IMG/VR virus record: IMGVR_UViG_3300021060_000040
Location: 1-64,000 of that record
Origin: a virus
Lineage: Duplodnaviria; Caudoviricetes
DNA: 64,000 nt
Direction: 5' to 3' (one strand)
Shown here: in pieces, positions 1-64,000 of the stretch
Numbering within the stretch: position 1 is the first letter of the stretch
Layout: every line of letters begins with the position of its first letter
Position numbers and translations under genes: made by a program
Notes under the pieces: generated by a model
Seen by the model: only the letters and a program-made list of their open reading frames with translations
What the model was told of the DNA's origin: nothing
Databases searched by the model: none

Positions 1-936
1 ATGAGCCAGTCCAACCTGCCAGCGCTATCCCGGGCGGAGGAGTTCGCCCGCGCCGCGCTCTCCGAGGCCTCGTTGCGGGCCTATCGGGCCGACTGGGCGC
101 ACTTCCTGGCCTGGTGCGAGGCGGCCGGCCGGCAGGGCCTTCCGGCTTCGGCCGAGACCATCTGCGACTACCTGGCCTCGATGGCCACCACGCATAAGCG
201 CTCGACGATCCAGCGGCGCTTGGTGACGATCGGCCAGGCGCATCGCTTCGCCGGCGAGCCCTGGGCGCGCTCGCACCCGAAAATTCGCAGCACCCTGAAG
301 GGCATGTTCCGCCTTCACGGCCAGCCGGCCACGAAGGCTGCCGCCCTGTGCCTGGATGAGACCGTGCAGCTCGTGGGGGCGTGCGACGGGTTCGCCGGCC
401 TGCGCGATCGGGCGATGTTCCTGGTGGCCTTCGCCGGCGCCCTGCGGCGCTCGGAGGTGGCCGCCATGCAGGTCAGGGACCTGGGCTTCGAGAAGGCCGG
501 CCTGCGCCTGTTCCTGCCGAAATCGAAGACCGACCAGGAGGGCGAGGGCGAGATCCTCGGCATCCCGAATGGGTCGAACCCCGACACCTGCCCGGTGTCC
601 GCGCTGAAGCGCTGGCTGCAGGCTGCGCCGACGGACGGCGCGGTGTTTCGGGCGATCCGCGCCAATGGCGAGGTGATGGATGAGGGGCTGCACCCGGACT
701 CGATCGGCCGGATCCTGCAGAAGCGGGCGGCCGAGGCGGGCATCACGGCGGGCCCGCGCGAGCGCGTCTCGGCCCACGGGCTGCGGGCCGGCTACATCAC
801 CGAGGCCTACCGGCGCGGCGCCCGGGACGAGGAGATCATGGCGCAGAGCCGGCATTCCGATCTGCGCACGATGCACGGCTATATCCGCCGGGCGAAACTG
901 CTGACCGCTGAGCAGAAGGTGTTCGTCGGTTTGTGA
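1..936 (+). CDS. Cre-like tyrosine recombinase/integrase
   Basis: N-terminal SAM-like domain (RAYRADW), catalytic R (LRRSE), K (KSKT), HxxR (HGLR), RH and Y (GYIR). Confidence 0.93.
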   Translation: MSQSNLPALSRAEEFARAALSEASLRAYRADWAHFLAWCEAAGRQGLPASAETICDYLASMATTHKRSTIQRRLVTIGQAHRFAGEPWARSHPKIRSTLKGMFRLHGQPATKAAALCLDETVQLVGACDGFAGLRDRAMFLVAFAGALRRSEVAAMQVRDLGFEKAGLRLFLPKSKTDQEGEGEILGIPNGSNPDTCPVSALKRWLQAAPTDGAVFRAIRANGEVMDEGLHPDSIGRILQKRAAEAGITAGPRERVSAHGLRAGYITEAYRRGARDEEIMAQSRHSDLRTMHGYIRRAKLLTAEQKVFVGL

Positions 937-1002
937 ATCATTTGCACAGTTGCGCGTATGCAAATTAAAGGCTTGCGCGATTGCAACTGGCGCCTTACGT
1001 TC

Positions 1003-1014
1003 TGACAAATGTCA
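1003..1014. promoter_or_regulatory. Palindrome TGACA-AA-TGTCA, probable antitoxin operator
   Basis: Perfect 5-bp inverted repeat about 20 nt upstream of the antitoxin start. Confidence 0.45.
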
Positions 1015-1033
1015 TGACGACAAGGAGGTCAGC

Positions 1034-1261
1034 ATGATCGCACTCAAGGTGACCCAGAATGGCAACTCCCTCAGCCTGACGCTGCCGAAGGAGGCCTCCA
1101 CCCGGCTGAAGGTCGAGAAGGGCGACGTCGTCCATCTGACCGAAGCACCGGACGGGAGCTACAGGCTCACGCCCTACAACCCGGACTTCGAGAGCCAGAT
1201 GGCCGTCGCGCAGACGGTCATGAAGCGTCGTCGCGAGGCTCTGCGCGAGCTCGCGAAGTAG
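1034..1261 (+). CDS. AbrB/MazE-family antitoxin
   Basis: LKVTQNGNSLSLTLPK...LKVEKGD swapped-hairpin motif; AAGGAGG RBS; directly upstream of Doc. Confidence 0.9.
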   Translation: MIALKVTQNGNSLSLTLPKEASTRLKVEKGDVVHLTEAPDGSYRLTPYNPDFESQMAVAQTVMKRRREALRELAK

Positions 1262-1270
1262 GGCTTCTCG

Positions 1271-1648
1271 ATGAGGGTATGGGTACTCAAGGACGTCGTG
1301 TGCGCTTTGCACGACGAGCAGTTGGCTGAGCACGGCGGACCGGCAGGCATCCGCGCCGAGGGGATGCTCGACTCCGCCCTCGGCCGGCCACAGAACCTGG
1401 AAGCCTACGGCGACCCGCCGCCCGATCTCGCCGATCTGGCAGCGGCCTACGCCTTCGGCTTGGCGAAGAACCACGGTTTCGTGGACGGGAACAAGCGGAC
1501 CTCGATGGTCGTGACCGAAACGTTCCTCGAGCTGAACGGACGGCCGCTGACCGCCACGAACGCCGAGATCGTAACCGCGTGGCTGGCGCTCGCTGGAGAC
1601 GAGATGGACGAAGCGGCCATGGCCGCCTGGATCAGGGCGCGGATCTAG
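1271..1648 (+). CDS. doc: Doc (Fic-family) death-on-curing toxin
   Basis: HGFVDGNKR Fic/Doc motif. Confidence 0.92.
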   Translation: MRVWVLKDVVCALHDEQLAEHGGPAGIRAEGMLDSALGRPQNLEAYGDPPPDLADLAAAYAFGLAKNHGFVDGNKRTSMVVTETFLELNGRPLTATNAEIVTAWLALAGDEMDEAAMAAWIRARI

Positions 1649-2423
1649 CTTGTGAATGCTGGTCGCCGGCTGTGTCGGCGACCAGCTCCGTCACCCGGAA
1701 CTCGAGACCGCGCCCGCCGGTCGCCCTGCGCCGTTCGACGTTTTGGTAGCGCTGAGCCAGGTAGCGCAGCACCTCCGAAGTTCGGCTCGATGAGATCTCG
1801 CAGGCCTCGGCAATATCGGCGGTTGTCATCCATACGCCCCGAGCCTGAAGAAGCTCGATAACCTGTTCAACTTGTTGATCGAATTGACTGCCCGACGCTC
1901 CGGGCCAGTTCGAAGGCACCTCAGCCACCTGCTCCAGAACAATGTCTGTTCTTGGTGGCGGCTCCTTCTCGTCGACCTTGACGTAAGAGTTTGGCCCACC
2001 TTGGCCGTCGATCGGTCTTAGTCGGGCGAAGAGCTCGTTCCCGCGGCCTGGCTGTCGATTGGGATCGCGTGTGCCGAGCTGCAAGATGCCCTCGCTCGCC
2101 AGGTGACGGAGGCGCAGAACGATCTCGTTGGGCGCGTAATCGAGCGCTCGACCGATCTCCGCGGCGGATTGCCAATGGCCGCCTTCGAAAAACGCGAGAA
2201 TTGCAACACGCTCAGCACGCAAATCGGTGCTTTGAAATGTATGCCGTTTTACGATTAAACTAATCGCACCTCGATTATCGAGAGGCTCCAACAGGCTTAT
2301 AACTTTATCGATAGTTAACCGATCTTCTTCAGTCGTTATTTCTTTAAATACAGTCGCTGAAAGATATAGGCGCTCAAATGTTTGTTTTATGGCCATGAAT
2401 GCAATCCGCATTGAACAGCCCAA
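1632..2423 (-). CDS. Hypothetical protein with two winged-HTH-like domains (start uncertain)
   Basis: SAAEIGRAL..LRHL and TTADIAEAC..SSRTSEVLRYL repeats; lower GC than flanks. Confidence 0.6.
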   Translation of the reverse strand: MGCSMRIAFMAIKQTFERLYLSATVFKEITTEEDRLTIDKVISLLEPLDNRGAISLIVKRHTFQSTDLRAERVAILAFFEGGHWQSAAEIGRALDYAPNEIVLRLRHLASEGILQLGTRDPNRQPGRGNELFARLRPIDGQGGPNSYVKVDEKEPPPRTDIVLEQVAEVPSNWPGASGSQFDQQVEQVIELLQARGVWMTTADIAEACEISSSRTSEVLRYLAQRYQNVERRRATGGRGLEFRVTELVADTAGDQHSQARSAP

Positions 2424-2523
2424 CGGGCGCCCGCTCGGGGACTGAGCATATCAAGAAGCTAAGCCATATCCCAACCGCAAGAGCAACGAGACGGAACAGA
2501 CGCTCCGTCCCAGCGCCCCTACC

Positions 2524-2844
2524 TTACGCCCAGAGTGGATTCTCCTCAATCTGCGGAAGCACGGCGTCGGCCGAAATCCGCTCCCGCTCCGTGTCGTGAT
2601 ACGGTCTCCAGTACGGCGGGTGCGTGACAAGATCCCGGTCGGCGACCTGCGGCAGCAACGTGCCGCAGATCCACGCCTGGGCACTCGGGTCGACACCCTC
2701 GGTTGGGCGCACCAGGACGGCGCGCTCGTACGCGTCTCGGATTTCCTGGCCGTAGACCAGGGGGACGCACTTCTCCGCGTCCAGGCCAGCCCACTTGATC
2801 AGGGCGTTGGCGTGGGCGAGCGACCCGGCGACGACGGCATACAT
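2524..2844 (-). CDS. Hypothetical protein
   Basis: MYAVVAGS...; TAATG coupling to the upstream gene. Confidence 0.65.
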   Translation of the reverse strand: MYAVVAGSLAHANALIKWAGLDAEKCVPLVYGQEIRDAYERAVLVRPTEGVDPSAQAWICGTLLPQVADRDLVTHPPYWRPYHDTERERISADAVLPQIEENPLWA

Positions 2845-3284
2845 TACGCGAGGCCGACGCCGGCCCGCTGCAGGACCGCGGCGAGCCACGCGGGGTTCTC
2901 CTGAAACAGGGTGATCAGCGACTTGGCGAGCACCGTGACGGCATGCTCCTCGTCGAACTCGCCGCCCATGCCGCGCAGGCCCGTGGTCTCCCACAGGGAG
3001 TGAACCACCTCGTGCATCATGACCTCGGCCTCCATCGACGGCTTCATGCCCTCGAGCAGTTTGATCTCGAGCTGGAAGTAGTCGTGCTCTCCGATGCGGC
3101 TGTTCTGCATCGAGTACAGCATGTCGAAGGTGCCCAGGTCGTAGGTATGCGGGCCAATCTTCAGCGTCTCGGGGAAGGGCATCAGCTTCTCGGCCTCGGC
3201 CTCGGCTTCGGCATCCGGCTCTGCTTGCTCGGCCTTCACCGCTTTCGGCGCCTTGGTGACCATCTTTGTGCTGCGCGGAACCAT
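2844..3284 (-). CDS. HExxH zinc metallopeptidase-like phage protein
   Basis: MMHEVVHSL motif, downstream EE; RBS present. Confidence 0.65.
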   Translation of the reverse strand: MVPRSTKMVTKAPKAVKAEQAEPDAEAEAEAEKLMPFPETLKIGPHTYDLGTFDMLYSMQNSRIGEHDYFQLEIKLLEGMKPSMEAEVMMHEVVHSLWETTGLRGMGGEFDEEHAVTVLAKSLITLFQENPAWLAAVLQRAGVGLA

Positions 3285-3374
3285 TGGTGGTCCTCTTGTT
3301 GTTCAGAGAAAAATCAGCTCGCCATCGAGGGCGAGGGGGCATCGAGGTGCAGGCCGGCGTCCTAGCCGGCCGTG

Positions 3375-3557
3375 TCATTTGCCCTTGGGCTTCGGCTTGG
3401 TGCTGGCGAGCGCGGCCAGCTTCGCGGATTCGGATGCGGCGATCTTCTTGGCGGCGCCGTGCCGCTGGCGGTCCGCCTGGATTTCGGCGGCACGCTTCAG
3501 GGTGTCCAGATCGTTCTGGGCCTGCCACTTCTTCTGCTCAGCGCTGACGCGGGGCAT
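3375..3557 (-). CDS. Small basic hypothetical protein
   Basis: 60-aa ORF with GAGG RBS. Confidence 0.65.
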   Translation of the reverse strand: MPRVSAEQKKWQAQNDLDTLKRAAEIQADRQRHGAAKKIAASESAKLAALASTKPKPKGK

Positions 3558-3583
3558 TGTTTGCCTCTTGGTTGTTGATTGAC

Positions 3584-4211
3584 GGTGCCGACGTGGCAGG
3601 GGAGCGAGAGCCGCTGATCCCTATCGGTCCGGCCGGGGAGCCTAAGGCTGTGCGGTCCGGTCCTGCGCGGCCCATCCCGAGCCCAAGGGACCAGGACGCC
3701 ACGTCGATGGTGCAGACAGGGGTGGGACTCGAACCCGCCGGCGGGCGTCACGCCTTGAGACCAAACCGGGCTGCGACCCGGGATGCCCCTGTCGAAACTT
3801 CGCGTGCGTGCGCGGCGCACGAGAAGAATGAATGGCTCCACCCCGCGCTGCTTTCGCGACCAGCCGCAGGGCACCCCGTCGTTTCGGGCGCTCCGGTATG
3901 AACACGCCGATCTGGGCGCGCAGGCAGCTCGGGGAGCCGACCTGTGAATTCCTTGGGCCCGACCGCACGCGCGGCGGCCAGGCCCCCACACCCCGCCCTT
4001 CGTGTATCCCGCGTTGCGCAGGGACCGCGGCTCGAGCACGGCCGTGGTGGGATCCGAGGCCTTAGGACCTGAGCGGTCCAGAGGGGTCCACGCCTCGAAA
4101 CTTGATCGGACCGCCGCTCTCCATCCTTCCGGGTAGGAGCCGCCTCGCACGCGAGGTCGCCTCGAAAACAGCGGTCCGAGAGCCCATCCCGCCTTGGGCG
4201 GGTGGACGAGC
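3584..4211 (-). ncRNA. Candidate structured non-coding RNA region downstream of the tRNA
   Basis: No credible ORF; contiguous helices (16 bp 4106-4121/4164-4179, 12 bp 3955-3966/3974-3985, 9 bp 3589-3597/3698-3706); G.U pairs form only on the minus strand. Confidence 0.55.
3708..3793 (-). ncRNA. tRNA-like element with acceptor-like stem and T-loop but no canonical anticodon arm
   Basis: GACAGGG/CCCTGTC stem, GGG-TTCGAGT-CCC T-loop, 3' TGCACCA. Confidence 0.55.
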
Positions 4212-4286
4212 TGGTACCAAGGGCAGGATTTGAACCTGCGACCACCGGGTTATGGGTCCGGTGCTCTACCGCTGAGCTACCCTGGT
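4212..4286 (-). tRNA. tRNA with CAT anticodon (Met/fMet/Ile2), atypical
   Basis: ACCAGGG TA GCTC AGCGGTA GAGC A CCGGA CC CAT AA CCCGG TGGTC GCAGG TTCAAAT CCTGC CCTTGGT A CCA cloverleaf. Confidence 0.9.
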
Positions 4287-4291
4287 GCGGA

Positions 4292-4423
4292 TCAGGCCTG
4301 AGAGACCTGGTCCTCGTGCTGGTGCCACCTCTCCTGGCGGAGCAGCACGATGTCGTGGTGGACGACGAGGAAGATGGCCGGCGCGAAGAACATGATCGCG
4401 ACAATGGCTCCGAAGATTTCCAT
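4292..4423 (-). CDS. Small membrane protein
   Basis: 43 aa, hydrophobic N-terminus MEIFGAIVAIMFFAPAIFLVV. Confidence 0.5.
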   Translation of the reverse strand: MEIFGAIVAIMFFAPAIFLVVHHDIVLLRQERWHQHEDQVSQA

Positions 4424-4440
4424 CCGTCTATCCCTTGAAT

Positions 4441-4630
4441 TGGAACACCTATTTTGCCACGGTTTGCCGCTCTCGCGGCCTATCCCGGGTGAGCCCTTCC
4501 GGCATATCCTTGCTCTACGCCTCACGACTACTTATTCCGACCATAGTACGCCGTGCTTAGGGCACCCACATCCGCCCCGAAGGGGCCGGGGAGTCGAACC
4601 CCGCACCTGCATCTGTCGCGCCTAACCTGG
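4441..4630 (-). ncRNA. Candidate structured RNA with a T-loop hairpin
   Basis: CGGGG-TTCGACT-CCCCG hairpin (4587-4603) inside a closed stem, plus C(UUCG)G and GAGA tetraloop hairpins. Confidence 0.45.
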
Positions 4631-4749
4631 GGCATCATCGTTTTCCGGTGGTAGCGGCACCGGCTGAGGTTTCTCCTGGGGGTGGGCGTCTCGTTGCTGC
4701 TGTTCGAAAATCAGCAGCGAATTTCTGTCGGGCCCGGCTGGGGCGGCGG

Positions 4750-5031
4750 TCAGATCCGTGACCGCTTGCGGTAGAAGACCAGGCCGCGGTGGCAGAGCCA
4801 CAGGATGATGTGCCGGCCGGCCAGGTCCTCGTAGTATCGCAGCGACAGGCGGTTTCCGAACCCGAAGGCGAGGCGCCGCCCCTGCTGGATGTCGAGGCTG
4901 CCCTCGCAGATGAACTTGCCGGCCTGGCCCCCGTGCTTCCAGAGCTCGACCGACCAGAAGCTCTTGTCGATCGCCGGCTGGTTCGAGACCAGCTGCAGCA
5001 TGTTGGGCGTGTAGCGCCGGAAGAAGCGCAT
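4750..5031 (-). CDS. Hypothetical protein
   Basis: MRFFRRYTPN...; TGATG coupling to thioredoxin. Confidence 0.6.
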   Translation of the reverse strand: MRFFRRYTPNMLQLVSNQPAIDKSFWSVELWKHGGQAGKFICEGSLDIQQGRRLAFGFGNRLSLRYYEDLAGRHIILWLCHRGLVFYRKRSRI

Positions 5032-5348
5032 CAGACCGCCTGCTGCTCGACGAAGGCACGGAGCCGGGCCGGGGGAATCCCCCCAGCCGCCATGGCGACG
5101 GCCTCGCCGCCACGGAAGGCGACCAGGGCGGGGACGCCGCGGACGCTGTTGGCCTGGGCGGCGCGGGCCGCCTGCTCGACGTCGGCCGACACCACCTTCA
5201 CGCGGCCAGCGTGGACGCCGGCGAGCTCCCCGAGCAGGGGCTTGAGGGCGCGGCAGGGCTGGCACCAGGAGGCGCCGAAGAGGACGACGACCGGCAGCTC
5301 GGCGCGGACGACCTCATCCTCGAAGGTGGCGTCGGTGACGGCGATCAT
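5031..5348 (-). CDS. trxA: Thioredoxin
   Basis: VTDATFEDEV, WCQPC active site, VRGVP cis-Pro motif. Confidence 0.9.
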   Translation of the reverse strand: MIAVTDATFEDEVVRAELPVVVLFGASWCQPCRALKPLLGELAGVHAGRVKVVSADVEQAARAAQANSVRGVPALVAFRGGEAVAMAAGGIPPARLRAFVEQQAV

Positions 5349-5354
5349 GGCGGA

Positions 5355-5585
5355 TCAGGCGGCCTTCTTGGAGGCCTTCGCGCTGCCCTTCCCCGCGGGC
5401 TTCACGACGGTGCAGCTGCCCGGGCGGACATTGCGCTCGACGCCGTTGGCATCCCGGGTGGTCAGGAACTTGCCGCGGCCGCTCTCGTAGGAGCCGGTCA
5501 CGACGGCCTCGACCTTGTTGCCCCAGCGCGGGGACGAGACGAAGGACACGGTGTCGTCGGTATTGATGGTGGGGTTTTCGCTCAC
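5355..5585 (-). CDS. Hypothetical small beta-rich protein
   Basis: GTG start after GGAG; ends KKAA. Confidence 0.65.
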   Translation of the reverse strand: MSENPTINTDDTVSFVSSPRWGNKVEAVVTGSYESGRGKFLTTRDANGVERNVRPGSCTVVKPAGKGSAKASKKAA

Positions 5586-5599
5586 AGGGGTGTTTTCTC

Positions 5600-5946
5600 C
5601 AAAGGGTGCCGGGTTCTCTCCACCCGGCGAAGTCACGGCCTGCGCCTTCCGTCCTCGGCATGCCCGATCCGACTGCAGCGGGCTCGAGGGGCTCCGGGGA
5701 GCGTGCTCAGGCAGTGCCGCGAGTAGCGTCGTTGGCATCTCGTGGGCCGGCCACGCCGGCCGGCCGAATTCCGGGCTGCGGGCGGAGGGGTTGTGGCAGC
5801 GCCGCCCCTCGAACCCGCAGCTGATCGCCGGCATCTCTCCCGGCTGTCACGCCCTCAGGTGACGTTGCCCATCGGCTGGCGTGCGGCCGCGCCAGTCGAT
5901 CTCTTGACCGGCGAAGCCGGTCGTTACGCGAAGATCTCGGACCCGC
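5600..5946 (-). ncRNA. Hairpin-dense intergenic tract, candidate ncRNA or leader
   Basis: At least 7 consecutive hairpins, e.g. GACCGGC/GCCGGTC, GCTGCGGG..GAGGGG/CCCCTC..CCCGCAGC, GCCGGGT/ACCCGGC. Confidence 0.35.
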
Positions 5947-6096
5947 TCATCGCGTGGCCTGCGAGGCGGGTGGCGGGTTGGCGGCTGCCGGTGCGCCCGC
6001 GATGGCGCAGCTCGATGCGAGCGCGGCGATCAGGGCAGCGAGTGCGCCCTTCTTGAAGGGTCGGCGTCCAGGTCCTTCCGGCAGCTTGGTGCTCAT
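5947..6096 (-). CDS. Small hypothetical protein with signal-like segment
   Basis: MSTKLPEG...ALAALIAALASSC; ATGA overlap with upstream gene. Confidence 0.45.
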   Translation of the reverse strand: MSTKLPEGPGRRPFKKGALAALIAALASSCAIAGAPAAANPPPASQATR

Positions 6097-6338
6097 CTCG
6101 GCCTCTCGATCGACAGGAAACCCTTGCGGTCGATGTTCTGCTTGGTGCGGAGCGCCTCGGCCGACAGCTCGAAGGCGTAGACCTGCTGGACGTGCCAGAA
6201 ATCCCGGTCTTGCCGGGGCGTGCCGTCCAGGAGCTCGACCTTTGCGCCCTCGATGGCCGCCCTCTTGGGGATCCAGGCCGTGATGCGCCGTTCGCCTTGC
6301 GTCAGAGCGCACTGCTGGTAGCTTTCGCCGTTGGCCAT
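6093..6338 (-). CDS. Hypothetical protein
   Basis: 81 aa, first gene of the leftward operon. Confidence 0.65.
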   Translation of the reverse strand: MANGESYQQCALTQGERRITAWIPKRAAIEGAKVELLDGTPRQDRDFWHVQQVYAFELSAEALRTKQNIDRKGFLSIERPR

Positions 6339-6404
6339 GGATCCCCACCCGGGACGATCAGGACGTCGTTCGCTGCTCCCGGGGGTAAGCCCTGCGGCTC
6401 AAAT

Positions 6405-6450
6405 CCGTTTGCATTTCGTTTGCATAGCGCAAACGCGCAAGCGCTGTCAA
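6405..6450 (-). promoter_or_regulatory. sigma70-like promoter overlapped by a variant of the element motif
   Basis: Minus strand TTGACA-N17-CTATGC; spacer and -10 read GCTTGCGCGTTTGCGCTATGCAAAC. Confidence 0.6.
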
Positions 6451-6606
6451 CTCCCCCGCGCCGAGCGGCTGCAGCACCGCCTCGATCGGACCGGTCCACA
6501 ATTTTGTAGGACCATCTGCCTAAGTTCTTGTTTCGTTCCTGTTTGCCGCTTGCTAGATGACGCAAACGGGCTCAGATTGGCTCGGTTCGTGGCGCGGGGG
6601 ATTGAA

Positions 6607-7056
6607 ATGTACTACTGGGACCATCCGACTTCTGATCTCCCGGCGCATTCACCCGAGACAAAGCTCACCTATAGGATATATGATGTCGATCGCGCCAATA
6701 AGGCGAAGCATCAGAAAGTGTACCCGGCCATGATGATGTCCATGAGCCACATGGCAAGGCGGTTCGAGACCGATATGCGGCGCGAGGTCGCCGATCTGAT
6801 CCGTGAAGCTCGTCGTCAGGCGGCGGCCGAGCCGGCGGCTCCGGTGCGGGAAGAATGGTCACAGGCGCGCCCAGGCGCCGAGGAGGCCTACGCGGACCTC
6901 GGCTACCACACGGCGGGCTATCCGGCGGTGGTGCTGCGGGGCTCCGAGAACGAGTTGGTCGCTCCGATGACGCCGGACGAGATGGAGGAATTCGGGGACC
7001 GGATGATTCGGACCGCGACTAGCCTAAGAAACGGCGGCGGTATAGAGCCTGAATAA
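6607..7056 (+). CDS. Hypothetical protein (C-terminal domain paralogous to next gene)
   Basis: ORF; shared YH-G-AV-VAPM motif. Confidence 0.6.
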   Translation: MYYWDHPTSDLPAHSPETKLTYRIYDVDRANKAKHQKVYPAMMMSMSHMARRFETDMRREVADLIREARRQAAAEPAAPVREEWSQARPGAEEAYADLGYHTAGYPAVVLRGSENELVAPMTPDEMEEFGDRMIRTATSLRNGGGIEPE

Positions 7057-7150
7057 CAGACTAGAGCCGCTGTCGACAATTTTTCGACTTGCCATTTGCG
7101 CGCAAGCATGTTGCAAATTGCGCATCGCTTGTCACACCTATGGGTCGCAT

Positions 7151-7834
7151 ATGCCAAGCAACGCCGTCATCGAAGCCCGAACCGCCCCTCCGACCCAACG
7201 CGCGCGCGCAAAATCCAGGCCGACGCTCATGGCCCGCCTGGGTTCCGCGGCCACGAGGGCCCTGGAGATGCGGTTCCTGGTTTCCGCCTACAGGCTCGAG
7301 AACGTGGCCCGTCAGATCCGGGGGGAGCCGCTAACCCGCGCCCAGCGGTCCGCGGGCATCGAAAGGATCATGTACCCGGAGGATGCGAACACCATCGATC
7401 TGGTGGCAACCGACATCACTCCGGAGCAGCCCTCGGTCGAGCCGAAGGCCCAGGTGAAGGCTCCGGCCAAACCCAAGGCCCCGGCAAAGGCGAAGGCCGG
7501 CAAGCGTCCGGCGAAGGCGACCGCGAAGGAGCCGACAAAAAGGCGGAACCCGACCCGGGAAAAGGGTGCAGCTCAGATCGCTGCAGAGCTGGAGACGATC
7601 GCAACCACTCCGATATCCGCGGCGCTCGGCCGGCCCGCAGTGGGCGAGGGGACCCTTGAGGTCTGCTATCATAGTGGCTTTGTGGCCGTGAAGATCACCA
7701 GCGCCCATGGGACGATGGTCGCACCGATGATCGGATCGGAGGTCTGGTCGACGAGTGATGCCTTGATCGATCACCAGAACCGACTCGACAATGGTCGGCC
7801 CTTCCCGACCACCCCGACGTACCCGAACGACTGA
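7151..7834 (+). CDS. Hypothetical protein with Lys/Ala/Pro-rich linker
   Basis: KAPAKPKAPAKAK linker; C-terminal domain shared with previous gene. Confidence 0.65.
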   Translation: MPSNAVIEARTAPPTQRARAKSRPTLMARLGSAATRALEMRFLVSAYRLENVARQIRGEPLTRAQRSAGIERIMYPEDANTIDLVATDITPEQPSVEPKAQVKAPAKPKAPAKAKAGKRPAKATAKEPTKRRNPTREKGAAQIAAELETIATTPISAALGRPAVGEGTLEVCYHSGFVAVKITSAHGTMVAPMIGSEVWSTSDALIDHQNRLDNGRPFPTTPTYPND

Positions 7835-7884
7835 CCCCCGGTGGCCCGCGGCGCTTGGGGGCTCTCTCCCCGCGCAGCGGGCCG

Positions 7885-8088
7885 CTACAACGGGCTTCCG
7901 TGCCCGTCGCGCGGGTCGGCGAAGGTCAGCAGGCCCTCGAAGATCCGCGCGAATTCCGGCGGCTCCCAGGCGCGCTCGTCGCCCTCGTCGATCTCGAGCC
8001 AGGCGGCCCACTCGGCCGAGCGGTCGACCGGGACGATGTAGGTGTGGCCGGAATTATCCCGGCCGATGCAGTAGCGGACCTCGCTCAT
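7885..8088 (-). CDS. Hypothetical protein
   Basis: ATGA-coupled small ORF. Confidence 0.65.
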   Translation of the reverse strand: MSEVRYCIGRDNSGHTYIVPVDRSAEWAAWLEIDEGDERAWEPPEFARIFEGLLTFADPRDGHGSPL

Positions 8089-8318
8089 GCCGCCCTCGGG
8101 GGCGCGAAACGCATCCGGCCGATCGCGTAGGCGAACCCGTCCACCTCATCGTGCTCGATGCGGCTCTCCAGGTGGGCGTAGCCCCGGGCGCGGTTGCGCT
8201 CGATCGTCCGCGTCATCCGCAGCCGCAGCTCGTGGTCGACGACGTGGGCCGCGTGCTGCTGCGCCGGCCGGGCGCTGGCGACGCCGAGGTAGGTTCGGTC
8301 GAAGCTGAGCGCGCTCAT
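8085..8318 (-). CDS. Hypothetical protein
   Basis: ATGA-coupled small ORF. Confidence 0.6.
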   Translation of the reverse strand: MSALSFDRTYLGVASARPAQQHAAHVVDHELRLRMTRTIERNRARGYAHLESRIEHDEVDGFAYAIGRMRFAPPRAA

Positions 8319-8542
8319 GCTTGGCCCTCGACGTGGGTAGAGCGCTTCATGATGCGCTGGATCTGCTGCAGCTCCTCAAGGGAGCGCTCGCCCAGGGCCC
8401 GCGAATTCCAGATCCATCCCAGATCGGACTGAACGCCGAGGCCGGCGCGGGTGAAGGCGTCGCGGACGCTGCTGGGCGGGCTCTCCGGCTGGATCTCGGC
8501 GATCACCGGCGCCTTCGGGTTCGGCTTGATCACGGCCGGCAT
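8315..8542 (-). CDS. Hypothetical protein
   Basis: Overlapping-operon ORF. Confidence 0.55.
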   Translation of the reverse strand: MPAVIKPNPKAPVIAEIQPESPPSSVRDAFTRAGLGVQSDLGWIWNSRALGERSLEELQQIQRIMKRSTHVEGQA

Positions 8543-8763
8543 GTGCAGGGATTCCAGCGTTGGATGGCCATCTCGAAGAAGAGCTTCGCGGCCGCATCAG
8601 GCTCGAGGCCTCCGGTGTAGCTCACGGTCTTGGTTTCGGGATCGAGGACGATCTCGGCGTGTTCGCCGTCAGGCGCCTGGACGCGGATCGTGAAACTCTG
8701 CGGCCGCGACCAGCGGACGACGGTCTCGCTCGGCACGATGTTAGTATAATCGACGGCGCTCAT
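8530..8763 (-). CDS. Hypothetical protein
   Basis: MSAVDYTNIV...; RBS-like GAGA. Confidence 0.6.
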   Translation of the reverse strand: MSAVDYTNIVPSETVVRWSRPQSFTIRVQAPDGEHAEIVLDPETKTVSYTGGLEPDAAAKLFFEMAIQRWNPCTCRP

Positions 8764-8771
8764 GTTGATCT

Positions 8772-9029
8772 CTAGTTCTCCGCGGAGCGGAGTCGCTGAA
8801 CTGCGATGTCCATCAGCCGGCTGTTGGCCAGCTGCAGTTCGATTTGCAGGGCGGAGCGCGCGTCCTCGAGCTCGCGGAGGCGCTGGCTGGCCCGCTCGAG
8901 CACGCCCGATGTCGTGTACCAACCTGCGGCGTACATCTTGCTCGCGCGGATTTCGCAGCGGCGGGCCAGATCCATGGAGCCCTCCCTATTGATTGCTTTT
9001 GGAAATTTCGCGGAGATAGGCTGATTCAA
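8772..9029 (-). CDS. Hypothetical coiled-coil protein (start uncertain)
   Basis: Heptad pattern; GGGAGG before the internal ATG. Confidence 0.55.
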   Translation of the reverse strand: MNQPISAKFPKAINREGSMDLARRCEIRASKMYAAGWYTTSGVLERASQRLRELEDARSALQIELQLANSRLMDIAVQRLRSAEN

Positions 9030-9416
9030 ACAGGCCCCGCCCTTTCCAACAGGGGGGTGGGGGTCGTTTTCATACGCCGCGGCGGTCGGCGCCGCTCGGC
9101 GTCAGCGGATCGCAGGGATCTCGCAAGCTCTTGTATTTTAGGGAAAAATGGGTCTTTTAGGGGTCGGGAAAATACGCGCCTTACCCCACCCTACCCCCTT
9201 GACAGTGATAAAAAGACCACACCTGTTGAATTGATGCAACAGTGTGCCCATTTTGCACCTATATGCAAGGGATGTGCCAGTGACAGACCGCGGGTTCTGT
9301 CAGGTGCGCAGATGTCACAGTGTGGCAATAATGTTTTACTTGATTGGCGCAGACTTATACTTGACGAATGCTTCGGATTGCTTTAGTGTTGACTCGTGGT
9401 GTTGAGGACTACTGCC

Positions 9417-9749
9417 ATGAGCCTGCATCTCGAAGCTAAAGCGAACGAACAACTCGCAGCATTACTTGCAGAACGTCTTGTGCAAGCGATGCAAGGCGCC
9501 GCGACTCCCCAGGATACAGACACCGCAGACGCTGCGATTGCCGACCTGGAACATGCATTGAATGCTGCGCTGATAGGGGAAACCCCAAAGCCAAACAGCC
9601 CGCCGCTTGCGCTGCGCGGCCCCGTGGCGGGCAATAGCCCTTTGGCCGCTGTAACCCTGCGGATTTCAACCGTCGCCCACTGGCGGGCCGTTTCCGCCCG
9701 CGCAAAGGCACATGCGCTTATTTGCGCGATTTCAAGCAAACGGCATTGA
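9417..9749 (+). CDS. Possible hypothetical protein
   Basis: GAGGA RBS then MSLHLEAKANEQ; atypical codon usage. Confidence 0.35.
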   Translation: MSLHLEAKANEQLAALLAERLVQAMQGAATPQDTDTADAAIADLEHALNAALIGETPKPNSPPLALRGPVAGNSPLAAVTLRISTVAHWRAVSARAKAHALICAISSKRH

Positions 9750-9914
9750 CTCCCCGTACGGCATGCCTTACTTAGGGGTCAGGCGATGCCACTGGCACCG
9801 CTGGCCGAAACCCCCTCTCGGGGGGGCCGGCGGAGCTATGCCCGAAACCGGGTTTCTTCGGGGACACTCCCCGAAAACACCCAAGCCGAAGCAACCTAAA
9901 CCGGACTACAGACG

Positions 9915-10847
9915 ATGACCACGCAACTTGCTCTTATGGGTTCCACGGCCCTCGCACTCGCCGATATCGAGATTGATGCGGAGGAGGCCGCGCAGAACGC
10001 CTTCGCAGACGAAGGCACCAAGGTAGCGGACAGTCTCCAGTCCCGCGCCGCGAAAGCCTCGCTTCACGCCCTCGCCAAAACCGACGCATGGTCTCGCAAG
10101 GCCGCTCTGAGCCTTGGGCTCACGCTCTGCGCAGAGCAAATCCGGGAAACGCTCACCGGGATGGAATACGGCGCGGAAAAGGATGCGTTCGTATTCCGCA
10201 AGGTGGTTCTATTCCCGGCCGCGCTGGCCGGCGCCATGATCTTCGAAAACACGGAAACGGAAGTAGCCGCGATCCGGGCTGCTAAGCCCAACTCGGACGA
10301 ACGCAAGGCGTTGGCGCGGGCCTACATCATGCGCAAGCAAACCAAAGATACGGGTCTCGTTTCCAGCTTCAAGACGCAACGCACGGTCGGTTTCCGGCTG
10401 GCGGCTTGGGTCCGGCTCAATGCCAAGGCGAAGCTAATCAATGTCGCCCGGCTCTCAATGTCGAGCCTCGATAAGGCCGAAGAAGCGTGGGACGTTCTCG
10501 TTTCCGAGAATTTCGGGAACACGTTCGATCGGATGGCGTCCAAGCTCAAGGCGTGGGACGACGCTCGCAAGCCGGCCAAGGCGCCGCGGTCCGGCAAGGG
10601 CGAAAGCGTCAAGGGCGACACGGTGGACGCGGCCGAACGGGCGGCACAAGATGCGGCCCATGCCCGGCGCGATCCGGTTGCCGCGATCATGGCGCAGGTG
10701 GAAGCCTTAGACGGCACGCAACTCGCCAGCTTGTTGCACCGGCTCAAGGCGCATTGCGCCGACCGCGAGACGGATGCGGCCGAAGCGGCCCCGGCGGAAG
10801 CGGCGCCCGCCGTCATCGCCCTCCTACCGCCCGCCAAGGCCGCATGA
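9915..10847 (+). CDS. Hypothetical protein, first gene of the rightward array
   Basis: 310-aa ORF; upstream TTGACT-N17-TACTTA at about 9746; ends KAA. Confidence 0.75.
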   Translation: MTTQLALMGSTALALADIEIDAEEAAQNAFADEGTKVADSLQSRAAKASLHALAKTDAWSRKAALSLGLTLCAEQIRETLTGMEYGAEKDAFVFRKVVLFPAALAGAMIFENTETEVAAIRAAKPNSDERKALARAYIMRKQTKDTGLVSSFKTQRTVGFRLAAWVRLNAKAKLINVARLSMSSLDKAEEAWDVLVSENFGNTFDRMASKLKAWDDARKPAKAPRSGKGESVKGDTVDAAERAAQDAAHARRDPVAAIMAQVEALDGTQLASLLHRLKAHCADRETDAAEAAPAEAAPAVIALLPPAKAA

Positions 10848-11127
10848 CGGGCCGCGCGATAGCCTGATCGGTCTCGATCCCTATCACTCCCCGGGTTCTC
10901 GCCCGGGGGGTCTCTTTGCGCGTTGAGTCAAACAGGCACCACACGCGCCAGGATCTCGGAATTCCGATTTCAGCCCCTGTAAGGCGCCGCTGGCACCCTC
11001 CATTGCCACGAATTTTCGGCTGCCGAACCGCTCAATCAACCTGAGCGAGCCAGGTCTCGGGTATAAACCCGGGAAATCGGGATCCCCAGGCCCTCCGAAG
11101 GCCCATTCTCGCAACCTGAGGTCCAAA

Positions 11128-11391
11128 ATGTTTCAGGATGGGGTCAGTCTCGACACCGCGTTCGCCGATGCGGACGATTTCACCACTCGCGAGGCGGCCT
11201 ATAACGCGGCCATCATCGCCCAGAACAACGCCTATCGGGACCGCACGGGCATGTCGCCGGTGTCTCGGGAGCCGAAGAGCATCTATGCCGCCCCAGCGCG
11301 CCCGAAACTGCCGCCCGGCCTGAAGCAGACGGCCTGGAAGGCGCCGACACCCCGCTATGCCCGGTCCTGCAAGCGCTTCTCCGAGCGCTGA
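11128..11391 (+). CDS. Hypothetical protein
   Basis: GAGG RBS, 87 aa. Confidence 0.55.
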   Translation: MFQDGVSLDTAFADADDFTTREAAYNAAIIAQNNAYRDRTGMSPVSREPKSIYAAPARPKLPPGLKQTAWKAPTPRYARSCKRFSER

Positions 11392-11409
11392 GAGCGGTCT
11401 CGGGAGCCC

Positions 11410-11472
11410 GACGCTGCCACAGGCAGTCTCGCGGACGGTCTCGTGATGGTCTGACGCTGCCACAGGCAGTCT
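11410..11472 (+). repeat. Two 20-bp palindromic direct repeats GACGCTGCCACAGGCAGTCT with 23-bp spacer
   Basis: Copies at 11410-11429 and 11453-11472; second runs into a T tract. Confidence 0.85.
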
Positions 11473-11722
11473 TTTTGTGCCGCATCACAGTCGTCGCGGC
11501 GGCCCTACCAGCATCCCTGTCCAAATCCCGGGATCATGCCCTGATCGCCCCTTACCGGCCGGGTCCTCATCGCCCTGTCCGGCCGGGTCCTGTCCGTGTC
11601 CCTGGCTCCCCTGGGTCCGGCACCATCCCTGTCTCTTGGCCCTACTGGCTGTGTCTCTCCCTCTACGGGTGGAGTTGCCTGTGCGGCCCTTCAAATTCCA
11701 CCAGCAGCAAGGAGCAATTCCC

Positions 11723-11926
11723 GTGTCGCAGCAACGCGATAAGCGCTTCAAGACCACCACGGTCCGGGTCCGTCCGTACAAGCTCGAAGCCTGGCTCAAC
11801 AAGACCATCTGGCCGTTCGAGAACGTGGTGGCGATCACACCCCTCAGCGTCGTCGCAGACGGGTTCGAGGAGGCGTCCTTCCACATCGTCATCGAGGATA
11901 CGCGGCGCCGCGGCGACCCGATCTAG
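11723..11926 (+). CDS. Hypothetical protein
   Basis: AAGGAG RBS, GTG start. Confidence 0.65.
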   Translation: MSQQRDKRFKTTTVRVRPYKLEAWLNKTIWPFENVVAITPLSVVADGFEEASFHIVIEDTRRRGDPI

Positions 11927-12039
11927 CGAGCCGCTGCGCGGCGGCAGTCACCCCATCCGCGCCCCGCCGAAAATCGGGCGCACCGAATTTCCCCATCCCC
12001 TTTTTCCGGGCCTTTGCCCGATTTTCCGGAGCCAGGAAC

Positions 12040-12237
12040 ATGAGCCAGTCCGCCAACGCACAAACCGAGAACGCAGTCCAGCATCTGACCCGTCGCCGGC
12101 AGCCGGCGATCCGGCCGGGCGCCACCATCGCCGAGGTCCTGAACGAACTGGTCTGGGTCTACGGCGCCAAGGATATCTCGATGCGCCTTTCAACCGGCGA
12201 CCGAGTTCGCGTTGAAGGCGTCAAGCAGGGCAGCTGA
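12040..12237 (+). CDS. Hypothetical protein
   Basis: AGGA RBS. Confidence 0.6.
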   Translation: MSQSANAQTENAVQHLTRRRQPAIRPGATIAEVLNELVWVYGAKDISMRLSTGDRVRVEGVKQGS

Positions 12238-12350
12238 CACGCAGGCCGGACCTCGAACGAGACCGGGATCCGGATTGACTTCACCACCAAAGTCCGCAAA
12301 ATGCGGACATAGCCGAGGGGTTGTCCCCGGCATATGAGGGAAAGACCCCT

Positions 12351-12578
12351 ATGGCAGATGCTGCAACCATGGATGACGGACAGGAGCGCGAAGCCCGGAT
12401 CGAGCGCATGCTCGCGGAAACGCGCAAGTTCGTCGAAGAGGGCCTGAAGCTCCAGGCCGAAGCCCGGAAGCTGAACCGGGATGCGTCTATCGCCCCCTGG
12501 CAAGCCACGTTCGCCGGCTTCGGCGCTGGTGCCGCCCTGGTCGGCGCGACCGTCGCCGCAATCAAGCTGTTCGGATGA
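12351..12578 (+). CDS. Small coiled-coil protein with C-terminal TM helix
   Basis: REARIERMLAETRK... plus hydrophobic tail. Confidence 0.65.
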   Translation: MADAATMDDGQEREARIERMLAETRKFVEEGLKLQAEARKLNRDASIAPWQATFAGFGAGAALVGATVAAIKLFG

Positions 12579-12796
12579 CGCCTGATCGCCTCCGCGAGTG
12601 CCTGTCCCTGCTGCGCTGGACGCAGCGGGGCCTTGCCGAAGTCCTGGAGTGCGATGACCGCCTCGTGCGGCGGTGGGCCAGCGGGGGCGCGGAGATCCCC
12701 GCCAGCGTGGCGGCCTGGCTCGAAACCCTCCACGCCTGCCATCTATCGGCAGGGCCTCCACCCAACTGGAAACGCGGGACCAGAGCGGCCGACTGA
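12575..12796 (+). CDS. XRE-type HTH regulator
   Basis: MTPDRLRECL..WTQRGLAEVL..VRRWASG..IP. Confidence 0.8.
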   Translation: MTPDRLRECLSLLRWTQRGLAEVLECDDRLVRRWASGGAEIPASVAAWLETLHACHLSAGPPPNWKRGTRAAD

Positions 12797-13044
12797 GACG
12801 GGCGCCGGCGAGCCGTCGGCGCATCGTGGGCCGGTTCCCCTTCAGCGACACGGACAGCGATGCGGCATCCGCCTTCGATTGAGGGCGGATAGCGGATCAC
12901 TGAGTGGCTCGTATGCGCCGTTGCGGCGTCTAACGTCTCATCTGTGAGCCCCTAAGGCTCGATCCAACCCCGAAACAACCTTGTCCGGCATTCCCGGGAG
13001 CCTGCGCGGCTCGCCGGCCGGATTCCTATGCCCGGAGCACCACC

Positions 13045-14784
13045 ATGGCCTCTCTCTGCCGCCTTCACGCTCTCGATTGCGTCCTGAACGCTACTTCGCG
13101 CACCGTCACCCAGCGCGGCGAGACCCTTCTCGCCTGGGTCGATTGCCTGCTGCGGGCCGAGCATCCGTCTCCGCGGCGGATCGAGGCCTGCATCGCGGCG
13201 ATCGAGGCCGAATTCGGCATCCACGCCTGAAATCGCGGGCTTCCGTTTGCGTGATTTCACGCGAACCGCAACAGAGCTGCGCAGCCATGCTGCGCAGCTG
13301 AGATTCGTGCGTGAGCCATGCGGGCCACGCAAATCATCGGCCGACCCTTCGTCCCGTCCATCCGGTCCGCGGTGGCCAGCGCCGAGGGCCTGCGTCCTCG
13401 CGCTTGCGCGATTGCAAGCGTTATGCAAACGAAATGAGGCAAGCATGAGCGATCCGACCCTGGCCGCCATCCTCATCCTGGCGATGCCGACCACGGTGAT
13501 GAGCGCCCTCTGGCTCGTGGGCCACCAGCGGTACGGCCGGCCGGCGCCCTCTCGGGTCCGGCAGAGCGACGTCGTCATCATCCGCAAGCGCTGAGAATCG
13601 CGATGAACCTGTATCTCGGCCTCACGAGGCCCTTCGAACCCCTGCCGGTCCATCCGGCGCGCCTTACCGCGCTCGATCAGGCCTACCAGGCGATTTACGC
13701 CCTGGGCGGCACGGTCGACCCCGTCAGCCAGGAGGATGTCGAGCACGACGCCGTCGTCAGCGAGATCATCCAGTTCATCGCGGACCTGGGCGGCATGCTG
13801 CCCGCGGACCGTAAGCACTGGAGGGGCTGATGCGCGTCAACCGCTCCTTCTCCTTCCCGCTCGACGAGATCGAGGCGCGTTTCCCGCGCCTGACGTCGGC
13901 GGTCCAGTGGGCGATCATCGGCTCGCGCGACGAGGCGCGAGGCGCCCTGCGCAATCACCTGGCCGGCAACGCCTGGGCCGGCGAGGCGGTCAATCACTTC
14001 GGCGGCACTCTGGAGGCGATCCGCGCCGGCATCCGGTCGCGGCATGTCGTCCGGCGCATCCAGGGCCTCCGGCAAACCCATCCGGAAGCGAGGACCTGAC
14101 GATGCGCTGCCAGGAAATCGGCGCGAACCGCTACGGCGCGTTCATGGGCCGGCCGTTGCTCGGCAAGGACAAGTCCGTCCCGCCGGAGGCCGCGCCCTTC
14201 TCCCTGCGGCGGGTCTATCTGGACCGCGGTGGCTACGACCCGGGCGGCGCCTATTGGGGCCTGGGTGCGCCGCTCTACGAGTTCGCGGGGCCCGATCCCG
14301 AGATCTCGGGCTTCGTGCGCGGCAGGACCCGCGAGGCCGCGAAAGCCGAGGTCCGCAAATTCCATCCGTCCGCGCGGTTCTTCCGATGAACCTCAGCGAC
14401 CTGTCAGGAAAGGACTGGCACGACACCATGCTGACATTCGAGCAGATCGCGGCCCTCACGCCGCTGCGAGACCCGCGCGGCCGGACGGTCAACACCGTCC
14501 TGCACGAGCTGAACACGGCCATCGCCGGAGCGGGCGTCGAGTTCGGCGAGAGCGAATTCTCGGGGATGATGGCCCGCCTCAGCGAGATCACCACGATCGA
14601 CGATTATCGCTGGATCGACGTTGCAGCCGTCCGCGGCGGCAACGAAGGATACTACATCCACATCACGCTGGTGCCGGTCCATCACGGCAGCCAGCCGTCT
14701 CGGCTTATCTCGACGGCGAAGACGTGGACCTGGGCGTCGGCGCTGGAGATCGTGGCGGTCGCCACACGGCTGCTCGACAGCTGA
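13045..14784 (+). CDS. Run of small hypothetical genes: 13045-13230, 13445-13594, 13603-13830, 13830-14099, 14102-14389, 14386-14784
   Basis: Tightly packed, partly coupled ORFs with high GC3; 14102-14389 has LDRGGYDPGGAYWG. Confidence 0.65.
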
Positions 14785-14834
14785 ACGCGCGTCGGCCAGC
14801 GTGTCGAAGAACATACCAGAAACGTCCGGGTTTG

Positions 14835-15284
14835 TCAATCCCCACAGATAGTTACGAACCCGAACCCGAGCCGGTCCGACAACGGTCCGATCCCGTAGTC
14901 CCGGCGTAGCCCCTCGATCACCAGCTCGGCGATCCGGGCTTTGAAGTCCGCAAGCCTCTGCCGGGTGAACCCGTCCTTCGAGCGCCCAAGCAGCCCGGCG
15001 ACGTGCCGCGCCTTGGCCCCCAGCGCCACGGCCGCGGCCGCCTGCCGGACTCCGACCGGGCTCGCGCCGCGGTAACGCATGTAGCGCAGCCAGGTCATCA
15101 CCCAGCTCGCCCTGTTCCTGTCCAGGCCGTCGCCGCTCTTCATGGCCGCGACCTCGCGCTCCAGCATCGTCCAGATGACGTGCTCGGGCCGCGCCTGGGC
15201 GCCCCGATCGGACACAGTCCGCCGCGCTCCCTCGTCCAGCCAGTCGAGCACCTGGGACAGGGGCGGCCCTGCGTCCGTGTTCAT
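14835..15284 (-). CDS. Shortened paralog of the DUF6362-like regulator at 44176
   Basis: IWTML..WLRYM..RQAAAAVALG..GLRRDYGI matches 44176-44763; motif upstream on the minus strand. Confidence 0.6.
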   Translation of the reverse strand: MNTDAGPPLSQVLDWLDEGARRTVSDRGAQARPEHVIWTMLEREVAAMKSGDGLDRNRASWVMTWLRYMRYRGASPVGVRQAAAAVALGAKARHVAGLLGRSKDGFTRQRLADFKARIAELVIEGLRRDYGIGPLSDRLGFGFVTICGD

Positions 15285-15425
15285 GCCGCCGGTGTATTTG
15301 CAATCGCGCAAATGCGCAAGCGGCCCCAACCCGCCTGCCACGCCGGTAAATCCGGCTTTCTGTTTGCGTGTTTGCGTGATAGCTAACTGATACGCAAACG
15401 GCGCTCACCAACCGAGGGAGTCACC

Positions 15426-15781
15426 ATGCGCAACCGTTCCCCCAGCGAGCCGGCCGAATTCGATGGCGAACCCGAGACCCGGACGCGCGGCCGGCAGCCG
15501 TTCTCCAAGACCCGCGCCGGCCGGGATCGCCGGTCCGAACGCCGGCGCGTCCGCTCCGGCAAGTCCGGCATCTGAGAGGCGACCGCGCCATGCTCACGAT
15601 GACGCCCGAGCGAGCGCGTGAGCTGCTGGAATCGCCGAGCTATTGGCCGATCACCAGCCGGATCACCGAGGCCGAGCGGCTCTGGCTCCTCGGCCAGCTC
15701 GAACACGCCCCCGAGGACCGCACCATCCAGGACGTGCTGCGCGACGTGATCGCCAGCTCCGCCCTGGATCGAGCGGCCTGA
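15426..15781 (+). CDS. Two small hypothetical genes (15426-15575, 15590-15781)
   Basis: RBS-preceded short ORFs. Confidence 0.55.
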
Positions 15782-15830
15782 CCCGTCCGACAGCTTGCGT
15801 GAATTCGCGCATAACGCACACGAGGCAACC

Positions 15831-16343
15831 ATGGGTTACACCACCGAATTCAGCGGCCACATCCAAGTCGAGCCGCCGCTCACCGAGCACGAAGCCGCCT
15901 ACCTCACGAAGTTCGCCACGACCCGGCGCATGCAGCGGACGAACGGCCCCTACTACGTCCAGGGCACCGGGTTCATGGGCCAGGGCAGCGACCCCGACGT
16001 CACCGAATTCAACCGCCCCCCGGCCGGCCAGCCCGGACTGTGGTGCCAGTGGATCCCGTCCGAGGACCGCACCAAGATCATCTGGGACGGCGGCGAGAAG
16101 TTCTACGCGTCCGAAGAGTGGATGCGGTACATCATCGAGCACTTCCTCAAGTCCGGCGCCGCAGCCAAGACGCAAACGAGCGATGGGCAACTGTTCTTCA
16201 CCTTCGGCGACCACGTCCTCAACGGCGTGATCGAGGCGCAAGGCGAGGACAGCGAGGATCACTGGTTCCTGGCGGTGCGGAACAACCAGGTGGAGACCGT
16301 GACTGCTCTGCCCACCAGCATGAAGTTGCTGCCCGCAGCTTGA
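15831..16343 (+). CDS. Conserved phage-type hypothetical protein
   Basis: MGYTTEFSG..PGLWCQW..WDGGEKFY..EAQGED. Confidence 0.8.
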   Translation: MGYTTEFSGHIQVEPPLTEHEAAYLTKFATTRRMQRTNGPYYVQGTGFMGQGSDPDVTEFNRPPAGQPGLWCQWIPSEDRTKIIWDGGEKFYASEEWMRYIIEHFLKSGAAAKTQTSDGQLFFTFGDHVLNGVIEAQGEDSEDHWFLAVRNNQVETVTALPTSMKLLPAA

Positions 16344-16407
16344 TATCAACGGTCGTCGCGATTCAGCGACGGCCATTCATCAGCATCAAACGGAGGATCC
16401 AAGAGCC

Positions 16408-17867
16408 GTGATCAAGACCCTGAAGCCCTGGGCCTTCTGGGCCACCATGATCGTCGTCTTCAGCATCGCCCTAGACCTCTTGGAAGACCGGAAGGGCTTC
16501 CACGCGATCCATAACGAGGATCGCCTCATCGGCCACATCCTGCTCTTCGACGTGATCGGGATCGCGATCTGGGCCGTGCGCCGAAGTTTCCTGCGCCGGC
16601 CGCAGCGCTGAGCCACCACCCGCGGAATTCAAGGCCGCCGCGCCCCAGCGGCGGCCTTTCCCGCATCCACACATCGAGAGACCACACCATGACCGAGATG
16701 ATGGGCGTCACCGTGACCGCCGGCGGCAGCGTGACCCGCCAGACCTGGCGCGAGTTCATGCGCGACATGGCCGCCACCGGCTTCACCTTCGAGGTGTGCA
16801 GCGGCCACCTGCACTTCAGCGACGAGGCCAACTACGGCAACACCGACGATGTCCGGGAGGCCTGCCAGAACCACGGCATCGCGGTGCGGGCCGCCTGCGA
16901 CGCCAAATACGAGTGGAGCGGCGACGTGAAGGTCTGGTTCCCCGGCATGCCGGTGGAGCTGGAGGCGATCGCCGACCAAACCGGCGCGGCGGTGATCCCG
17001 GTCGCCGACCTTCAGCAGTGGCTCAAGGACGGCCAGACGCTCAAGGCGGTCGTCGAACGACACGAGCCCTTCATCCGGCCGATCCCGCCCATGCTGATCG
17101 ACGGCCAGCCTGTCACGGACGCCGATCTCGAAGACGCCGCCGACGACGAGGATGACGACCAGGTGGCGGCATGATGGCCCGGCGCAGGCACGTCGACATC
17201 TCCCCGCCCCGGCGCGAGGGCGGGATCCGCTCCTATCCGCGCATGCCCGCCATCGACCGCCGGCCGCCGCGGCTGGCCAGCGGCTATCGCGAGGGGGCGG
17301 TCTACCAGCCCGGGCGCGGCTGGGGCCTGCCGCTGCGCGACGACCTGATCCTGAAGCCCTGGGCGCGCGCCCTCGGCTACCGGATCCAGCACCGGCTCGG
17401 CAACTGGCACAACGAGGCCGTCTTCCACGGCCCGAATGCGCCTGTCTGGGCGGCCGCCGAAGGCTGGCAGGCCCGCGACCTGGCCGATGGCATCCATCAC
17501 GGGCCGCGCCGGGTCTACGGCGATCGGGCCCTGTCCCTCCTGACGGCGCTCATCCACGAGGCGCCGCTCCTGCTCACTCATCAACCAGAGGCCTGACATG
17601 ACCACCGAGAACGCCCCATTCGACGCCTCGAAGCTCACCGACGGCGAGCTGACGGCGTGCATCTACGAGTTGCGCAATCGAGGGGCAGCGGTTGCAGTCT
17701 ATGATGTAGCCGAGATCCTCACGATGACGGACGGCTGGTTGAACCAGCCGACGAAAGAGCAAATCGAAGCCTGGTTCGATCGTGACCACATCGAAGAGGT
17801 GATGTGCGACGCGGCTCGCGACGAGGTCGTCGACTTCATCGACAACACGCTGGACGCGGCCGCCTGA
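16408..17867 (+). CDS. Hypothetical genes 16408-16611, 16689-17174, 17171-17596, 17598-17867
   Basis: Co-oriented packed ORFs. Confidence 0.65.
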
Positions 17868-17868
17868 G

Positions 17869-18336
17869 ATGACCGCATCACCCGAAGCCATCGAGGCGCT
17901 GGCTCAACGCCTCTACGCCGCGAACACCAGCAACCCGATGATCGCCTGGGATCGGGCCTGGGACTCGCTGAAGGACGCCCACCGGGCGATGGCCCGGCTC
18001 GCGCTAAGCCCGCGGGCCATAAACCAGGATCTCGAAACCCCGCGGATGCTCGTGCTGAGCACCGGGCACGTCACCCGGGGCACGGCCCGCGATCTGGAAG
18101 ACTACTGCAACCCGGGCACGCTCGGCGAGCACCGGCCCAGGACGGTGCCGATCGCCTTCGCCAAGGGCGAGTACGGCTGGATCATCGCGATCCTGCCTGA
18201 TCGGGAAGAGGATTTCGCCCGCTGGACGGACGATCTGCTGGCGATCCGCAAGCTCGCGATCGAGGCCGGCTGCACCTGGATCATGCTCGACCGGGACGCC
18301 GATACGGTCGAGGGCCTGCCCACCTACGACTGGTAG
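17869..18336 (+). CDS. DUF5983-like protein
   Basis: LSTGHV..YGW..GC.W..LDRD...LPTYDW pattern. Confidence 0.6.
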   Translation: MTASPEAIEALAQRLYAANTSNPMIAWDRAWDSLKDAHRAMARLALSPRAINQDLETPRMLVLSTGHVTRGTARDLEDYCNPGTLGEHRPRTVPIAFAKGEYGWIIAILPDREEDFARWTDDLLAIRKLAIEAGCTWIMLDRDADTVEGLPTYDW

Positions 18337-18383
18337 CCGCTTGCTGCCTGCTCGCTTGCGCGATTTCAAACGAGGAGCACACG

Positions 18384-19350
18384 ATGCCCGGAACCGAGAA
18401 ACCCACCGCCACCAAGACGATCGGCCCGGGCTGGTCCGACGATCCGGCCGAGCGCGAACGGCAGGTGGCTGAGCAGGAGAGCCTGGTCTCCAAGATGGCG
18501 GAGATCTTCGAGCTCTACGACGACTACCAGCTAGGCGATCTTTGAGGAGCACCACCATGGTCACGTTCCCACAGTTCGGTCGCTATGTCTCCGACGGCGA
18601 TCATGTCGAGGTCGAGCACGAGGGCTTCGTGCTCCGGGCCACCGTCCACCAGGATATCCACATGGGCGCCCCCTGGGAGGAGCACGACGGCCACGGCCCG
18701 GTCTCCGCCTGGACGTTTCGCGACAAACGTCCAGGCGAGCGCGTCCTGTGCCGGGATCGGGGCAGCAAACGCTTCTACGACGTCGCGGCCGCCATCCGGT
18801 TGGCCAAGCGTGATGGCTGGGGCCCGCGGATCCCGTACCGGACGCCCGGCATCGCCGCGGCGATCGCCGTCGAACAGGACTACCGGGTGTTGAAGGCCTG
18901 GTGCGACGACGAGTGGTGCTGGTGCGGCGTCGCCGTGACCGTGTTCAAGGCCGGCGTCCAGCTCACCGGCAAATACGACGCGGCTCTCTGGGGCATCGAG
19001 ATGAACTACCCGGACTCGGACAACAGCTACCTCTCCGAGGTGGCCTCCGAGCTGGCCGACGAGGCCCTCGAACAGGCCAGGGCGAAACTCAGCACGCTGA
19101 TCGTGCAGCTCGCCGCCTGACCGTTTGCGCGATTTCAAATGGAGAACAAACGATGGGAAAGCCGATCACCCCAGCCACGCGCCAAGACCGCGAGAAGGTC
19201 GACGAAGCCGTGGTCCTCCTGCGCCGGGCCCGGGACCTCCTGAGGGAAGCCGGAGCCAAGCGCGCCGCCGAGAAGTGCCGGCTGGCCATCGCGTCGGCCG
19301 GCGGCGCCCAGCGCCACGTCCTCCACCGCGAGCTGAGAACGGAGATCTGA
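18384..19350 (+). CDS. Hypothetical genes 18384-18545, 18557-19120, 19153-19350
   Basis: Motif+RBS leaders at 18356 and 19125. Confidence 0.7.
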
Positions 19351-19351
19351 G

Positions 19352-20020
19352 ATGGGCTGGACCTTCATGCACCGCCCCAGGGGCATCAGCGACCGCGCCT
19401 GGTTCGAGCGGGAGGGCTGCTTCACCTGGAGCCACGACACACGCAACCGGCGCGTCGTCGATACGGCGACCGTCAATCGCACGGTGTTCCACGCCGTCCT
19501 GGAGATGGACGCCGAGGCCGACGGCACCATGATCCCCGACGCGAACGGCCGGGTCCGGATCGCGTTCGTGTTCCTGCTCAAGTGGGTGCCGAGCGACCAC
19601 CACAACTTCGGCTACAAGGACCTGGACGAGTTCATGGGGCCGTGCGAGGCGGTCTGCCCGGAGCGGCTCCTCGACCAGCTCACGCCCTTCAAGCCGGAAG
19701 CGATCGCCGCGGCCGAGGCCGCGTATGCGGCGGAACTGGCGGCCGTCGAGGCCGGCACGCTGCCCTACGCCTCGCGCAGCACGCTGCTCCATGCCCATGA
19801 CTGGCGCCAGCGCTGCCGGCGGCTAATCGAGGTGCGCAAGGCGACCCGCCAGCCCGGCACGAAGCTCAAGCTCATCAACCCGCTCAGGTTCTCCGACGGC
19901 GTGACCGCCACGGAGCTGACCGTCGGCGAACTCGACCGGAACCAGCCGACCTTCCGGCGCCAGGACGGGATCCGGGTCCGGATCAGCCGGTCGGAATACG
20001 GCCTGTTCACCCTCGCCTAA
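19352..20020 (+). CDS. DUF6927-like protein
   Basis: MGW..FGYKDLDEFMGP...CP.RLLD.LTP..WRQRC. Confidence 0.7.
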   Translation: MGWTFMHRPRGISDRAWFEREGCFTWSHDTRNRRVVDTATVNRTVFHAVLEMDAEADGTMIPDANGRVRIAFVFLLKWVPSDHHNFGYKDLDEFMGPCEAVCPERLLDQLTPFKPEAIAAAEAAYAAELAAVEAGTLPYASRSTLLHAHDWRQRCRRLIEVRKATRQPGTKLKLINPLRFSDGVTATELTVGELDRNQPTFRRQDGIRVRISRSEYGLFTLA

Positions 20021-20051
20021 CCGCTTGCGCGATTTCAAACGGAGAACAAAC

Positions 20052-21854
20052 ATGACGCTGACTGAGATAAAGCGGGAAATCGGGATCGTCCTGTATTACC
20101 GGATCCCGGCCGCGCTGAAGCGCTGCCACACGGCGCTGGCCTATGCCTGCGGCCGGACCACCGTGCCGCAGGCCCTGTCCATGATCTGGGACTGCCAGCA
20201 GATCGCCGGCACCCACACCCTCGTCAGCATCGACACCGACGACGTGCTGAGAGCCGCCCGGGAGCGCTGGGTCAACCAGGCCAAATTCCCCGAGCTTGCC
20301 CGATGGGCTGCGGCGCATGTCGGCAGCAAGTGGACCGATGATGGCGAGACCCGCAGCGTCGCCGTGGATTGGGCGCTCCAGACGATGGCCGAGGACGCCA
20401 GGGCCGAAGGCATCGCACTGCGGGAGCGCGATGAGATCGAGGAGCCCGAGCCGGTCGAGGACGGCAACTGGGCGATCATCGACACCGTCGAGCACACCAC
20501 GATCGCCCGGTTCTACAGCCGAGCGGACGCCGAGGACTTCCTGTCCCTCAGTGCCACGATCGACCCCGACAAGCTGGAGCGGGGCGATTACTCGATCGAC
20601 GGCCCCGAGGAGGCGTGACCATGATCGAGAGTCGTGACCCCCGCATCCATGAGATCACCCTGCGCCTGGGCTTCGACCGCCCGGTCTCGGCCTGGATGGC
20701 GACGATGCTGGCGCAGAGAAATCTCCCGAAGGAGATCACCCTCATCCCGCAGAAGGAAGGCGATCCCACCTCGGTGAAGGTGTTGGCCGCCCGGCAGCCG
20801 GCGCGGAGAGCGTGATGCTCAAGATAGACCCGCACCCCGGCATCATCCTGTCTCTCTGCATCGACGAGCACACCCTCATCCAATGGCGCGTGCGGGACCA
20901 GGTGAAGGCGCAGGCCGACGGCTGGTACCTCGACGAGGAGGACGGGATGATCACCAAAGACGATGACAGCAGCGCGTTCCCCGATAGCAACGCTGCCATC
21001 GACCACGTCACGGCCCTGGCCACGGCCGGCGACGAATGCGCCAGACGGGCTATGATCTTCCACAATCACTCCAACATGATGGCCTGGGTGAAGGAGCCGT
21101 TATGATGCGTAACGAAGTCGAATTTCCAATTTTCGCTCCGTGATCGGGCTGGCGGAGAGCAAGGTCGCCGAGCTGTTCCCGGTCTCGACCAGCCAAGACT
21201 GACCCCTGCGACGATTCCGTCGCTTGCGGCTTGCGCGATTTCAAATAGAAAGCGAACACCGATGACAGACCGCAGCAACCTCGCCGTGGTCCGAAACCCG
21301 CTGCTGGCCCTACCGGCCGTGCAGCGCATCCCCGAGCTCCCGGCCGAGGCCCAGGCCCTCCTGATCGAGATCCTGGCCGACATCGCCCGCGACGCCCGCG
21401 GCCGGGCCCAGCAGAGCTGGATCAAGAACAAAGGGCCGATGGCCGCCTACTGGAAGGCTGTCGGCGCCTACGCGGAACACCTGCGGCGCGCCTGCCGCCG
21501 GGCAACCCTCGAGAGGACTTCATGACCGGAACCCGCCACATCGGAGGCTCGATCCTCCCATCCAGCGACCCGAGTATCCTGGCGCCGATCGATGCGCCGT
21601 TCGGACGCCTTCAGGTCCGGGCGCTGCCCGATCTCGATACCCACGCCTTGTTCTGGGCGCACGACCAGTACGACAGCCTGATCGCGATCCACCCCAACGG
21701 CTACAGCTGCCACCAGCTCGCCAAGCGCATGGTCGCCGGCGACGAGGCCCGCGTCCGCGCCCAGGCCGCGTACCTCCTGGATTGCGGTGGGCTCGTCATG
21801 AAAATCGACAGCCTCGTCTACGCCATGCGGTCGCATCTCCCCGAGACCGCCTGA
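20052..21854 (+). CDS. Hypothetical genes 20052-20618, 20615-20815, 20812-21105, 21262-21525, 21522-21854
   Basis: Coupled ORFs after motif leaders at 20025 and 21231. Confidence 0.7.
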
Positions 21855-21918
21855 CCCTCGCGAAACCACGCCCGATCCATGCCCACGCGCTTGCGCGATT
21901 TCAAACGGAGAGCAAACA

Positions 21919-22842
21919 ATGAACGCTCAGGTCTCGATCAAGGCCCTCACCGCCGGAGCCACCCCGGTCAACCCGCTCGCCGACCGCGCCATGCTGGTGG
22001 GCGTGAAGCTGTCGATGTGGACCGGGCGCAAGCTCGACAAGGCGGCCACCGAGAAGGTCAACAAGGACCACGACGCGGCCGAGGATGCCGGCCGGTACAA
22101 CAAGAGCCTGATCGCCAAGGACGCGCTGAAGCGCATCACCAAGGCGGTCAACGACGCCCGGGCCGCCCACTACGAGCGGACCCTCCCCTGGGCGGACGAG
22201 GGCCTGCGGATCCTGCCGGCGGCCGCCTACGAGATGTACCAGAACGACATGCGCCGGCGCCGCACCGAGTTCGAGGCCGCGGTGGACGAGTTCGCCGGCC
22301 AGTACGCCGGGTACAAGCTGGAGGCGATCCGGCGGCTCGGCGGCCTCTACAGGGAGGACGAGTTCCCGGACATCTCCCGGATCCGCGAGCGGTTCTCGTT
22401 CGGCCTGCGGGTGCTGCCGATGCCCGACGCCGCGGATTTCCGGGTGACGCTGGGCTCGGGCGCGGTCGAGAAGATCCGCGCCGACATCGAGGCCTCCATG
22501 CAGGAGGCGCTCGAGGACGCGATGAAGGACGCCTGGAGCCGGATCGTCGACAAGGTCGGCCGGGTCGCCGACCGGCTGACCAAGTACCAGCCGGGCACCG
22601 ACGGCACCCGCGCCGAGGGCACGTTCCGGGACTCGCTGATCCAGAACGTCAGGGACCTGGTCGACATCCTGCCGACCTTCAACCTGACCAACGACCCGGT
22701 CCTCCACGCCACCATCGAGCGCATGCGCAACGAGCTGTGCGGCGCCGACGTGCAGGTCCTGCGCGACAACCCCGTGGTCCGGGCCGAGACGGCCGCGGCG
22801 GCCCAGTCGATCCTCGAGACGGTCGCCGAATACCTCGCCTGA
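21919..22842 (+). CDS. DUF3150-like protein
   Basis: WTGRKLD..K.LI..TLPW...G.R.LP; usual partner of AAA/vWA genes. Confidence 0.65.
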   Translation: MNAQVSIKALTAGATPVNPLADRAMLVGVKLSMWTGRKLDKAATEKVNKDHDAAEDAGRYNKSLIAKDALKRITKAVNDARAAHYERTLPWADEGLRILPAAAYEMYQNDMRRRRTEFEAAVDEFAGQYAGYKLEAIRRLGGLYREDEFPDISRIRERFSFGLRVLPMPDAADFRVTLGSGAVEKIRADIEASMQEALEDAMKDAWSRIVDKVGRVADRLTKYQPGTDGTRAEGTFRDSLIQNVRDLVDILPTFNLTNDPVLHATIERMRNELCGADVQVLRDNPVVRAETAAAAQSILETVAEYLA

Positions 22843-22930
22843 CCTCCCCACCAGCCCGCTGAGCAACACCGCGCCGACGGCCCCGCCGGCGCGCCCTCAC
22901 CCCTGCCCGACAGCCATTCCGGAGACCACC

Positions 22931-23983
22931 ATGCTGTACCCCGTCGCCCAGCAGACCCTGAAATACGCCCTCGAGCACGGCACGATCCCCTTCCTCAAGG
23001 GGCCGCCCGGCGTCGGCAAGACCGACATGATCACCGCAGTGGCGGCCGAGCTCGGCCGGCCGGTGGTGACCGAGACGCTCGCCACCATGGAGGCGATCGA
23101 CCTGCGTGGCCTGCCCAACACCGACCACGCCACCCGCACGGTGTGGTGGGCCAAGCCCGACTTCATCGAGAAGCTGGAGCAGGCCAGCGCCCACGGCACC
23201 AAGGCGCCGATCCTGTTCATCGACGAGGCGAACGCCGTCGGCCAGGCGCTGCAGGTGCCGATGATGCAGCTGACCCTGCGCGGCGTGATCGGGCCGCACA
23301 CGCTGCCCGACGGCACCTCGATCGTGCTGGCCGGCAACCGCCGCGCCGATCGGGCCGCCGCCCAGTCGTCGCCCACGGCGCTGAACAACCGCGTCCAGCA
23401 CCTGCCGGTCGAGGTGTGCGTCAAGACCTGGCTGAAATGGGCGGCCAACGCCCAGCTGCACCCGGCGATCTGTGCCTTCATCATGCTGCGCGGCGAGGGC
23501 CAGAAGGGCGCCAACGGCCAGCCGGACAAGCCCGGGATGCTGCACCACTTCGACCCGACCAAGCCGGACGAGGAGGCGTTCCGCAGCCCACGCACCTGGG
23601 CGATGTGCCACCCCTGGGTGGACGCGCCGGACGAGATCCGCGAGGGCGGCATCCGCGGCATCGTCGGCGAGCACGGCTCGACGGAGTTCAAGGGCTTCCT
23701 GGACGTCTTCCGCAACCTGCCGCCGCTGGCCTCGATCATCGCCAACCCGGACACCGCCAAGGTGCCGACCAACTCGTCGATCGCCTACGCGGTGACGATC
23801 GCGCTCTCCCGCGCGGCCAACGGCGGCAACCTCGCGAACATCCTCAAGTACCTGGCCCGCCTGGGCAAGGAATTCGAGGTGATGGGCCTGACCGACGCCG
23901 TCCGGCGCCACGAGGCCGCCGAGCTGCACAACACCACGGCCTACATCCACTGGCAGGCCGCCAACTCCGACATCACGGTCTGA
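22931..23983 (+). CDS. MoxR/AAA_5-type ATPase
   Basis: Walker A GPPGVGKT, DLRGLP, Walker B ILFIDE, AGN, NR, SPRTW. Confidence 0.9.
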   Translation: MLYPVAQQTLKYALEHGTIPFLKGPPGVGKTDMITAVAAELGRPVVTETLATMEAIDLRGLPNTDHATRTVWWAKPDFIEKLEQASAHGTKAPILFIDEANAVGQALQVPMMQLTLRGVIGPHTLPDGTSIVLAGNRRADRAAAQSSPTALNNRVQHLPVEVCVKTWLKWAANAQLHPAICAFIMLRGEGQKGANGQPDKPGMLHHFDPTKPDEEAFRSPRTWAMCHPWVDAPDEIREGGIRGIVGEHGSTEFKGFLDVFRNLPPLASIIANPDTAKVPTNSSIAYAVTIALSRAANGGNLANILKYLARLGKEFEVMGLTDAVRRHEAAELHNTTAYIHWQAANSDITV

Positions 23984-23994
23984 GGAGTGGCCCG

Positions 23995-24306
23995 ATGACC
24001 ACGATTCCCCACACACCACCCCCCTGGACCTTCCGGGCCGACGGCGAGGCCAACCACTACACGCTGATAGGGCCGGACGGCCGCTGGCTGATCTCCTTCC
24101 TGCACAATGGCGAGCAGTTGACCGCCAAGCAGGAAGCCAACGTCCGCGTCATGGCCGCCGGGCCCGGAATGCTGGCGGAGCTGAAGGCCTGCGAGGACGC
24201 GCTCCTCGCTGCGCTGCCCCACGCTCCCCGGATCCGCGACATCCTCAAGGCCCGCCTGGATGGGGTGCGCGCCGCCATCACAGCAGCGGAGACCATGGTT
24301 CGATGA
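23995..24306 (+). CDS. Phage HTPxPW-type hypothetical protein
   Basis: HTPPPW...ANVRVMAAGPGMLAEL. Confidence 0.7.
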   Translation: MTTIPHTPPPWTFRADGEANHYTLIGPDGRWLISFLHNGEQLTAKQEANVRVMAAGPGMLAELKACEDALLAALPHAPRIRDILKARLDGVRAAITAAETMVR

Positions 24307-25589
24307 AATCCACGCACGTCCGCGACCTGCCGGCCCGCGATCGCCTGATCCGGGCCCGCACCCTGCTCACCCAGAGCCATGCCTTCTACGCCTCGCTCGC
24401 CCTCCACATGGAGCCGCGCGAGGATGCCGGCGTGCCGACGGCCGAGGTCGACGGCAAGCACATGTTCTACAACCCGAACTACGTGACCGGCCTGACCGAG
24501 CCCGAGCTGATCGGCCTGGTCGTCCACGAGACCAAGCATATCGCGCTGCTGCACCATGTCCGGCGCGGCGGCCGCGACCCGGCCGAGTGGAACGTCTCGT
24601 GCGATCTGGCGATCAACCCGGGCCTGATCGCCGAGGGTTTCACCCTGCCGAAGGGCGCCCTGCTCGATCCGACCTTCGCCGGGATGAGCGCCGAGCAGAT
24701 CTACGCCGAGCGGCAGCGCCGCAAGCAGCAGCCCCAGCCGCCGCAGGATCAAGACCAGGATCCTGACGCGGACCAGGACGGTGATCCCGCCCAGGATCAA
24801 CCGGGGGCGAACGATCCCGGGCAGGATCAGGACGACGATGGCCAGGACGGGGACGGCGGCCAAAGCCAGGCCGGCGGCGACCCGGGCGGCTGCGGCGGCG
24901 TGCGCGACGCCTATCTCGAGGAGGGCCAGGGCGTCGACGCCGCGGCGGCCGAAACCGAGGCCATGGTGCGCCAGTGCGCGGCCGTGGCAGCCAGGGGCGC
25001 CGGCGAGGGCGGCCTGCCGGACGCGATCAGCCGGCTGCTCGACGAGTTGAACCAGCCCCGCGTGAACTGGCGCGAGGAGTTCGGACGCTTCGTCGACAGC
25101 GTGGCCTCGAGCCAGCCGACATGGAATCGGCTCGATCGGCGCATGCTGGCGCTCGGCTACTCGCTGCCCGGGCGCACCCCGGACGCGGTCGAGGAGATGG
25201 TGTGCTTCGTCGATTCCTCGGCCTCGATCCCGCGGGACGGCGCCACGGCGTTCGCCAGCGAGGTCCAGGCGATGCTCGATACCGGGCGCGTCAGCCGGAT
25301 CCACGTCGTCTCGGTCGACGATGCGGTCCGCAACGTCCAGGTGTTCGAGCTCGGCGACACGGTGGCCAAGCTCGACATCAAGGGCGGCGGCGGCACCCGG
25401 TTCGACGTCGCGTTCGACTGGCTGGCGGACAACGCGCCGGACGCCGCGGCCGCCATCTACCTCACCGATCTCGACGTCTGGAGCGACGAGTGGGGCCGCC
25501 CCCCGGCCTGCCCGGTGCTGTGGACCGTCTACGGCGGGAAGCGCTGGGCGCCCTTCGGCGAGATCATCCCGCTCGATCCCTATCAGTAG
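24303..25589 (+). CDS. DUF2201 metallopeptidase-vWA protein
   Basis: HETKH (HExxH), acidic linker, MIDAS DSSAS, GGGT, YLTD. Confidence 0.88.
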   Translation: MKSTHVRDLPARDRLIRARTLLTQSHAFYASLALHMEPREDAGVPTAEVDGKHMFYNPNYVTGLTEPELIGLVVHETKHIALLHHVRRGGRDPAEWNVSCDLAINPGLIAEGFTLPKGALLDPTFAGMSAEQIYAERQRRKQQPQPPQDQDQDPDADQDGDPAQDQPGANDPGQDQDDDGQDGDGGQSQAGGDPGGCGGVRDAYLEEGQGVDAAAAETEAMVRQCAAVAARGAGEGGLPDAISRLLDELNQPRVNWREEFGRFVDSVASSQPTWNRLDRRMLALGYSLPGRTPDAVEEMVCFVDSSASIPRDGATAFASEVQAMLDTGRVSRIHVVSVDDAVRNVQVFELGDTVAKLDIKGGGGTRFDVAFDWLADNAPDAAAAIYLTDLDVWSDEWGRPPACPVLWTVYGGKRWAPFGEIIPLDPYQ

Positions 25590-25597
25590 GAGACACC

Positions 25598-26282
25598 ATG
25601 ACCGTCAGCGATCTGATCGACGAACTGAAGCGCTTTCCCGCAGGCATGCAGGTCGTGCGCAGCTGCCCGGGCGAGCATATCCCGCGGTGGCAGACCATGG
25701 ACGGGCACTGGTTCCAGACCGTGGACGTCGTGCCATCCTCGAGCCCGCTGATGGCCGGCTCATACCGCGAGGCCAAGGAGGACAGCGAGGGGACCATCAC
25801 GGCGCTCGAGCTCTGAGCCTGACGCGACCCGTCGGCAGGGGTGCGATCCCTGCCGACCAGCCGCATCACGCGGAGAAGGAGAAATCTATGAGCGACACAA
25901 AACACCTGATGGCCGCGATCGCGGACGGCGATGCCGCCATCGTCGAGGTCACCCGAAAGCAGGCGCGGGCCTATACGGACGGCGAGGATCTCCCCGAAGA
26001 ATTCTTGGAGGCGTTGGACAGCGCTCAGGGCGAGGCCGACGAGGAGGGCAAGATTTCCTACGTCGTGATCGCCATCAAGGGAGCCACGCTCTGATGGCGG
26101 CCGAGCCGAAGCTCGTGAAAGACTGGAGCGCCAAGCGCGCCGGCGCGGGGATCACGCTGACCGGGACGAGCAACGGCACTCCGGTGCGCCAGCCCGACGT
26201 GAAGACGATCCGCCTCGAGCGCGGGATCGTTGTCGCCGAAACCAAGGACGGGACCGTCTTCCACCTCAGCACCGGCACCTGA
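25598..26282 (+). CDS. Hypothetical genes 25598-25816, 25888-26094, 26094-26282
   Basis: RBS-preceded small ORFs. Confidence 0.65.
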
Positions 26283-26779
26283 TCTAGTGGTCGAAATCCA
26301 ACGCTTGGTATCCACTGGCAGGGTCCGCAACGGGTGGGTAGCGGAAGTCAGCTACTCGCCTTGAAGCGGACGTTCCGCATCCGACCCAACCCAGCCATGC
26401 GAGCAGTCGGCGGCGCCTCTCAGAAGCGGTCATGCTTCGGCCATTCTGAAACTTCCGTCCGGGGGCGGGGAGTGATTCATAGCTTCGCTGCTGGCATCTA
26501 ATATTTAACAAGGGTATCGAGCAGTTCGGCTGTGCTATAACGTATCACCCAACTTGACAGGTGATAGAGATGGGTAGCGTCTTGTGCTGGAGGACATCGT
26601 TGCCGCAGCAGAGGTTCCTTGAGGTAAGATGAGACTCATCCCGGGTGGAAGGCCACCACGCGTCCCGGCTTGCCGAACACAAAATAATTGTCTCATATAG
26701 ACTGGTGCGCTATGCCAATGAGTAACTTGTTCCTACCGTTTTGCTGAAAGATTTGAAGAAGTTAGCGGCTGAAACTACC

Positions 26780-28255
26780 ATGAAATGTTTCGTATCAATG
26801 CCTACGGGTCGCGCATTCGCGGACGTATATGATTCTGCAATCTTGCCCGCGATAGAGGGGAATGGCCTCAAGTCCACCAAGGTTGAAGATCTAAACGCGG
26901 GCAGCGTGTGGCGGCTTGGCTTTCAAGAACTAATCGAGTCATCAAATCTAGTCATCGCAGTCGTAGGCGACGATAATCTGCGCTCCTTTACGGGATTTGA
27001 GATTGGTTTTGCTGCTGCGCTAAAAAAACCCATCATACTACTCGCCCGATCGTTTCAAGAAGTACCTTTCGATCTACAGCAATTTCGGTTTCTGAGTTAC
27101 AGCAATGATCCTCAATCCCTTGCTCAGCTACGGCGAGATCTAACTAGAGAAGTCCGCCGCGTCGTAAAAACATTATCTGGTCTGGCTTCTGCGTCATCCG
27201 CGAAAATCGAACCATCAAAGGAGTTCGCGGAAACTGAAGACGAGGTTGCCGGCAGCAAGCTCTTGGAAGAATACAAGGCTCGGGGGGATTATGCTTCGGC
27301 ACTGGAGTTGCTCACCAGGGCAATCAAACGTCAACGTGCGGCTGGCAATCGGCCTGCCCTAGCGGCGGCACTTAACTCCGCAAGTGTGGCTTACCAAGCA
27401 CTAGGTCGTTATGAAGAAGCGCTGTCTGCGCTGCAGGAAGCTTTCCAGCTATTAGCCAGCGTTGAAGAACCTCGCCAGAGAGCGATGATAACTGCCAATT
27501 TGGCTAATGTTTTGCTGAATACTGGCGATCTTGATCAGGCTCGCACCTTCTATCGAGCCGCTCTTGATATCGCAGAAACGATCGGCGACTCTGAAATGCG
27601 TGCCGAGATATCTGGGAATTACGCGCAGTTACTTTACACCTTAGGAAATTATGAAGAAGCTGAGGTATTATATTTAAATGCTCTAGAGATATTTGAGAAA
27701 TCTGGCAACCAAAGATCTGTGGCAATAGCACAGGCAAATTTGGCGGCACTGTTGCAGCAGCAAGGTCAACTTGATCGCGCACAAGAGCTCTTCGAGCGAG
27801 CTCATCATGTTTTTAATATGATTGGCGATGTTAGAGGGCGCGCATCTCTGTTGCACAATCTGGCCTCTCTAAAACAGTCTAGGGGAGATTCCGAGGAGGC
27901 GCTGGCGCTTCTCCAGGAAAGCCTACATCTCAAACGCCAACTCGGCGATCGAAGCGGATCTGCATTTTCACTCGCTGCAATAGGCCACAATCTGATATCA
28001 TCTGGTCGTGTTGCTGAGGGTTTGGAAGCATTATATCAATCCGCAAAAATACAGGAAGAAGTTGGCGACCGTCTCGGTTTAGCTCAGACCCTCTCCGCCC
28101 TTGGCGCTTACACTGCACAATATGGAGATGCACCAGCAGCTGAGAACATGCTCGAACGGGCGCTAGCAATGGCGGTTTCAATTGGCGCTCCGGAACGAAA
28201 CAAAATCAAGCAGATGTTGGGCGCCGTTCGCCTGTCCCAAACTTCCGCGGAATGA
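26780..28255 (+). CDS. NDT/TIR-like Rossmannoid domain fused to TPR repeats; candidate defence protein
   Basis: CFVSMP..FEIGFAAALKKPIILL..VPFDL..RFLSY, then about 7-8 TPR_12-type repeats. Confidence 0.8.
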   Translation: MKCFVSMPTGRAFADVYDSAILPAIEGNGLKSTKVEDLNAGSVWRLGFQELIESSNLVIAVVGDDNLRSFTGFEIGFAAALKKPIILLARSFQEVPFDLQQFRFLSYSNDPQSLAQLRRDLTREVRRVVKTLSGLASASSAKIEPSKEFAETEDEVAGSKLLEEYKARGDYASALELLTRAIKRQRAAGNRPALAAALNSASVAYQALGRYEEALSALQEAFQLLASVEEPRQRAMITANLANVLLNTGDLDQARTFYRAALDIAETIGDSEMRAEISGNYAQLLYTLGNYEEAEVLYLNALEIFEKSGNQRSVAIAQANLAALLQQQGQLDRAQELFERAHHVFNMIGDVRGRASLLHNLASLKQSRGDSEEALALLQESLHLKRQLGDRSGSAFSLAAIGHNLISSGRVAEGLEALYQSAKIQEEVGDRLGLAQTLSALGAYTAQYGDAPAAENMLERALAMAVSIGAPERNKIKQMLGAVRLSQTSAE

Positions 28256-28259
28256 TCAG

Positions 28260-28778
28260 ATGACTGAAAAGTTTAGTCATCTTGATATCTTCATGAAGAT
28301 GCTAGAAGTTATTGAGAAAGATCTGGAAGCGAGACCGCGATTGATTTCGCCTGCCGAGAAAGCAAGCGTTCACACTATTATCCAACGAATGGAGGGCACA
28401 TTGATTGTCAACAATTATGAGGAGGAAGTCACTATGTCGACTGGCGACACATTTAGCCAAAACAGCAACTCGGTTATTGCTACTCGGGGATCGATAGCCC
28501 GCGGCGTTATTACCATTCGAGAGCAACGAGGCGACGAGGCCGCGGACGCAATTTCATCGTTGCAGCAAGCACTTGGGGGCAAGAACGTACCTGAAGAAAA
28601 GCGCGCAGAGGCCCTTGAGCTTCTCGCGGAAATCACCAGCAAAGCTTCAGACAAGGGATCTTCAAAAACTATTCTCAAATCTTTGGGGAGCGGCCTGAAG
28701 GATGTGTTGGATGATATCGGATCTATTTCGAGTGTGGTTGAGAAGGTATGGCCGATTATTATGACATTCTGGTCTTAG
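28260..28778 (+). CDS. Hypothetical partner protein of the TPR gene
   Basis: 4 nt downstream, low GC; GDTFSQNSNS low-complexity stretch then helical C-terminus. Confidence 0.7.
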   Translation: MTEKFSHLDIFMKMLEVIEKDLEARPRLISPAEKASVHTIIQRMEGTLIVNNYEEEVTMSTGDTFSQNSNSVIATRGSIARGVITIREQRGDEAADAISSLQQALGGKNVPEEKRAEALELLAEITSKASDKGSSKTILKSLGSGLKDVLDDIGSISSVVEKVWPIIMTFWS

Positions 28779-29314
28779 CACCCGAAGCCGTTGTTGGCGG
28801 ATGACGGCTTTTCTGATGGATAGCTGCCTGCGTCCCTGTGCGAGCATTTTGTACGCGATCAGCATGTGCCGCAGCCGCCCGAGGAACCGGCGGTTCGCGT
28901 AGGATATGCTACAAGCAACCCGGCAGGCCTGTTGTATTTTGAGATATCAGGCGCGACTATTTGAAGCCAAGCGACGCGGACGTTCACGGCGTCGCTACGA
29001 ATTGCATCTCGTCACAGTCTCTGATGGGTTGGATTGTGTCCATACGGCTATGTCCGCATCGATGCATTCGCCATCCGAAAGCAGACAGGCCGAAAACCAC
29101 CCTGTGCGGTCATTCGGCTTGCGACCCATCCCGGTCGCAGGCGACAGTCAGCCGAGTTGCCCGTGAGCGGACATTCTCAGGGTCAGCGAAGGGTCGGAAG
29201 CGCCCCTCGCTACGGGTACCAAGCGTCGGATTTGGACCACTAGCCGCGGCCGGGCCATCTCACGTCCGAAGTGCGCCCGGCCGCTTGCGCGATTGCAAAC
29301 GAAAGGAAAGCGAC

Positions 29315-29590
29315 ATGACACCCGAACAGATCACGGAGGCGTATCCGCTCTGCGCGGAGCTGACCACCATAGTCACAAGCCGAAATGAAATTTTCCTAAC
29401 TAGGAATGCGCCGGCCAGTATCATAAATAGCGGCGGCCACCTGACGCTGGCCGGGGATTCTTCAACGCAAGTCTATTATCTTCAGGACCACGAATTCGAC
29501 GCGATTAAAACTACGCTTCTCCAGGTCATGGATGCCCGCATCGAACGTGTGAAGCGGCGGCTGGACGAGCTTGGCGTCGATCTGCAATAA
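29315..29590 (+). CDS. Hypothetical protein
   Basis: Motif at 29285 and AAGGA RBS. Confidence 0.65.
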   Translation: MTPEQITEAYPLCAELTTIVTSRNEIFLTRNAPASIINSGGHLTLAGDSSTQVYYLQDHEFDAIKTTLLQVMDARIERVKRRLDELGVDLQ

Positions 29591-29600
29591 CGAGCGCGCC

Positions 29601-29732
29601 ATGAAGTTCATCGAAAAACTCTTCTTGGGCGCGACAGTCGTGCTCGTCGGGATCTACATATGGTTTATGCTTCAGGTGATTTGGTTCCTCCTCCAGCTGC
29701 TACCGATCACCCTTTTCCTCTTCGCTTTTTGA
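29601..29732 (+). CDS. Very hydrophobic 43-aa peptide
   Basis: MKFIEKLFLGATVVLVGIYIWFMLQVIWFLLQLLPITLFLFAF; below the ORF-track cutoff. Confidence 0.4.
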   Translation: MKFIEKLFLGATVVLVGIYIWFMLQVIWFLLQLLPITLFLFAF

Positions 29733-29776
29733 AGCGCCTATCGCCAGCGCGATCGAGAACCGGCGATCAGCTGCTT

Positions 29777-30766
29777 TCAAGGACCAATCATCCTGGAAAA
29801 GCTATTGCCGAATTGCGTCACGGCATCTTCGAAGTTCCGCCTTCTGGTCTCACGAACGGACGCCTCAGCAGTTAAAAGCCTGGGATCATCATCGATGAAT
29901 GGACGCGGGTTGGCCCCAGGATAATAAGGAAATATTTTATTCTTCGGTAGAGTCGTCGTTATAATAACCTGATGCCGATCTTCTCGGAAATTATCATTCG
30001 TCAGCGTAACGCGTGAAAGCTCGAAGCCGTAAAGCTGGGAAGGGTTGAGTGCCAGCGTGGGACTTACGTTCCCTAATAATTTCGTGGAAAATACGATCGT
30101 ATCAGACATAGTCGAAATGGCCGGCCCGCTTGGCGTCCCCCTAAAGCTCCCGTTTTTGTTAATGAACACAAAACTATCGACCAAATCATTTATCTTAAGC
30201 CGGCCCTCGATCGGATAGACAAGATTTATCGGTCGGGGCACCTCACAATAATCGTAATTAACTTTCGTTGCAAGAACGAGGAAATTGTCAGTAACCTGAA
30301 AATGACGAATGGTCTGTCGCGTCCGCTCTCCTTTTGCTCCAATTCCTACGCTATCGATCCGACGGGCAAACGTTCTGACGAGATCAAAATTTACACCCTG
30401 GGTATTCGCCTCGTTTAAATTCAGCGTGAAATCGTACGTCATCTGCGCATTTCTGAAATAATCAAACGCCTTATCGAGCTCTTTTACCTTAAATCTAGGC
30501 GCCCCAATTTCATTAAAACGCCTGCGGTCTTTATCCAAAATCTCGGCGAGCTGCTTGCCTGTCAGATCTTTATATACAACGTCATCGTAGTTATTCAGCT
30601 CCTTGAGCGCAGCCTCGCGAATTGCATCTCTTGCTTCGCATCGTACCCTGGCAACGATATCGGCCGTGGTTGAACCAGTCACATCTTGAGGGAGCGGACT
30701 ATTCGCGCAGCCTTGCGTTAGAACCCCCAACGCTGATGCAGCAATACACGCGAGATAGCCACGCAT
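29777..30766 (-). CDS. Putative lipoprotein, low GC (moron-like)
   Basis: Signal peptide with LTQG-C lipobox; antisense to neighbours. Confidence 0.7.
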   Translation of the reverse strand: MRGYLACIAASALGVLTQGCANSPLPQDVTGSTTADIVARVRCEARDAIREAALKELNNYDDVVYKDLTGKQLAEILDKDRRRFNEIGAPRFKVKELDKAFDYFRNAQMTYDFTLNLNEANTQGVNFDLVRTFARRIDSVGIGAKGERTRQTIRHFQVTDNFLVLATKVNYDYCEVPRPINLVYPIEGRLKINDLVDSFVFINKNGSFRGTPSGPAISTMSDTIVFSTKLLGNVSPTLALNPSQLYGFELSRVTLTNDNFREDRHQVIITTTLPKNKIFPYYPGANPRPFIDDDPRLLTAEASVRETRRRNFEDAVTQFGNSFSRMIGP

Positions 30767-31014
30767 TTCAACCGCCCGCGCTTCTTTCTACTAATATATC
30801 ATGCAGTAAACACCGTTGCGTCAGCGGTGATATGGCATCAGTGCAACACAGGCGGATCAGTGCAGGTTTAATCACACCTAAATCTATATCCGCCGGCTCG
30901 GGCAGGCCCCGGTAGCGCAATCAACAATATTCATCCCCGCCAAAGCGCGCCCCTCACGGGTTTAGTGCGCCCAATCGCTTGCGCGATTGCAAACGGATAG
31001 CAAAGGACTTTGCC

Positions 31015-31803
31015 ATGAACGGCTTCATCATCTGGCAGGGGCCGTCCGAGATCGACGGCGCCCCGATCGTGGTCATCGCCACCGGCATCGTGAACGGCGG
31101 CAACAACTCCAAGACCGGCCCGATGACGCAAATCTATATCCTGCGCTCCGACGTGGCGCCGCTGCATGCCGTGGCGCTCGGGCTTGATCGCTCGATCTGC
31201 GGATCCTGCCGGCATCGCGGTCGCCCCGAGGTCGTCGACGGCAAGCTGAAGCTCACCGAGCGGACCTGCTACGTCCAGCTGACCCACGGCCCCCGCATGG
31301 TCTTCGAAGCCCTGCAGAAGGGCCGCTACGCCACCGTTTTAGATCGGACGGCCGCGGCACTCCTGGCTGTGCGCCCGGTCCGCTTTGGTGCCTACGGTGA
31401 TCCCGGCGCGGTGCCGGTTGAGGTGTGGGCCCGCGTCCTCAAGAGCGTCCGCACGAGCAACGCCTACACGCACCTGTGGCGCGAGCGTCCGGACTTGGCG
31501 AGCTTCTGCATGGCGAGCTGCGACACGGAGGAGGAGCGGCTCGAGGCGAAGGCCCTTGGCTTCCGTACCTACCGCGTCCGGCCGGCCGGCGCACCGCTCA
31601 TGAAGGGCGAGGGCCACTGCCCGGCCTCGGACGAGATGGCGTCGGAGAAGAATCCGCTCATGCAGTGCGCTCGCTGCATGCTCTGCGACGGCAACCGTCG
31701 CAGCCTGAAGGTGGACATCGCCATCGAGGCCCATGGGTCCGGCAAGGTCCACTACGAGCGCCAGGAGGCGGCCCGCCTCGATCCCCAGCGCATCGCCGCA
31801 TAA
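31015..31803 (+). CDS. Cys-rich phage protein (possibly Fe-S or radical-SAM-like)
   Basis: NSKTG, CGSC, CY, RFGAYGDP, YTH, CP..CARCMLC. Confidence 0.75.
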   Translation: MNGFIIWQGPSEIDGAPIVVIATGIVNGGNNSKTGPMTQIYILRSDVAPLHAVALGLDRSICGSCRHRGRPEVVDGKLKLTERTCYVQLTHGPRMVFEALQKGRYATVLDRTAAALLAVRPVRFGAYGDPGAVPVEVWARVLKSVRTSNAYTHLWRERPDLASFCMASCDTEEERLEAKALGFRTYRVRPAGAPLMKGEGHCPASDEMASEKNPLMQCARCMLCDGNRRSLKVDIAIEAHGSGKVHYERQEAARLDPQRIAA

Positions 31804-31855
31804 GGCGCTTGCGTGAATTCATGCAACCCGCATAAACGCAACCTCAGGAGAACAT

Positions 31856-33910
31856 ATGACGAGATACGTGACCATCGTCGGGACCGGTCGGGACGAGTAT
31901 CCGCGTGTGGATCTGGCGCGCTTCGCGACGGACCTGTGCGCCGTGATGCACGGCACGGCCCCGCGGGAGAACCGGTCCGGCCGGGATAGCTGGTCGTTCG
32001 ATCTGGGCGACAACGAGCTGATCCTGTCGGTCCCGTGGCACAAGGGTCGGGCGACGGCCCGGATCTGGGCACGCGACATCCCTGGCCGCGACAGCCAGGC
32101 AGCCCGGCGTTTCTCCACCCAGGAGGCGACCTTCGACCCCGACGCCCGGGATCTGCCTCGGATTGCTGCCGACATCACCCGCCGGGTCATCGACGCCTCG
32201 GCCGAGGCGCTGGCCTCACAACGTGCCGAGGTGATGTGGCGGGACGCACGCCGGGCCGAGATGGAGACGCTGGCTGCCACCCTCGAGGCGAAGGGCATGA
32301 CCGTATGCCGGTGCGAAGAGGATACCGAGCTGCGCTTCCACGGGCCCGGCCTCGGCTTTTCCGGCCGCACGGAGGCCGGCTCCCAGGACGCGGGCCGATT
32401 CACCCAGATCCGGTTCGAGCACTTCACCGTCCCTGCGCAGAAGGCGCTGGCGGTGGTCGACGCCGTCAGGGGCTGACCACATTCGGACGCCTTCCGCTAC
32501 AACGCTTGCGCGAATTCAAGCAAGGAGCACACGATGCAGCCTGAGAGCTTCAACGCCATCATGGACAGCCTCGGCGGCTGAGGGAGGGGTCGATGCTCTA
32601 CGAGAACATGACCTGGTCTCAGAAGCAGGACGCCATCGCCCTGGCCGAGGCCAGGATCCTGCGCCTGGATGTCGGCAGCCAGTTCACCGTGAAGTTCACA
32701 GCCCGCGGGGTGCGCGAGGCGCGGATCACCCGCATCGGCAAGGCGCAGCAGCGCTTCTTCCAGAGCTACGACAAGACGAATCGGTGCTGGGGGCGGGAGC
32801 GCAAGCTCTCGCCGCACGACCTGATCCGATGATTGTCAGCAACGAACTTAAGGAGATCTCCCCATGCCCCAGACTGAAAGCGCCAAGCGGCGTGAGAAGC
32901 ACAGGCTGGCCGCCATCAAGCGGTGCAACCACGCGGTCCTGTCCCTCGGGGAGCTGACCGACAAGACCGACCTGCAGGAGCTCAACGACCTCTCATCCGA
33001 GGCGGCGATGCGCCTGGAGGACGCCCTGCGGGAGATCGAGGCGTTCCGCGCCCTGATCTACGAGCTATGAGCGAGCCGTCCCGCAAGCACCGAAAGCTGA
33101 TCGCCCGGCTGAAGCGCAGAAAGAACAAATCACCCGAGGATTGGGCCAAGCTCAAGGAGATCATGCGCTCGGGATTGCTGAACCAGTTCGATCCAATAAA
33201 GCCCCAGGAGAAGCAATGAACGAAAAGCTCTACCTGCTGACCGTGCGCGAGGACACACGGTCGCGCACCGAACAGCGCTTCCGGGATGGACACCAAGCCG
33301 CCTGGGCCTACCGGGACGCCTGCAATCTTGTCGTGGCCGGCAAGGCGCTGAGCATCGAGCTGCTCGATCGCGGCGGCAACCGCATGGCCTTTGCCGAGGC
33401 CGGCCGGCCGATCCCGAAGGTGGGGGACCGAGTGCGGATCGTCGGCGATCCGACCTGGTCAAGCTGGAAGCGCCCCTCGATCGGCGATACCGGCACCATC
33501 CAAGAGCCACCCCGCGCACTCACTGACGGCACGGCGGTGCGCTGCGGCCTGCTGTGGTTCGAGATCGATCGTGAACTGCGCGATCGTGTTCATACCGATA
33601 TGTTCGTCAGGCCTTACGAGGTCGAGGTGCTCGCGGCCGCGTCTGCGGCCAAGGCTGCCTGACGGCCCCTGCCGAACGATGCGTTTCGGCCGAGCCAGGG
33701 CGGCTCGGACTCATTCAAGGAGGACCCATGAAGAAACCCGCCACCGACGATCAGCTCTACGTCGTCATGGTCAAGCGCGGCAGCCAACCCTACGAGCCGT
33801 CCTCCGACCCGGTCTCCCGCACGAAGTCGGCGGATCTGGTCAGGAGGCACTGGGGATCGGGCCGCTATGCTTGGCGCTTTCCCCTGCCGCCCGAGACAAA
33901 GGTCAGCTGA
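31856..33910 (+). CDS. Hypothetical genes 31856-32476, 32593-32832, 32864-33070, 33067-33219, 33216-33662, 33728-33910
   Basis: RBS-preceded co-oriented ORFs. Confidence 0.65.
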
Positions 33911-34062
33911 CTCACAGTCCTGCACAAGACCAAGCGCGGAATTGCATGATTTCTCGCACATGAGCAAACGATAGCCCTTGCACACCTACGCGAGCGCTTG
34001 CATGTTGCACGCCCACTGCAAACCAATCGGGTACCCGAAAAGGCTTAGGCAGGGAGATCCTC

Positions 34063-35022
34063 ATGCAAGCCACCCAGGCACGAGAATTCAATCTACAAAC
34101 TGTCCGATCAGGAACTGTCTCTAGAACTTACACTGTCATAAATTGCAGCAAATGCCCAAACGAATTTACTTTCTCGTCCGCCCGGAGACTGCCTGATGAA
34201 ATCATTTCCAAGAAAATACGTTCGCATGGGTGGCTGCTCAGTCGCGACCGACAGCACGACGTGTGCCCCGCTTGTCTTGGGGTGAAACCCGAGAACCGCC
34301 TCGCAGAGAAATTCCCCACCCGCCGCGCCGGTGCCCCAGTTCCAACACCCGCCGATTGCGTCGACACCGCTGCCCGTGTGCGCGACCGGGACCGCGCCAA
34401 GACCCTAGCCGCCCTCGACCGACTCTTCACGCCGCCGCCGGCTAAGCCAACCGCAGCTCCCGTGCCCCCAGCGCCGGCACCGACGCCAGCGGCCCAATCC
34501 GATCCCCGCATCGACATCCTGCAGAACGAGATCTCCCAAATGCGGGCGGCGATGGAGCTGCAGCTCGAGGTCACGCAGGAGATCGCCAACCAGAACCGCC
34601 GCCTCGTCGAGCAACAAGCCGTTTCCAACCGGCATCAGGAGCAACTGATCGAAGCCGTGGCCCGGATGGCGGCGATGACCGGCCGGCAGAACGAGTGCCT
34701 GACCGCAAACATCGGTCAAGTGGCGAACGCCCTGACCGGACTGCGCGATCTCGCCGAGACTCGCATGCGACTGGTGCCGCCCGCCCTTCTCGCCATTGAT
34801 GAGCTACCGCCGGCAGAGCCCAAGCCGCCGGCCACGCCGCGGCCCAAGCCGCGGGCCAAGCCGATATCGCGGTTCGCCAAGGCGGTCGAAGCGACACTTC
34901 AGGGACGGCCCAAGCCGCCGCCGATCGACGAGGAAGACCGCCAGCGGATGGATGCCGAGCGCCGCCGTCGCGTCGAGGAGCGCGCCCGCAACCGTCAACA
35001 GCGAATGATAGCCGCCGAATGA
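34063..35022 (+). CDS. Zn-ribbon and coiled-coil protein
   Basis: CSKC...GW....CPAC, Pro linkers, coiled coil. Confidence 0.7.
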   Translation: MQATQAREFNLQTVRSGTVSRTYTVINCSKCPNEFTFSSARRLPDEIISKKIRSHGWLLSRDRQHDVCPACLGVKPENRLAEKFPTRRAGAPVPTPADCVDTAARVRDRDRAKTLAALDRLFTPPPAKPTAAPVPPAPAPTPAAQSDPRIDILQNEISQMRAAMELQLEVTQEIANQNRRLVEQQAVSNRHQEQLIEAVARMAAMTGRQNECLTANIGQVANALTGLRDLAETRMRLVPPALLAIDELPPAEPKPPATPRPKPRAKPISRFAKAVEATLQGRPKPPPIDEEDRQRMDAERRRRVEERARNRQQRMIAAE

Positions 35023-35083
35023 GCCGGCCGAGGGCCGAAGCTCCCTGCTGAGGCCCGGACCGGGAGACCGTCGAGGCAGACGT

Positions 35084-35644
35084 TTGCGCAGCTCCGCACA
35101 AGCCGCCAGCCCAAACCTATCCCGGGGCAGCGCCGCAGCTTCGCTGCCAGCCAGCTTGACTTGGGTGGTGATCGAGGACGGCACATCGCATCGGGCCCTC
35201 TGCGTCCAAGCTTCGTCGCCGAGCCGCATCCGCAAGTTCCTTCGCCACAAGGGCAACCTGTACGCGGTCGAGCGCGGTTACGGGGAGGATCATCTGGGGC
35301 GCCGGCTCGAAGGCGAGAGCAGGCGCCGGCTCGCCCGCAGCCTTCAGCGCCATGCAAACAGCGACGCCAGCCAGATCATGGTCGAGGTGATGCAGATCCG
35401 GGCGCAGGTCGAGGCCGTGCTCGAGATGGTCGCCCGCAGCGCTGGCCTGACGCGCGAGGCCCTGACCCGGCCGGGCCGAAGCCCGTGGCTTGCCAGAGCC
35501 CGGATCCGGGTAGCGCACGAGTTACGCTACGGTCTCAAGCTGCCCCTGGAGGAGGTCGCCATTGCCCTGCACTTGAAGGATCATTCGGCGGTCCGCTACC
35601 TGCTGAAGAAGGCCTACCCCGAGCTCGAGCAGGAGGTGACATGA
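35084..35644 (+). CDS. Protein with DnaA C-terminal-like HTH (start uncertain)
   Basis: R....ARAR.....LPLEEVA..L..KDHSAVRY. Confidence 0.7.
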   Translation: MRSSAQAASPNLSRGSAAASLPASLTWVVIEDGTSHRALCVQASSPSRIRKFLRHKGNLYAVERGYGEDHLGRRLEGESRRRLARSLQRHANSDASQIMVEVMQIRAQVEAVLEMVARSAGLTREALTRPGRSPWLARARIRVAHELRYGLKLPLEEVAIALHLKDHSAVRYLLKKAYPELEQEVT

Positions 35645-35976
35645 CCGCCAAATCGACGAACGCCAAACGTCGCGTGATGACCGGACCGCAGTTCCGCGCC
35701 TGGCGCGAAGCCCGCGGTTACTCGCTCGGGCGGATGGCCGACCTGTTCGGCGTGACGAAGTCCTCGGTTCAGGATCTCGATGCCGGCGGGTGCTCCCAGA
35801 TCCACGCCCTGGCCATGGCGGCGATCGATCACGGCGTGATGCCCTACACCCCCGATCCAGAGGAGGCTTCCAATGTCGAAGACCAAGTCGCTGAATCCCC
35901 AGTTCACACGACGGCTCCCAGCGATCATCGACGCACTCCTCGCCGCGATGCTCGCCGTCCGCCAGCCGTTGAATGA
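35641..35976 (+). CDS. XRE-type HTH protein
   Basis: MTGPQFRAWREARGYSLGRMADLFGVTKSSV. Confidence 0.75.
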   Translation: MTAKSTNAKRRVMTGPQFRAWREARGYSLGRMADLFGVTKSSVQDLDAGGCSQIHALAMAAIDHGVMPYTPDPEEASNVEDQVAESPVHTTAPSDHRRTPRRDARRPPAVE

Positions 35977-36541
35977 TGCCGAGAGCCACATCCAGGAGCT
36001 GACCGAGTATCTCGATTTCGAAATCGGGAAGGCGCAGCTGGCCATGACCGGCGTCACGGATCTCGCCGCCCTGCAAGCTTGGATCGACCACTTGAGAATG
36101 ATCAAGGCGATCGCTGCCCCGGACGAGATGCGGCTCCCCGGCCTAGCGCTGCGCGAGCTCGTTGATCAGCTGCAAGAGAGCTTCACCGAAGACGCGGCAG
36201 ACCAAGCGGCCTGACCGCCTTGCCACGCCCCGTCGCTTGCGCGATTTCAAGGACAGCGCAAATGAATTCAAGGAAGTGGGCGACGCTGTTTGCCCAGGAG
36301 CGACAAGTCCAGGACCCCCTCGCGGAGCTGCCCCATGCTTGACGAAATGGCCAAAGCCAGCCTGGTGCTGGCCGTGATGCCCGACGGGGACCTTCGGGTC
36401 ATCAAGAACGTCGCAGGCTCTCGCACCCAAGAAGATGGTTTGCTGGCTCTAGCAGAGCGCCTGCAACCGGATCTGCTCGACAAGGTGTTCCACCTGAGGA
36501 ACACCCATGTCCACCAGAGGAACGGATTTCTCACGAAATGA
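35873..36541 (+). CDS. Hypothetical genes 35873-36214 and 36335-36541
   Basis: GAGGAGG and GGAG RBS. Confidence 0.55.
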
Positions 36542-36620
36542 CGCTTGCCAGTCACATCCCCCTGACTAGAACCGAGTCGTAATCGTCCCGAGTTCTGGAC
36601 GCGGATCGAAGGTCGTAGGT

Positions 36621-37040
36621 ATGCAGGGGGTCTTGAGGTACGGTGCGTTCACTATTGTCGAGGAGGGGCCGAACCTCGTTGCGACCAATATGGACGAAGT
36701 GAGCGACGGCGCGTACTTGGAAATTCAATCCGACTCTTACGATACTCTCATCGAGGCCCTGAAAACCATAGACAGGGTCTGTGAGAATTACAATCCGGCA
36801 ACCCGGGCTTTCGGCCCGATGCCCGATTGGCTGATCCCTTTTTTGATACACGGCGACCCTGCTCGGGTCGTTCTGCCGAGTAAGGACCTGCGCCGGCTGC
36901 TCAGCGTTCCGCCTGCGGTTCGCGATGCCGCCCACGCGTTGCTCGGCCTGTCGGTAACCGCAAGCGTCTGGGCAAGCCTCAGCTGTCGGACCTTCGCGGG
37001 GCTGCGCCATGTGATCGCCACCAGCCTCAGCCTGTCCTGA
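36621..37040 (+). CDS. Hypothetical protein
   Basis: 139-aa ORF ending before the bidirectional terminator. Confidence 0.45.
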   Translation: MQGVLRYGAFTIVEEGPNLVATNMDEVSDGAYLEIQSDSYDTLIEALKTIDRVCENYNPATRAFGPMPDWLIPFLIHGDPARVVLPSKDLRRLLSVPPAVRDAAHALLGLSVTASVWASLSCRTFAGLRHVIATSLSLS

Positions 37041-37067
37041 AACCGTCGAGCGGATCCCCGCAACGAA

Positions 37068-37090
37068 AAGGGCGCCCCTGAGGCGCCCTT
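37068..37090. terminator. Bidirectional intrinsic terminator
   Basis: AAGGGCGCC-cctga-GGCGCCCTT between convergent genes, A/T flanks. Confidence 0.75.
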
Positions 37091-37123
37091 CTTACGTTCT
37101 GGATCCATGCAGGCTAGGCCGGA

Positions 37124-37849
37124 TCAGGGCCTCACCATGACGCGAACGATCCCGAGCTCCTTGATCCGCTCACGAGGAACCCGCACGACACTGGCCTTCT
37201 TGGAACCGGAACCCGGCTCTTCGAGACCGATGCCGGCCGCGGTGACGTCGCGGACCAGACGGACCTTGGAGATCCCGCTGGTGTCGGTGATCATGACCAG
37301 GTCATCACGAGCCGGGTCGCGGAGCTTCGTCGCGAACATCATGGTCCGCTCCGGGATCAGCGGCGCGAGAGCATCGTCGGGCATGAAGAACGCGAAGGCG
37401 GTCGAGTCGCCCATGAGCTCCTGCGGCCGCGGTACGCGACGCACATCACGGTTGATCGGCTGGATCCCCTCCGGAAATGGCGAGACGCTGATCAGTCGCA
37501 CCGTCGACGGGCCCAGATCGCCGGAGGCAGTCAGCGACCGTGGGCGCTCGTTGCGGTCACCGTTGATCTCGGTCTGCGTGATCCCGTGCGCCTCCATGAG
37601 AGAGCGCGGCACGGCGTAGCCAGATCCGTCGCTAATCTTCTTGATGGTGCTGAAGGATAGGGAGTGGTGGTTGCGTTCGTCGTTGAGGAAGCGGAGCAGG
37701 GTGGACGGCGCGAGTACGGACTGGCGCGCCAGATCAGTGGGCGTCCAGTTCTTGTCCTTCAGGATCCGGTCGATCCAGTTACGAGCCTCCTGACGCTCGG
37801 CCGCATGCCGATCCGGAAGGGTACGCTCGCTCAGCGTCGTATTTATCAC
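37124..37849 (-). CDS. cI-like repressor (XRE HTH plus degenerate S24-like domain)
   Basis: WTPTDLARQSVLAPSTLLRFLN HTH; C-terminal FAFFMPDDALAP..D.V; divergent from the replication operon; GGAGG RBS. Confidence 0.8.
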   Translation of the reverse strand: MINTTLSERTLPDRHAAERQEARNWIDRILKDKNWTPTDLARQSVLAPSTLLRFLNDERNHHSLSFSTIKKISDGSGYAVPRSLMEAHGITQTEINGDRNERPRSLTASGDLGPSTVRLISVSPFPEGIQPINRDVRRVPRPQELMGDSTAFAFFMPDDALAPLIPERTMMFATKLRDPARDDLVMITDTSGISKVRLVRDVTAAGIGLEEPGSGSKKASVVRVPRERIKELGIVRVMVRP

Positions 37850-38392
37850 CTAACTACCTCCTTCGTTCATGGCGCCGACCGTGACAAACCAGACCTCGAA
37901 AGCTCGCTCGCGGGCATTTGCGTTGCAAATGGGACGCAAACGGGTGTATGGGGGTTCGTCGCAGGAGATGGACACGAAACGCTCCCCAACACCGCGATAG
38001 CTATTCGCGTTTGCGTGCGCTTGCAAGTAGGCAAACGCAGTTTGAACCACAAAAGCGCATGTTGACCCCGCCAAAGTCTTATGTTCCCGCTTTGTTCTCG
38101 TCTGCGGGGGGTGGGATATGTTGCTGGCCGAGCACATGAGCCGCCTACCGAGCAGTAAACCTCGGATGGAATGCAGACTCGGCCGCCGGAATATATCGGG
38201 TACGCGTTTTGACCTCAGGCACCCCAGAGAACAATCTAAGATGCTCTCCGGGAGGGCGCTCAAGGAATTTCAAATCCCAGCGTGATATTTCTTGATACCG
38301 TATTCCATAACCCAAATAAAATCTAACAATGATGCATATGGCCTGACGTAAAACTTGCACGCAAGCGCTCGCGCAAACGTTGCTCTGGATGG

Positions 38393-38854
38393 ATGACGAC
38401 GATGGCTCCGAGGAAGACAACACCAGCGAGTGCCCGGCAGGCGCGGATCACAGAGATCGTGGCCCCGGACTGGGACGGCGGCATACGCCTCGACCTCCCA
38501 CTTCCCACAAGCACCAACCTGATCTGGCGGGTTGGCCGCGGCCATACCTATCTCAACCCGGCCTACAAGAACTGGATGGAGCGGGCGAGCGCAGCGCTCG
38601 AGGCGCAGCGGTCCGGCCTGAACGTCGATCACATCCCGGGCTGGTTCGACGTCGCTATGATGCTGTCGGAGCGCAAGCGCGGGATCGCCGACATCGACAA
38701 TCGCGTGAAGGCGACCCTCGACTGGGCCAAGAAGGCCGGCCTGATCGTCGACGACAAGCTCGACAACCGCGTCGTGCTCGAATGGGGACCGCTGCCGGCA
38801 AGTCAGGTGCGGGTTTGGCTGGTGCCCTCGGAATCGGACCTGCCCGCGCCTTGA
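38393..38854 (+). CDS. rusA: RusA-family Holliday junction resolvase
   Basis: LPLPTSTN, DIDNRVKATLD, IVDD. Confidence 0.85.
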   Translation: MTTMAPRKTTPASARQARITEIVAPDWDGGIRLDLPLPTSTNLIWRVGRGHTYLNPAYKNWMERASAALEAQRSGLNVDHIPGWFDVAMMLSERKRGIADIDNRVKATLDWAKKAGLIVDDKLDNRVVLEWGPLPASQVRVWLVPSESDLPAP

Positions 38855-38921
38855 CGTTTGCGCGATTTCAAACGAGATGCAAACGCCCAGGACACCGTCC
38901 GCTCGAACCCAAGGAGGCCCG

Positions 38922-39881
38922 ATGAAGGGCGAGTTCTACAAGATGGATTTCCGCGCCTGGAACCTCGGCACGGTTGATCTCAGTCTCGAGCAGGAGGCTG
39001 CCTACCTTCGGCTCTGCCATGCCATGTACGACGCCCGTGGCCCGGTGCCTGACACCACGCGCCTGCTGCAGGGGATCTTCCGCTGCGGCAACGTCAAGGC
39101 CAGCGCGCTGGTGCGCCAGCTGATCGAGGCTGGCAAGATCGAAAGGGATGCGACCGGCCGGCTTCTGAACCGGCGCGTGCTGGAAGAGCTGGCCCTTCGC
39201 CGCCGCGGTGATGGCCCCTCGCCGAGGGCTAGTGTCGCGTCCCTGAGAGACGGGTGCGGGCCGACTGCGGATCCGGTGACACGCGAGTGCCGATCGCGTG
39301 CAAGCTCGGTGAACCCCGAGTGGGAGGCCGATCCCCACCGAGTGACGACCTCTAAGGCACTGCAGGATAACGATCTTATTTCCACAGAGAAGAGAAGAGG
39401 AGAGGAGAATAGAGGAGAGCAGATCAGATCAGAGGCAGATTCAGCTGCTTTGCTGACCTCCGAACAGGAAGCGCGGATCGAGGCCGCGTTCGGGCCGGCT
39501 GTCGCCGGCCGGGCAGCGACGGTCGATCCAGGGGCAGCCTCCTCCACCGGGGCCGAGCGGCCGGTCGCGGCCGGACCGAAGCGCCGCGAGCCGCCGGAGG
39601 CCTACTTCATCGACCAGGACGACGGCTTCCGCGTCCTGAAGGCCGACATCGAGAAGTGGCAGGAGGCCTTCCCGCACCTCAACGTCGCCGGCGAGGTGCT
39701 CGGAGCGGCCGACTGGGTGATGCGCAACTGGGGCAAGGACTGGTTCCACCGGATGCGAACCTGGCTCGCCGGCAAGGACCGTGAGGCCAAGGCCGACGCG
39801 GACGCTCGCCGGATCCAGGCACAGGCCCAGGCCGCCGAGGCAGCCCGGCCCAAGCCCAACGGCCGGTACTACATCCCATGA
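38922..39881 (+). CDS. DUF1376/YdaU-like phage replication protein
   Basis: FYKMDFRAW..T..LSLEQEAAYLRL..MY; AGGAGG RBS. Confidence 0.75.
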   Translation: MKGEFYKMDFRAWNLGTVDLSLEQEAAYLRLCHAMYDARGPVPDTTRLLQGIFRCGNVKASALVRQLIEAGKIERDATGRLLNRRVLEELALRRRGDGPSPRASVASLRDGCGPTADPVTRECRSRASSVNPEWEADPHRVTTSKALQDNDLISTEKRRGEENRGEQIRSEADSAALLTSEQEARIEAAFGPAVAGRAATVDPGAASSTGAERPVAAGPKRREPPEAYFIDQDDGFRVLKADIEKWQEAFPHLNVAGEVLGAADWVMRNWGKDWFHRMRTWLAGKDREAKADADARRIQAQAQAAEAARPKPNGRYYIP

Positions 39882-40204
39882 GCGACCCAGCCAGGATGCT
39901 CGCTGAGGTCGGGATTCGTCTCAACAGCTACCGGCCGGGAAACTATTACGTCACATGCCCACAGTGTTCGCACCTCAGAAAAGGCGCGAAACAAAAGATC
40001 AAATGCCTCTCCGTGAAAATCGATGAGAGGGGTGTCGTGTGGAACTGCCACAACGACCAATGCGACTTCGCCGGAGCGCGTAATGACACTGAGCACTTGG
40101 CACCTCGCCGAGCTCGAGAACCGAAGCCTGGACGTCGACGTAGCGACGCGTATGGGGATCTACAGCGGGAAGCGCGTCAAAGATGGATTGGACGACCGGG
40201 GTGA
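39878..40204 (+). CDS. Stand-alone primase zinc-binding domain
   Basis: CPQCS..RK....CLSV....VWNCH..C...G, Twinkle/gp4-type. Confidence 0.8.
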   Translation: MSDPARMLAEVGIRLNSYRPGNYYVTCPQCSHLRKGAKQKIKCLSVKIDERGVVWNCHNDQCDFAGARNDTEHLAPRRAREPKPGRRRSDAYGDLQREARQRWIGRPG

Positions 40205-42743
40205 GCCGATCTTCAAGGTCGTGCCGGACCACAACGGGACGATCCTCTGCTTCCCCTTCATCGAATGCGGCGTCGAGATCTCGACGAAATACCGCGAGAC
40301 CAAGGACGGCCGGAAGAAACTGAGCCAAACCGCCGGCCGGCCCAAGACCTTCTTCAACTGCGACGTGCTCTACGACGAGCACATCATGCAGGAGCTCGAG
40401 GACGGGATCATCGCCCTGGTGATCACCGAGGGCGAGCCGGACTGCGTGGCCTCCGTCCAGTGCGGCCACTACGCCTCGGTCTCCGTACCGAACGGCGCCC
40501 AGCTGCCGGCCCGGGACAAGAAGACCGGCAAGCTGATCGCCGTGCCGGAGGATGCCGCGGACATCGACCCCGAGGATGACGAGGCCTTCGCCTTCATCAA
40601 CCGGCACTGGGAGCGCCTGGCACGGGTCAAGCACTTCTACCTGGCCGTCGATGCGGACGAGGCCGGCCAGCGCCTGGCCAAGGAGCTGGCCCGCCGGCTC
40701 GACCCGGCGCGGTGCTTCCTGATCGATTACCCCAAGGACCCGTGCGTCGTCGCCGACCGGGAGACGGGCGAACTGCGGCCCTGCAAGGACCTCAACGAGG
40801 TGCTGCAGCACTTCGGCCCCGAAGGCGTTCAGAGCGTGCTCGGCAAGGCCCGCCCCTGGCCGGTTGCCGGCCTGTTCGCGATCGCCGACTTCCCCGACGA
40901 GGGCGAGCTCGAAACGCTGCCGATGGGACTCGACCCCGAACTCGACGAGCACATTCTGCTCTACCCGGGCGCGTTCATGGTGCTCACCGGCGTGCCCAAC
41001 ACAGGCAAGTCGGAGGTCGCCAAGCAAATCATCGTCAACATGGCGATGCGATACGGCTGGCACACGGCGATGTTCCCGGGCGAGGAGATGGTCAAGCCGT
41101 TCCTCGAGCGCTCGCTCAAGACCAAGTACCTGAGGCGGCACTATTCGGAATGGACTCCGGAGGAGAGCGCCCGAGCCGACGAATTCCTAGCCCGCCACGT
41201 CCAGGTCATCGCCCAGGATGACCGGACCGACGACGACATCACCCTCGACAAGCTGCTGAAGCTCGCCGCCACCTCCGTGTTCCGGTTCGGCACCAAGCTC
41301 CTGGTGATCGACCCCTGGAACGAGATCGAGCACGAGCGGCCGGCCCACGAGTCGCTCACCGAATATGTCGGCAAGGCCATCCGCAAGATCAAGAAATTCG
41401 CCAAGAGCTACGGCGTCTGCGTGATCGTCGTCGCCCACCCGAAGAAGGTCGAGAGCCAGCCAAACCTCTACGACATCTCGGACTGCTACTCCGAGGACAC
41501 CGAGGTCCTGACCAAACGTGGCTGGTTGCGCCACGCGGAGATCACCCTGGAGGACGAGGTGATGGGCTTCGACCCGAAGACGGATAACCTCGACTGGGCC
41601 CGCCCCAGCCGCGTGGCGAGCTTCGACCATGACGGCGAGATGGTCCGGTTCCAGGGCTACGGCTACGACCTCTTGGTCAGCCCCAACCACCGCATGGTGG
41701 TGAAGCCGGCCTGGAAGGATCCGAAGGGGACGCAGGCAGAGAACGGCCTCGGCCGTCCGACCAAGTACCCGAAGGACCAGTGGTCGTTCACTACGGCCCG
41801 CGAGATCGGCAGCGGCAACTTCATCATGCCCAAGGCCGGCATGGCGGTACCCGGCGACGATCCGGAGACGCTGCTGATCGACGGCAAGATCTTCCCGGCG
41901 GCACCGTTCGCGGAGCTGGTGGGCTGGTATCTGGCCGAAGGCTCCTGGCAGAGCTCCGGCCTGAGCCTCTGCCAGGCGGCTGGTGAGAAGGCCGACCACA
42001 TCGACGGCCTGATCGTAGCCTGCGGTCTGTCGGCGACCCGAGCCGAACGTCCGGACCCGCGCGGGTTCCAGACTATGGTGACTTGGTACTTCGGCGCCCG
42101 GACCAACCCGGAACTCGTACGCTGGATCCGGGATAAGGCCGGCCGTGGCTCGAGTGAGAAGCGGGTGCCCTACCCGTTCTTCGCGATGAGCGCCCGGCTG
42201 AAGGCTGCGCTATTACAAGGCTACATCGACGGCGATGGGCACCGCCCGACGGCCCGCGATGGCATCGTCGCAACGACCACGTCCAAGCAGCTGAGCGACG
42301 ACCTGATGCGGATTGCGGTCGAGATCGGAACCCCGGTCACCGGCCACGAGCGGACGCCAGCCAACCCGGACCACGCGGTCCAGTACCAGATCAACTTCGG
42401 CCGGGAGGCGCGCCGGCAGGTGGCGCTGCGCGGCGCCCGCAACAGCTCGATCGAGCTCTACTCGGGCAAGATCTGGTGTCTGACCATGCCGACCGGGGCG
42501 TACGTCGTGCGCAGGAATGGCAAGGTGACGATCTGCGGAAACTCGGCCCACTGGTACAACAAGGCCGACCTGTCCCTGATCATCGATACCGACGATCCGC
42601 TCGGCGTGATCCGGGACTTCATCATTCCGAAGATCCGGTTCGTCGGGATCACCGGCAAGAAGGGCAAGGTCCAGCTCCGGTTCAACACCCGGCTTCAGAT
42701 GTACGAGCCGATGGCAGCCCTCGCCGCGGCCGCACCGTTTTGA
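40083..42743 (+). CDS. Twinkle/T7 gp4-like TOPRIM primase-helicase with intein
   Basis: ITEGEPD, DADEAG, KDLNE; Walker A GVPNTGKS, LVIDPW, VAHPKK, YDIS/SAHWYNKAD. Confidence 0.92.
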   Translation: MTLSTWHLAELENRSLDVDVATRMGIYSGKRVKDGLDDRGEPIFKVVPDHNGTILCFPFIECGVEISTKYRETKDGRKKLSQTAGRPKTFFNCDVLYDEHIMQELEDGIIALVITEGEPDCVASVQCGHYASVSVPNGAQLPARDKKTGKLIAVPEDAADIDPEDDEAFAFINRHWERLARVKHFYLAVDADEAGQRLAKELARRLDPARCFLIDYPKDPCVVADRETGELRPCKDLNEVLQHFGPEGVQSVLGKARPWPVAGLFAIADFPDEGELETLPMGLDPELDEHILLYPGAFMVLTGVPNTGKSEVAKQIIVNMAMRYGWHTAMFPGEEMVKPFLERSLKTKYLRRHYSEWTPEESARADEFLARHVQVIAQDDRTDDDITLDKLLKLAATSVFRFGTKLLVIDPWNEIEHERPAHESLTEYVGKAIRKIKKFAKSYGVCVIVVAHPKKVESQPNLYDISDCYSEDTEVLTKRGWLRHAEITLEDEVMGFDPKTDNLDWARPSRVASFDHDGEMVRFQGYGYDLLVSPNHRMVVKPAWKDPKGTQAENGLGRPTKYPKDQWSFTTAREIGSGNFIMPKAGMAVPGDDPETLLIDGKIFPAAPFAELVGWYLAEGSWQSSGLSLCQAAGEKADHIDGLIVACGLSATRAERPDPRGFQTMVTWYFGARTNPELVRWIRDKAGRGSSEKRVPYPFFAMSARLKAALLQGYIDGDGHRPTARDGIVATTTSKQLSDDLMRIAVEIGTPVTGHERTPANPDHAVQYQINFGREARRQVALRGARNSSIELYSGKIWCLTMPTGAYVVRRNGKVTICGNSAHWYNKADLSLIIDTDDPLGVIRDFIIPKIRFVGITGKKGKVQLRFNTRLQMYEPMAALAAAAPF
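41484..42542 (+). mobile_element. Intein with LAGLIDADG homing endonuclease (353 aa)
   Basis: Starts CYSEDTEVLT, block B VSPNHRM, LVGWYLAEG and LLQGYIDGDG, ends ICGN followed by S. Confidence 0.93.
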
Positions 42744-42801
42744 GTTTGCGCTTGCGCGATTGCAAACAGAATGCTAATGGACACGCAGAGAAGGAGACAT
42801 C

Positions 42802-43314
42802 ATGGCAGGCTCGGTCAACAAGGTCATTCTGGTCGGCAATCTGGGGCGCGACCCGGAGGTGCGCCGGCTGGGCAGCGGTGACCCCATCTGCAATCTCCGC
42901 CTCGCGACGACCGAGTCCTGGAAGGACAAGGCCTCCGGCGAGCGCAAGGACAAGACCGAGTGGCACTCGGTCGTGATCTACAACGAAAACCTTTCCAAGA
43001 TCGCCGAGCAGTACCTGCGCAAGGGCTCGAAGGTCTATATCGAGGGCCAGCTCCAGACCCGGAAATGGACCGACAACGCCGGCGTTGAGAAGTACACCAC
43101 CGAGGTGGTGCTCCAGCGCTTCCGCGGCGAGTTGACGATCCTCGACGGCCGAGGCGGCGGCGACGATGCTGGAGACGATGACGGCGGCCGCGGCCAGGGT
43201 GGCGACCGCCGTCCGGCACAGGCATCGCGCGGCGGTGGCCGGCCATCCGGCGGCCGGGCGCAGGGCGGCTACGACCTCGACGACGACATCCCGTTCGGCC
43301 CCGAGTTCCGCTGA
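42802..43314 (+). CDS. ssb: Single-stranded DNA-binding protein
   Basis: MAGSVNKVILVGNLGRDPE...DDDIPF. Confidence 0.97.
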   Translation: MAGSVNKVILVGNLGRDPEVRRLGSGDPICNLRLATTESWKDKASGERKDKTEWHSVVIYNENLSKIAEQYLRKGSKVYIEGQLQTRKWTDNAGVEKYTTEVVLQRFRGELTILDGRGGGDDAGDDDGGRGQGGDRRPAQASRGGGRPSGGRAQGGYDLDDDIPFGPEFR

Positions 43315-43386
43315 GGCTCCGCGGGCCCGCATAACCATGCCGACACGCTTGCGCGATTGCAAGCGGATCGCAAACAGGACAGATCC

Positions 43387-44198
43387 GTGAACAACTCCAA
43401 TCTGACAGCCCTCTTCGAGCAGATCTTCGGGTCGCCGACGCCCCTCGCCGAGCGTCGGACCGTGGAGGTCCACCCCGACACCCTCAAGCAGATGAGCCTG
43501 CTCGGCCTGATCGACCTGGTGAGCGACGGGCAGAAAACCTACCGCACCTACGCCGGCTACCCGCTGGTCGTGAGCGCGGACACGGCCCGGATCGATGTGG
43601 ATCCGGCAACCCTGTTCAGGGAGCTGATCCAGGGCGAACAGCCGGCCGCCGCGCCGCGCGATGCAGCGGCACCGGTCCCGCAGACCTTCGTGCCCTACGA
43701 GATCGAGGTCGTGGCCGAGGCGCCAGAGCCGCTCGAGGCCGCCGAGTTCGAACCGCTGCAGCGCTTCCCCAAGCGGGAGCTGCTCGCCGACCTGTCCCGG
43801 GCCGCGGGCAGCCTGTCCGCCGCCATCCTGGTGATCAGCGAGCAGGTCGAACTGCTCGAGGGGGACGAGTGAGCCGCCTGCAGCCTGGAGCTGGGGCCCT
43901 CGCCGAGTATTACGAGTGGTTCACGGGGGCCGCCCACGGCGCGGCCCTCGCCTACCACGTCGGCGACCTGTCCTACGATCGCCTGCGCGAGGACACGCCT
44001 GAGCCGGACATCGCGGCCGCGCGGCGGCTCACCGATGTCGCGGCCCGGATCCAGTCCGACGCCCGGGACGGCTACCTCATCCTGACCCAGAAGAAGCTGG
44101 CCACGTCGGTCTACGAGTACCGCGCCACCCGCGTCCGGCGCTCCCACGAGCCGAGCTACGAAGCGAGCCCGACCCGTGCAGATCCGATACCGACCTGA
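43387..44198 (+). CDS. Hypothetical genes 43387-43872 and 43869-44198
   Basis: Coupled ORFs after the motif at 43349. Confidence 0.65.
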
Positions 44199-44763
44199 CG
44201 ACCGCGCCAAGCTGCTGCGCTGGCTGACCCACGGCGTCGGTCTGGCGATCGATCGGTTCGGCCCGGACAAGGCCAGCGCCCAGAAAGCGATCTGGTGCCT
44301 GCTCGGCGAGGCGCTCGAGACCCTGGACCGCGTGCCGGACCAGGAGCGGCGTTGGCTCTCATCGGGCACCCGATCGGGTGGCTGGAGCCAGGTCGGATTG
44401 ACCGCCCACGACCTGATGGAAATTGAGCGGCTGCGCATCCTCTCGGCGATGTCGCCCTTCGAAACCTCGACCAAGGTGGTGCCCCAGAAGGACGCCGTCG
44501 AGCGCGCCCTCGGGGTGTTGCTCTGGCTCAGGTGGCTGTCGGCTGGTGACGACCATCGCCTGCAACGCGCGGCGGTGCTGCTCGCCCGCGGCCGAGAAGA
44601 CGAGGCGGCCAGGGCCTTCGCCAGCCGGATCAAGGGCTCGAACAAGGTCGCCTACGAAATCCGCACCCAAGCCGTCGGCAAGATCCTGCGCGGCCTGCGC
44701 GAGGACGCCGGCATCGTTCCGTCGCCGGACAAGGTCCGGTTCCAAGAGCTGTATCCATGCTGA
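44176..44763 (+). CDS. DUF6362-like putative phage transcription regulator
   Basis: EALETL..VP..W...P....ERA..L.WL.WL pattern. Confidence 0.55.
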   Translation: MQIRYRPDDRAKLLRWLTHGVGLAIDRFGPDKASAQKAIWCLLGEALETLDRVPDQERRWLSSGTRSGGWSQVGLTAHDLMEIERLRILSAMSPFETSTKVVPQKDAVERALGVLLWLRWLSAGDDHRLQRAAVLLARGREDEAARAFASRIKGSNKVAYEIRTQAVGKILRGLREDAGIVPSPDKVRFQELYPC

Positions 44764-45443
44764 TGCCATCCAGGGGCTATCCCCTGCCCGCATACGAGGC
44801 GCCGGCCGCAATCCTGCCCGAGGCCGCGCCCGCTGGCGCCGAGCCGCCGCCCTTCGAGCCCTTCGCCAAGATCCCCCGCTTCGCTCGGGAATCGACCACG
44901 ACCGAGAAGATCAACGGCACGAACGCCCAGATCCTGGTCACCCAATACGGCGACGTGTTCGCCGGCTCGCGGACGCGCTGGATCTCCCCCGGCAAGCTGA
45001 CCGACAATTACGGGTTCGCGGCCTGGGTCGAAGGCAACCGTGACGAGCTCCTGGACCTCGGGCCCGGCAAGCACTTCGGCGAATGGTGGGGCGCCGGCAT
45101 CCAGTCCGGCTACGGACTCACCGAGCGCCGGTTCTCGCTGTTCAACGTCGCCCGCTGGCGGCCCCGCCCCGAGGTCCGGACGCCGTCCCCGGCCGAGGAG
45201 GCCTTCATCCACGAGAAGGCCTGCTTCGCGCCGGCCTGCTGCGACGTGGTGCCGGTGATGTACCGTGGCCCGTTCGACACCGCGGCGGTCGATGCGTGCC
45301 TGCAGCGCCTGCGCGTCGAGGGCAGCGTAGCGGCCCCCGGCTTCATGCAGCCCGAGGGGGTGATCATCCACCACTCGTCGTCCGGCACGCTCTGGAAGCG
45401 GCTCCTGGTCAACGACGAGGGCCACAAGGGCACGCTGCACTGA
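44757..45443 (+). CDS. ATP-dependent RNA ligase (Rnl2-like)
   Basis: Motif I TEKINGTN, SR, FGEW, FSLF, VP, PEGVII, K. Confidence 0.82.
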   Translation: MLMPSRGYPLPAYEAPAAILPEAAPAGAEPPPFEPFAKIPRFARESTTTEKINGTNAQILVTQYGDVFAGSRTRWISPGKLTDNYGFAAWVEGNRDELLDLGPGKHFGEWWGAGIQSGYGLTERRFSLFNVARWRPRPEVRTPSPAEEAFIHEKACFAPACCDVVPVMYRGPFDTAAVDACLQRLRVEGSVAAPGFMQPEGVIIHHSSSGTLWKRLLVNDEGHKGTLH

Positions 45444-47308
45444 TGGGCGAGCTCGACGCCGTCAGCGTCCGCTCCGCGGTCGCCCGGGCGACGATGGCGG
45501 ACCGGATCGAAGACTACGAAGCGGCCTGCCTGACGGGCACCCAGTCCGATCTGCACGAGGCCGCCCTTGGCTTCCATCTCGCAGCCGCAGGCCTCGCCGG
45601 CGCCCTGCTCAACCAAGCCGAAGAGATCCTGAAATTCTGGGGCATCGACCCCGCGACGAGACCGTAATGCACCTCGATTTCGACCTCCCAACCTGGGGCT
45701 TCGCGCTCCTGCTGACGGCTGCCATCTGGATCGCCGGAAACTGGCGCTTCAGCCGCAAGACCGACACCATCGGCTTCGGCATCGGCCATATCGTCGATGC
45801 CTACGTGTACTCGGGCCTCTGCCTCTTCGGCACGCTCGTCACCTGGATGGGCTACTTCGCCATCCTGGCCTGGAGCCGGTCATGAGCGCGGCCCTTGCCA
45901 GCCTGATGCCGGACTGCCCGACGCCATTCTTCGTCGACCTCCCCGAGCCCAAGCCAACCCGCCAGATCGTCGATGTGACGGTGTTCGACGTCGTCGCGAT
46001 GACCTCGGCCCGGGGCCATCTCTCGGCCCGCGGCTTCGTCGAGGAGTTGCTCGACCACCTCGGCAGCGTGCCTGAGCAGTACCGGGACGCGATCAAGTTC
46101 TCGTATCGGCCGGATGGCTACGGCGGTCTCGAGGAGTGCCGGGCGCACTACCGGCGCCGGGAGACCGACGCCGAGTTCAAGTCCCGCCTCGAGGAAGCGG
46201 AGATCAAGGTCCGGACGGCACGCGAGCAGCAGGAGCGCATTGCGGCCAACCGCGCCGCCGCGGAGCGCAAGGAATACGAGCGCCTGAAGGCCCTGTTCGA
46301 GCCCGCCCCCGTCGACACGGTGGCCCAGCTATGAGCGAGCACCGGGCCATCACCGTGCTCATGGGCGCGATCGTCTTCCTCGGCCTTCTGGCGGCTCTGG
46401 AGACATGCTCCCGCACCACCACCGCTACCGCTCAGATCCAGGCCGACGCCCGGGTCAGCATCGCCCGGGAGCACACCGAGCGCTCCGCCGCCCGTCTCGG
46501 CACCGTCCGATGTGTCCTGCACCACCCGACCTGTGAGGATCGGCCATGAAGCTTACCGAGATCGCGCAGGCGTCAGCCCTGCGCGACAGCCTCGCCAACA
46601 TCCGGCGGATGCAGGATGCGCTCAGAGGCGGGACGACTCAGCTGCGCGTGACGGTCGTCGGCGAAAACCTCCCGGCCGAGCTGCTGGCCGACGTGCGCCA
46701 GGTGGTGCTGACCGGCCTGACCAAGGTTCAATCGACGATCGCCGACCAGCTGACAGCGCTCGGCGTGACCGATGTAACGAAGGCCTCCTGATGCTGACCG
46801 GTCACGACATCCACATCGAAATCGACCCGAAGGCCCGCATCCAGGGCCTGCTCGAGACCGTCGATCGCTACCTGACCGCTTACCGGGAATCCGAGCAAAG
46901 GCGCCAGGCGCTGTTCGCCCTATGCAGCACGCTGAAGGGCGTGCTCGAGGACCTGCATCGCTACGTCCAGGACATGCCGCTGACCCGGCACGCGTTCGAC
47001 CTCGACGCAGTCCTGACCGCAGTCCTCGATGCGATCTCGGACATTCCGTCGCCGTCGACGGCGGATGGCGAGCCGGCGGCGGCGTAGTGGCCCGATCCAC
47101 CTACGTCTACCTGGCGCTGGACGAGCACAGCACGCCGCTCGGTGCCTTCACGGTCAAGCACGAGCTCGTTTGGTGGCTGAGCCACGAGCAGCACAAGGCG
47201 GTTTGCGTGCTGCGGATGTCCGACGGCCCCCGCAACAGCCCGCTGGAGATGCGGGGAGCCGACATCTCCTACGACGCCGCGATCAAGCCCCACCTGAAGG
47301 TCAGGTGA
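45443..47308 (+). CDS. Hypothetical genes 45443-45667, 45667-45885, 45882-46334, 46331-46549, 46546-46791, 46791-47087, 47087-47308
   Basis: Chain of stop/start-coupled ORFs. Confidence 0.65.
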
Positions 47309-48018
47309 TGCGGGAGATCGTCCTCGACACCGAGACCACCGGTATCGGTGCCGGCCACCGCGTCATCGAGATCGGCTGCGTCGAGCTGGTCAACATGCTG
47401 CCCACCGGCAAGCACTTCCACGTCTACCTGAACCCCGAGCGAGCGGTGGATCCCGGCGCATTCCGGGTCCACGGCCTCTCGGACGCCTTTTTGAAGGACA
47501 AGCCGCCGTTCCGCCTGATCGCCGGCAAGCTGCTGAAGTTCTTAGGTAACGCCCGGCTGTTCGCGCACAATGCGCCCTTCGACAAGGGCATGCTCGATGC
47601 CGAGTTCGAGCTCCTGGGCTTCGGTCAGATCCTGAACGAGTGGGTCGACACTCTGCCAATGGCCCGGAAGGCCAAGCCCGGCGGTAAGCACAACCTCGAC
47701 GTTCTGCTCAAGCACTACGGTATCGGTAGCACCAACCGGAAGCTGCACGGGGCGCTGCTCGACGCTCAGCTGTTGGCCGAGGTGCTGCTGCACCTGCGCG
47801 GCGGTAAGCAGATCGGGCTGGACCTCGCGGTCGAAACCGACGCGGCAGCCGCCGAGGGCGAGCGCCGGCACTACCCGCTGGGTTCGTTCCGGCGACACCG
47901 GTTCACCGAGGATGAGCTTGCGAGCCATGCCGCCTTCGTGGCCACGCTCCCCAACGCGGTCTGGAACGACAATACGCCCGCCCAGGATGGCGAAGGCGCC
48001 ATGGAGATCGCCGCCTGA
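47308..48018 (+). CDS. dnaQ: DNA polymerase III epsilon-like DEDDh exonuclease
   Basis: MREIVLDTETTG, HNAPFD, HGALLDAQLLAEV. Confidence 0.93.
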   Translation: MREIVLDTETTGIGAGHRVIEIGCVELVNMLPTGKHFHVYLNPERAVDPGAFRVHGLSDAFLKDKPPFRLIAGKLLKFLGNARLFAHNAPFDKGMLDAEFELLGFGQILNEWVDTLPMARKAKPGGKHNLDVLLKHYGIGSTNRKLHGALLDAQLLAEVLLHLRGGKQIGLDLAVETDAAAAEGERRHYPLGSFRRHRFTEDELASHAAFVATLPNAVWNDNTPAQDGEGAMEIAA

Positions 48019-48096
48019 GGCTGCGCCTCCGGGCATCACATCCGTTTGCGCTTGCGTGATTGCAAACGATATGCAAATAGGAGACGAGGAGTCTCG

Positions 48097-49062
48097 ATGC
48101 AGCTGTTTCGCCGGACCGGCCACCTGTGCATGTCGATGGCCGCCAAACGGGACCGGCGGCTGACCATCGGTGGGTCGGACGCCAAGATCATCATGGGCGA
48201 CAATCCGGACGCCCTCTTACACCTGTGGCAGGAGAAGCGCGCCGAGATCGAGATCGAGGACGAGTCCGGCGAGGAAAACGTCCTCCAGCGTCTCGGCTAC
48301 GTGACCGAGCCACTCAACTACGACCTCTTCGAGTACCACACCGGGCTCTACGTCACGGACGAGCAGGAGAAGGCGTTCCGCGACGACTTCCCGTTCATGC
48401 ACGCCACGCTCGACGGCAAGGTGCGCAGGGAGCTGCTGGGCTCGGTGATCGGCATCATGGATGCCAAGTTCAACCTGCCATTCAACAACTGGTCGATCGA
48501 GAAGGCCCTCGAGACGCACTGGGCGCAGCTGCAGCACAACGCCTTCGTGGTCGACGTCGACCGGGTCTGGCTGTCGGTGATCAAGGCCACCGGCGGCTAC
48601 GCGCTGATCGAGGCCGAGGCCGACCCGTTCTACCAGGTTCAGTTGGTCCGGGCCGAGCGGGAATTCGTCCGGTGCGTCGAGACCGGCGACGTCCCCCAGC
48701 AGGCGGCTGTGGCGGCGCGCAAGCTTGGCCCCAAGCCCGAGCCGATCAAGGTCTACGACATGACCGTGTCGTCCTCGGCCAACGAATGGGCGGTTCTGGC
48801 CCAGCACATCCAGGAGACCCTGCCAGCCGCCGAGCTCCATGCGGCCAGCAAGGACCGACTCAAGAAGCTGGTCCCCGACGACGCCGCCCTGGCCTCGGGG
48901 CACAGCGTGTCGATCAAGCGATCGAAGGCCGGCGCGGCCCTCTTCGACATCACCGGCGCCAAGGCGGCCCGGGAGCAGGCGAAGGTGGCGCTCGACGGCG
49001 AGCCCACCCCCAAGCCCAGGCGCTCCCGCGCCAAGGCACAACCCCAAATGGCCGCGGCCTGA
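48097..49062 (+). CDS. YqaJ/lambda-exonuclease family protein
   Basis: IGGSDA, LW.EK, HATLDG, DAK, AQLQH. Confidence 0.88.
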   Translation: MQLFRRTGHLCMSMAAKRDRRLTIGGSDAKIIMGDNPDALLHLWQEKRAEIEIEDESGEENVLQRLGYVTEPLNYDLFEYHTGLYVTDEQEKAFRDDFPFMHATLDGKVRRELLGSVIGIMDAKFNLPFNNWSIEKALETHWAQLQHNAFVVDVDRVWLSVIKATGGYALIEAEADPFYQVQLVRAEREFVRCVETGDVPQQAAVAARKLGPKPEPIKVYDMTVSSSANEWAVLAQHIQETLPAAELHAASKDRLKKLVPDDAALASGHSVSIKRSKAGAALFDITGAKAAREQAKVALDGEPTPKPRRSRAKAQPQMAAA

Positions 49063-49069
49063 GAAACGC

Positions 49070-49519
49070 ATGACCGAATCCCTCCAAGATGCCATCGACC
49101 GCCTGGTCCAGGAGAAGACGTTCGGGCTCGATGCCCTGGACGGCGTGCGCAGCCTGAAGACCAAGGCTGCCGAGCAGGACGCCAAGATCGCCGCGCTCAA
49201 CCGAACCCTCGAGCAGCGCGGCGTCGAGATCGTCACCGCCCGGGCCCGGATCAGCAGCCTGGAGCGCGAGATCGAGATCAACAAGGCGCGCGAGACCGCC
49301 CTTGAGCAGCGCGAGGCCAAGGTCCGGGACCTCGAGCTCAAGGAAGCCGTCTCCACCGCCAAGGGGGAGACCCTGGGCAAGGTGTTCGACACGATCTTCG
49401 GCAACGTGCGGGTGCGCGAGACCGCGGTCCGCCAGCTGCCCTTCACCACCGTCGAGCACGGACGGTCCTACACCGGCTTCCAACAGGCCCACGAGACTGT
49501 CGAGCGCGTCAACGAATAG
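49070..49519 (+). CDS. Coiled-coil hypothetical protein
   Basis: Heptad-rich ORF. Confidence 0.65.
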   Translation: MTESLQDAIDRLVQEKTFGLDALDGVRSLKTKAAEQDAKIAALNRTLEQRGVEIVTARARISSLEREIEINKARETALEQREAKVRDLELKEAVSTAKGETLGKVFDTIFGNVRVRETAVRQLPFTTVEHGRSYTGFQQAHETVERVNE

Positions 49520-49563
49520 CCGACGCACGCCCTTGCGCTTGCGCGATTTCAAAGGAGATCGAA

Positions 49564-50295
49564 ATGGATTTGGAAACCGTCAAACGGATTTTCCGCGACA
49601 ACAACGTGCCCATTACCCGGGACGATGCCTGGACCGTCCAGGGGTCGACCATGGTGGTGAAGCACAAGGCGCTGGAACGGCTGGCCGCCGCGTTCAAGCT
49701 GGTCTGGGATGCCCCGATCGTCGTCCGCGCCGAGCGTGAGGAAGCGGTGATCATGGCCCGGGCGACACGCCCCGATAACGGCGTGGCCGAATGGTCGTTC
49801 GGCGAGGCCCTGGTCAACGTGAACTATCGCGTTTCGGGCAAGCAGGCGGCCTACGTCTACGCCATGGCTGAGAAGCGCGCCAAGGACCGGGTGATCCTCA
49901 AGCTCACCGGACTGCACGGCGTCTACTCGGAGGAGGAGGCCGAAGAGAAGTTCGCCATCGAGAACCGGACGGACCATCCCGCCGAGCAGGACAGGCGCTC
50001 TGAAGCGACGTCGGGCGGCGAGCCGTTCCGCCAGGAGGAACGGGACCGTCCGGCCGCCGGCGCTGGGGCCGGCGACTCGGAGGTCGAGATCGAGCTGAAG
50101 ACCAAGGTCGATGCCTGCCAGACGTTCGACGAGGTCACCGACCTGATGCTCGATGAAGGCACGCAGGCGATCTTGGAGGCCCTGGGCACCGCGCGGGCCG
50201 AGGCGATCAAGACCTACGGCAAGATGCGGCTCAAGGCCCTGGGTTGGCCGGCCCGCCGCGGGGCTGGCGCCCAGCGTCAGGCCGAGGCGGCCTGA
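49564..50295 (+). CDS. Putative single-strand annealing protein
   Basis: YAMAEKRAKDRVILKL.GLHG.YSEEE; position near YqaJ. Confidence 0.55.
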   Translation: MDLETVKRIFRDNNVPITRDDAWTVQGSTMVVKHKALERLAAAFKLVWDAPIVVRAEREEAVIMARATRPDNGVAEWSFGEALVNVNYRVSGKQAAYVYAMAEKRAKDRVILKLTGLHGVYSEEEAEEKFAIENRTDHPAEQDRRSEATSGGEPFRQEERDRPAAGAGAGDSEVEIELKTKVDACQTFDEVTDLMLDEGTQAILEALGTARAEAIKTYGKMRLKALGWPARRGAGAQRQAEAA

Positions 50296-50305
50296 GCGCT
50301 CTCGG

Positions 50306-51648
50306 GTGACCGAGGCTGAGGCCTACGTGATGGTGGTCCTGGCGCATCTGCCGGGCGCCGTCGCCACCCAGACCGAGTTGCGGGAATGGTGGGCGAGCGA
50401 GGCCGATGCCCGCCGCCGCTACGGTCTGAGCCCAGAGCAAGAGGCGGCCCTCGTCGAGGCCTGCCGCCTCCGCATCCCGACCCTCCTCGAGGTGGCCCCG
50501 GTCACGACCCTGCCGGCAGAGCCCCGCGCCATAGGATCCTTCGGCCGGCGCGACAACGGAAAGAAGCGACGTTACGGATGACCAGGCTCCACACGGTGTC
50601 GGTGCGCCACTGCGCGCCCAAGGACACCCACGACGCCATCGAGGCGCTGGTGATCGCCGACGACGAGGCGATCTTGCGTGACCGGATCGACCGGGAATTC
50701 AACTATGAGCGCTGGAAGGAGCGTCAGGAGGACGGCGAGACCTGGACGGTCTATCCCGACGACGGCACGGGCGAGCACGAGGAGGGCGTCCTCGAGCGGA
50801 TGCTGCGCCTGCGCGGCGACGTCAACGACGGCGAGAACGACGGCCTCTACAGCGACCTGTACTACGGCCAGACCCTGTATGGCTGGGACGTCGGCCGGGA
50901 AGTCACCGACGCGCAGATTCAGGTCCTCCTGGCGCTTGGCATCGTTCAGGACTGGCGCGAGCCGGCCGAGGGCCCGGTTATCGCCGCGGAGGCACCGCCG
51001 CCGTCCCTGACCGCCCTGGAGGCGGCCAAGCGCCTCGATGGCAGCGCGTACGGGTCCGAGGGTTCGAAGGAGCTGTTCGCCGCGATGAAGGCCGCCGGCC
51101 TGGTCGCGGTGTTCGGCTACAGCGATGACGGCGTCGAGCTCCGCGGCGCGATCGATGACGAGCTCGGCATCGGCCGGTTCCATGTCACCCCCGAGGGTCT
51201 GCTCAAGAACGAGTGCGACGACGATGCCTGCCCGCACTTCAAGCGCAGGCAGGCGGGCACGGCAACGATCGAGCCGGTCGAGGGGGCGGAAGGCTTCGTC
51301 TGGACCTACCGGACAACGATCCCGCACCGGACCTTCATCGTGCGCGATGATGGCGACCTCTACTGCCGAGGCATCGTGTTCGCGCTGGCCGACGTGCCCT
51401 CGCCCATCGGAGCCTGAGTCATGCCCGACATCACGATGTGTGTCAGCGGCTTCTGCCCGCTCAAGCGGGGTTGCTACCGGCACGAGGCGAGCGGGACCAA
51501 GTCGGCCGGCCGAGTCCAGTCGATGAGCGAGTTCAAATGGAGCTGGATCGCCAACAGCCGGGGCGCGAAGGTCGCCTGTTACGACTATGTCCCGGTCCGC
51601 GACCCGGACCCGCGCTTCATGCCACACCCTGATCAGGTGCAGCCATGA
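50306..51648 (+). CDS. Hypothetical genes 50306-50581, 50578-51417, 51421-51648
   Basis: Coupled ORFs; last has MPDITMC..CP....CYR. Confidence 0.65.
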
Positions 51649-52181
51649 AGGCCGCCGACAAGTGGGTGATCCTGAATGCCCGCGAGGAGGCGGGCCGGAT
51701 CATCCTCGAGCCACATTCACGGGCCGATCGGGACCGGGTCGAGCGCCGCATGAAGAATGGGCGCGGCGAGATCCGCGCCTCCCTGGCGATGGTCCGGTCT
51801 CTGCCGCAGCTGCGGCTGTACTGGCCCTGGGTCCGCAAGGTGCTCGACTCGAGCGCGCATTTCACGACCGAGAACGGGCTCCACAAAATGCTGTTGCTCG
51901 GCGCCGGCGTGACCGAGCCCTTCATCGATCTTCAAGGCAACATCAGCCACATCCCCTCCTCCATCGCCTTCGACGCGATGGATCAGGAGGATTTCAACGC
52001 CTACTTCGACCGCGCTCAGCAGCTGGTCTCCGAGCACATCCTGCCCGGCGTAGATCTCGAAGCGCTCATGAAAGAAGCCAAAGAGGAATGCGGATGGTCA
52101 GATCCCAAGCCCGTGAAGCGGCGCCGGTCGTCTCCGGCCGCGCAGACCCAACCACCATCGCAGCCAGCCTTGGCGGCCTGA
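51645..52181 (+). CDS. DUF1367/NinB-like recombination accessory protein
   Basis: RS..Q..LYW; PSSIAFDAMDQEDF. Confidence 0.7.
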   Translation: MKAADKWVILNAREEAGRIILEPHSRADRDRVERRMKNGRGEIRASLAMVRSLPQLRLYWPWVRKVLDSSAHFTTENGLHKMLLLGAGVTEPFIDLQGNISHIPSSIAFDAMDQEDFNAYFDRAQQLVSEHILPGVDLEALMKEAKEECGWSDPKPVKRRRSSPAAQTQPPSQPALAA

Positions 52182-52461
52182 CGGTCGAGCTCGCCCTCGA
52201 GAGCGGCCTCAATCCGTATGTCGAGCTCCTGGAGGCCAAGCGGATCCGGGACGTCGTCTGCCACCGTTTCCTGGTCAAGCCGGCCGGGCTGGTCGGCTTC
52301 CCGGCCCCGGAGAGCCGATCGCAGGCCGCTCAGATGGAAATGGTCCGCAGGCTGATCGACCGAGGCTGGTGGATCCGGATGATCGACGCCTATCTCGAGA
52401 CGACCGGCTCGGCGAGACGGTACTTGAGCTTCTGCGCCGACGCTTCCGTGGGGAGGCCTGC

Positions 52462-52788
52462 GTGAACGCGGCGTCGCGCGACGCGGAGCGCCAGAACGCC
52501 CTCCGTTATCGCAAGGCGATCCAGGCGGCCGAGCTGTCCGTGCTCACCGACAGCAAGCTGCTGGGAATTCCGAGCGTGCGCCGGCGGCTCATTCGGCTGG
52601 CCGCCCTTCTGGCCCTGGGCTACGAGATCGATCTCGACGCCCGCAACTTTCCGGTCTCCCATCCAGAGAACGAAGCGCCGATGCGCCGGGCGCTCCAGGC
52701 GGCTGTCGCCGCGGCCGGTGAAGCGATCGTGGGGCTCGGCCAGCCAGCGCATCCGCAAGTGGTGTCAGCTCTTACCGTTGCGGCGTAG
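52462..52788 (+). CDS. Hypothetical protein
   Basis: GGGAGG RBS, GTG start. Confidence 0.6.
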   Translation: MNAASRDAERQNALRYRKAIQAAELSVLTDSKLLGIPSVRRRLIRLAALLALGYEIDLDARNFPVSHPENEAPMRRALQAAVAAAGEAIVGLGQPAHPQVVSALTVAA

Positions 52789-52953
52789 ACGTTCGAGCCG
52801 AAGCTGTTCTCGGCGAACGATCTCCTGCTCAATACAGGTTCTTATGAAGGCCAGGCGCGACTCTCCCTTCGCCAACACGGCCTTGATCCGTGCGAGGCTT
52901 CCGCTTGGCAATGAGAGATTGACGCTCTCATGGTAGAGTTTCTTTCGGCCCAC
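52765..52953 (-). CDS. Ribbon-helix-helix-like small DNA-binding protein
   Basis: GRKKLY.ESVNLSLP....RI..VL..GESR..FIR..IE.EI.RRE. Confidence 0.6.
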   Translation of the reverse strand: MGRKKLYHESVNLSLPSGSLARIKAVLAKGESRLAFIRTCIEQEIVRREQLRLERLRRNGKS

Positions 52954-53330
52954 ACCGCGACAGGTGCCTGACAAACGATGCCCGTTCAAGGCATGCGGCC
53001 CTGCGGAGCTGCTGAATATCAGCATTTGCTATTGGTTCCCACAAGTTAAATCGGGTACGCGATATCAGGCGCGGCCCATAGTTGCGCACAAGTTGGCAAT
53101 TTTACTTTATATTTCACTTGCTCATTGCTGGTACGACTCGGACTTTGCATGATCGATGATAGCCGGCACGGGATGTTCGTCGAGATAGACTCGGAAAGAT
53201 TATTTCATGGCCTATCAATAAAAGTTCTGGACTCCAAAAGCCTCCTGTGAATGGACGCAACCTTGGAGCGAGTCGTTTGCACGCTTGCGCGATTGCAAAC
53301 GATATGCGAATGATGCGGCAGGAGATCGCC

Positions 53331-54386
53331 ATGCACACCAGACCTATGCGGCTCGGCGTCTATATCGGTCGCTTTCAGCCGTTCCACCTGGGCCACCTGC
53401 ACGTCGTGCGCCAGGCACTCGCGCATTGTGACCGGCTCCTGATCCTGATCGGCTCCGCCGACGAGCCGCGCACCACCCAGAACCCATGGACCGCCGCCGA
53501 GCGGGGCTCAATGATCCGCGCGGGCCTGCCCGGCGACATCCCGGACGTCACCGACACAGCGCCCGTGCGCGACTTCGAGAGCAACTTCACCTGGGCCGCG
53601 GGTGTCCGCGCCGCGGTGCAGAAGCACCTTGCCGACCTCGGCTGGTCGGGGGCCGAGGTCCTGCTCGCCGGCCACGCCAAGGACCACACGTCGTTCTACC
53701 TGGGCATGTTCCCGGAATGGGGCTCGCTCGACGTCGACAACTTCCGCCAGCTGTCGGCGACGCCGATGCGGGAACGGTTCTTCGACTGCGGCCAAGCGCT
53801 TGCGATCGATGAGGTCGGGATCGACGTCCACGACTGGGCCGAGGAATGGTTCTACCAGAACGCCCAGGCCGTCGGCTGGCTCACACGGGAATACGGCGCC
53901 GTCCGCGAGTTCCGGGCGCACTGGCGGATGGCTCCCCACCCGCCGACCTTCATCACCACCGATGCCCTCGTCGTCTCGGCCGGGCACGTCGCCGTGATCC
54001 AGCGCGGCAAGTTCCCGTTCCGCGGCCTGCGGGCGCTGCCCGGCGGCTTCCTCGAGCCGAACCTCAGCCTGCTGGACAATACGCTGAAGGAGTTCAGCGA
54101 GGAGTGCCTGGACGGCAAGTCTGCGGAGCTGCTGCGCTCCCACTTACGCGAGGTCCGGGTGTTCGACGCGCCCGGCCGCGACCCGCGCGGGCGCTTCGTC
54201 TCCCACGTCCACCTGTTCGACCTGCACGGGGCCTTCCCGACGCTCACCGGCGGCGACGATGCCGAGTGGGCCGGCTGGGTGCCGATCGACCGCTTGGAGC
54301 GGTCCGAGATGGCCTTCGACCATTTCAAGATCATCCGCTCGATGACGGCTCGACACGTCGTCGACACAACCCTCAAGGCTGCCTGA
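53331..54386 (+). CDS. nadM: Bifunctional NMN adenylyltransferase/Nudix hydrolase (NadM-Nudix)
   Basis: IGRFQPFHLGH, NPW..ER, SAT, ALPGGF Nudix box, RDPRGR, GDDA, FDH. Confidence 0.93.
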   Translation: MHTRPMRLGVYIGRFQPFHLGHLHVVRQALAHCDRLLILIGSADEPRTTQNPWTAAERGSMIRAGLPGDIPDVTDTAPVRDFESNFTWAAGVRAAVQKHLADLGWSGAEVLLAGHAKDHTSFYLGMFPEWGSLDVDNFRQLSATPMRERFFDCGQALAIDEVGIDVHDWAEEWFYQNAQAVGWLTREYGAVREFRAHWRMAPHPPTFITTDALVVSAGHVAVIQRGKFPFRGLRALPGGFLEPNLSLLDNTLKEFSEECLDGKSAELLRSHLREVRVFDAPGRDPRGRFVSHVHLFDLHGAFPTLTGGDDAEWAGWVPIDRLERSEMAFDHFKIIRSMTARHVVDTTLKAA

Positions 54387-54389
54387 CCC

Positions 54390-55799
54390 TTGTTCATCAA
54401 AGACCTTAACCCGTGCCTCGTGGTCGATGGATATAAGCCCAGTCACTGGGCCCAGCTGCCGCCCGACATGAAGGCCGGCTTCGGCTACATCGAGAGCCGC
54501 GGCGGCCGCCACAGGGAGACGCTGTTCTTCGGGCTCCAGGCGCAGCTGGCCTATCTTCGGCAGCGCATCACCCACGAGCACGTCGACGAGGCCAAGGCGT
54601 TCTACGCGCGGTACTACCCGCCAGCCTACCCGGGCCTGTTCAACGAAGCCGGCTTCCGGCGCATCGTCGATGTCCACGGGGGCTACTGGCCGGTGAGGAT
54701 CTGCGCGGCGCCCGAGGGCAGCCTGATCCCGACGGGCAACGTGCTCCTATCGATCTCGACGAGCGATGATCAGCTCCCTTGGGCCGGCGGCTACCTGGAG
54801 AACCGCCTGCTCCGCTCAGTCTGGTACCCCACGACTGTCTGCACCGAGTCGTTCATGATCAAGCGGGTGATCAAGCACTTCCTGGATCTGACCGCCGACG
54901 ATCCGGACGCCGAGCTGCCGTTCAAGCTGCACGATTTCGGCTCCCGTGCGGCGAGCTCAACGGAATCGGCCGGCCTCGGCGGCATGGCGCACCTGGTCAA
55001 CTTCCGGGGCACCGACACGATCGAGGGCATCCTGGCGGCGATGCGCTTCTACGGCGCCGACGTGTGCGGATCCTCGATCCCGGCCTCGGAGCACTCGACG
55101 ATCACAGCCTGGGGCCGCGCCGGCGAATGCGACGCCTACGCCCACATGCTGGCGACCTTCGGCCGGCCGGACGGCATCTTCGCCTGCGTCTCGGACAGCT
55201 ACGACATCGATAACGCCGTCACGAACCTCTGGGGCGGCGAGCTGCGCCAGCGCGTGATCGACAGCGGCGCCACGGTGGTGATCCGGCCGGACTCGGGCGA
55301 TCCGGTGAAGACCCCCTGCCAGACCGTCGAAGCCCTGGCCGAGAGCTTCGGGTTCACGCTCAACCGGAAGGGCTACAAGGTCCTGAAGAACGTGCGGGTG
55401 ATCCAGGGCGACGGCGTCGACGCGGAGAACATCCGGTCGATCCTGTTCTGGCTGCAGATGGGCGGCTTTTCGGCCAGCAACATCGCCTTCGGCATGGGCG
55501 GGAAGCTCTTGCAGGCCGGCATCGACCGGGACACCCAGCGCTTCGCCATGAAGCAGTCGGCGGTCTACCGCGGCGGCCGGTGGCTCGAGACCTACAAGGA
55601 TCCGGTCGGGGATCCGGGCAAGGCCAGCAAGCGCGGCCTGCTCGCGCTGACGCACGATAATGACAACGGCTGGGAGACCGTCCCGCTGTTCGGCGAGCGG
55701 CTGCAGCCCAACCAGCTCCAGCCGAGCTACGACACGGGGTGGTTTGCGCCGCCTGTGTCGTTCGAAGCCGTCCAAAAACGCGCTGCCGCTGCCCTCTGA
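54390..55799 (+). CDS. nadV: Nicotinamide phosphoribosyltransferase
   Basis: DGYKPSH, LHDFGSR, PASEHS, VSDSYD, IRPDSGDP, IQGDG, FGMGG. Confidence 0.95.
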   Translation: MFIKDLNPCLVVDGYKPSHWAQLPPDMKAGFGYIESRGGRHRETLFFGLQAQLAYLRQRITHEHVDEAKAFYARYYPPAYPGLFNEAGFRRIVDVHGGYWPVRICAAPEGSLIPTGNVLLSISTSDDQLPWAGGYLENRLLRSVWYPTTVCTESFMIKRVIKHFLDLTADDPDAELPFKLHDFGSRAASSTESAGLGGMAHLVNFRGTDTIEGILAAMRFYGADVCGSSIPASEHSTITAWGRAGECDAYAHMLATFGRPDGIFACVSDSYDIDNAVTNLWGGELRQRVIDSGATVVIRPDSGDPVKTPCQTVEALAESFGFTLNRKGYKVLKNVRVIQGDGVDAENIRSILFWLQMGGFSASNIAFGMGGKLLQAGIDRDTQRFAMKQSAVYRGGRWLETYKDPVGDPGKASKRGLLALTHDNDNGWETVPLFGERLQPNQLQPSYDTGWFAPPVSFEAVQKRAAAAL

Positions 55800-55840
55800 G
55801 GGCCTTGCTCTGTTTGCGCATTTGCGCTATTGCAAACGTT

Positions 55841-56377
55841 ATGCAAACGGAACGCGCGTTGGCCCCGGCACCCCCGCCAGGGTTTCGCAAGCCGATCCCC
55901 TTCCCGGTCAAAGTGGATGCGGTGATCCGGCAGGCAGCCCGGTGCAAGGCATGCGGTGAGCTGCTGGTGTCCTACAGGGACACCCAGTTCGATCATGTCC
56001 CGGCCGTGCATCTGCGGACGTGGGACCCGGTAGCCGAGGACGTCATCCCGTCCTCGAACGATCCGGATGCCATCCACGCCAAGCACAAGGACTGCCACGC
56101 GGTGAAGACCACGGGGCGCAAGGGCGAGAGCCGGCTCAACGCGGTCCACGGCGACGTGGCCGAGGTGGCCAAGCTCAAGCGCCTGACGAAGTCCGAGATC
56201 GCGTTCCGCCAGAGGCTGCTCGCCAAGGGCGAGCCGGAGCCCGAGCCCGACGACGCGCAGCCCAAGCCGCGCTCGCGCTGGCCCAAGCGTCCGTTCAATC
56301 GGAGTGCGCAACGTGGATCGACGACAGCGGGAAGTGAAGAGGGAGCTTCAGGCCATGGTGGCCAGTCGCTGCATTGA
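55841..56377 (+). CDS. HNH endonuclease-like protein
   Basis: CKAC..FDH.P...N.....H..CH..KT. Confidence 0.75.
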   Translation: MQTERALAPAPPPGFRKPIPFPVKVDAVIRQAARCKACGELLVSYRDTQFDHVPAVHLRTWDPVAEDVIPSSNDPDAIHAKHKDCHAVKTTGRKGESRLNAVHGDVAEVAKLKRLTKSEIAFRQRLLAKGEPEPEPDDAQPKPRSRWPKRPFNRSAQRGSTTAGSEEGASGHGGQSLH

Positions 56378-56543
56378 AGAATACCGCTTCGAGCCCGGCA
56401 AAAAGCATCCCAAGATCAACATCAAGCATCACGGCCAGTGGCATTGTCTCCCGTATTCAATGTCTCCCCGGACATCGAATACCGGAGAAGAGACGGCAAA
56501 GCTCGTACGCCGCATCATCAAAGGCAAGATCAGTGTCAATTAA
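56313..56543 (+). CDS. Small HicA-fold-like protein
   Basis: GKKHPKI...SMSP pattern. Confidence 0.4.
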   Translation: MDRRQREVKRELQAMVASRCIEEYRFEPGKKHPKINIKHHGQWHCLPYSMSPRTSNTGEETAKLVRRIIKGKISVN

Positions 56544-57209
56544 CAAGACCCACGAAGGCCTGATCAAGGCCGCCATGCAGCTCGCCTCCAGCGATCGGCG
56601 CAAGCCCAGCAAGTATCCGCGCTACAGCTACAGCGATGCCGGCTTCGGGGTGCATGCCAAGCGCTGCCTCTCCGGGCTGGAGCGGGCTCGGCTGGAGCTG
56701 GCGATGCTGAACATGCGCCTGGCGCAGCCGGGCTCGAGCGAGCGCCGGGCCGCCTACGAGGCCGTCCGGGCAATGCCGGTCACGATCGTGCCGGTGAAGT
56801 ACGCCGAGCGCCTCGACCACTCCAAGTACCCGATCGAGCGGCTCGTCGCGATCCGGGCGGCCGGCGGCGGCAAGAAGGAGCAGGCCCGTGCGGCCCGCCG
56901 GGCGGCCGCGATCAAGGGCATGACCCCGGTCGCCGTCAACGACAACGCCGAGGGCACCAGCAATCAGGTCGAGGCAGCGTGATGGCAACCGAGATCACAG
57001 CCACGCTCGAACGCGCGTCCAAGGCCTCCGGCGTAGGCGGGCGCTATCTGGTCGGCTTCGTCTTCGGCGACGCCCACGGCCGTTTCAAGGACGGCAGCTT
57101 CATACATACCAGCCAGCTGAAGGAAGAGGTCGCGCCGGACGTGTTCCTGACGCGCTCGGGCAACCTCTACCGGGTGAAGAGCTGGTCAGCGGCAGATCCC
57201 TCCGCCTGA
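56533..57209 (+). CDS. Hypothetical genes 56533-56982 and 56979-57209
   Basis: Coupled ORFs; second has G.VFGD..GRF.DG..I.TS. Confidence 0.65.
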
Positions 57210-57284
57210 CAATCCCGCGGCTCCCCACGAGCCAGCCGCGGGCGGCGGCCGATCCGCCCGACACCATACCTGAGAGGCTCCACG

Positions 57285-60815
<3,531 letters not shown>

Positions 60816-60910
60816 CCTGAGAAACAAGCCCCCGGGCGACTCTGGGGGCTTGCGCGTTTGCGCGATTGCAAATACAAAGCAAACAGCAAACGCATTCGGC
60901 AGGTCAGGCC

Positions 60911-61357
60911 ATGGCAAGCGAATTCAAATGGTACGCCTCGCACGACCAGGAGAACTATACGATCGGCCCCTGCGACTCCCGTGAAGCGGTAATTGAGCAG
61001 GCCGTAAACGATGATCTTGGCCTGCGCCAGGGCCCGGAAGGACACTGGGACCGGCTGACCTTCCACATTCTGGAGGCCACCCAGGACCCGATCGACCTCT
61101 CGAACCACCTCGACGAAGACTCCGTCATCGAGGGGCTCTGCGAGAGCGTCGACGAGAACCACGGCGATCCCGACGGCGCCCGCTGCCTGCTCGAGGATGC
61201 CTGGAACACTGAACAGGAGGAGGACCTCCGGGACCGCCTGCGCAAGGCGATCGCCGAGTGGCAGGCCCACCACGCGATCGTGGTCAGGCCCTGGACCTTC
61301 ACCCGAACCCGCAACGCCGAGACGGTGGACGTCCAAGTCCCGCTCCCGGTCAACTGA
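60911..61357 (+). CDS. Hypothetical acidic protein
   Basis: ORF after the motif at 60858. Confidence 0.7.
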   Translation: MASEFKWYASHDQENYTIGPCDSREAVIEQAVNDDLGLRQGPEGHWDRLTFHILEATQDPIDLSNHLDEDSVIEGLCESVDENHGDPDGARCLLEDAWNTEQEEDLRDRLRKAIAEWQAHHAIVVRPWTFTRTRNAETVDVQVPLPVN

Positions 61358-61365
61358 GCCCCGAC

Positions 61366-61809
61366 ATGAACGACAATTTCAAGCTGGACCCGGACGGGTT
61401 GGCGGCAGCCGGTGGGCTGCTTCAAAGCCAATGCCACGGCGCATCGCGCTCGGCCGGCTGGTGGAACCACAACGCGACCGGCCTCGACCTGCGCAGGATC
61501 GTGCGCAAGCCGGAAAGCGCGCTGGAGACCCTGCTCGCCGGCGCCCTGGTCGCGCAGAAGCTCTGCCTCAGCCACAGCGAGATCAGCGAAGCCATGGAAG
61601 GCCAGCGAAAGGGCCTGATGGACGACAAGCTCCCGCACCGGCCGATGATCGAGGTCGAGATCGCCGACGGGATCATCCGCCTGTTCGACCTGGGCGGCGC
61701 GCTCAACCTCGATGTCGGCGGTGCCATCGCCGAGAAGATGGCCTTCAACGCCGTCCGCCTCGACCACAAGGCAGAGGCCCGCGCAGCAGCCGGCGGCAAG
61801 GCCTTCTGA
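61366..61809 (+). CDS. MazG-like NTP pyrophosphohydrolase
   Basis: HSEISEAMEG.RK...EVEIAD..IR..D. Confidence 0.8.
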   Translation: MNDNFKLDPDGLAAAGGLLQSQCHGASRSAGWWNHNATGLDLRRIVRKPESALETLLAGALVAQKLCLSHSEISEAMEGQRKGLMDDKLPHRPMIEVEIADGIIRLFDLGGALNLDVGGAIAEKMAFNAVRLDHKAEARAAAGGKAF

Positions 61810-61811
61810 GC

Positions 61812-62045
61812 GTGAGCTCGCTGGCATTCGTCATCGTCGCCTGCTCGGCGCTCGCCGGCAGTCCGCATCGCGACCAGTGCCGCGAGATCCACGTCCCCGT
61901 CACCGCGGACGCACCGCCCCTGGCCTGCATGGCTAGGGGCCAGGAATTCGTCGCGTCCCACCCCGAAGCCTTTGAGGGCGTCGACGTCATCGCCTTCGGC
62001 TGCGCCGAGCGCGCCCCGCAGGCCAACACAGGACAGACTCAGTGA
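61812..62045 (+). CDS. Small Cys-containing exported protein
   Basis: LAFVIVAC..C...C...C. Confidence 0.55.
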   Translation: MSSLAFVIVACSALAGSPHRDQCREIHVPVTADAPPLACMARGQEFVASHPEAFEGVDVIAFGCAERAPQANTGQTQ

Positions 62046-62305
62046 GCAAAGACCCGAAGGAAGTCGCGACGAGTGGTGTCGCGGCCGATGAGCTGAAACA
62101 GTTCATCGAGCGCCTGGAGCGGCTTGAAGAGGAGAAAGCTGGCATCCTCGAAGATATCAAGCAGGTGTTCCTCGAGTTGAAGGGGCGCGGATTCGACGGC
62201 AAGGCGGTGAAAACCATCTTGCGCATCCGCAAGCAGGACCGCAGCGAACGCCAGGAGCAGGAGGCGATCCTCGAGCTCTACATGCAGGCGCTGGGCCTCG
62301 AATGA
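62042..62305 (+). CDS. gapR: GapR/DUF2312 nucleoid-associated protein
   Basis: LKQFIERLERLEEEK..DIK.V..E.KGRGFD.K...ILELYMQALG. Confidence 0.92.
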   Translation: MSKDPKEVATSGVAADELKQFIERLERLEEEKAGILEDIKQVFLELKGRGFDGKAVKTILRIRKQDRSERQEQEAILELYMQALGLE

Positions 62306-62644
62306 TCGTCCAACTCCTCACCAGCATCCGCCGGCTGCTCAGCAGCCCCGGGACGCACGCATCCTGGTCGGCCGGGCGTTCGGCTCCCCCAGGTGCCGGC
62401 TCCGAGCCCGAGGCGATCCTCCCCCTCGCCATCACCATGAACGCGGCTCTTGCCGGCCCGTTCGGCGTATTCATCGCGGCCAAGAGCTGCAAGAGCAAGG
62501 ATATCGAAACATGATGTGGGCCCTCGTCTCCCGCGTTGGAGATCTTCTGCAGCTGATCGGGCTGCTCACCGTCGGACAATGGATCTGGAAGGCCTCGCGG
62601 AACTTCTCGACCGCTGTTGCAACCTTCAAGGCAAAGTTCGCCTG

Positions 62645-62842
62645 ATGCGCCAGATCCTCGTCCTCATCGCGCTCATCCTGGTCGGCACGTCGGCCGCCCT
62701 GATTACGCTGGCCGGCTACGCCCAGCACATCATTACGTGCATCAAGAATGAGGCCATCGGCATGCTCGTGGTCGGCATGCTGGTGGCTCCGCTTGCCGTC
62801 CTGCACGGCTTTGGCATCTGGCTGGGCTTGTTCGCCCGCTAG
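62645..62842 (+). CDS. Small membrane protein
   Basis: Two hydrophobic segments. Confidence 0.6.
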   Translation: MRQILVLIALILVGTSAALITLAGYAQHIITCIKNEAIGMLVVGMLVAPLAVLHGFGIWLGLFAR

Positions 62843-63022
62843 CGCGTTTTTCTGTGTTTGCATGCTTGCGCGATTGCAAACGGTAAGCTAACAAGATCTC
62901 ACCAGCCGCGGCGCAGCCCGGGCGGTCCTCGGAACGAAAGACCTGAGCAACCGACGCGACCTCGTCGCGGCTGGACTGAATTCCTGCGTCTGAATGACGG
63001 GAATAACCTGAAAGAATTTAAG

Positions 63023-63307
63023 ATGAAGCGCAATTTCCTGATCGGCACCGGCTTCGTGTTCGCCGCTGCGCTCGGCCTCACCGTCGCCGCTTGCGACAGC
63101 ACCCACGATCTGACCCAGCCCGAGAAGGCGGTCGCGGATCATGGCGGCCTCCTCTACGCGAACGCCGCCGGCGGCCAGTTCCTGCAGTGCTCGGGGCGCG
63201 ACTCCGATGCCGACGGCTACGTCACCTGCCAGACTAAGCTGAACGGCCAGCTCTCCGAGATCCTCTGCGCCTACCGCGGCCAGCCGGGCTGCAAGGCTAA
63301 GCGCTGA
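63023..63307 (+). CDS. Putative lipoprotein
   Basis: VAA-C lipobox; CSGRDSDADGYVTC. Confidence 0.7.
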   Translation: MKRNFLIGTGFVFAAALGLTVAACDSTHDLTQPEKAVADHGGLLYANAAGGQFLQCSGRDSDADGYVTCQTKLNGQLSEILCAYRGQPGCKAKR

Positions 63308-63364
63308 CCCCCCCCCTCCCCTGCTGACCACCGGCCGGATGGCCAGGTAGACAAGGATATTTCG

Positions 63365-63805
63365 ATGATGGGCGCACTTGCCAAGAAGCTGTTCGGCGAC
63401 GGCACGAAGAAGTTCCGCACCTATGTCGGTGACACCGCCTTCCTGAAGGCCGCCGCCGCAATCGCCGCCAACGTGACTGCGGCTGACGGCAAGATCGAGG
63501 ACGCCGAGATCAAGGCATCCAAGAAGGTCATGCTCGCCAACCCAATCATCAAGCCGTCCTTTGACCCGTCGGCGATCGAGCGCGAGCTCAATGCCGCCCT
63601 GGACCGCGCCGAGACCCGCTCGGGCCGGCACGAGAACGCCCAGATCATCAAGGGCGTCGAGACCCGCGACCAAGCCGACCGCGATGCGCTGTTCCTGATC
63701 GGCGTCGACGTCGCCGACGTGGGCGAGGTCGGCGAGAAAGAAGACGCCGCGCTCACCAAGATCGCCGAGCTGCTGCTCGTCGACAAAGCGGCCCTGATGG
63801 CCTGA
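63365..63805 (+). CDS. terB: TerB-family protein
   Basis: ADGKIEDAE and VADVGEVGEKE metal-binding motifs. Confidence 0.8.
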   Translation: MMGALAKKLFGDGTKKFRTYVGDTAFLKAAAAIAANVTAADGKIEDAEIKASKKVMLANPIIKPSFDPSAIERELNAALDRAETRSGRHENAQIIKGVETRDQADRDALFLIGVDVADVGEVGEKEDAALTKIAELLLVDKAALMA

Positions 63806-63879
63806 GCGCCCTCCCCTTCCGGCTTTCCCCCTCCCCAACGGCGGCCTTCGTGGCCGCCAATTTTTTAAGAGAGGCCCCC

Positions 63880-64000
63880 GTGGACCTGCACGCCATCACC
63901 AGTCTCCTCCAGATGATCTGGGTGGACCTCCTTCTCTCCGGCGACAATGCCCTCGTGATCGCGATGGCGACCCGGAACCTGCCGCCCGCGCAGCAGCGCA
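63880..64000 (+). CDS. terC: TerC-family membrane protein (truncated by window end)
   Basis: IWVDLLLSGDNALVIAMATRNLP. Confidence 0.88.
   Translation, partial: MDLHAITSLLQMIWVDLLLSGDNALVIAMATRNLPPAQQR

Follow-up and report, generated by a model that had tools for sequence, protein, structure and literature searches.

A gene-oriented 14-base word repeated at the gene junctions of a Bradyrhizobium-type prophage, with a sister word in its relatives: a candidate operator array

The analyzed window, a stretch of 64,000 nucleotides, comprises bases 1-64000 of G000, a provirus record of 118,226 bp representing a Bradyrhizobium-type prophage. The element encodes a replication initiator of plasmid type as well as ParA and a Phd/Doc-type addiction pair. 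Its gene junctions harbor a repeated 14-base word, TTGCGCGATTKCAA, with 19 exact matches in the window, 18 of them on the plus strand and one, at 15298, on the minus strand (Table 1). No exact match occurred in 100 dinucleotide-preserving shuffles of the window. Tolerating up to two mismatches, we counted 24 copies compared with 0.9 expected; the whole 118-kb record contains 23 exact copies and 32 at this tolerance. All 19 exact positions given in the original prediction were matched, and its three one-mismatch copies (32506, 48052, and 55822) were recovered as well. Among its degenerate copies, those at 950 and 13247 (two mismatches) and at 6427 on the minus strand, 15372, and 31809 (three mismatches) were found again, while the one at 15795 is weaker, with about four mismatches.

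Table 1. Copies of the word, neighboring genes, and candidate regulatory features in the window
Feature	Position	Strand	Remarks
Motif, 2 mismatches (TTGCGCGTATGCAA)	950..963	+	tandem with copy at 973
Motif, exact, G subtype	973..986	+	47 nt upstream of MazE/Phd-type antitoxin gene
MazE/Phd-type antitoxin gene, then Fic/Doc toxin gene	1034..1261, 1271..1648		downstream of copy at 973
Host-type promoter TTGACA-17 nt-CTATGC	6421..6450	-	TTGACA = 6450-6445
Motif, 3 mismatches	6440..6427	-	with a copy carrying a 1-nt deletion, then two GCAAACG blocks
Motif, exact, T subtype	9722..9735	+	right behind hairpin; next gene 9915-10847
Motif, 2 mismatches	13247..13260	+	behind hairpin
Motif, exact, G subtype	13404..13417	+
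Motif, exact, flipped	15298..15311	-	ATG of lone minus-strand gene 14835-15285, 13 nt downstream
Motif, degenerate, 3 mismatches	15372..15385	+	faces diverging plus-strand genes
Motif, exact, T subtype	18356..18369	+	ATG 14 nt after, Shine-Dalgarno between
Motif, exact, T subtype	19125..19138	+	stop 4 nt before; ATG 14 nt after
Motif, exact, T subtype	20025..20038	+	stop 4 nt before; ATG 13 nt after
Motif, exact, T subtype	21231..21244	+	ATG 17 nt after
Motif, exact, T subtype	21891..21904	+	ATG 14 nt after; heads gene 21919-22842
AAA ATPase and DUF2201/VWA protein genes			follow 21919-22842
Motif, exact, G subtype	29285..29298	+	right behind strong hairpin, low-GC insert edge
Motif, exact, G subtype	30979..30992	+	ATG (31015) 22 nt after; family motif here in six lineages
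Motif, degenerate, 3 mismatches	31809..31822	+
Motif, 1 mismatch (TTGCGCGAATTCAA)	32506..32519	+
Small Xre-type HTH gene, Cro-like	35641..35976	+	second candidate reader; conserved in motif-bearing relatives
Motif, exact, T subtype	36237..36250	+
Two-domain repressor gene, Xre-type HTH plus LexA/lambda-CI-like C-terminal domain (predicted)	37124..37849	-	best candidate reader
Divergent control region adjoining repressor gene	37850..38390	.	three degenerate TTGC/GCAA clusters: 37915-37942, 38008-38037, 38352-38385
Motif, exact, T subtype	38858..38871	+	upstream of DUF1376 replication-type gene, ATG 38922
Motif, exact, G subtype	42752..42765	+	upstream of SSB gene 42802-43314
Motif, exact, G subtype	43349..43362	+
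Motif, 1 mismatch	48052..48065	+	upstream of RecE-like exonuclease gene 48097-49062
Motif, exact, T subtype	49539..49552	+	ATG 11 nt after
Motif, exact, G subtype	53285..53298	+	upstream of NMNAT-Nudix 53331-54386 and NAMPT 54390-55799
Motif, 1 mismatch	55822..55835	+
Motif, exact, G subtype	60858..60871	+	right behind hairpin after class II ribonucleotide reductase gene 57285-60815
Motif, exact, G subtype	62866..62879	+

The center of the word, GCGATT, is invariant across the G000 copies. As predicted, its end varies by zone, TTTCAA being found in six of eight copies at 9-22 kb and TTGCAA in seven of ten at 29-63 kb. Extra half-sites are present too: nine of the 32 copies have a TTGC 8 nt upstream, and 12 have another GCAA(AC) beginning 11 nt after the first, placing these auxiliary TTGC and GCAAAC blocks about one helical turn from the core.

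All 32 copies follow a stop codon and precede a start on the same strand, or fall within the over-extended 5' end of a longest open reading frame; the only ORF overlapped by the copies at 13247 and 13404 is a doubtful antisense one. The described orientation flip holds throughout, with the minus-strand copies (15298; 88797-112720) standing before minus-strand genes. Start codons follow the word at 11 to 179 nt, at most 27 nt past the word end in 19 of 30 copies and 11-17 nt past it in 12. In those 12 the word is, as suspected, too near the start codon for a -35 box, which rules out this function as well as that of an activator site. The compact copies have a Shine-Dalgarno sequence 1-3 nt after the word, those at 18-22 kb have about 27 nt in common, ribosome site included, and about eight copies directly follow strong hairpins. 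The genes behind the word serve replication, recombination, and nucleotide and NAD metabolism, with some structural genes; the anticipated placement ahead of the Phd/Doc-type pair, the replication/recombination genes, and the NAD-salvage genes was confirmed.

Extension of the search toward related genomes revealed at least 10 phages and prophages of 114-127 kb, including Bradyrhizobium phage BDU-MI-1, in each of which a sister word, TTGC(T/A)(T/C)GAATGCAA, occurs 19-30 times, at the same kind of site and partly at identical gene junctions. The pattern TTGCWYGAATKCAA gave 19-30 copies each in BDU-MI-1, G001, and five further IMG/VR records, in which reversed-pattern controls gave none. Compared with the G000 word, the sister word retains the outer TTGC and GCAA and differs at positions 5, 6, and 9. 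Similar-but-distinct words are the pattern of heteroimmune relatives in a repressor/operator system (PMC6550527). The consensus is homogenized in a genome-specific manner in each of more than 10 phages, and four junctions are retained across 40-55% protein identity; the junction at 42752 is conserved in BDU-MI-1, G001, L232, and L233, the one at 55822 in BDU-MI-1 and G001, and the one at 48052 likewise in relatives. In two Bradyrhizobium genomes of 7.1 and 8.1 Mb, 12 of 12 and 11 of 11 exact sister words fall inside one prophage span, with none outside the prophage, and the G000 word appears only once or twice per 7-8 Mb. Density is not equal on element and host chromosome, a comparison named in the original prediction: in the two relatives' host genomes searched the word is element-specific, and the motif is a property of the phage, not of the host. 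A homolog of the candidate repressor was found in every motif-bearing relative examined, and the relatives G003, G004, L234, and L132 had neither the homolog nor the word.

In respect to promoters, a variant of the word (TTGCACGAATGCAA) lies over the -10/+1 region of TTGACN-17 nt-TATTTG before the repressor operon in four genomes of BDU-type phages, and another copy begins right after the -10 of their late-operon promoter, TTGACA-17/18 nt-TATACA. The overlap proposed for 6405-6450 in the window was verified on the minus strand, where degenerate copies cover spacer, -10, and +1 of the host-type promoter. These promoter-overlapping variants look like operators. Consensus sigma-70-type promoters are otherwise few, no more frequent across 60 kb of genes than in shuffles, which fits long transcripts requiring internal blocks.

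The best candidate for the protein reading the word is the predicted repressor at 37124-37849, modeled as an HTH followed by a beta domain resembling those of LexA, lambda CI, and 186 CI. Across 14 homologs its recognition helix does not change, in keeping with the equally constant outer half-sites. TTGC/GCAA half-sites are enriched three-fold in the region adjoining its gene. No consensus copies were found in the repressor operon, the rep/parA region, or the low-GC cargo, regions expected to be expressed in the lysogen; the copies at 29285 and 30979 flank the low-GC stretches, whose lack of copies had been noted before.

Based on these data, we infer that a protein binds the word, that it acts as an oriented operator/roadblock array, and that it is read by this conserved LexA/lambda-CI-type repressor, perhaps joined by the small Xre protein; we give this explanation about an even chance. 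The number and placement of the copies, their restriction to the phage family, the overlap with promoters, co-occurrence with the repressor homolog, drift within the family, phased half-sites, and copy-free regions expected to be expressed in the lysogen argue for it. Against it, the GCGATT center differs from that of the relatives, yet the recognition helix of the candidate repressor does not, even if Cluster A repressors with identical HTHs can still differ in motif (PMC6550527). A dyad would be expected as the preferred site of a LexA/CI-type dimer, but the word is strongly asymmetric, and two copies precede the toxin-antitoxin pair, which would be expected to be expressed in the lysogen. 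Furthermore, neither the repressor's own divergent region in G000 nor the late-operon promoter at 116998 (minus strand) contains a consensus copy, and the copies behind hairpins are equally typical of a terminator-then-promoter layout.

This layout is one argument for the word being a compact, phage-specific lytic promoter, with transcription starting at or just past its 3' end to give leaders of 11-17 nt. The reader would be an undetected polymerase or the host enzyme, redirected by a phage factor that escaped recognition. The word heads almost every transcription unit, the lone minus-strand gene behind the 15298 copy needs a promoter of its own, consensus sigma-70-type promoters do not exceed their frequency in shuffles, the consensus drifts between relatives as in phage promoters, and one BDU-MI-1 gene is annotated as starting right behind the word. 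However, six-frame searches yielded no T7-type RNA polymerase, sigma-70 region 2, convincing region 4, or NusG, weakening the non-canonical promoter that the original prediction had offered as an alternative. The two motif types have no conserved -10-like element (A at -11, T/C at -7) in common, a second promoter is unneeded where the word of the relatives coincides with the +1 of consensus host promoters, early-type and structural genes are both preceded rather than one temporal class, and the phased auxiliary half-sites resemble a protein-binding array. We regard such a promoter as unlikely, though more probable than the other rival readings.

Less probable still is an element of the mRNA leader by the ribosome-binding site, to which a translational regulator of the phage would attach, much as RegA of T4 does on many early messages, or at which a nuclease would cut to release individual messages. 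Strict co-orientation with genes, the adjacent Shine-Dalgarno sequence of compact copies, and the short distance to most start codons would suit this role. Across all copies that distance varies widely, though, the 13 T-subtype copies lack an intact TTGC/GCAA stem and show no change that would compensate for this, transcripts would begin inside the word and lose part of it at the relatives' promoter-overlapping copies, and no RNA-binding protein was identified. Junction cassettes, i.e., short identical linkers for recombination or gene shuffling lacking a regulatory reader, would explain the exact position at gene boundaries and the shared 27 nt at 18-22 kb, but are highly improbable, since co-oriented direct repeats would cause deletions and therefore need a selective reason to persist, and given the genome-specific homogenization, the four conserved junctions, and the variants overlapping promoters.

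Returning to the operator array, its closest parallel are the stoperators of Cluster A mycobacteriophages (L5 gp71, Bxb1 gp69, TipsyTheTRex repressor), 20-30 transcription-oriented sites of 13-14 bp in short intergenic gaps genome-wide (PMC6550527). The stoperator likeness originally drawn stands, as the sites are specific to the element and follow the direction of transcription; in both groups few sites lie on promoters and most off them, and related phages use similar but distinct words. In contrast, G000 is a phage of ~118 kb from an alphaproteobacterium host, its site combines a partial TTGC-N6-GCAA dyad with phased auxiliary half-sites, its candidate repressor has a predicted LexA/lambda-CI-like two-domain fold instead of the monomeric HTH-plus-second-domain architecture and adjoins a divergent control region, and its roadblocking is a predicted effect. 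The analogy to the start-associated sequences (SAS) of cluster K mycobacteriophages was not borne out: they too are conserved, gene-oriented words of 13-14 nt just upstream of many start codons, but at a near-fixed 3-8 nt and including the ribosome site, which in G000 lies outside the 14-mer.

The phage-plasmid P1 is likewise large and temperate and also has a replication initiator of plasmid type as well as ParA and a Phd/Doc-type pair, and its C1 network may be analogous in using one asymmetric operator word at many dispersed places for scattered lytic functions. P1 C1 operators are 17 bp long and number about 17-20, each on a promoter, whereas the G000 copies are denser and mostly lack a recognizable promoter. 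The SPBRE sites of Bacillus phage SPbeta, read by the master repressor MrpR (YopR), offer a possible analogy as a repeated, oriented intergenic word in a phage of >100 kb, although MrpR has an integrase-like fold compared with the HTH/LexA-type candidate here, and SPbeta has an unrelated host and another word. Classical switches of the 434/lambda type have 3-6 operators at one locus. The 434 geometry, ACAA-N6-TTGT, resembles the G000 site in its 14 bp, its outer 4-bp half-sites, and the 6 bp between them, and the proposed reader shares the predicted Xre-type HTH and LexA-like C-terminal domain; G000 differs in having ~30 oriented copies spread over 118 kb, with an asymmetric center that does not vary.

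Taken as operators, the ~30 copies in short gaps before lytic genes would be sites for a phage-encoded DNA-binding regulator, occupied in the prophage state. Where a site overlaps a host-type promoter, the bound regulator would occlude RNA polymerase, while at the remaining sites it would form an oriented roadblock to read-through transcription along the long co-directional gene arrays. The small Xre protein could be a second reader in the manner of Cro. A single protein may thereby silence a 118-kb genome.

The original prediction had listed 19 exact copies of the 14-mer TTGCGCGATTKCAA (hereafter "the word", with G and T subtypes ending in TTGCAA and TTTCAA, respectively), and both their number and their positions were borne out in the window, with 18 copies on the plus strand and one on the minus strand (at 15298). 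No exact copy occurred in 100 dinucleotide-preserving shuffles of the window, and at up to two mismatches 24 copies were found compared with 0.9 expected. The whole 118,226-bp provirus record (G000) comprises 23 exact copies and 32 at up to two mismatches. Plus-strand copies span positions 973 to 76190, while minus-strand copies span 88797 to 112720, tracking the minus-strand structural genes. All 32 copies are situated between a stop codon and a start codon of the same strand and are co-oriented with the downstream gene; the only ORF that any of them overlap, in two cases, is a doubtful antisense one.

Conserved information reaches past the 14-mer, giving the extended consensus (C)G(C) TTGCGCGATTKCAA ACG-N4-GCAAAC. 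An extra TTGC lies 8 nt upstream of the word in nine of the 32 copies, and in 12 a second GCAA follows the first after 11 nt, i.e., about one helical turn. The site as a whole is asymmetric, combining a TTGC-N6-GCAA partial dyad with phased extra half-sites. As two extended copies outside the window, 18-bp near-palindromes of the form TTGCGCGA(T/C)TTCGCGCAA, place two left halves head to head, the sequence hints at TTGCGCGA as the basic recognition unit. The distance between the end of the 14-mer and the start codon amounts to 11-17 nt in 12 copies (compact copies), 22-27 nt in approximately seven, and 31-179 nt in the others. Within the compact copies, the Shine-Dalgarno sequence is located 1-3 nt after the word and hence outside the 14-mer; for one such start codon (31015), the N-terminus is conserved in six lineages, which confirms it. 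A function of the word as RNA hairpin is unlikely, because the 13 copies (of 32) that belong to the T subtype cannot form the C4-G11 pair and show no compensatory change. The 52 nt upstream of the copies have a mean folding energy of about -16 kcal/mol (hand-calculated), which is probably ordinary for such GC-rich DNA.

A search of IMG/VR with the exact 14-mer returned single chance matches only, and relatives were identified through protein similarity instead of the word. In the nearest named relative, Bradyrhizobium phage BDU-MI-1 (121 kb), and the related 95-kb record G001, the most-repeated word is TTGC(T/A)TGAATGCAA(A), found at comparable places. This sister word amounts to 28 copies in BDU-MI-1 and 19 in G001 at up to two mismatches. 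Five more records of 66-128 kb, retrieved via the repressor homolog, carry 19-30 copies each at up to one mismatch, with a reversed-pattern control yielding zero in those five. The center of the word reads GCGATT in G000 and (T/A)(T/C)GAAT in BDU-MI-1 and more than ten relatives, with a TTGA variant in the more distant relative L249, where TTGAT(T/C)GAATGCAA, having C4 replaced by A, occurs at 13447 and 15452 (-). Related phages thus carry related yet distinct consensus words. Four junctions bear the word in G000, BDU-MI-1, and G001 alike (G000 positions 30979, 42752 (SSB), 48052 (exonuclease), and 55822), with the flanking proteins sharing only 40-57% identity. Within the structural module, word positions turn over between relatives; BDU-MI-1 52341(-) and G001 88310(+) also appear to be counterparts of the exonuclease junction at G000 88797(-). 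The word is absent from four more distantly related elements, G003, G004, L132, and the R. palustris prophage L234, all of which are also without a repressor homolog.

Two Bradyrhizobium genomes (7.1 and 8.1 Mb) contain 12 and 11 exact copies of the sister word, respectively, every one of them within a single ~110-kb span of one contig per genome; of the G000 word, each genome has one or two copies. An equal density on the chromosome of the host, named by the original prediction as counterevidence, was therefore not observed in these two genomes, which are hosts of relatives rather than of G000 itself, and the word proved specific to the elements there. Literature searches on the motif strings and on BDU-MI-1 returned nothing relevant.

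We interpret the word copies as an operator/roadblock array recognized by an HTH repressor of the phage, a reading that the sequence data give an even chance. Since the Shine-Dalgarno sequence lies 1-3 nt after the word in the compact copies, any mRNA containing the ribosome site must begin inside or upstream of the word there, so that the word can be neither a -35 box nor an activator box at -30 or -41.5; distances to the start codons likewise rule out the activator positions. Several sigma-70-type assignments were tried, namely TTGCGC as -35 with GCAAAC or AAACNN as -10, the upstream TTGC as -35, and GCGATTKC as a Caulobacter-type GCTANAWC -10. Each of these either would place transcription starts past the start codons of the 12 compact copies or has no counterpart in the BDU-type word. 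The sigma-54 (-24/-12) and sigma-32 consensus sequences misfit in their spacings, and CcrM GANTC or CtrA boxes are absent from the word. The host CRP/FNR-type (FixK-like) box TTG(A/C)-N6-(T/G)CAA is distributed across the promoters of a host regulon and centered about 41.5 bp upstream of transcription starts. Its assignment to the word is opposed by the confinement of the 14-mers to phages in the 7-8-Mb genomes, and a start 35 nt downstream is impossible for the 12 compact copies.

A role of the word as an unusual promoter is unlikely but has some appeal, as approximately eight copies directly follow strong hairpins and a flipped copy lies 13 nt ahead of the ATG of the lone minus-strand gene 14835-15285, for which no host promoter is recognizable. 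Six-frame searches, however, detected no T7-type RNA polymerase, sigma-70 region 2, or NusG paralog, the lack of the latter also dismissing an RfaH/ops-like pause site. The profiles PF00940 and PF04542 had no match in G000 and the sole sigma region-4 match (PF08281) scored only 11.9 bits inside a Rep-like gene, although very divergent factors may escape such profiles. Moreover, a -10-like element is kept in neither motif type, and CTTGAA of the BDU-type word is replaced by CGCGAT at that place in G000. We consider somewhat less probable still a specific version, in which the 14-mer and its GCAAAC follower would form a novel, self-contained promoter without -35/-10 logic; host RNA polymerase would use it after reprogramming through a phage factor not recognizable as a sigma factor, MotA-type activator, or phage polymerase. 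Transcripts would then start at the 3' end of the word with 11-17-nt leaders, and the variants that overlap promoters would mark the switch between host-type and phage-type transcription. An RNA-level signal, i.e., an operator beside the ribosome site as for T4 RegA, would suit the compact copies, but neither those whose start codon is 31-179 nt away nor those at +1 of promoters; we consider this explanation improbable. Pure recombination linkers would leave the genome-specific homogenization and the promoter overlaps unexplained.

These overlaps, in which word variants cover or adjoin the -10/+1 region of host-type promoters, are operator-like and speak against a promoter function of the word. 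In four BDU-type genomes, the operon with the repressor homolog is headed by a TTGACN-17 nt-TATTTG promoter whose -10 and +1 are overlapped by TTGCACGAATGCAA or a close variant. The late-operon promoter of BDU-MI-1 and G001, TTGACA-17/18 nt-TATACA, is near consensus, and another copy starts directly past its -10. Whereas repressor-operon and late-operon promoters are overlapped in the relatives, overlap in G000 involves degenerate copies only: its promoter at 6450-6422(-), TTGACA-17 nt-CTATGC, is overlaid by one copy with three mismatches, another with a 1-nt deletion, and two GCAAACG blocks. The 540-bp divergent region beside the G000 repressor gene holds no consensus copy, but three degenerate half-site clusters (half-sites at 23.6 per kb vs. 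7.3 per kb genome-wide).

E. coli-type promoters were no more common in G000 than in shuffles, and a stricter scan gave only a handful. For L5, a few strong promoters driving long co-directional gene arrays punctuated by blocks have been described (PMC6550527), and by analogy the scarcity of E. coli-type promoters fits such a layout here. The 16-nt string TTGACAAACCCGGACG is common to two host-type promoters close to consensus, of which that at G000 116970-116998 heads the structural-gene operon. The AT-richer non-coding stretch at window 9030-9480 contains several TTGAC-type promoter-like sites, e.g., TTGACG-17 nt-TAGTGT, as well as the 16-mer TTGCACCTATATGCAA, in which an inverted repeat surrounds a CTATAT -10-like core. 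The early promoters of the long rightward array of genes may lie in this stretch.

Two proteins are candidate readers of the operator array (see table for coordinates). The candidate repressor matched only HTH_26 in Pfam, and its AlphaFold model shows a C-terminal beta domain (mean pLDDT 77.6). Best PDB matches of the model were LexA, lambda CI, 186 CI, and UmuD, and none of the listed fold matches was a mycobacteriophage (L5 gp71-type) repressor; according to the model, its fold is of the dimer type. Homologs with 32-39% identity are present in all relatives that bear the motif. The recognition helix of the candidate repressor, (A/S)PSTxLRxxN, nearly invariant across 14 homologs, matches the near-invariant outer TTGC and GCAA. 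In the L249 homolog, Ser replaces Ala at the first position of this helix, which, together with the C4-to-A change in the L249 word, could represent co-variation within this one genome. The LexA-like domain reads MPDDAL in G000 vs. MPDDSF or MPDDSL in most relatives; if that Ser is the LexA nucleophile, the G000 repressor may not self-cleave. The second candidate, the small Xre protein, has conserved counterparts in BDU-MI-1 (14317-14601), G001, and a further 12 relatives. Its putative recognition helix, TKSSVQDL in G000 vs. T-P/T/A-Q-A/G-V/I-x-K/M/R-Y/Q in BDU-type phages, differs in step with the changed motif center, yet such a difference is equally expected from 30% overall identity. In Cluster A phages, identity of the repressor HTH domains does not preclude different stoperator motifs (PMC6550527). 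Pfam and PHROGs searches on ~50 proteins revealed no further regulators besides the two Xre-type HTH proteins.

Coordinates of features in the window and in the whole record G000
Feature	Location	Strand	Basis or remark
241-aa protein, Cro/C1-type HTH	window 37124-37849	-	profile and predicted structure
Small Xre-type HTH gene	window ~35641-35976	+	overlaps other frames; missed by longest-ORF gene call
Promoter pair, one TTGACA-17 nt-TATGTT, the other TTGACA-17 nt-TATACG	window 14810-14838; G000 116970-116998	-	
Phd/MazE-type antitoxin and Fic/Doc toxin	window 1034-1648	+	protein family match
AAA ATPase, then DUF2201 metallopeptidase/VWA-like protein	window 22931-25589	+	early region
NadR-like NMNAT-Nudix fusion and nicotinamide phosphoribosyltransferase (NAMPT)	window 53331-55799	+	NAD-salvage pair
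Replication-initiator-like gene and ParA	G000 69811-72467		
18-bp near-palindromic extended copies	G000 90963-90980 and 97753-97770	-	outside window

From its gene content, G000 appears to be a large temperate phage that carries maintenance genes of plasmid type. Its products include a DnaQ-like exonuclease, RusA, a RecE-like exonuclease, and NinB/Orf, while primase-helicase and SSB were assigned via matches to BDU-MI-1 genes so annotated. A 1176-aa protein shares 61% identity with the annotated class II ribonucleotide reductase of BDU-MI-1, and one motif copy heads the NMNAT-Nudix/NAMPT pair. Thymidylate synthase, the replication-initiator-like protein, ParA, and a head scaffold protein are encoded outside the window. 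The antitoxin/Fic-Doc pair together with the initiator-like gene and ParA suggests a P1-like plasmid-prophage lifestyle. Related prophages were found in Bradyrhizobium and Rhodopseudomonas genomes; one related element occupies most of a 124.6-kb contig (C21) in the Bradyrhizobium assembly G006, and host DNA flanks another (G005 C10).

Experimental tests of oriented genome-wide repressor-site arrays stem mainly from Cluster A mycobacteriophages, with different forms in P1 and SPbeta. Cluster A stoperators are defined by how many sites there are, by their size and orientation, by their drift among related phages, and by the location of a minority on promoters (PMC6550527). With 20-30 sites of 13-14 bp genome-wide, they resemble the array described here (23 exact and 32 near copies within 118 kb of G000, 19-30 in each relative), as they do in orientation with transcription and in drift of the consensus between relatives. 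Cluster A sites lack dyad symmetry and bind a monomeric repressor without cooperativity; the site described here is asymmetric overall with a partial dyad and phased half-sites, and the candidate repressor, of predicted dimer-type fold, is of a different class (LexA/CI-like, not L5 gp71-type). Because of this protein class and the partial dyad with phased half-sites, we file the array as stoperator-like: it would work like a stoperator/operator network, with presumed elongation blocking, without being a member of the Cluster A family. Cluster K start-associated sequences are excluded because of the variable spacing, 11-179 nt in G000 with the Shine-Dalgarno sequence outside the 14-mer, whereas those sequences lie at a near-fixed few nt before the start codon and include the ribosome site. 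By lifestyle, the C1 operators of P1 are the closest analogue; each of these dispersed operators overlaps a promoter, whereas such overlap is seen here for a few copies only.

The same cis-architecture is found here in an uncharacterized family of ~120-kb temperate phages/phage-plasmids of Bradyrhizobium, which are soybean symbionts, with a candidate repressor of the LexA/CI class. The word itself is a cheap genome marker for members of this family. If the operator/roadblock reading is true, silencing by many small roadblocks would be a convergent solution in large prophages, providing a handle on Bradyrhizobium phage immunity groups (GCGATT vs. TGAAT center) and on the silencing and induction of such prophages in inoculant strains.

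What the first reader, a model, noticed from the sequence alone, without database searches (positions are those of the whole stretch)
3794..4211. About 420-nt highly structured non-coding RNA directly 3' of the tRNA
Seen: on the minus strand, the sequence from the tRNA CCA to the tRNA-like element is nearly continuous helices. These include a 16-bp stem (4106-4121/4164-4179, three G.U) closing a three-way junction, a 12-bp stem (3955-3966/3974-3985, two G.U), CGAGGC/GCCTCG enclosing GGACC/GGTCC, and GAAA-containing loops. The wobbles would be A.C mismatches on the plus strand, which favours selection on the RNA. There is no credible ORF. Known: large ornate phage ncRNAs such as GOLLD and ROOL often lie beside tRNA genes. 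Inference: this is an ncRNA, or a set of ncRNAs, released by tRNA processing. I cannot assign a family. High GC inflates chance hairpins.
Basis: partly seen in the sequence, partly recalled or inferred. Interest (0 to 1): 0.8.

Follow-up and report, generated by a model that had tools for sequence, protein, structure and literature searches.

The report
Fast-evolving spacer in phage tRNA cluster
The 418 bases after this phage's tRNA gene are non-coding, but only the first 112 fold better than chance, nothing like them occurs in any related phage, and they are most likely a fast-changing spacer carrying two processing hairpins rather than a large ornate RNA.

Summary
The window is the first 64 kb of a 118-kb, 65% GC provirus. 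Its nearest cultured relative is Bradyrhizobium phage BDU-MI-1.

- **Non-coding.** Window 3794-4211 (minus strand) shows no codon periodicity. The 217-aa ORF that a public gene caller placed here has no homolog.
- **Setting.** It lies between tRNA-Met(CAT) and a decayed tRNA-like element, on the same strand as the flanking genes.
- **Helices.** Only the 112 nt next to the tRNA (4100-4211: an 11-bp hairpin and a bent hairpin closed by a 16-bp stem) fold beyond chance. Their z is about -4.2 on the minus strand and -1.5 on the plus strand.
- **Remainder.** The other 307 nt fold like shuffled sequence (z -0.5).
- **Family and relatives.** No Rfam family matches, including GOLLD and ROOL. No tRNA remnant is detectable, and there is no DNA match in phage, plasmid, viral, metagenome or genome collections.
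- **Nearest relative.** Its neighbouring protein is about 82% identical, but it has unrelated, unstructured sequence in the same slot.
- **BDU-MI-1-like phages.** These hold a different, conserved 85-nt pseudoknotted motif in that slot. The motif is absent from this genome.

Verdict: a lineage-specific spacer in a decaying tRNA cluster, with probable processing or stability hairpins at its 5' end. Interest is low. The conserved 85-nt motif seen in the relatives is the more promising lead.

The parts
4292..4423 (-). Small real ORF (43 aa, hydrophobic) ending 5 nt before the tRNA. It shows that the tRNA and spacer sit inside a co-directional gene array.
   Evidence: Strong codon-position GC periodicity, third-position GC about 0.9. 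Called as a gene on the public contig. No Pfam match.
4212..4286 (-). tRNA-Met(CAT) with encoded CCA. This is the 5' boundary of the finding.
   Evidence: ARAGORN. Rfam RF00005, 66 bits. About 80% identical to the tRNA-Met of Bradyrhizobium phage BDU-MI-1 and of IMG/VR record G001.
4182..4207 (-). Hairpin 1: an 11-bp GC-rich stem with one bulge and a CAA loop, starting 4 nt after the tRNA CCA.
   Evidence: The fold of 4181-4211 gives -19.5 kcal/mol, z -3.35, 0 of 200 shuffles as good. The plus strand gives z -2.0. Same structure.
4106..4179 (-). Bent hairpin or small three-way junction. A 16-bp closing stem (three G.U) is followed by a 10-bp interrupted hairpin and a 2-bp side stem.
   Evidence: Inverted repeat I4. 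The fold of 4100-4185 gives z -3.2 on the minus strand and -1.45 on the plus strand. With hairpin 1, the best fold makes up 44% of the ensemble. One of only 4 stems of 16 bp or more in 118 kb.
3794..4099 (-). The remaining 306 nt of spacer. It has GC-rich hairpins, including the 12-bp stem at 3955-3985, but overall its folding is ordinary.
   Evidence: z -0.5 for 3794-4100. Sub-pieces range from z -0.1 to -2.1. No Rfam, tRNA-like or R1 match. No coding signal.
3711..3795 (-). This is the 3' boundary of the finding.
   Evidence: Model R2, built from the tRNA(CCA)-like genes of BDU-MI-1-like phages, scores 17.6 bits, E 6e-4. Acceptor and T arm are kept and the anticodon arm is replaced by a 27-nt insert. 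nhmmer aligns a GGTCTC..AA remnant of the anticodon loop, E 0.05. Not called by ARAGORN.

Best explanation
Window 3794-4211 is a lineage-specific, non-coding spacer inside a co-transcribed phage cluster of tRNA and tRNA-like genes. The order on the minus strand is: 43-aa ORF, tRNA-Met(CAT), spacer, decayed tRNA(CCA)-like element, a second tRNA-like element, then the next protein genes. It is not a conserved large ncRNA.

The 112 nt next to the tRNA form two stable, strand-specific hairpins. One is an 11-bp stem starting 4 nt after the CCA. The other is a bent duplex of about 26 bp closed by the 16-bp stem. These most likely act in cis on the precursor transcript, either as an endonuclease entry site (of the RNase III or RNase E kind) or as a 3' protective or pausing structure. 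Such a site would separate the tRNA from the downstream RNA.

The other roughly 300 nt are probably neutral filler, left by insertions and decay in a slot that turns over quickly in this phage group.

- **Shown:** the stretch is non-coding, the fold statistics, the absence of homologs, and the different content of the slot in relatives.
- **Inferred:** co-transcription, processing, and the role of the hairpins.
For: - **Non-coding.** There is no codon periodicity. The ORF called at 3497-4150 has no homolog among 1.84 billion representative proteins and matches no Pfam or PHROG family.
- **Folding.** Only 4100-4211 is exceptional, and only on the gene strand. 3794-4100 has z -0.5. The region is not an outlier in the genome-wide scan.
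- **Nearest relative.** The only relatives of the neighbouring protein P0002 (79-82% identical) are three short Logan contigs. In L002 the positionally equivalent 457 nt are also non-coding. They share no similarity with the finding and fold like shuffles, z -0.7.
- **Wider clade.** In the BDU-MI-1 clade the slot between tRNA-Met and the tRNA(CCA)-like gene is about 95 nt and holds a conserved motif, R1. Some members carry extra, unrelated hairpin inserts right after the tRNA (L119, L133). The slot therefore tolerates insertions.
- **Decaying cluster.** Model R2 recognises module A as a degraded tRNA(CCA)-like gene.
- **Spacer length.** The genome's other tRNA cluster (Leu, Ser, Ser, Phe at 115.2-116.6 kb) has spacers of 1 and 43 nt between the first three genes.
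- **Transcription signals.** No sigma-70-like promoter was found, and no terminator-like site lies inside 3794-4211 on the minus strand. This fits read-through transcription.
Against: - Absence of homologs is weak evidence. The phage lineage is barely sampled: three short contigs, none reaching further upstream.
- The 112-nt element is well defined, and its G.U pairs favour the RNA strand. It could therefore be a small functional RNA in its own right.
- No transcript, processing or cleavage data exist.
- The RNase III or RNase E role rests only on the shape of the duplex.
- Shuffle-based z-scores can miss real structures that are no more stable than random GC-rich sequence.
Confidence: 0.55

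Rival explanations
1. An orphan, lineage-specific structured ncRNA, either the 112-nt element or the whole 418 nt. It would be cut out of the precursor by RNase P and tRNA 3'-end processing and would act in trans, for example as a decoy or regulator. It would fill the slot where related phages carry the R1 motif.
For: - 4100-4211 folds with z -4.1 to -4.4 on the gene strand only, and one structure dominates the ensemble.
- The 16-bp stem is rare in the genome.
- The slot holds a conserved structured RNA in the wider phage group.
- GOLLD and ROOL show that phage ncRNAs cluster with tRNAs (PMC5737381).
Against: - There is no homolog anywhere.
- The nearest relative has unrelated, unstructured sequence in the slot.
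- Three quarters of the stretch folds like shuffles.
- No Rfam match.
- A two-hairpin element has no junctions or pseudoknots of the sort seen in ornate RNAs.
Confidence: 0.17
2. The spacer is what remains of one or more further tRNA genes of a formerly longer array, decayed beyond recognition.
For: - Module A, and in L002 a tRNA(CAT)-like gene with an insert of about 70 nt, show that tRNA genes in this cluster are decaying or being remodelled.
- A third, isolated T-arm lies upstream at 4588-4602.
Against: - ARAGORN finds nothing inside 3794-4211.
- The Rfam tRNA clan at E<=10 finds nothing there.
- R2 with filters off finds nothing there; the best score is 4.1 bits, E 2.
- No T-loop or anticodon-loop motif is visible.
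Confidence: 0.1
3. The spacer is the remnant of a lost protein gene (a moron) or of a small mobile element inserted between the two tRNA-type genes.
For: - The slot differs between close relatives, as moron sites do.
- Weak inverted repeats link 3797-3817 with 4141-4157.
- A gene caller did call a 217-aa ORF here.
Against: - No codon periodicity.
- No protein homolog.
- No second copy in the phage genome.
- No match in plasmids or phages.
- No target-site duplication was recognised.
Confidence: 0.1
4. It is a cis-regulatory leader (attenuator, antiterminator or 5' UTR) that controls the downstream genes P0003 and P0002.
For: - Same strand as, and upstream of, the next genes.
- Stable hairpins are present.
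- The R1 motif of related phages also sits directly upstream of genes.
Against: - Two tRNA-like elements (about 210 nt) lie between it and the next start codon.
- No terminator-like hairpin with a U-tract lies inside it.
- It is not conserved in L002, although the downstream genes are.
Confidence: 0.06

Closest known systems
Spacers and extra stable RNAs in phage tRNA operons, for example the T4 tRNA cluster with its two small stable RNAs (from my own knowledge, not checked here)
   Same: Non-coding RNA segments co-transcribed with phage tRNAs and set free by tRNA-end processing. Hairpins next to tRNA 3' ends.
   Different: No evidence here for a stable product. There is no sequence relation, and the segment is much longer than the usual spacer. 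The same genome's other tRNA cluster has spacers of 1 and 43 nt between its first three genes.
GOLLD (RF01998) and ROOL (RF03087) large ornate RNAs
   Same: Genomic setting: in a prophage and next to a tRNA, as described for both families (PMC5737381).
   Different: No match to either covariance model, even at E<=10. The length is 418 nt against about 580-800 nt. There are no multistem junctions or pseudoknots with support, no homologs, and most of the stretch folds like random sequence.
R1 motif of BDU-MI-1-like phages. This is an unnamed, roughly 85-nt pseudoknotted motif found here; it is not in Rfam 15.
   Same: It occupies the same slot, between tRNA-Met(CAT) and the tRNA(CCA)-like gene, on the same strand.
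   Different: The window has no R1. cmsearch with filters off gives no minus-strand hit better than E 1.4. There is none in the whole 118-kb record, and nhmmer aligns only the tRNA-like part. R1 is about 85 nt and conserved across some 20 distinct viral contigs, whereas this spacer is 418 nt and unique.
RNase III processing hairpins in phage polycistronic transcripts, for example the T7 early region (from my own knowledge)
   Same: A long, slightly interrupted duplex of about 26 bp (16 + 10) between two functional units of one transcript.
   Different: Cleavage has not been tested. There is no sequence relation, and the host's RNase III specificity is unknown.

Membership tests
GOLLD (RF01998) / ROOL (RF03087) | Match to the family covariance model at or near its gathering score | tested here: not met
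   cmscan over the whole window at gathering thresholds, and over 3300-4800 at E<=10, lists neither family.
GOLLD (RF01998) / ROOL (RF03087) | A large, conserved, multi-junction fold with pseudoknots, supported by covariation | tested here: not met
   There are no homologs to test covariation. 3794-4100 folds like shuffles, z -0.5. Only a two-hairpin element is well defined.
GOLLD (RF01998) / ROOL (RF03087) | Located in prophages, often next to tRNA genes | tested here: met
   The record is a provirus and a tRNA lies directly 5'. The context feature is as described in PMC5737381.
tRNA or tRNA pseudogene | Cloverleaf, or at least acceptor plus T arm, detectable by tRNA models | tested here: not met
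   Nothing inside 3794-4211 from ARAGORN, the Rfam tRNA clan at E<=10, or R2 with filters off, whose best score is 4.1 bits, E 2. The flanks do match (4212-4288 and 3711-3795).
R1 motif of BDU-MI-1-like phages | Match to model R1 (GNRA hairpin, ACGC/GCGU stem, CCCGA/UCGGG stem enclosing the CGAC-U-GGN hairpin, GAAGAAA) | tested here: not met
   The window's best minus-strand hit is 2.9 bits, E 1.4, and lies in module A rather than in the spacer. There is no match in the whole record. The positive control L081 scores 90 bits.
Protein-coding gene | Codon-position GC periodicity typical of this genome, and homologs | tested here: not met
   The spread across codon positions is at most 0.20, against 0.4-0.7 in real genes. 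No Pfam or PHROG match. The 217-aa ORF matches only itself among 1.84 billion representatives.
Intrinsic terminator | GC-rich stem-loop directly followed by a U-tract | tested here: not met
   The scan finds no terminator-like site on the minus strand inside 3794-4211. The nearest is inside module A at 3781-3766.
RNase III-type processing hairpin | A near-continuous duplex of about 20 bp or more within a polycistronic transcript | tested here: met
   A 16-bp stem stacked on a 10-bp interrupted hairpin, 4106-4179. The duplex is predicted only.
RNase III-type processing hairpin | Cleavage by RNase III in vivo or in vitro | not testable with these tools
   This needs an enzyme assay or end-mapping of transcripts.

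The most novel reading that the evidence does not exclude
The 112 nt next to the tRNA (4100-4211), alone or with the rest of the spacer, could be an orphan phage ncRNA. It would be excised by tRNA-processing enzymes, and in this lineage it would have replaced the conserved R1 motif that related Bradyrhizobium-type phages carry in the same slot. In that case the slot between tRNA-Met and the tRNA(CCA)-like gene would be a site where different small structured RNAs are exchanged.
Probability: 0.12. Interest if true: 0.5.

Novelty: new member of a known kind. Interest (0 to 1): 0.2.

Why it matters
As first stated, a large ornate ncRNA beside a phage tRNA would have been a notable find. The evidence does not support that, so the region should not be listed as a candidate of the GOLLD or ROOL class.

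Three things remain useful.
- The public gene call over this region (217 aa) is spurious.
- The region shows a tRNA cluster in decay. One tRNA is intact, at least one element (module A) is a degraded tRNA-type gene, a second tRNA-like element follows it, and the spacer turns over quickly.
- Following the relatives turned up a conserved, pseudoknotted 85-nt RNA motif. In most members it is followed by an unusual tRNA-like gene. It occurs in Bradyrhizobium phage BDU-MI-1 and about 20 viral contigs, is absent from Rfam, and deserves its own study.

Tried and rejected
1. **Known RNA family.** Rfam at gathering thresholds and at E<=10 gave only the tRNA, a weak tRNA-Sec-like hit on module A and noise.
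2. **Close relatives by protein.**
   - P0002 found 2 homologs on 3 short Logan contigs.
   - P0003 and the 93-aa upstream protein found only themselves.
   - Scans of viral, metagenome and genome contigs with P0002, or with its alignment, found nothing.
3. **Relatives by DNA.**
   - An exact 25-mer from the spacer found nothing in viral contigs.
   - The tRNA 3' half found nothing in viral, metagenome or genome contigs.
   - blastn against phages and plasmids gave no match.
   - Searches of 10 related viral records found only the tRNA.
4. **Ends of the spacer as remnants of R1.** By eye, the GCC-CAA-GGC hairpin after the CCA and the GGGG..GCCATTC before module A looked like R1 ends. Neither cmsearch nor nhmmer supports this, so I dropped the idea.
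5. **Repeated motifs as processing signals.** AGTTTCGA and TTTCGAGGCG occur no more often than chance.
6. **Decayed gene.** No periodicity and no homologs.
7. **Structure conserved without sequence.** L002's equivalent 457 nt fold like shuffles.
8. **Host origin or MITE.** This could not be tested against host genomes, because no bacterial genome handle could be obtained. The plasmid collection gave nothing.
9. **Earlier notes of this scan.** Searches by sequence and by relatives found nothing similar on other DNA.

Full report
**Context**

The window is the first 64 kb of a 118,226-bp IMG/VR provirus record of about 65% GC. It encodes an integrase at its left end, a primase-helicase, a class II ribonucleotide reductase and NAD salvage enzymes. 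The nearest cultured relative is Bradyrhizobium phage BDU-MI-1, 121 kb. It gave the top-listed of the short tRNA-only hits in the phage blastn, and its primase is 46% identical.

The genes around the finding run on the minus strand, in this order:
- thioredoxin (5348-5031)
- a 93-aa protein (5031-4750)
- about 215 nt of non-coding sequence with an isolated T-arm
- a 43-aa hydrophobic ORF (4423-4292)
- tRNA-Met(CAT) (4286-4212)
- the finding (4211-3794)
- a tRNA-like element (3795-3711)
- a second closed stem element (3707-3584)
- P0003 (3557-3375) and P0002 (3284-2844)

The region is non-coding. A plot of GC by codon position shows a spread of at most 0.20 from 4290 to 3560. The flanking genes and the 43-aa ORF show 0.4-0.7. 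The public contig carries a 217-aa gene call over 4150-3497. That ORF runs through both tRNA-like elements, matches no Pfam or PHROG family, and matches only itself among 1.84 billion representative proteins. It is spurious.

Their significance is uneven.

| Segment | z, minus strand | z, plus strand |
|---|---|---|
| Whole 418 nt | -1.85 to -2.3 | -0.8 |
| 4100-4211 | -4.1 to -4.4 | -1.5 |
| 3794-4100 | -0.5 | -0.8 |
| 12-bp hairpin (3950-3990) | -2.0 | -0.7 |
| CGAGGC hairpin (4046-4100) | -1.4 | -1.3 |

- For 4100-4211, at most 1 of 200 shuffles folds as well, and the best structure makes up 44% of the ensemble.
- A scan of the whole genome with fixed 112-nt windows finds no outlier over the region. 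That grid does not line up with the element's own boundaries.
- Uninterrupted stems of 16 bp or more occur four times in 118 kb, against about 1.3 expected. The stem at 4179 is one of two with three or fewer G.U pairs.

There is a well-defined two-hairpin element of 112 nt next to the tRNA, followed by about 300 nt of ordinary GC-rich sequence.

**What it is not**

- *A known RNA family.* Rfam 15 gives only the tRNA at gathering thresholds. At E<=10 it adds only a 20-bit tRNA-Sec-like hit on the flanking tRNA-like element and noise. GOLLD, ROOL, group I and II introns and tmRNA are all absent.
- *A tRNA remnant.* ARAGORN and my model R2 with filters off find nothing inside the spacer.
- *A repeat.* There is no second copy in the phage genome.

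**Relatives**

The lineage is barely sampled. P0002 has two homologs (79-82% identity) on three short Logan contigs. P0003 and the 93-aa protein have none. Scans of viral, metagenome and genome contigs with proteins, an exact spacer 25-mer and the tRNA 3' half found nothing. blastn of the spacer against phages and plasmids found nothing either.

In contig L002 the 720 nt upstream of the P0003 homolog are also non-coding. The only significant similarity to the window's non-coding stretch is 43 nt, the T-arm and acceptor of the tRNA-like element. The 457 nt that sit where the finding sits have no significant similarity to it. They fold like shuffles, z -0.7.

L002 and L004 also carry a tRNA(CAT)-like gene with an insert of about 70 nt after the anticodon arm. 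One hairpin of that insert shows a compensatory C-G to G-C change between the two contigs.

**The wider clade**

In BDU-MI-1 the tRNA-Met is followed, after about 95 nt, by a gene annotated tRNA-Pseudo-CCA. A 21-mer and a 16-mer from that spacer hit 12 and 51 IMG/VR stretches. About 20 distinct sequences share a conserved motif of roughly 85 nt, which I call R1. Rfam does not know it at E<=1.

R1 has these parts:
- a GNRA-capped hairpin
- a 4-bp stem ACGC/GCGU whose loop pairs with the 3' tail
- a CCCGA/UCGGG stem enclosing a CGAC-U-GGN hairpin
- an invariant GAAGAAA

The loop-tail pairing covaries: CCCC with GGGG, UGCC with GGCA, GGCC with GGCC. The mean duplex length is 4.53 against 3.98 when tails are shuffled among sequences, and 8 of 2000 shuffles reach the observed value.

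In 13 of the 21 contigs carrying R1, it is followed by a tRNA-like gene with anticodon loop CUCCAAA, a 9-bp acceptor stem and a 4-bp T stem. Twelve of its pairs covary.

Model R1 finds nothing in the window, in the whole record or in L002-L005. A positive control scores 90 bits. nhmmer with R1 plus the tRNA-like gene aligns only the tRNA-like part, to the tRNA-Met and to 3711-3795. Model R2 scores 3711-3795 at 17.6 bits, E 6e-4, with the anticodon arm replaced by an insert.

So the window's lineage kept the tRNA-Met, has a degraded tRNA(CCA)-like gene, lacks R1, and has 418 nt of unique sequence in the slot. Other clade members (L119, L133) have unrelated hairpin inserts of 60-70 nt between tRNA-Met and R1. 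The slot therefore accepts insertions.

**Most likely mechanism**

- *Inferred.* The ORFs, the tRNA, the spacer and the tRNA-like elements are tightly packed on one strand. There is no promoter-like site, and no terminator-like site lies inside the spacer. They are probably one transcript.
- *Inferred.* tRNA 3'-end processing, and RNase P if it still recognises the degraded element, would free the spacer as a by-product.
- *Shown.* Only the first 112 nt carry a structure beyond chance, and only on the RNA strand.
- *Inferred.* Its shape is a hairpin starting 4 nt after the CCA, then a bent duplex of about 26 bp. This fits a cis-acting processing, pausing or protective element better than a trans-acting ornate RNA.
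- *Inferred.* The rest is probably neutral.

I put this reading at 0.55. The rivals are:
- an orphan functional ncRNA, 0.17
- unrecognisable tRNA remnants, 0.10
- a remnant of a lost gene or mobile element, 0.10
- a leader for the downstream genes, 0.06

**Novelty and verdict**

The finding is a new instance of a known kind, a spacer with hairpins in a phage tRNA cluster. It is not a member of any ornate ncRNA family. Interest is low, at 0.2. The R1 motif and its partner tRNA-like gene, seen only in relatives, are the more interesting by-product and are listed under things noticed in passing.

Noticed in passing
Not in the window. Loci L089 (KY940711.1, about 88,495-88,588, minus strand), L090-L102, L114, L117-L120, L123, L126, L133, L137 and L150; for example L097:12155-12243:+: A conserved RNA motif of about 85 nt (my model R1) occurs in Bradyrhizobium phage BDU-MI-1 and about 20 distinct IMG/VR contigs. 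Rfam 15 has no match at E<=1. It has a GNRA hairpin, an ACGC/GCGU stem, a CCCGA/UCGGG stem around a CGAC-U-GGN hairpin, an invariant GAAGAAA, and a pseudoknot between the second stem's loop and the 3' tail that covaries (CCCC/GGGG, UGCC/GGCA, GGCC/GGCC). In most members it is followed by a tRNA(CCA)-like gene, usually with tRNA-Met just upstream (some members have no tRNA upstream); in others it stands alone, in some of them 20-45 nt upstream of a start codon. It could be a cis-regulatory or processing RNA..
   Followed up: partly
Not in the window. For example L089:2835-2909:-, L097:12247-12321:+, L099:12452-12527:+: A tRNA-like gene follows R1. It has anticodon loop CUCCAAA (CCA, Trp-like), a 9-bp acceptor stem and a 4-bp T stem, so only CA stays unpaired at the 3' end. 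Twelve pairs covary among 11 sequences, so it is under selection, although GenBank annotates it as tRNA-Pseudo-CCA and ARAGORN does not call it.
   Followed up: partly
L002:547-693 (+) and L004:1-91 (+): A tRNA(CAT)-like gene has intact acceptor, D and T arms but an insert of about 70 nt after the anticodon arm. One 7-bp hairpin of the insert shows a compensatory C-G to G-C change between the two contigs. ARAGORN does not call it.
   Followed up: partly
window 3497-4150 (-): The public contig carries a 217-aa gene call that runs through the spacer and both tRNA-like elements. It has no codon periodicity and no homolog, and is a false gene call.
   Followed up: yes
G000:C1:115239-116646 (outside the window), minus strand: A second, compact tRNA cluster holds tRNA-Leu(CAG), tRNA-Ser(GCT), tRNA-Ser(CGA) and, about 1 kb further on, tRNA-Phe(GAA). 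The spacers between the first three genes are 43 and 1 nt, unlike the 418-nt spacer of the finding.
   Followed up: partly
window 4588-4602 (-): An isolated perfect T-arm (GGGG-UUCGACU-CCCC) lies in the 215-nt non-coding stretch upstream of the 43-aa ORF, with no acceptor partner recognised by R2. It is probably another tRNA fragment.
   Followed up: partly
window 40023-42743 (+): The primase-helicase (Toprim plus DnaB-like) carries a LAGLIDADG domain at residues 727-792. This suggests an intein or a fused homing endonuclease.
   Followed up: no
window 7841-7952 (both strands): This is the most stable 112-nt window of the whole genome relative to its composition: z -5.6 on the plus strand and -3.9 on the minus strand. 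It lies at the junction of convergent ORFs (7118-7834 on the plus strand, 7885-8088 on the minus strand) and is probably a bidirectional terminator.
   Followed up: no
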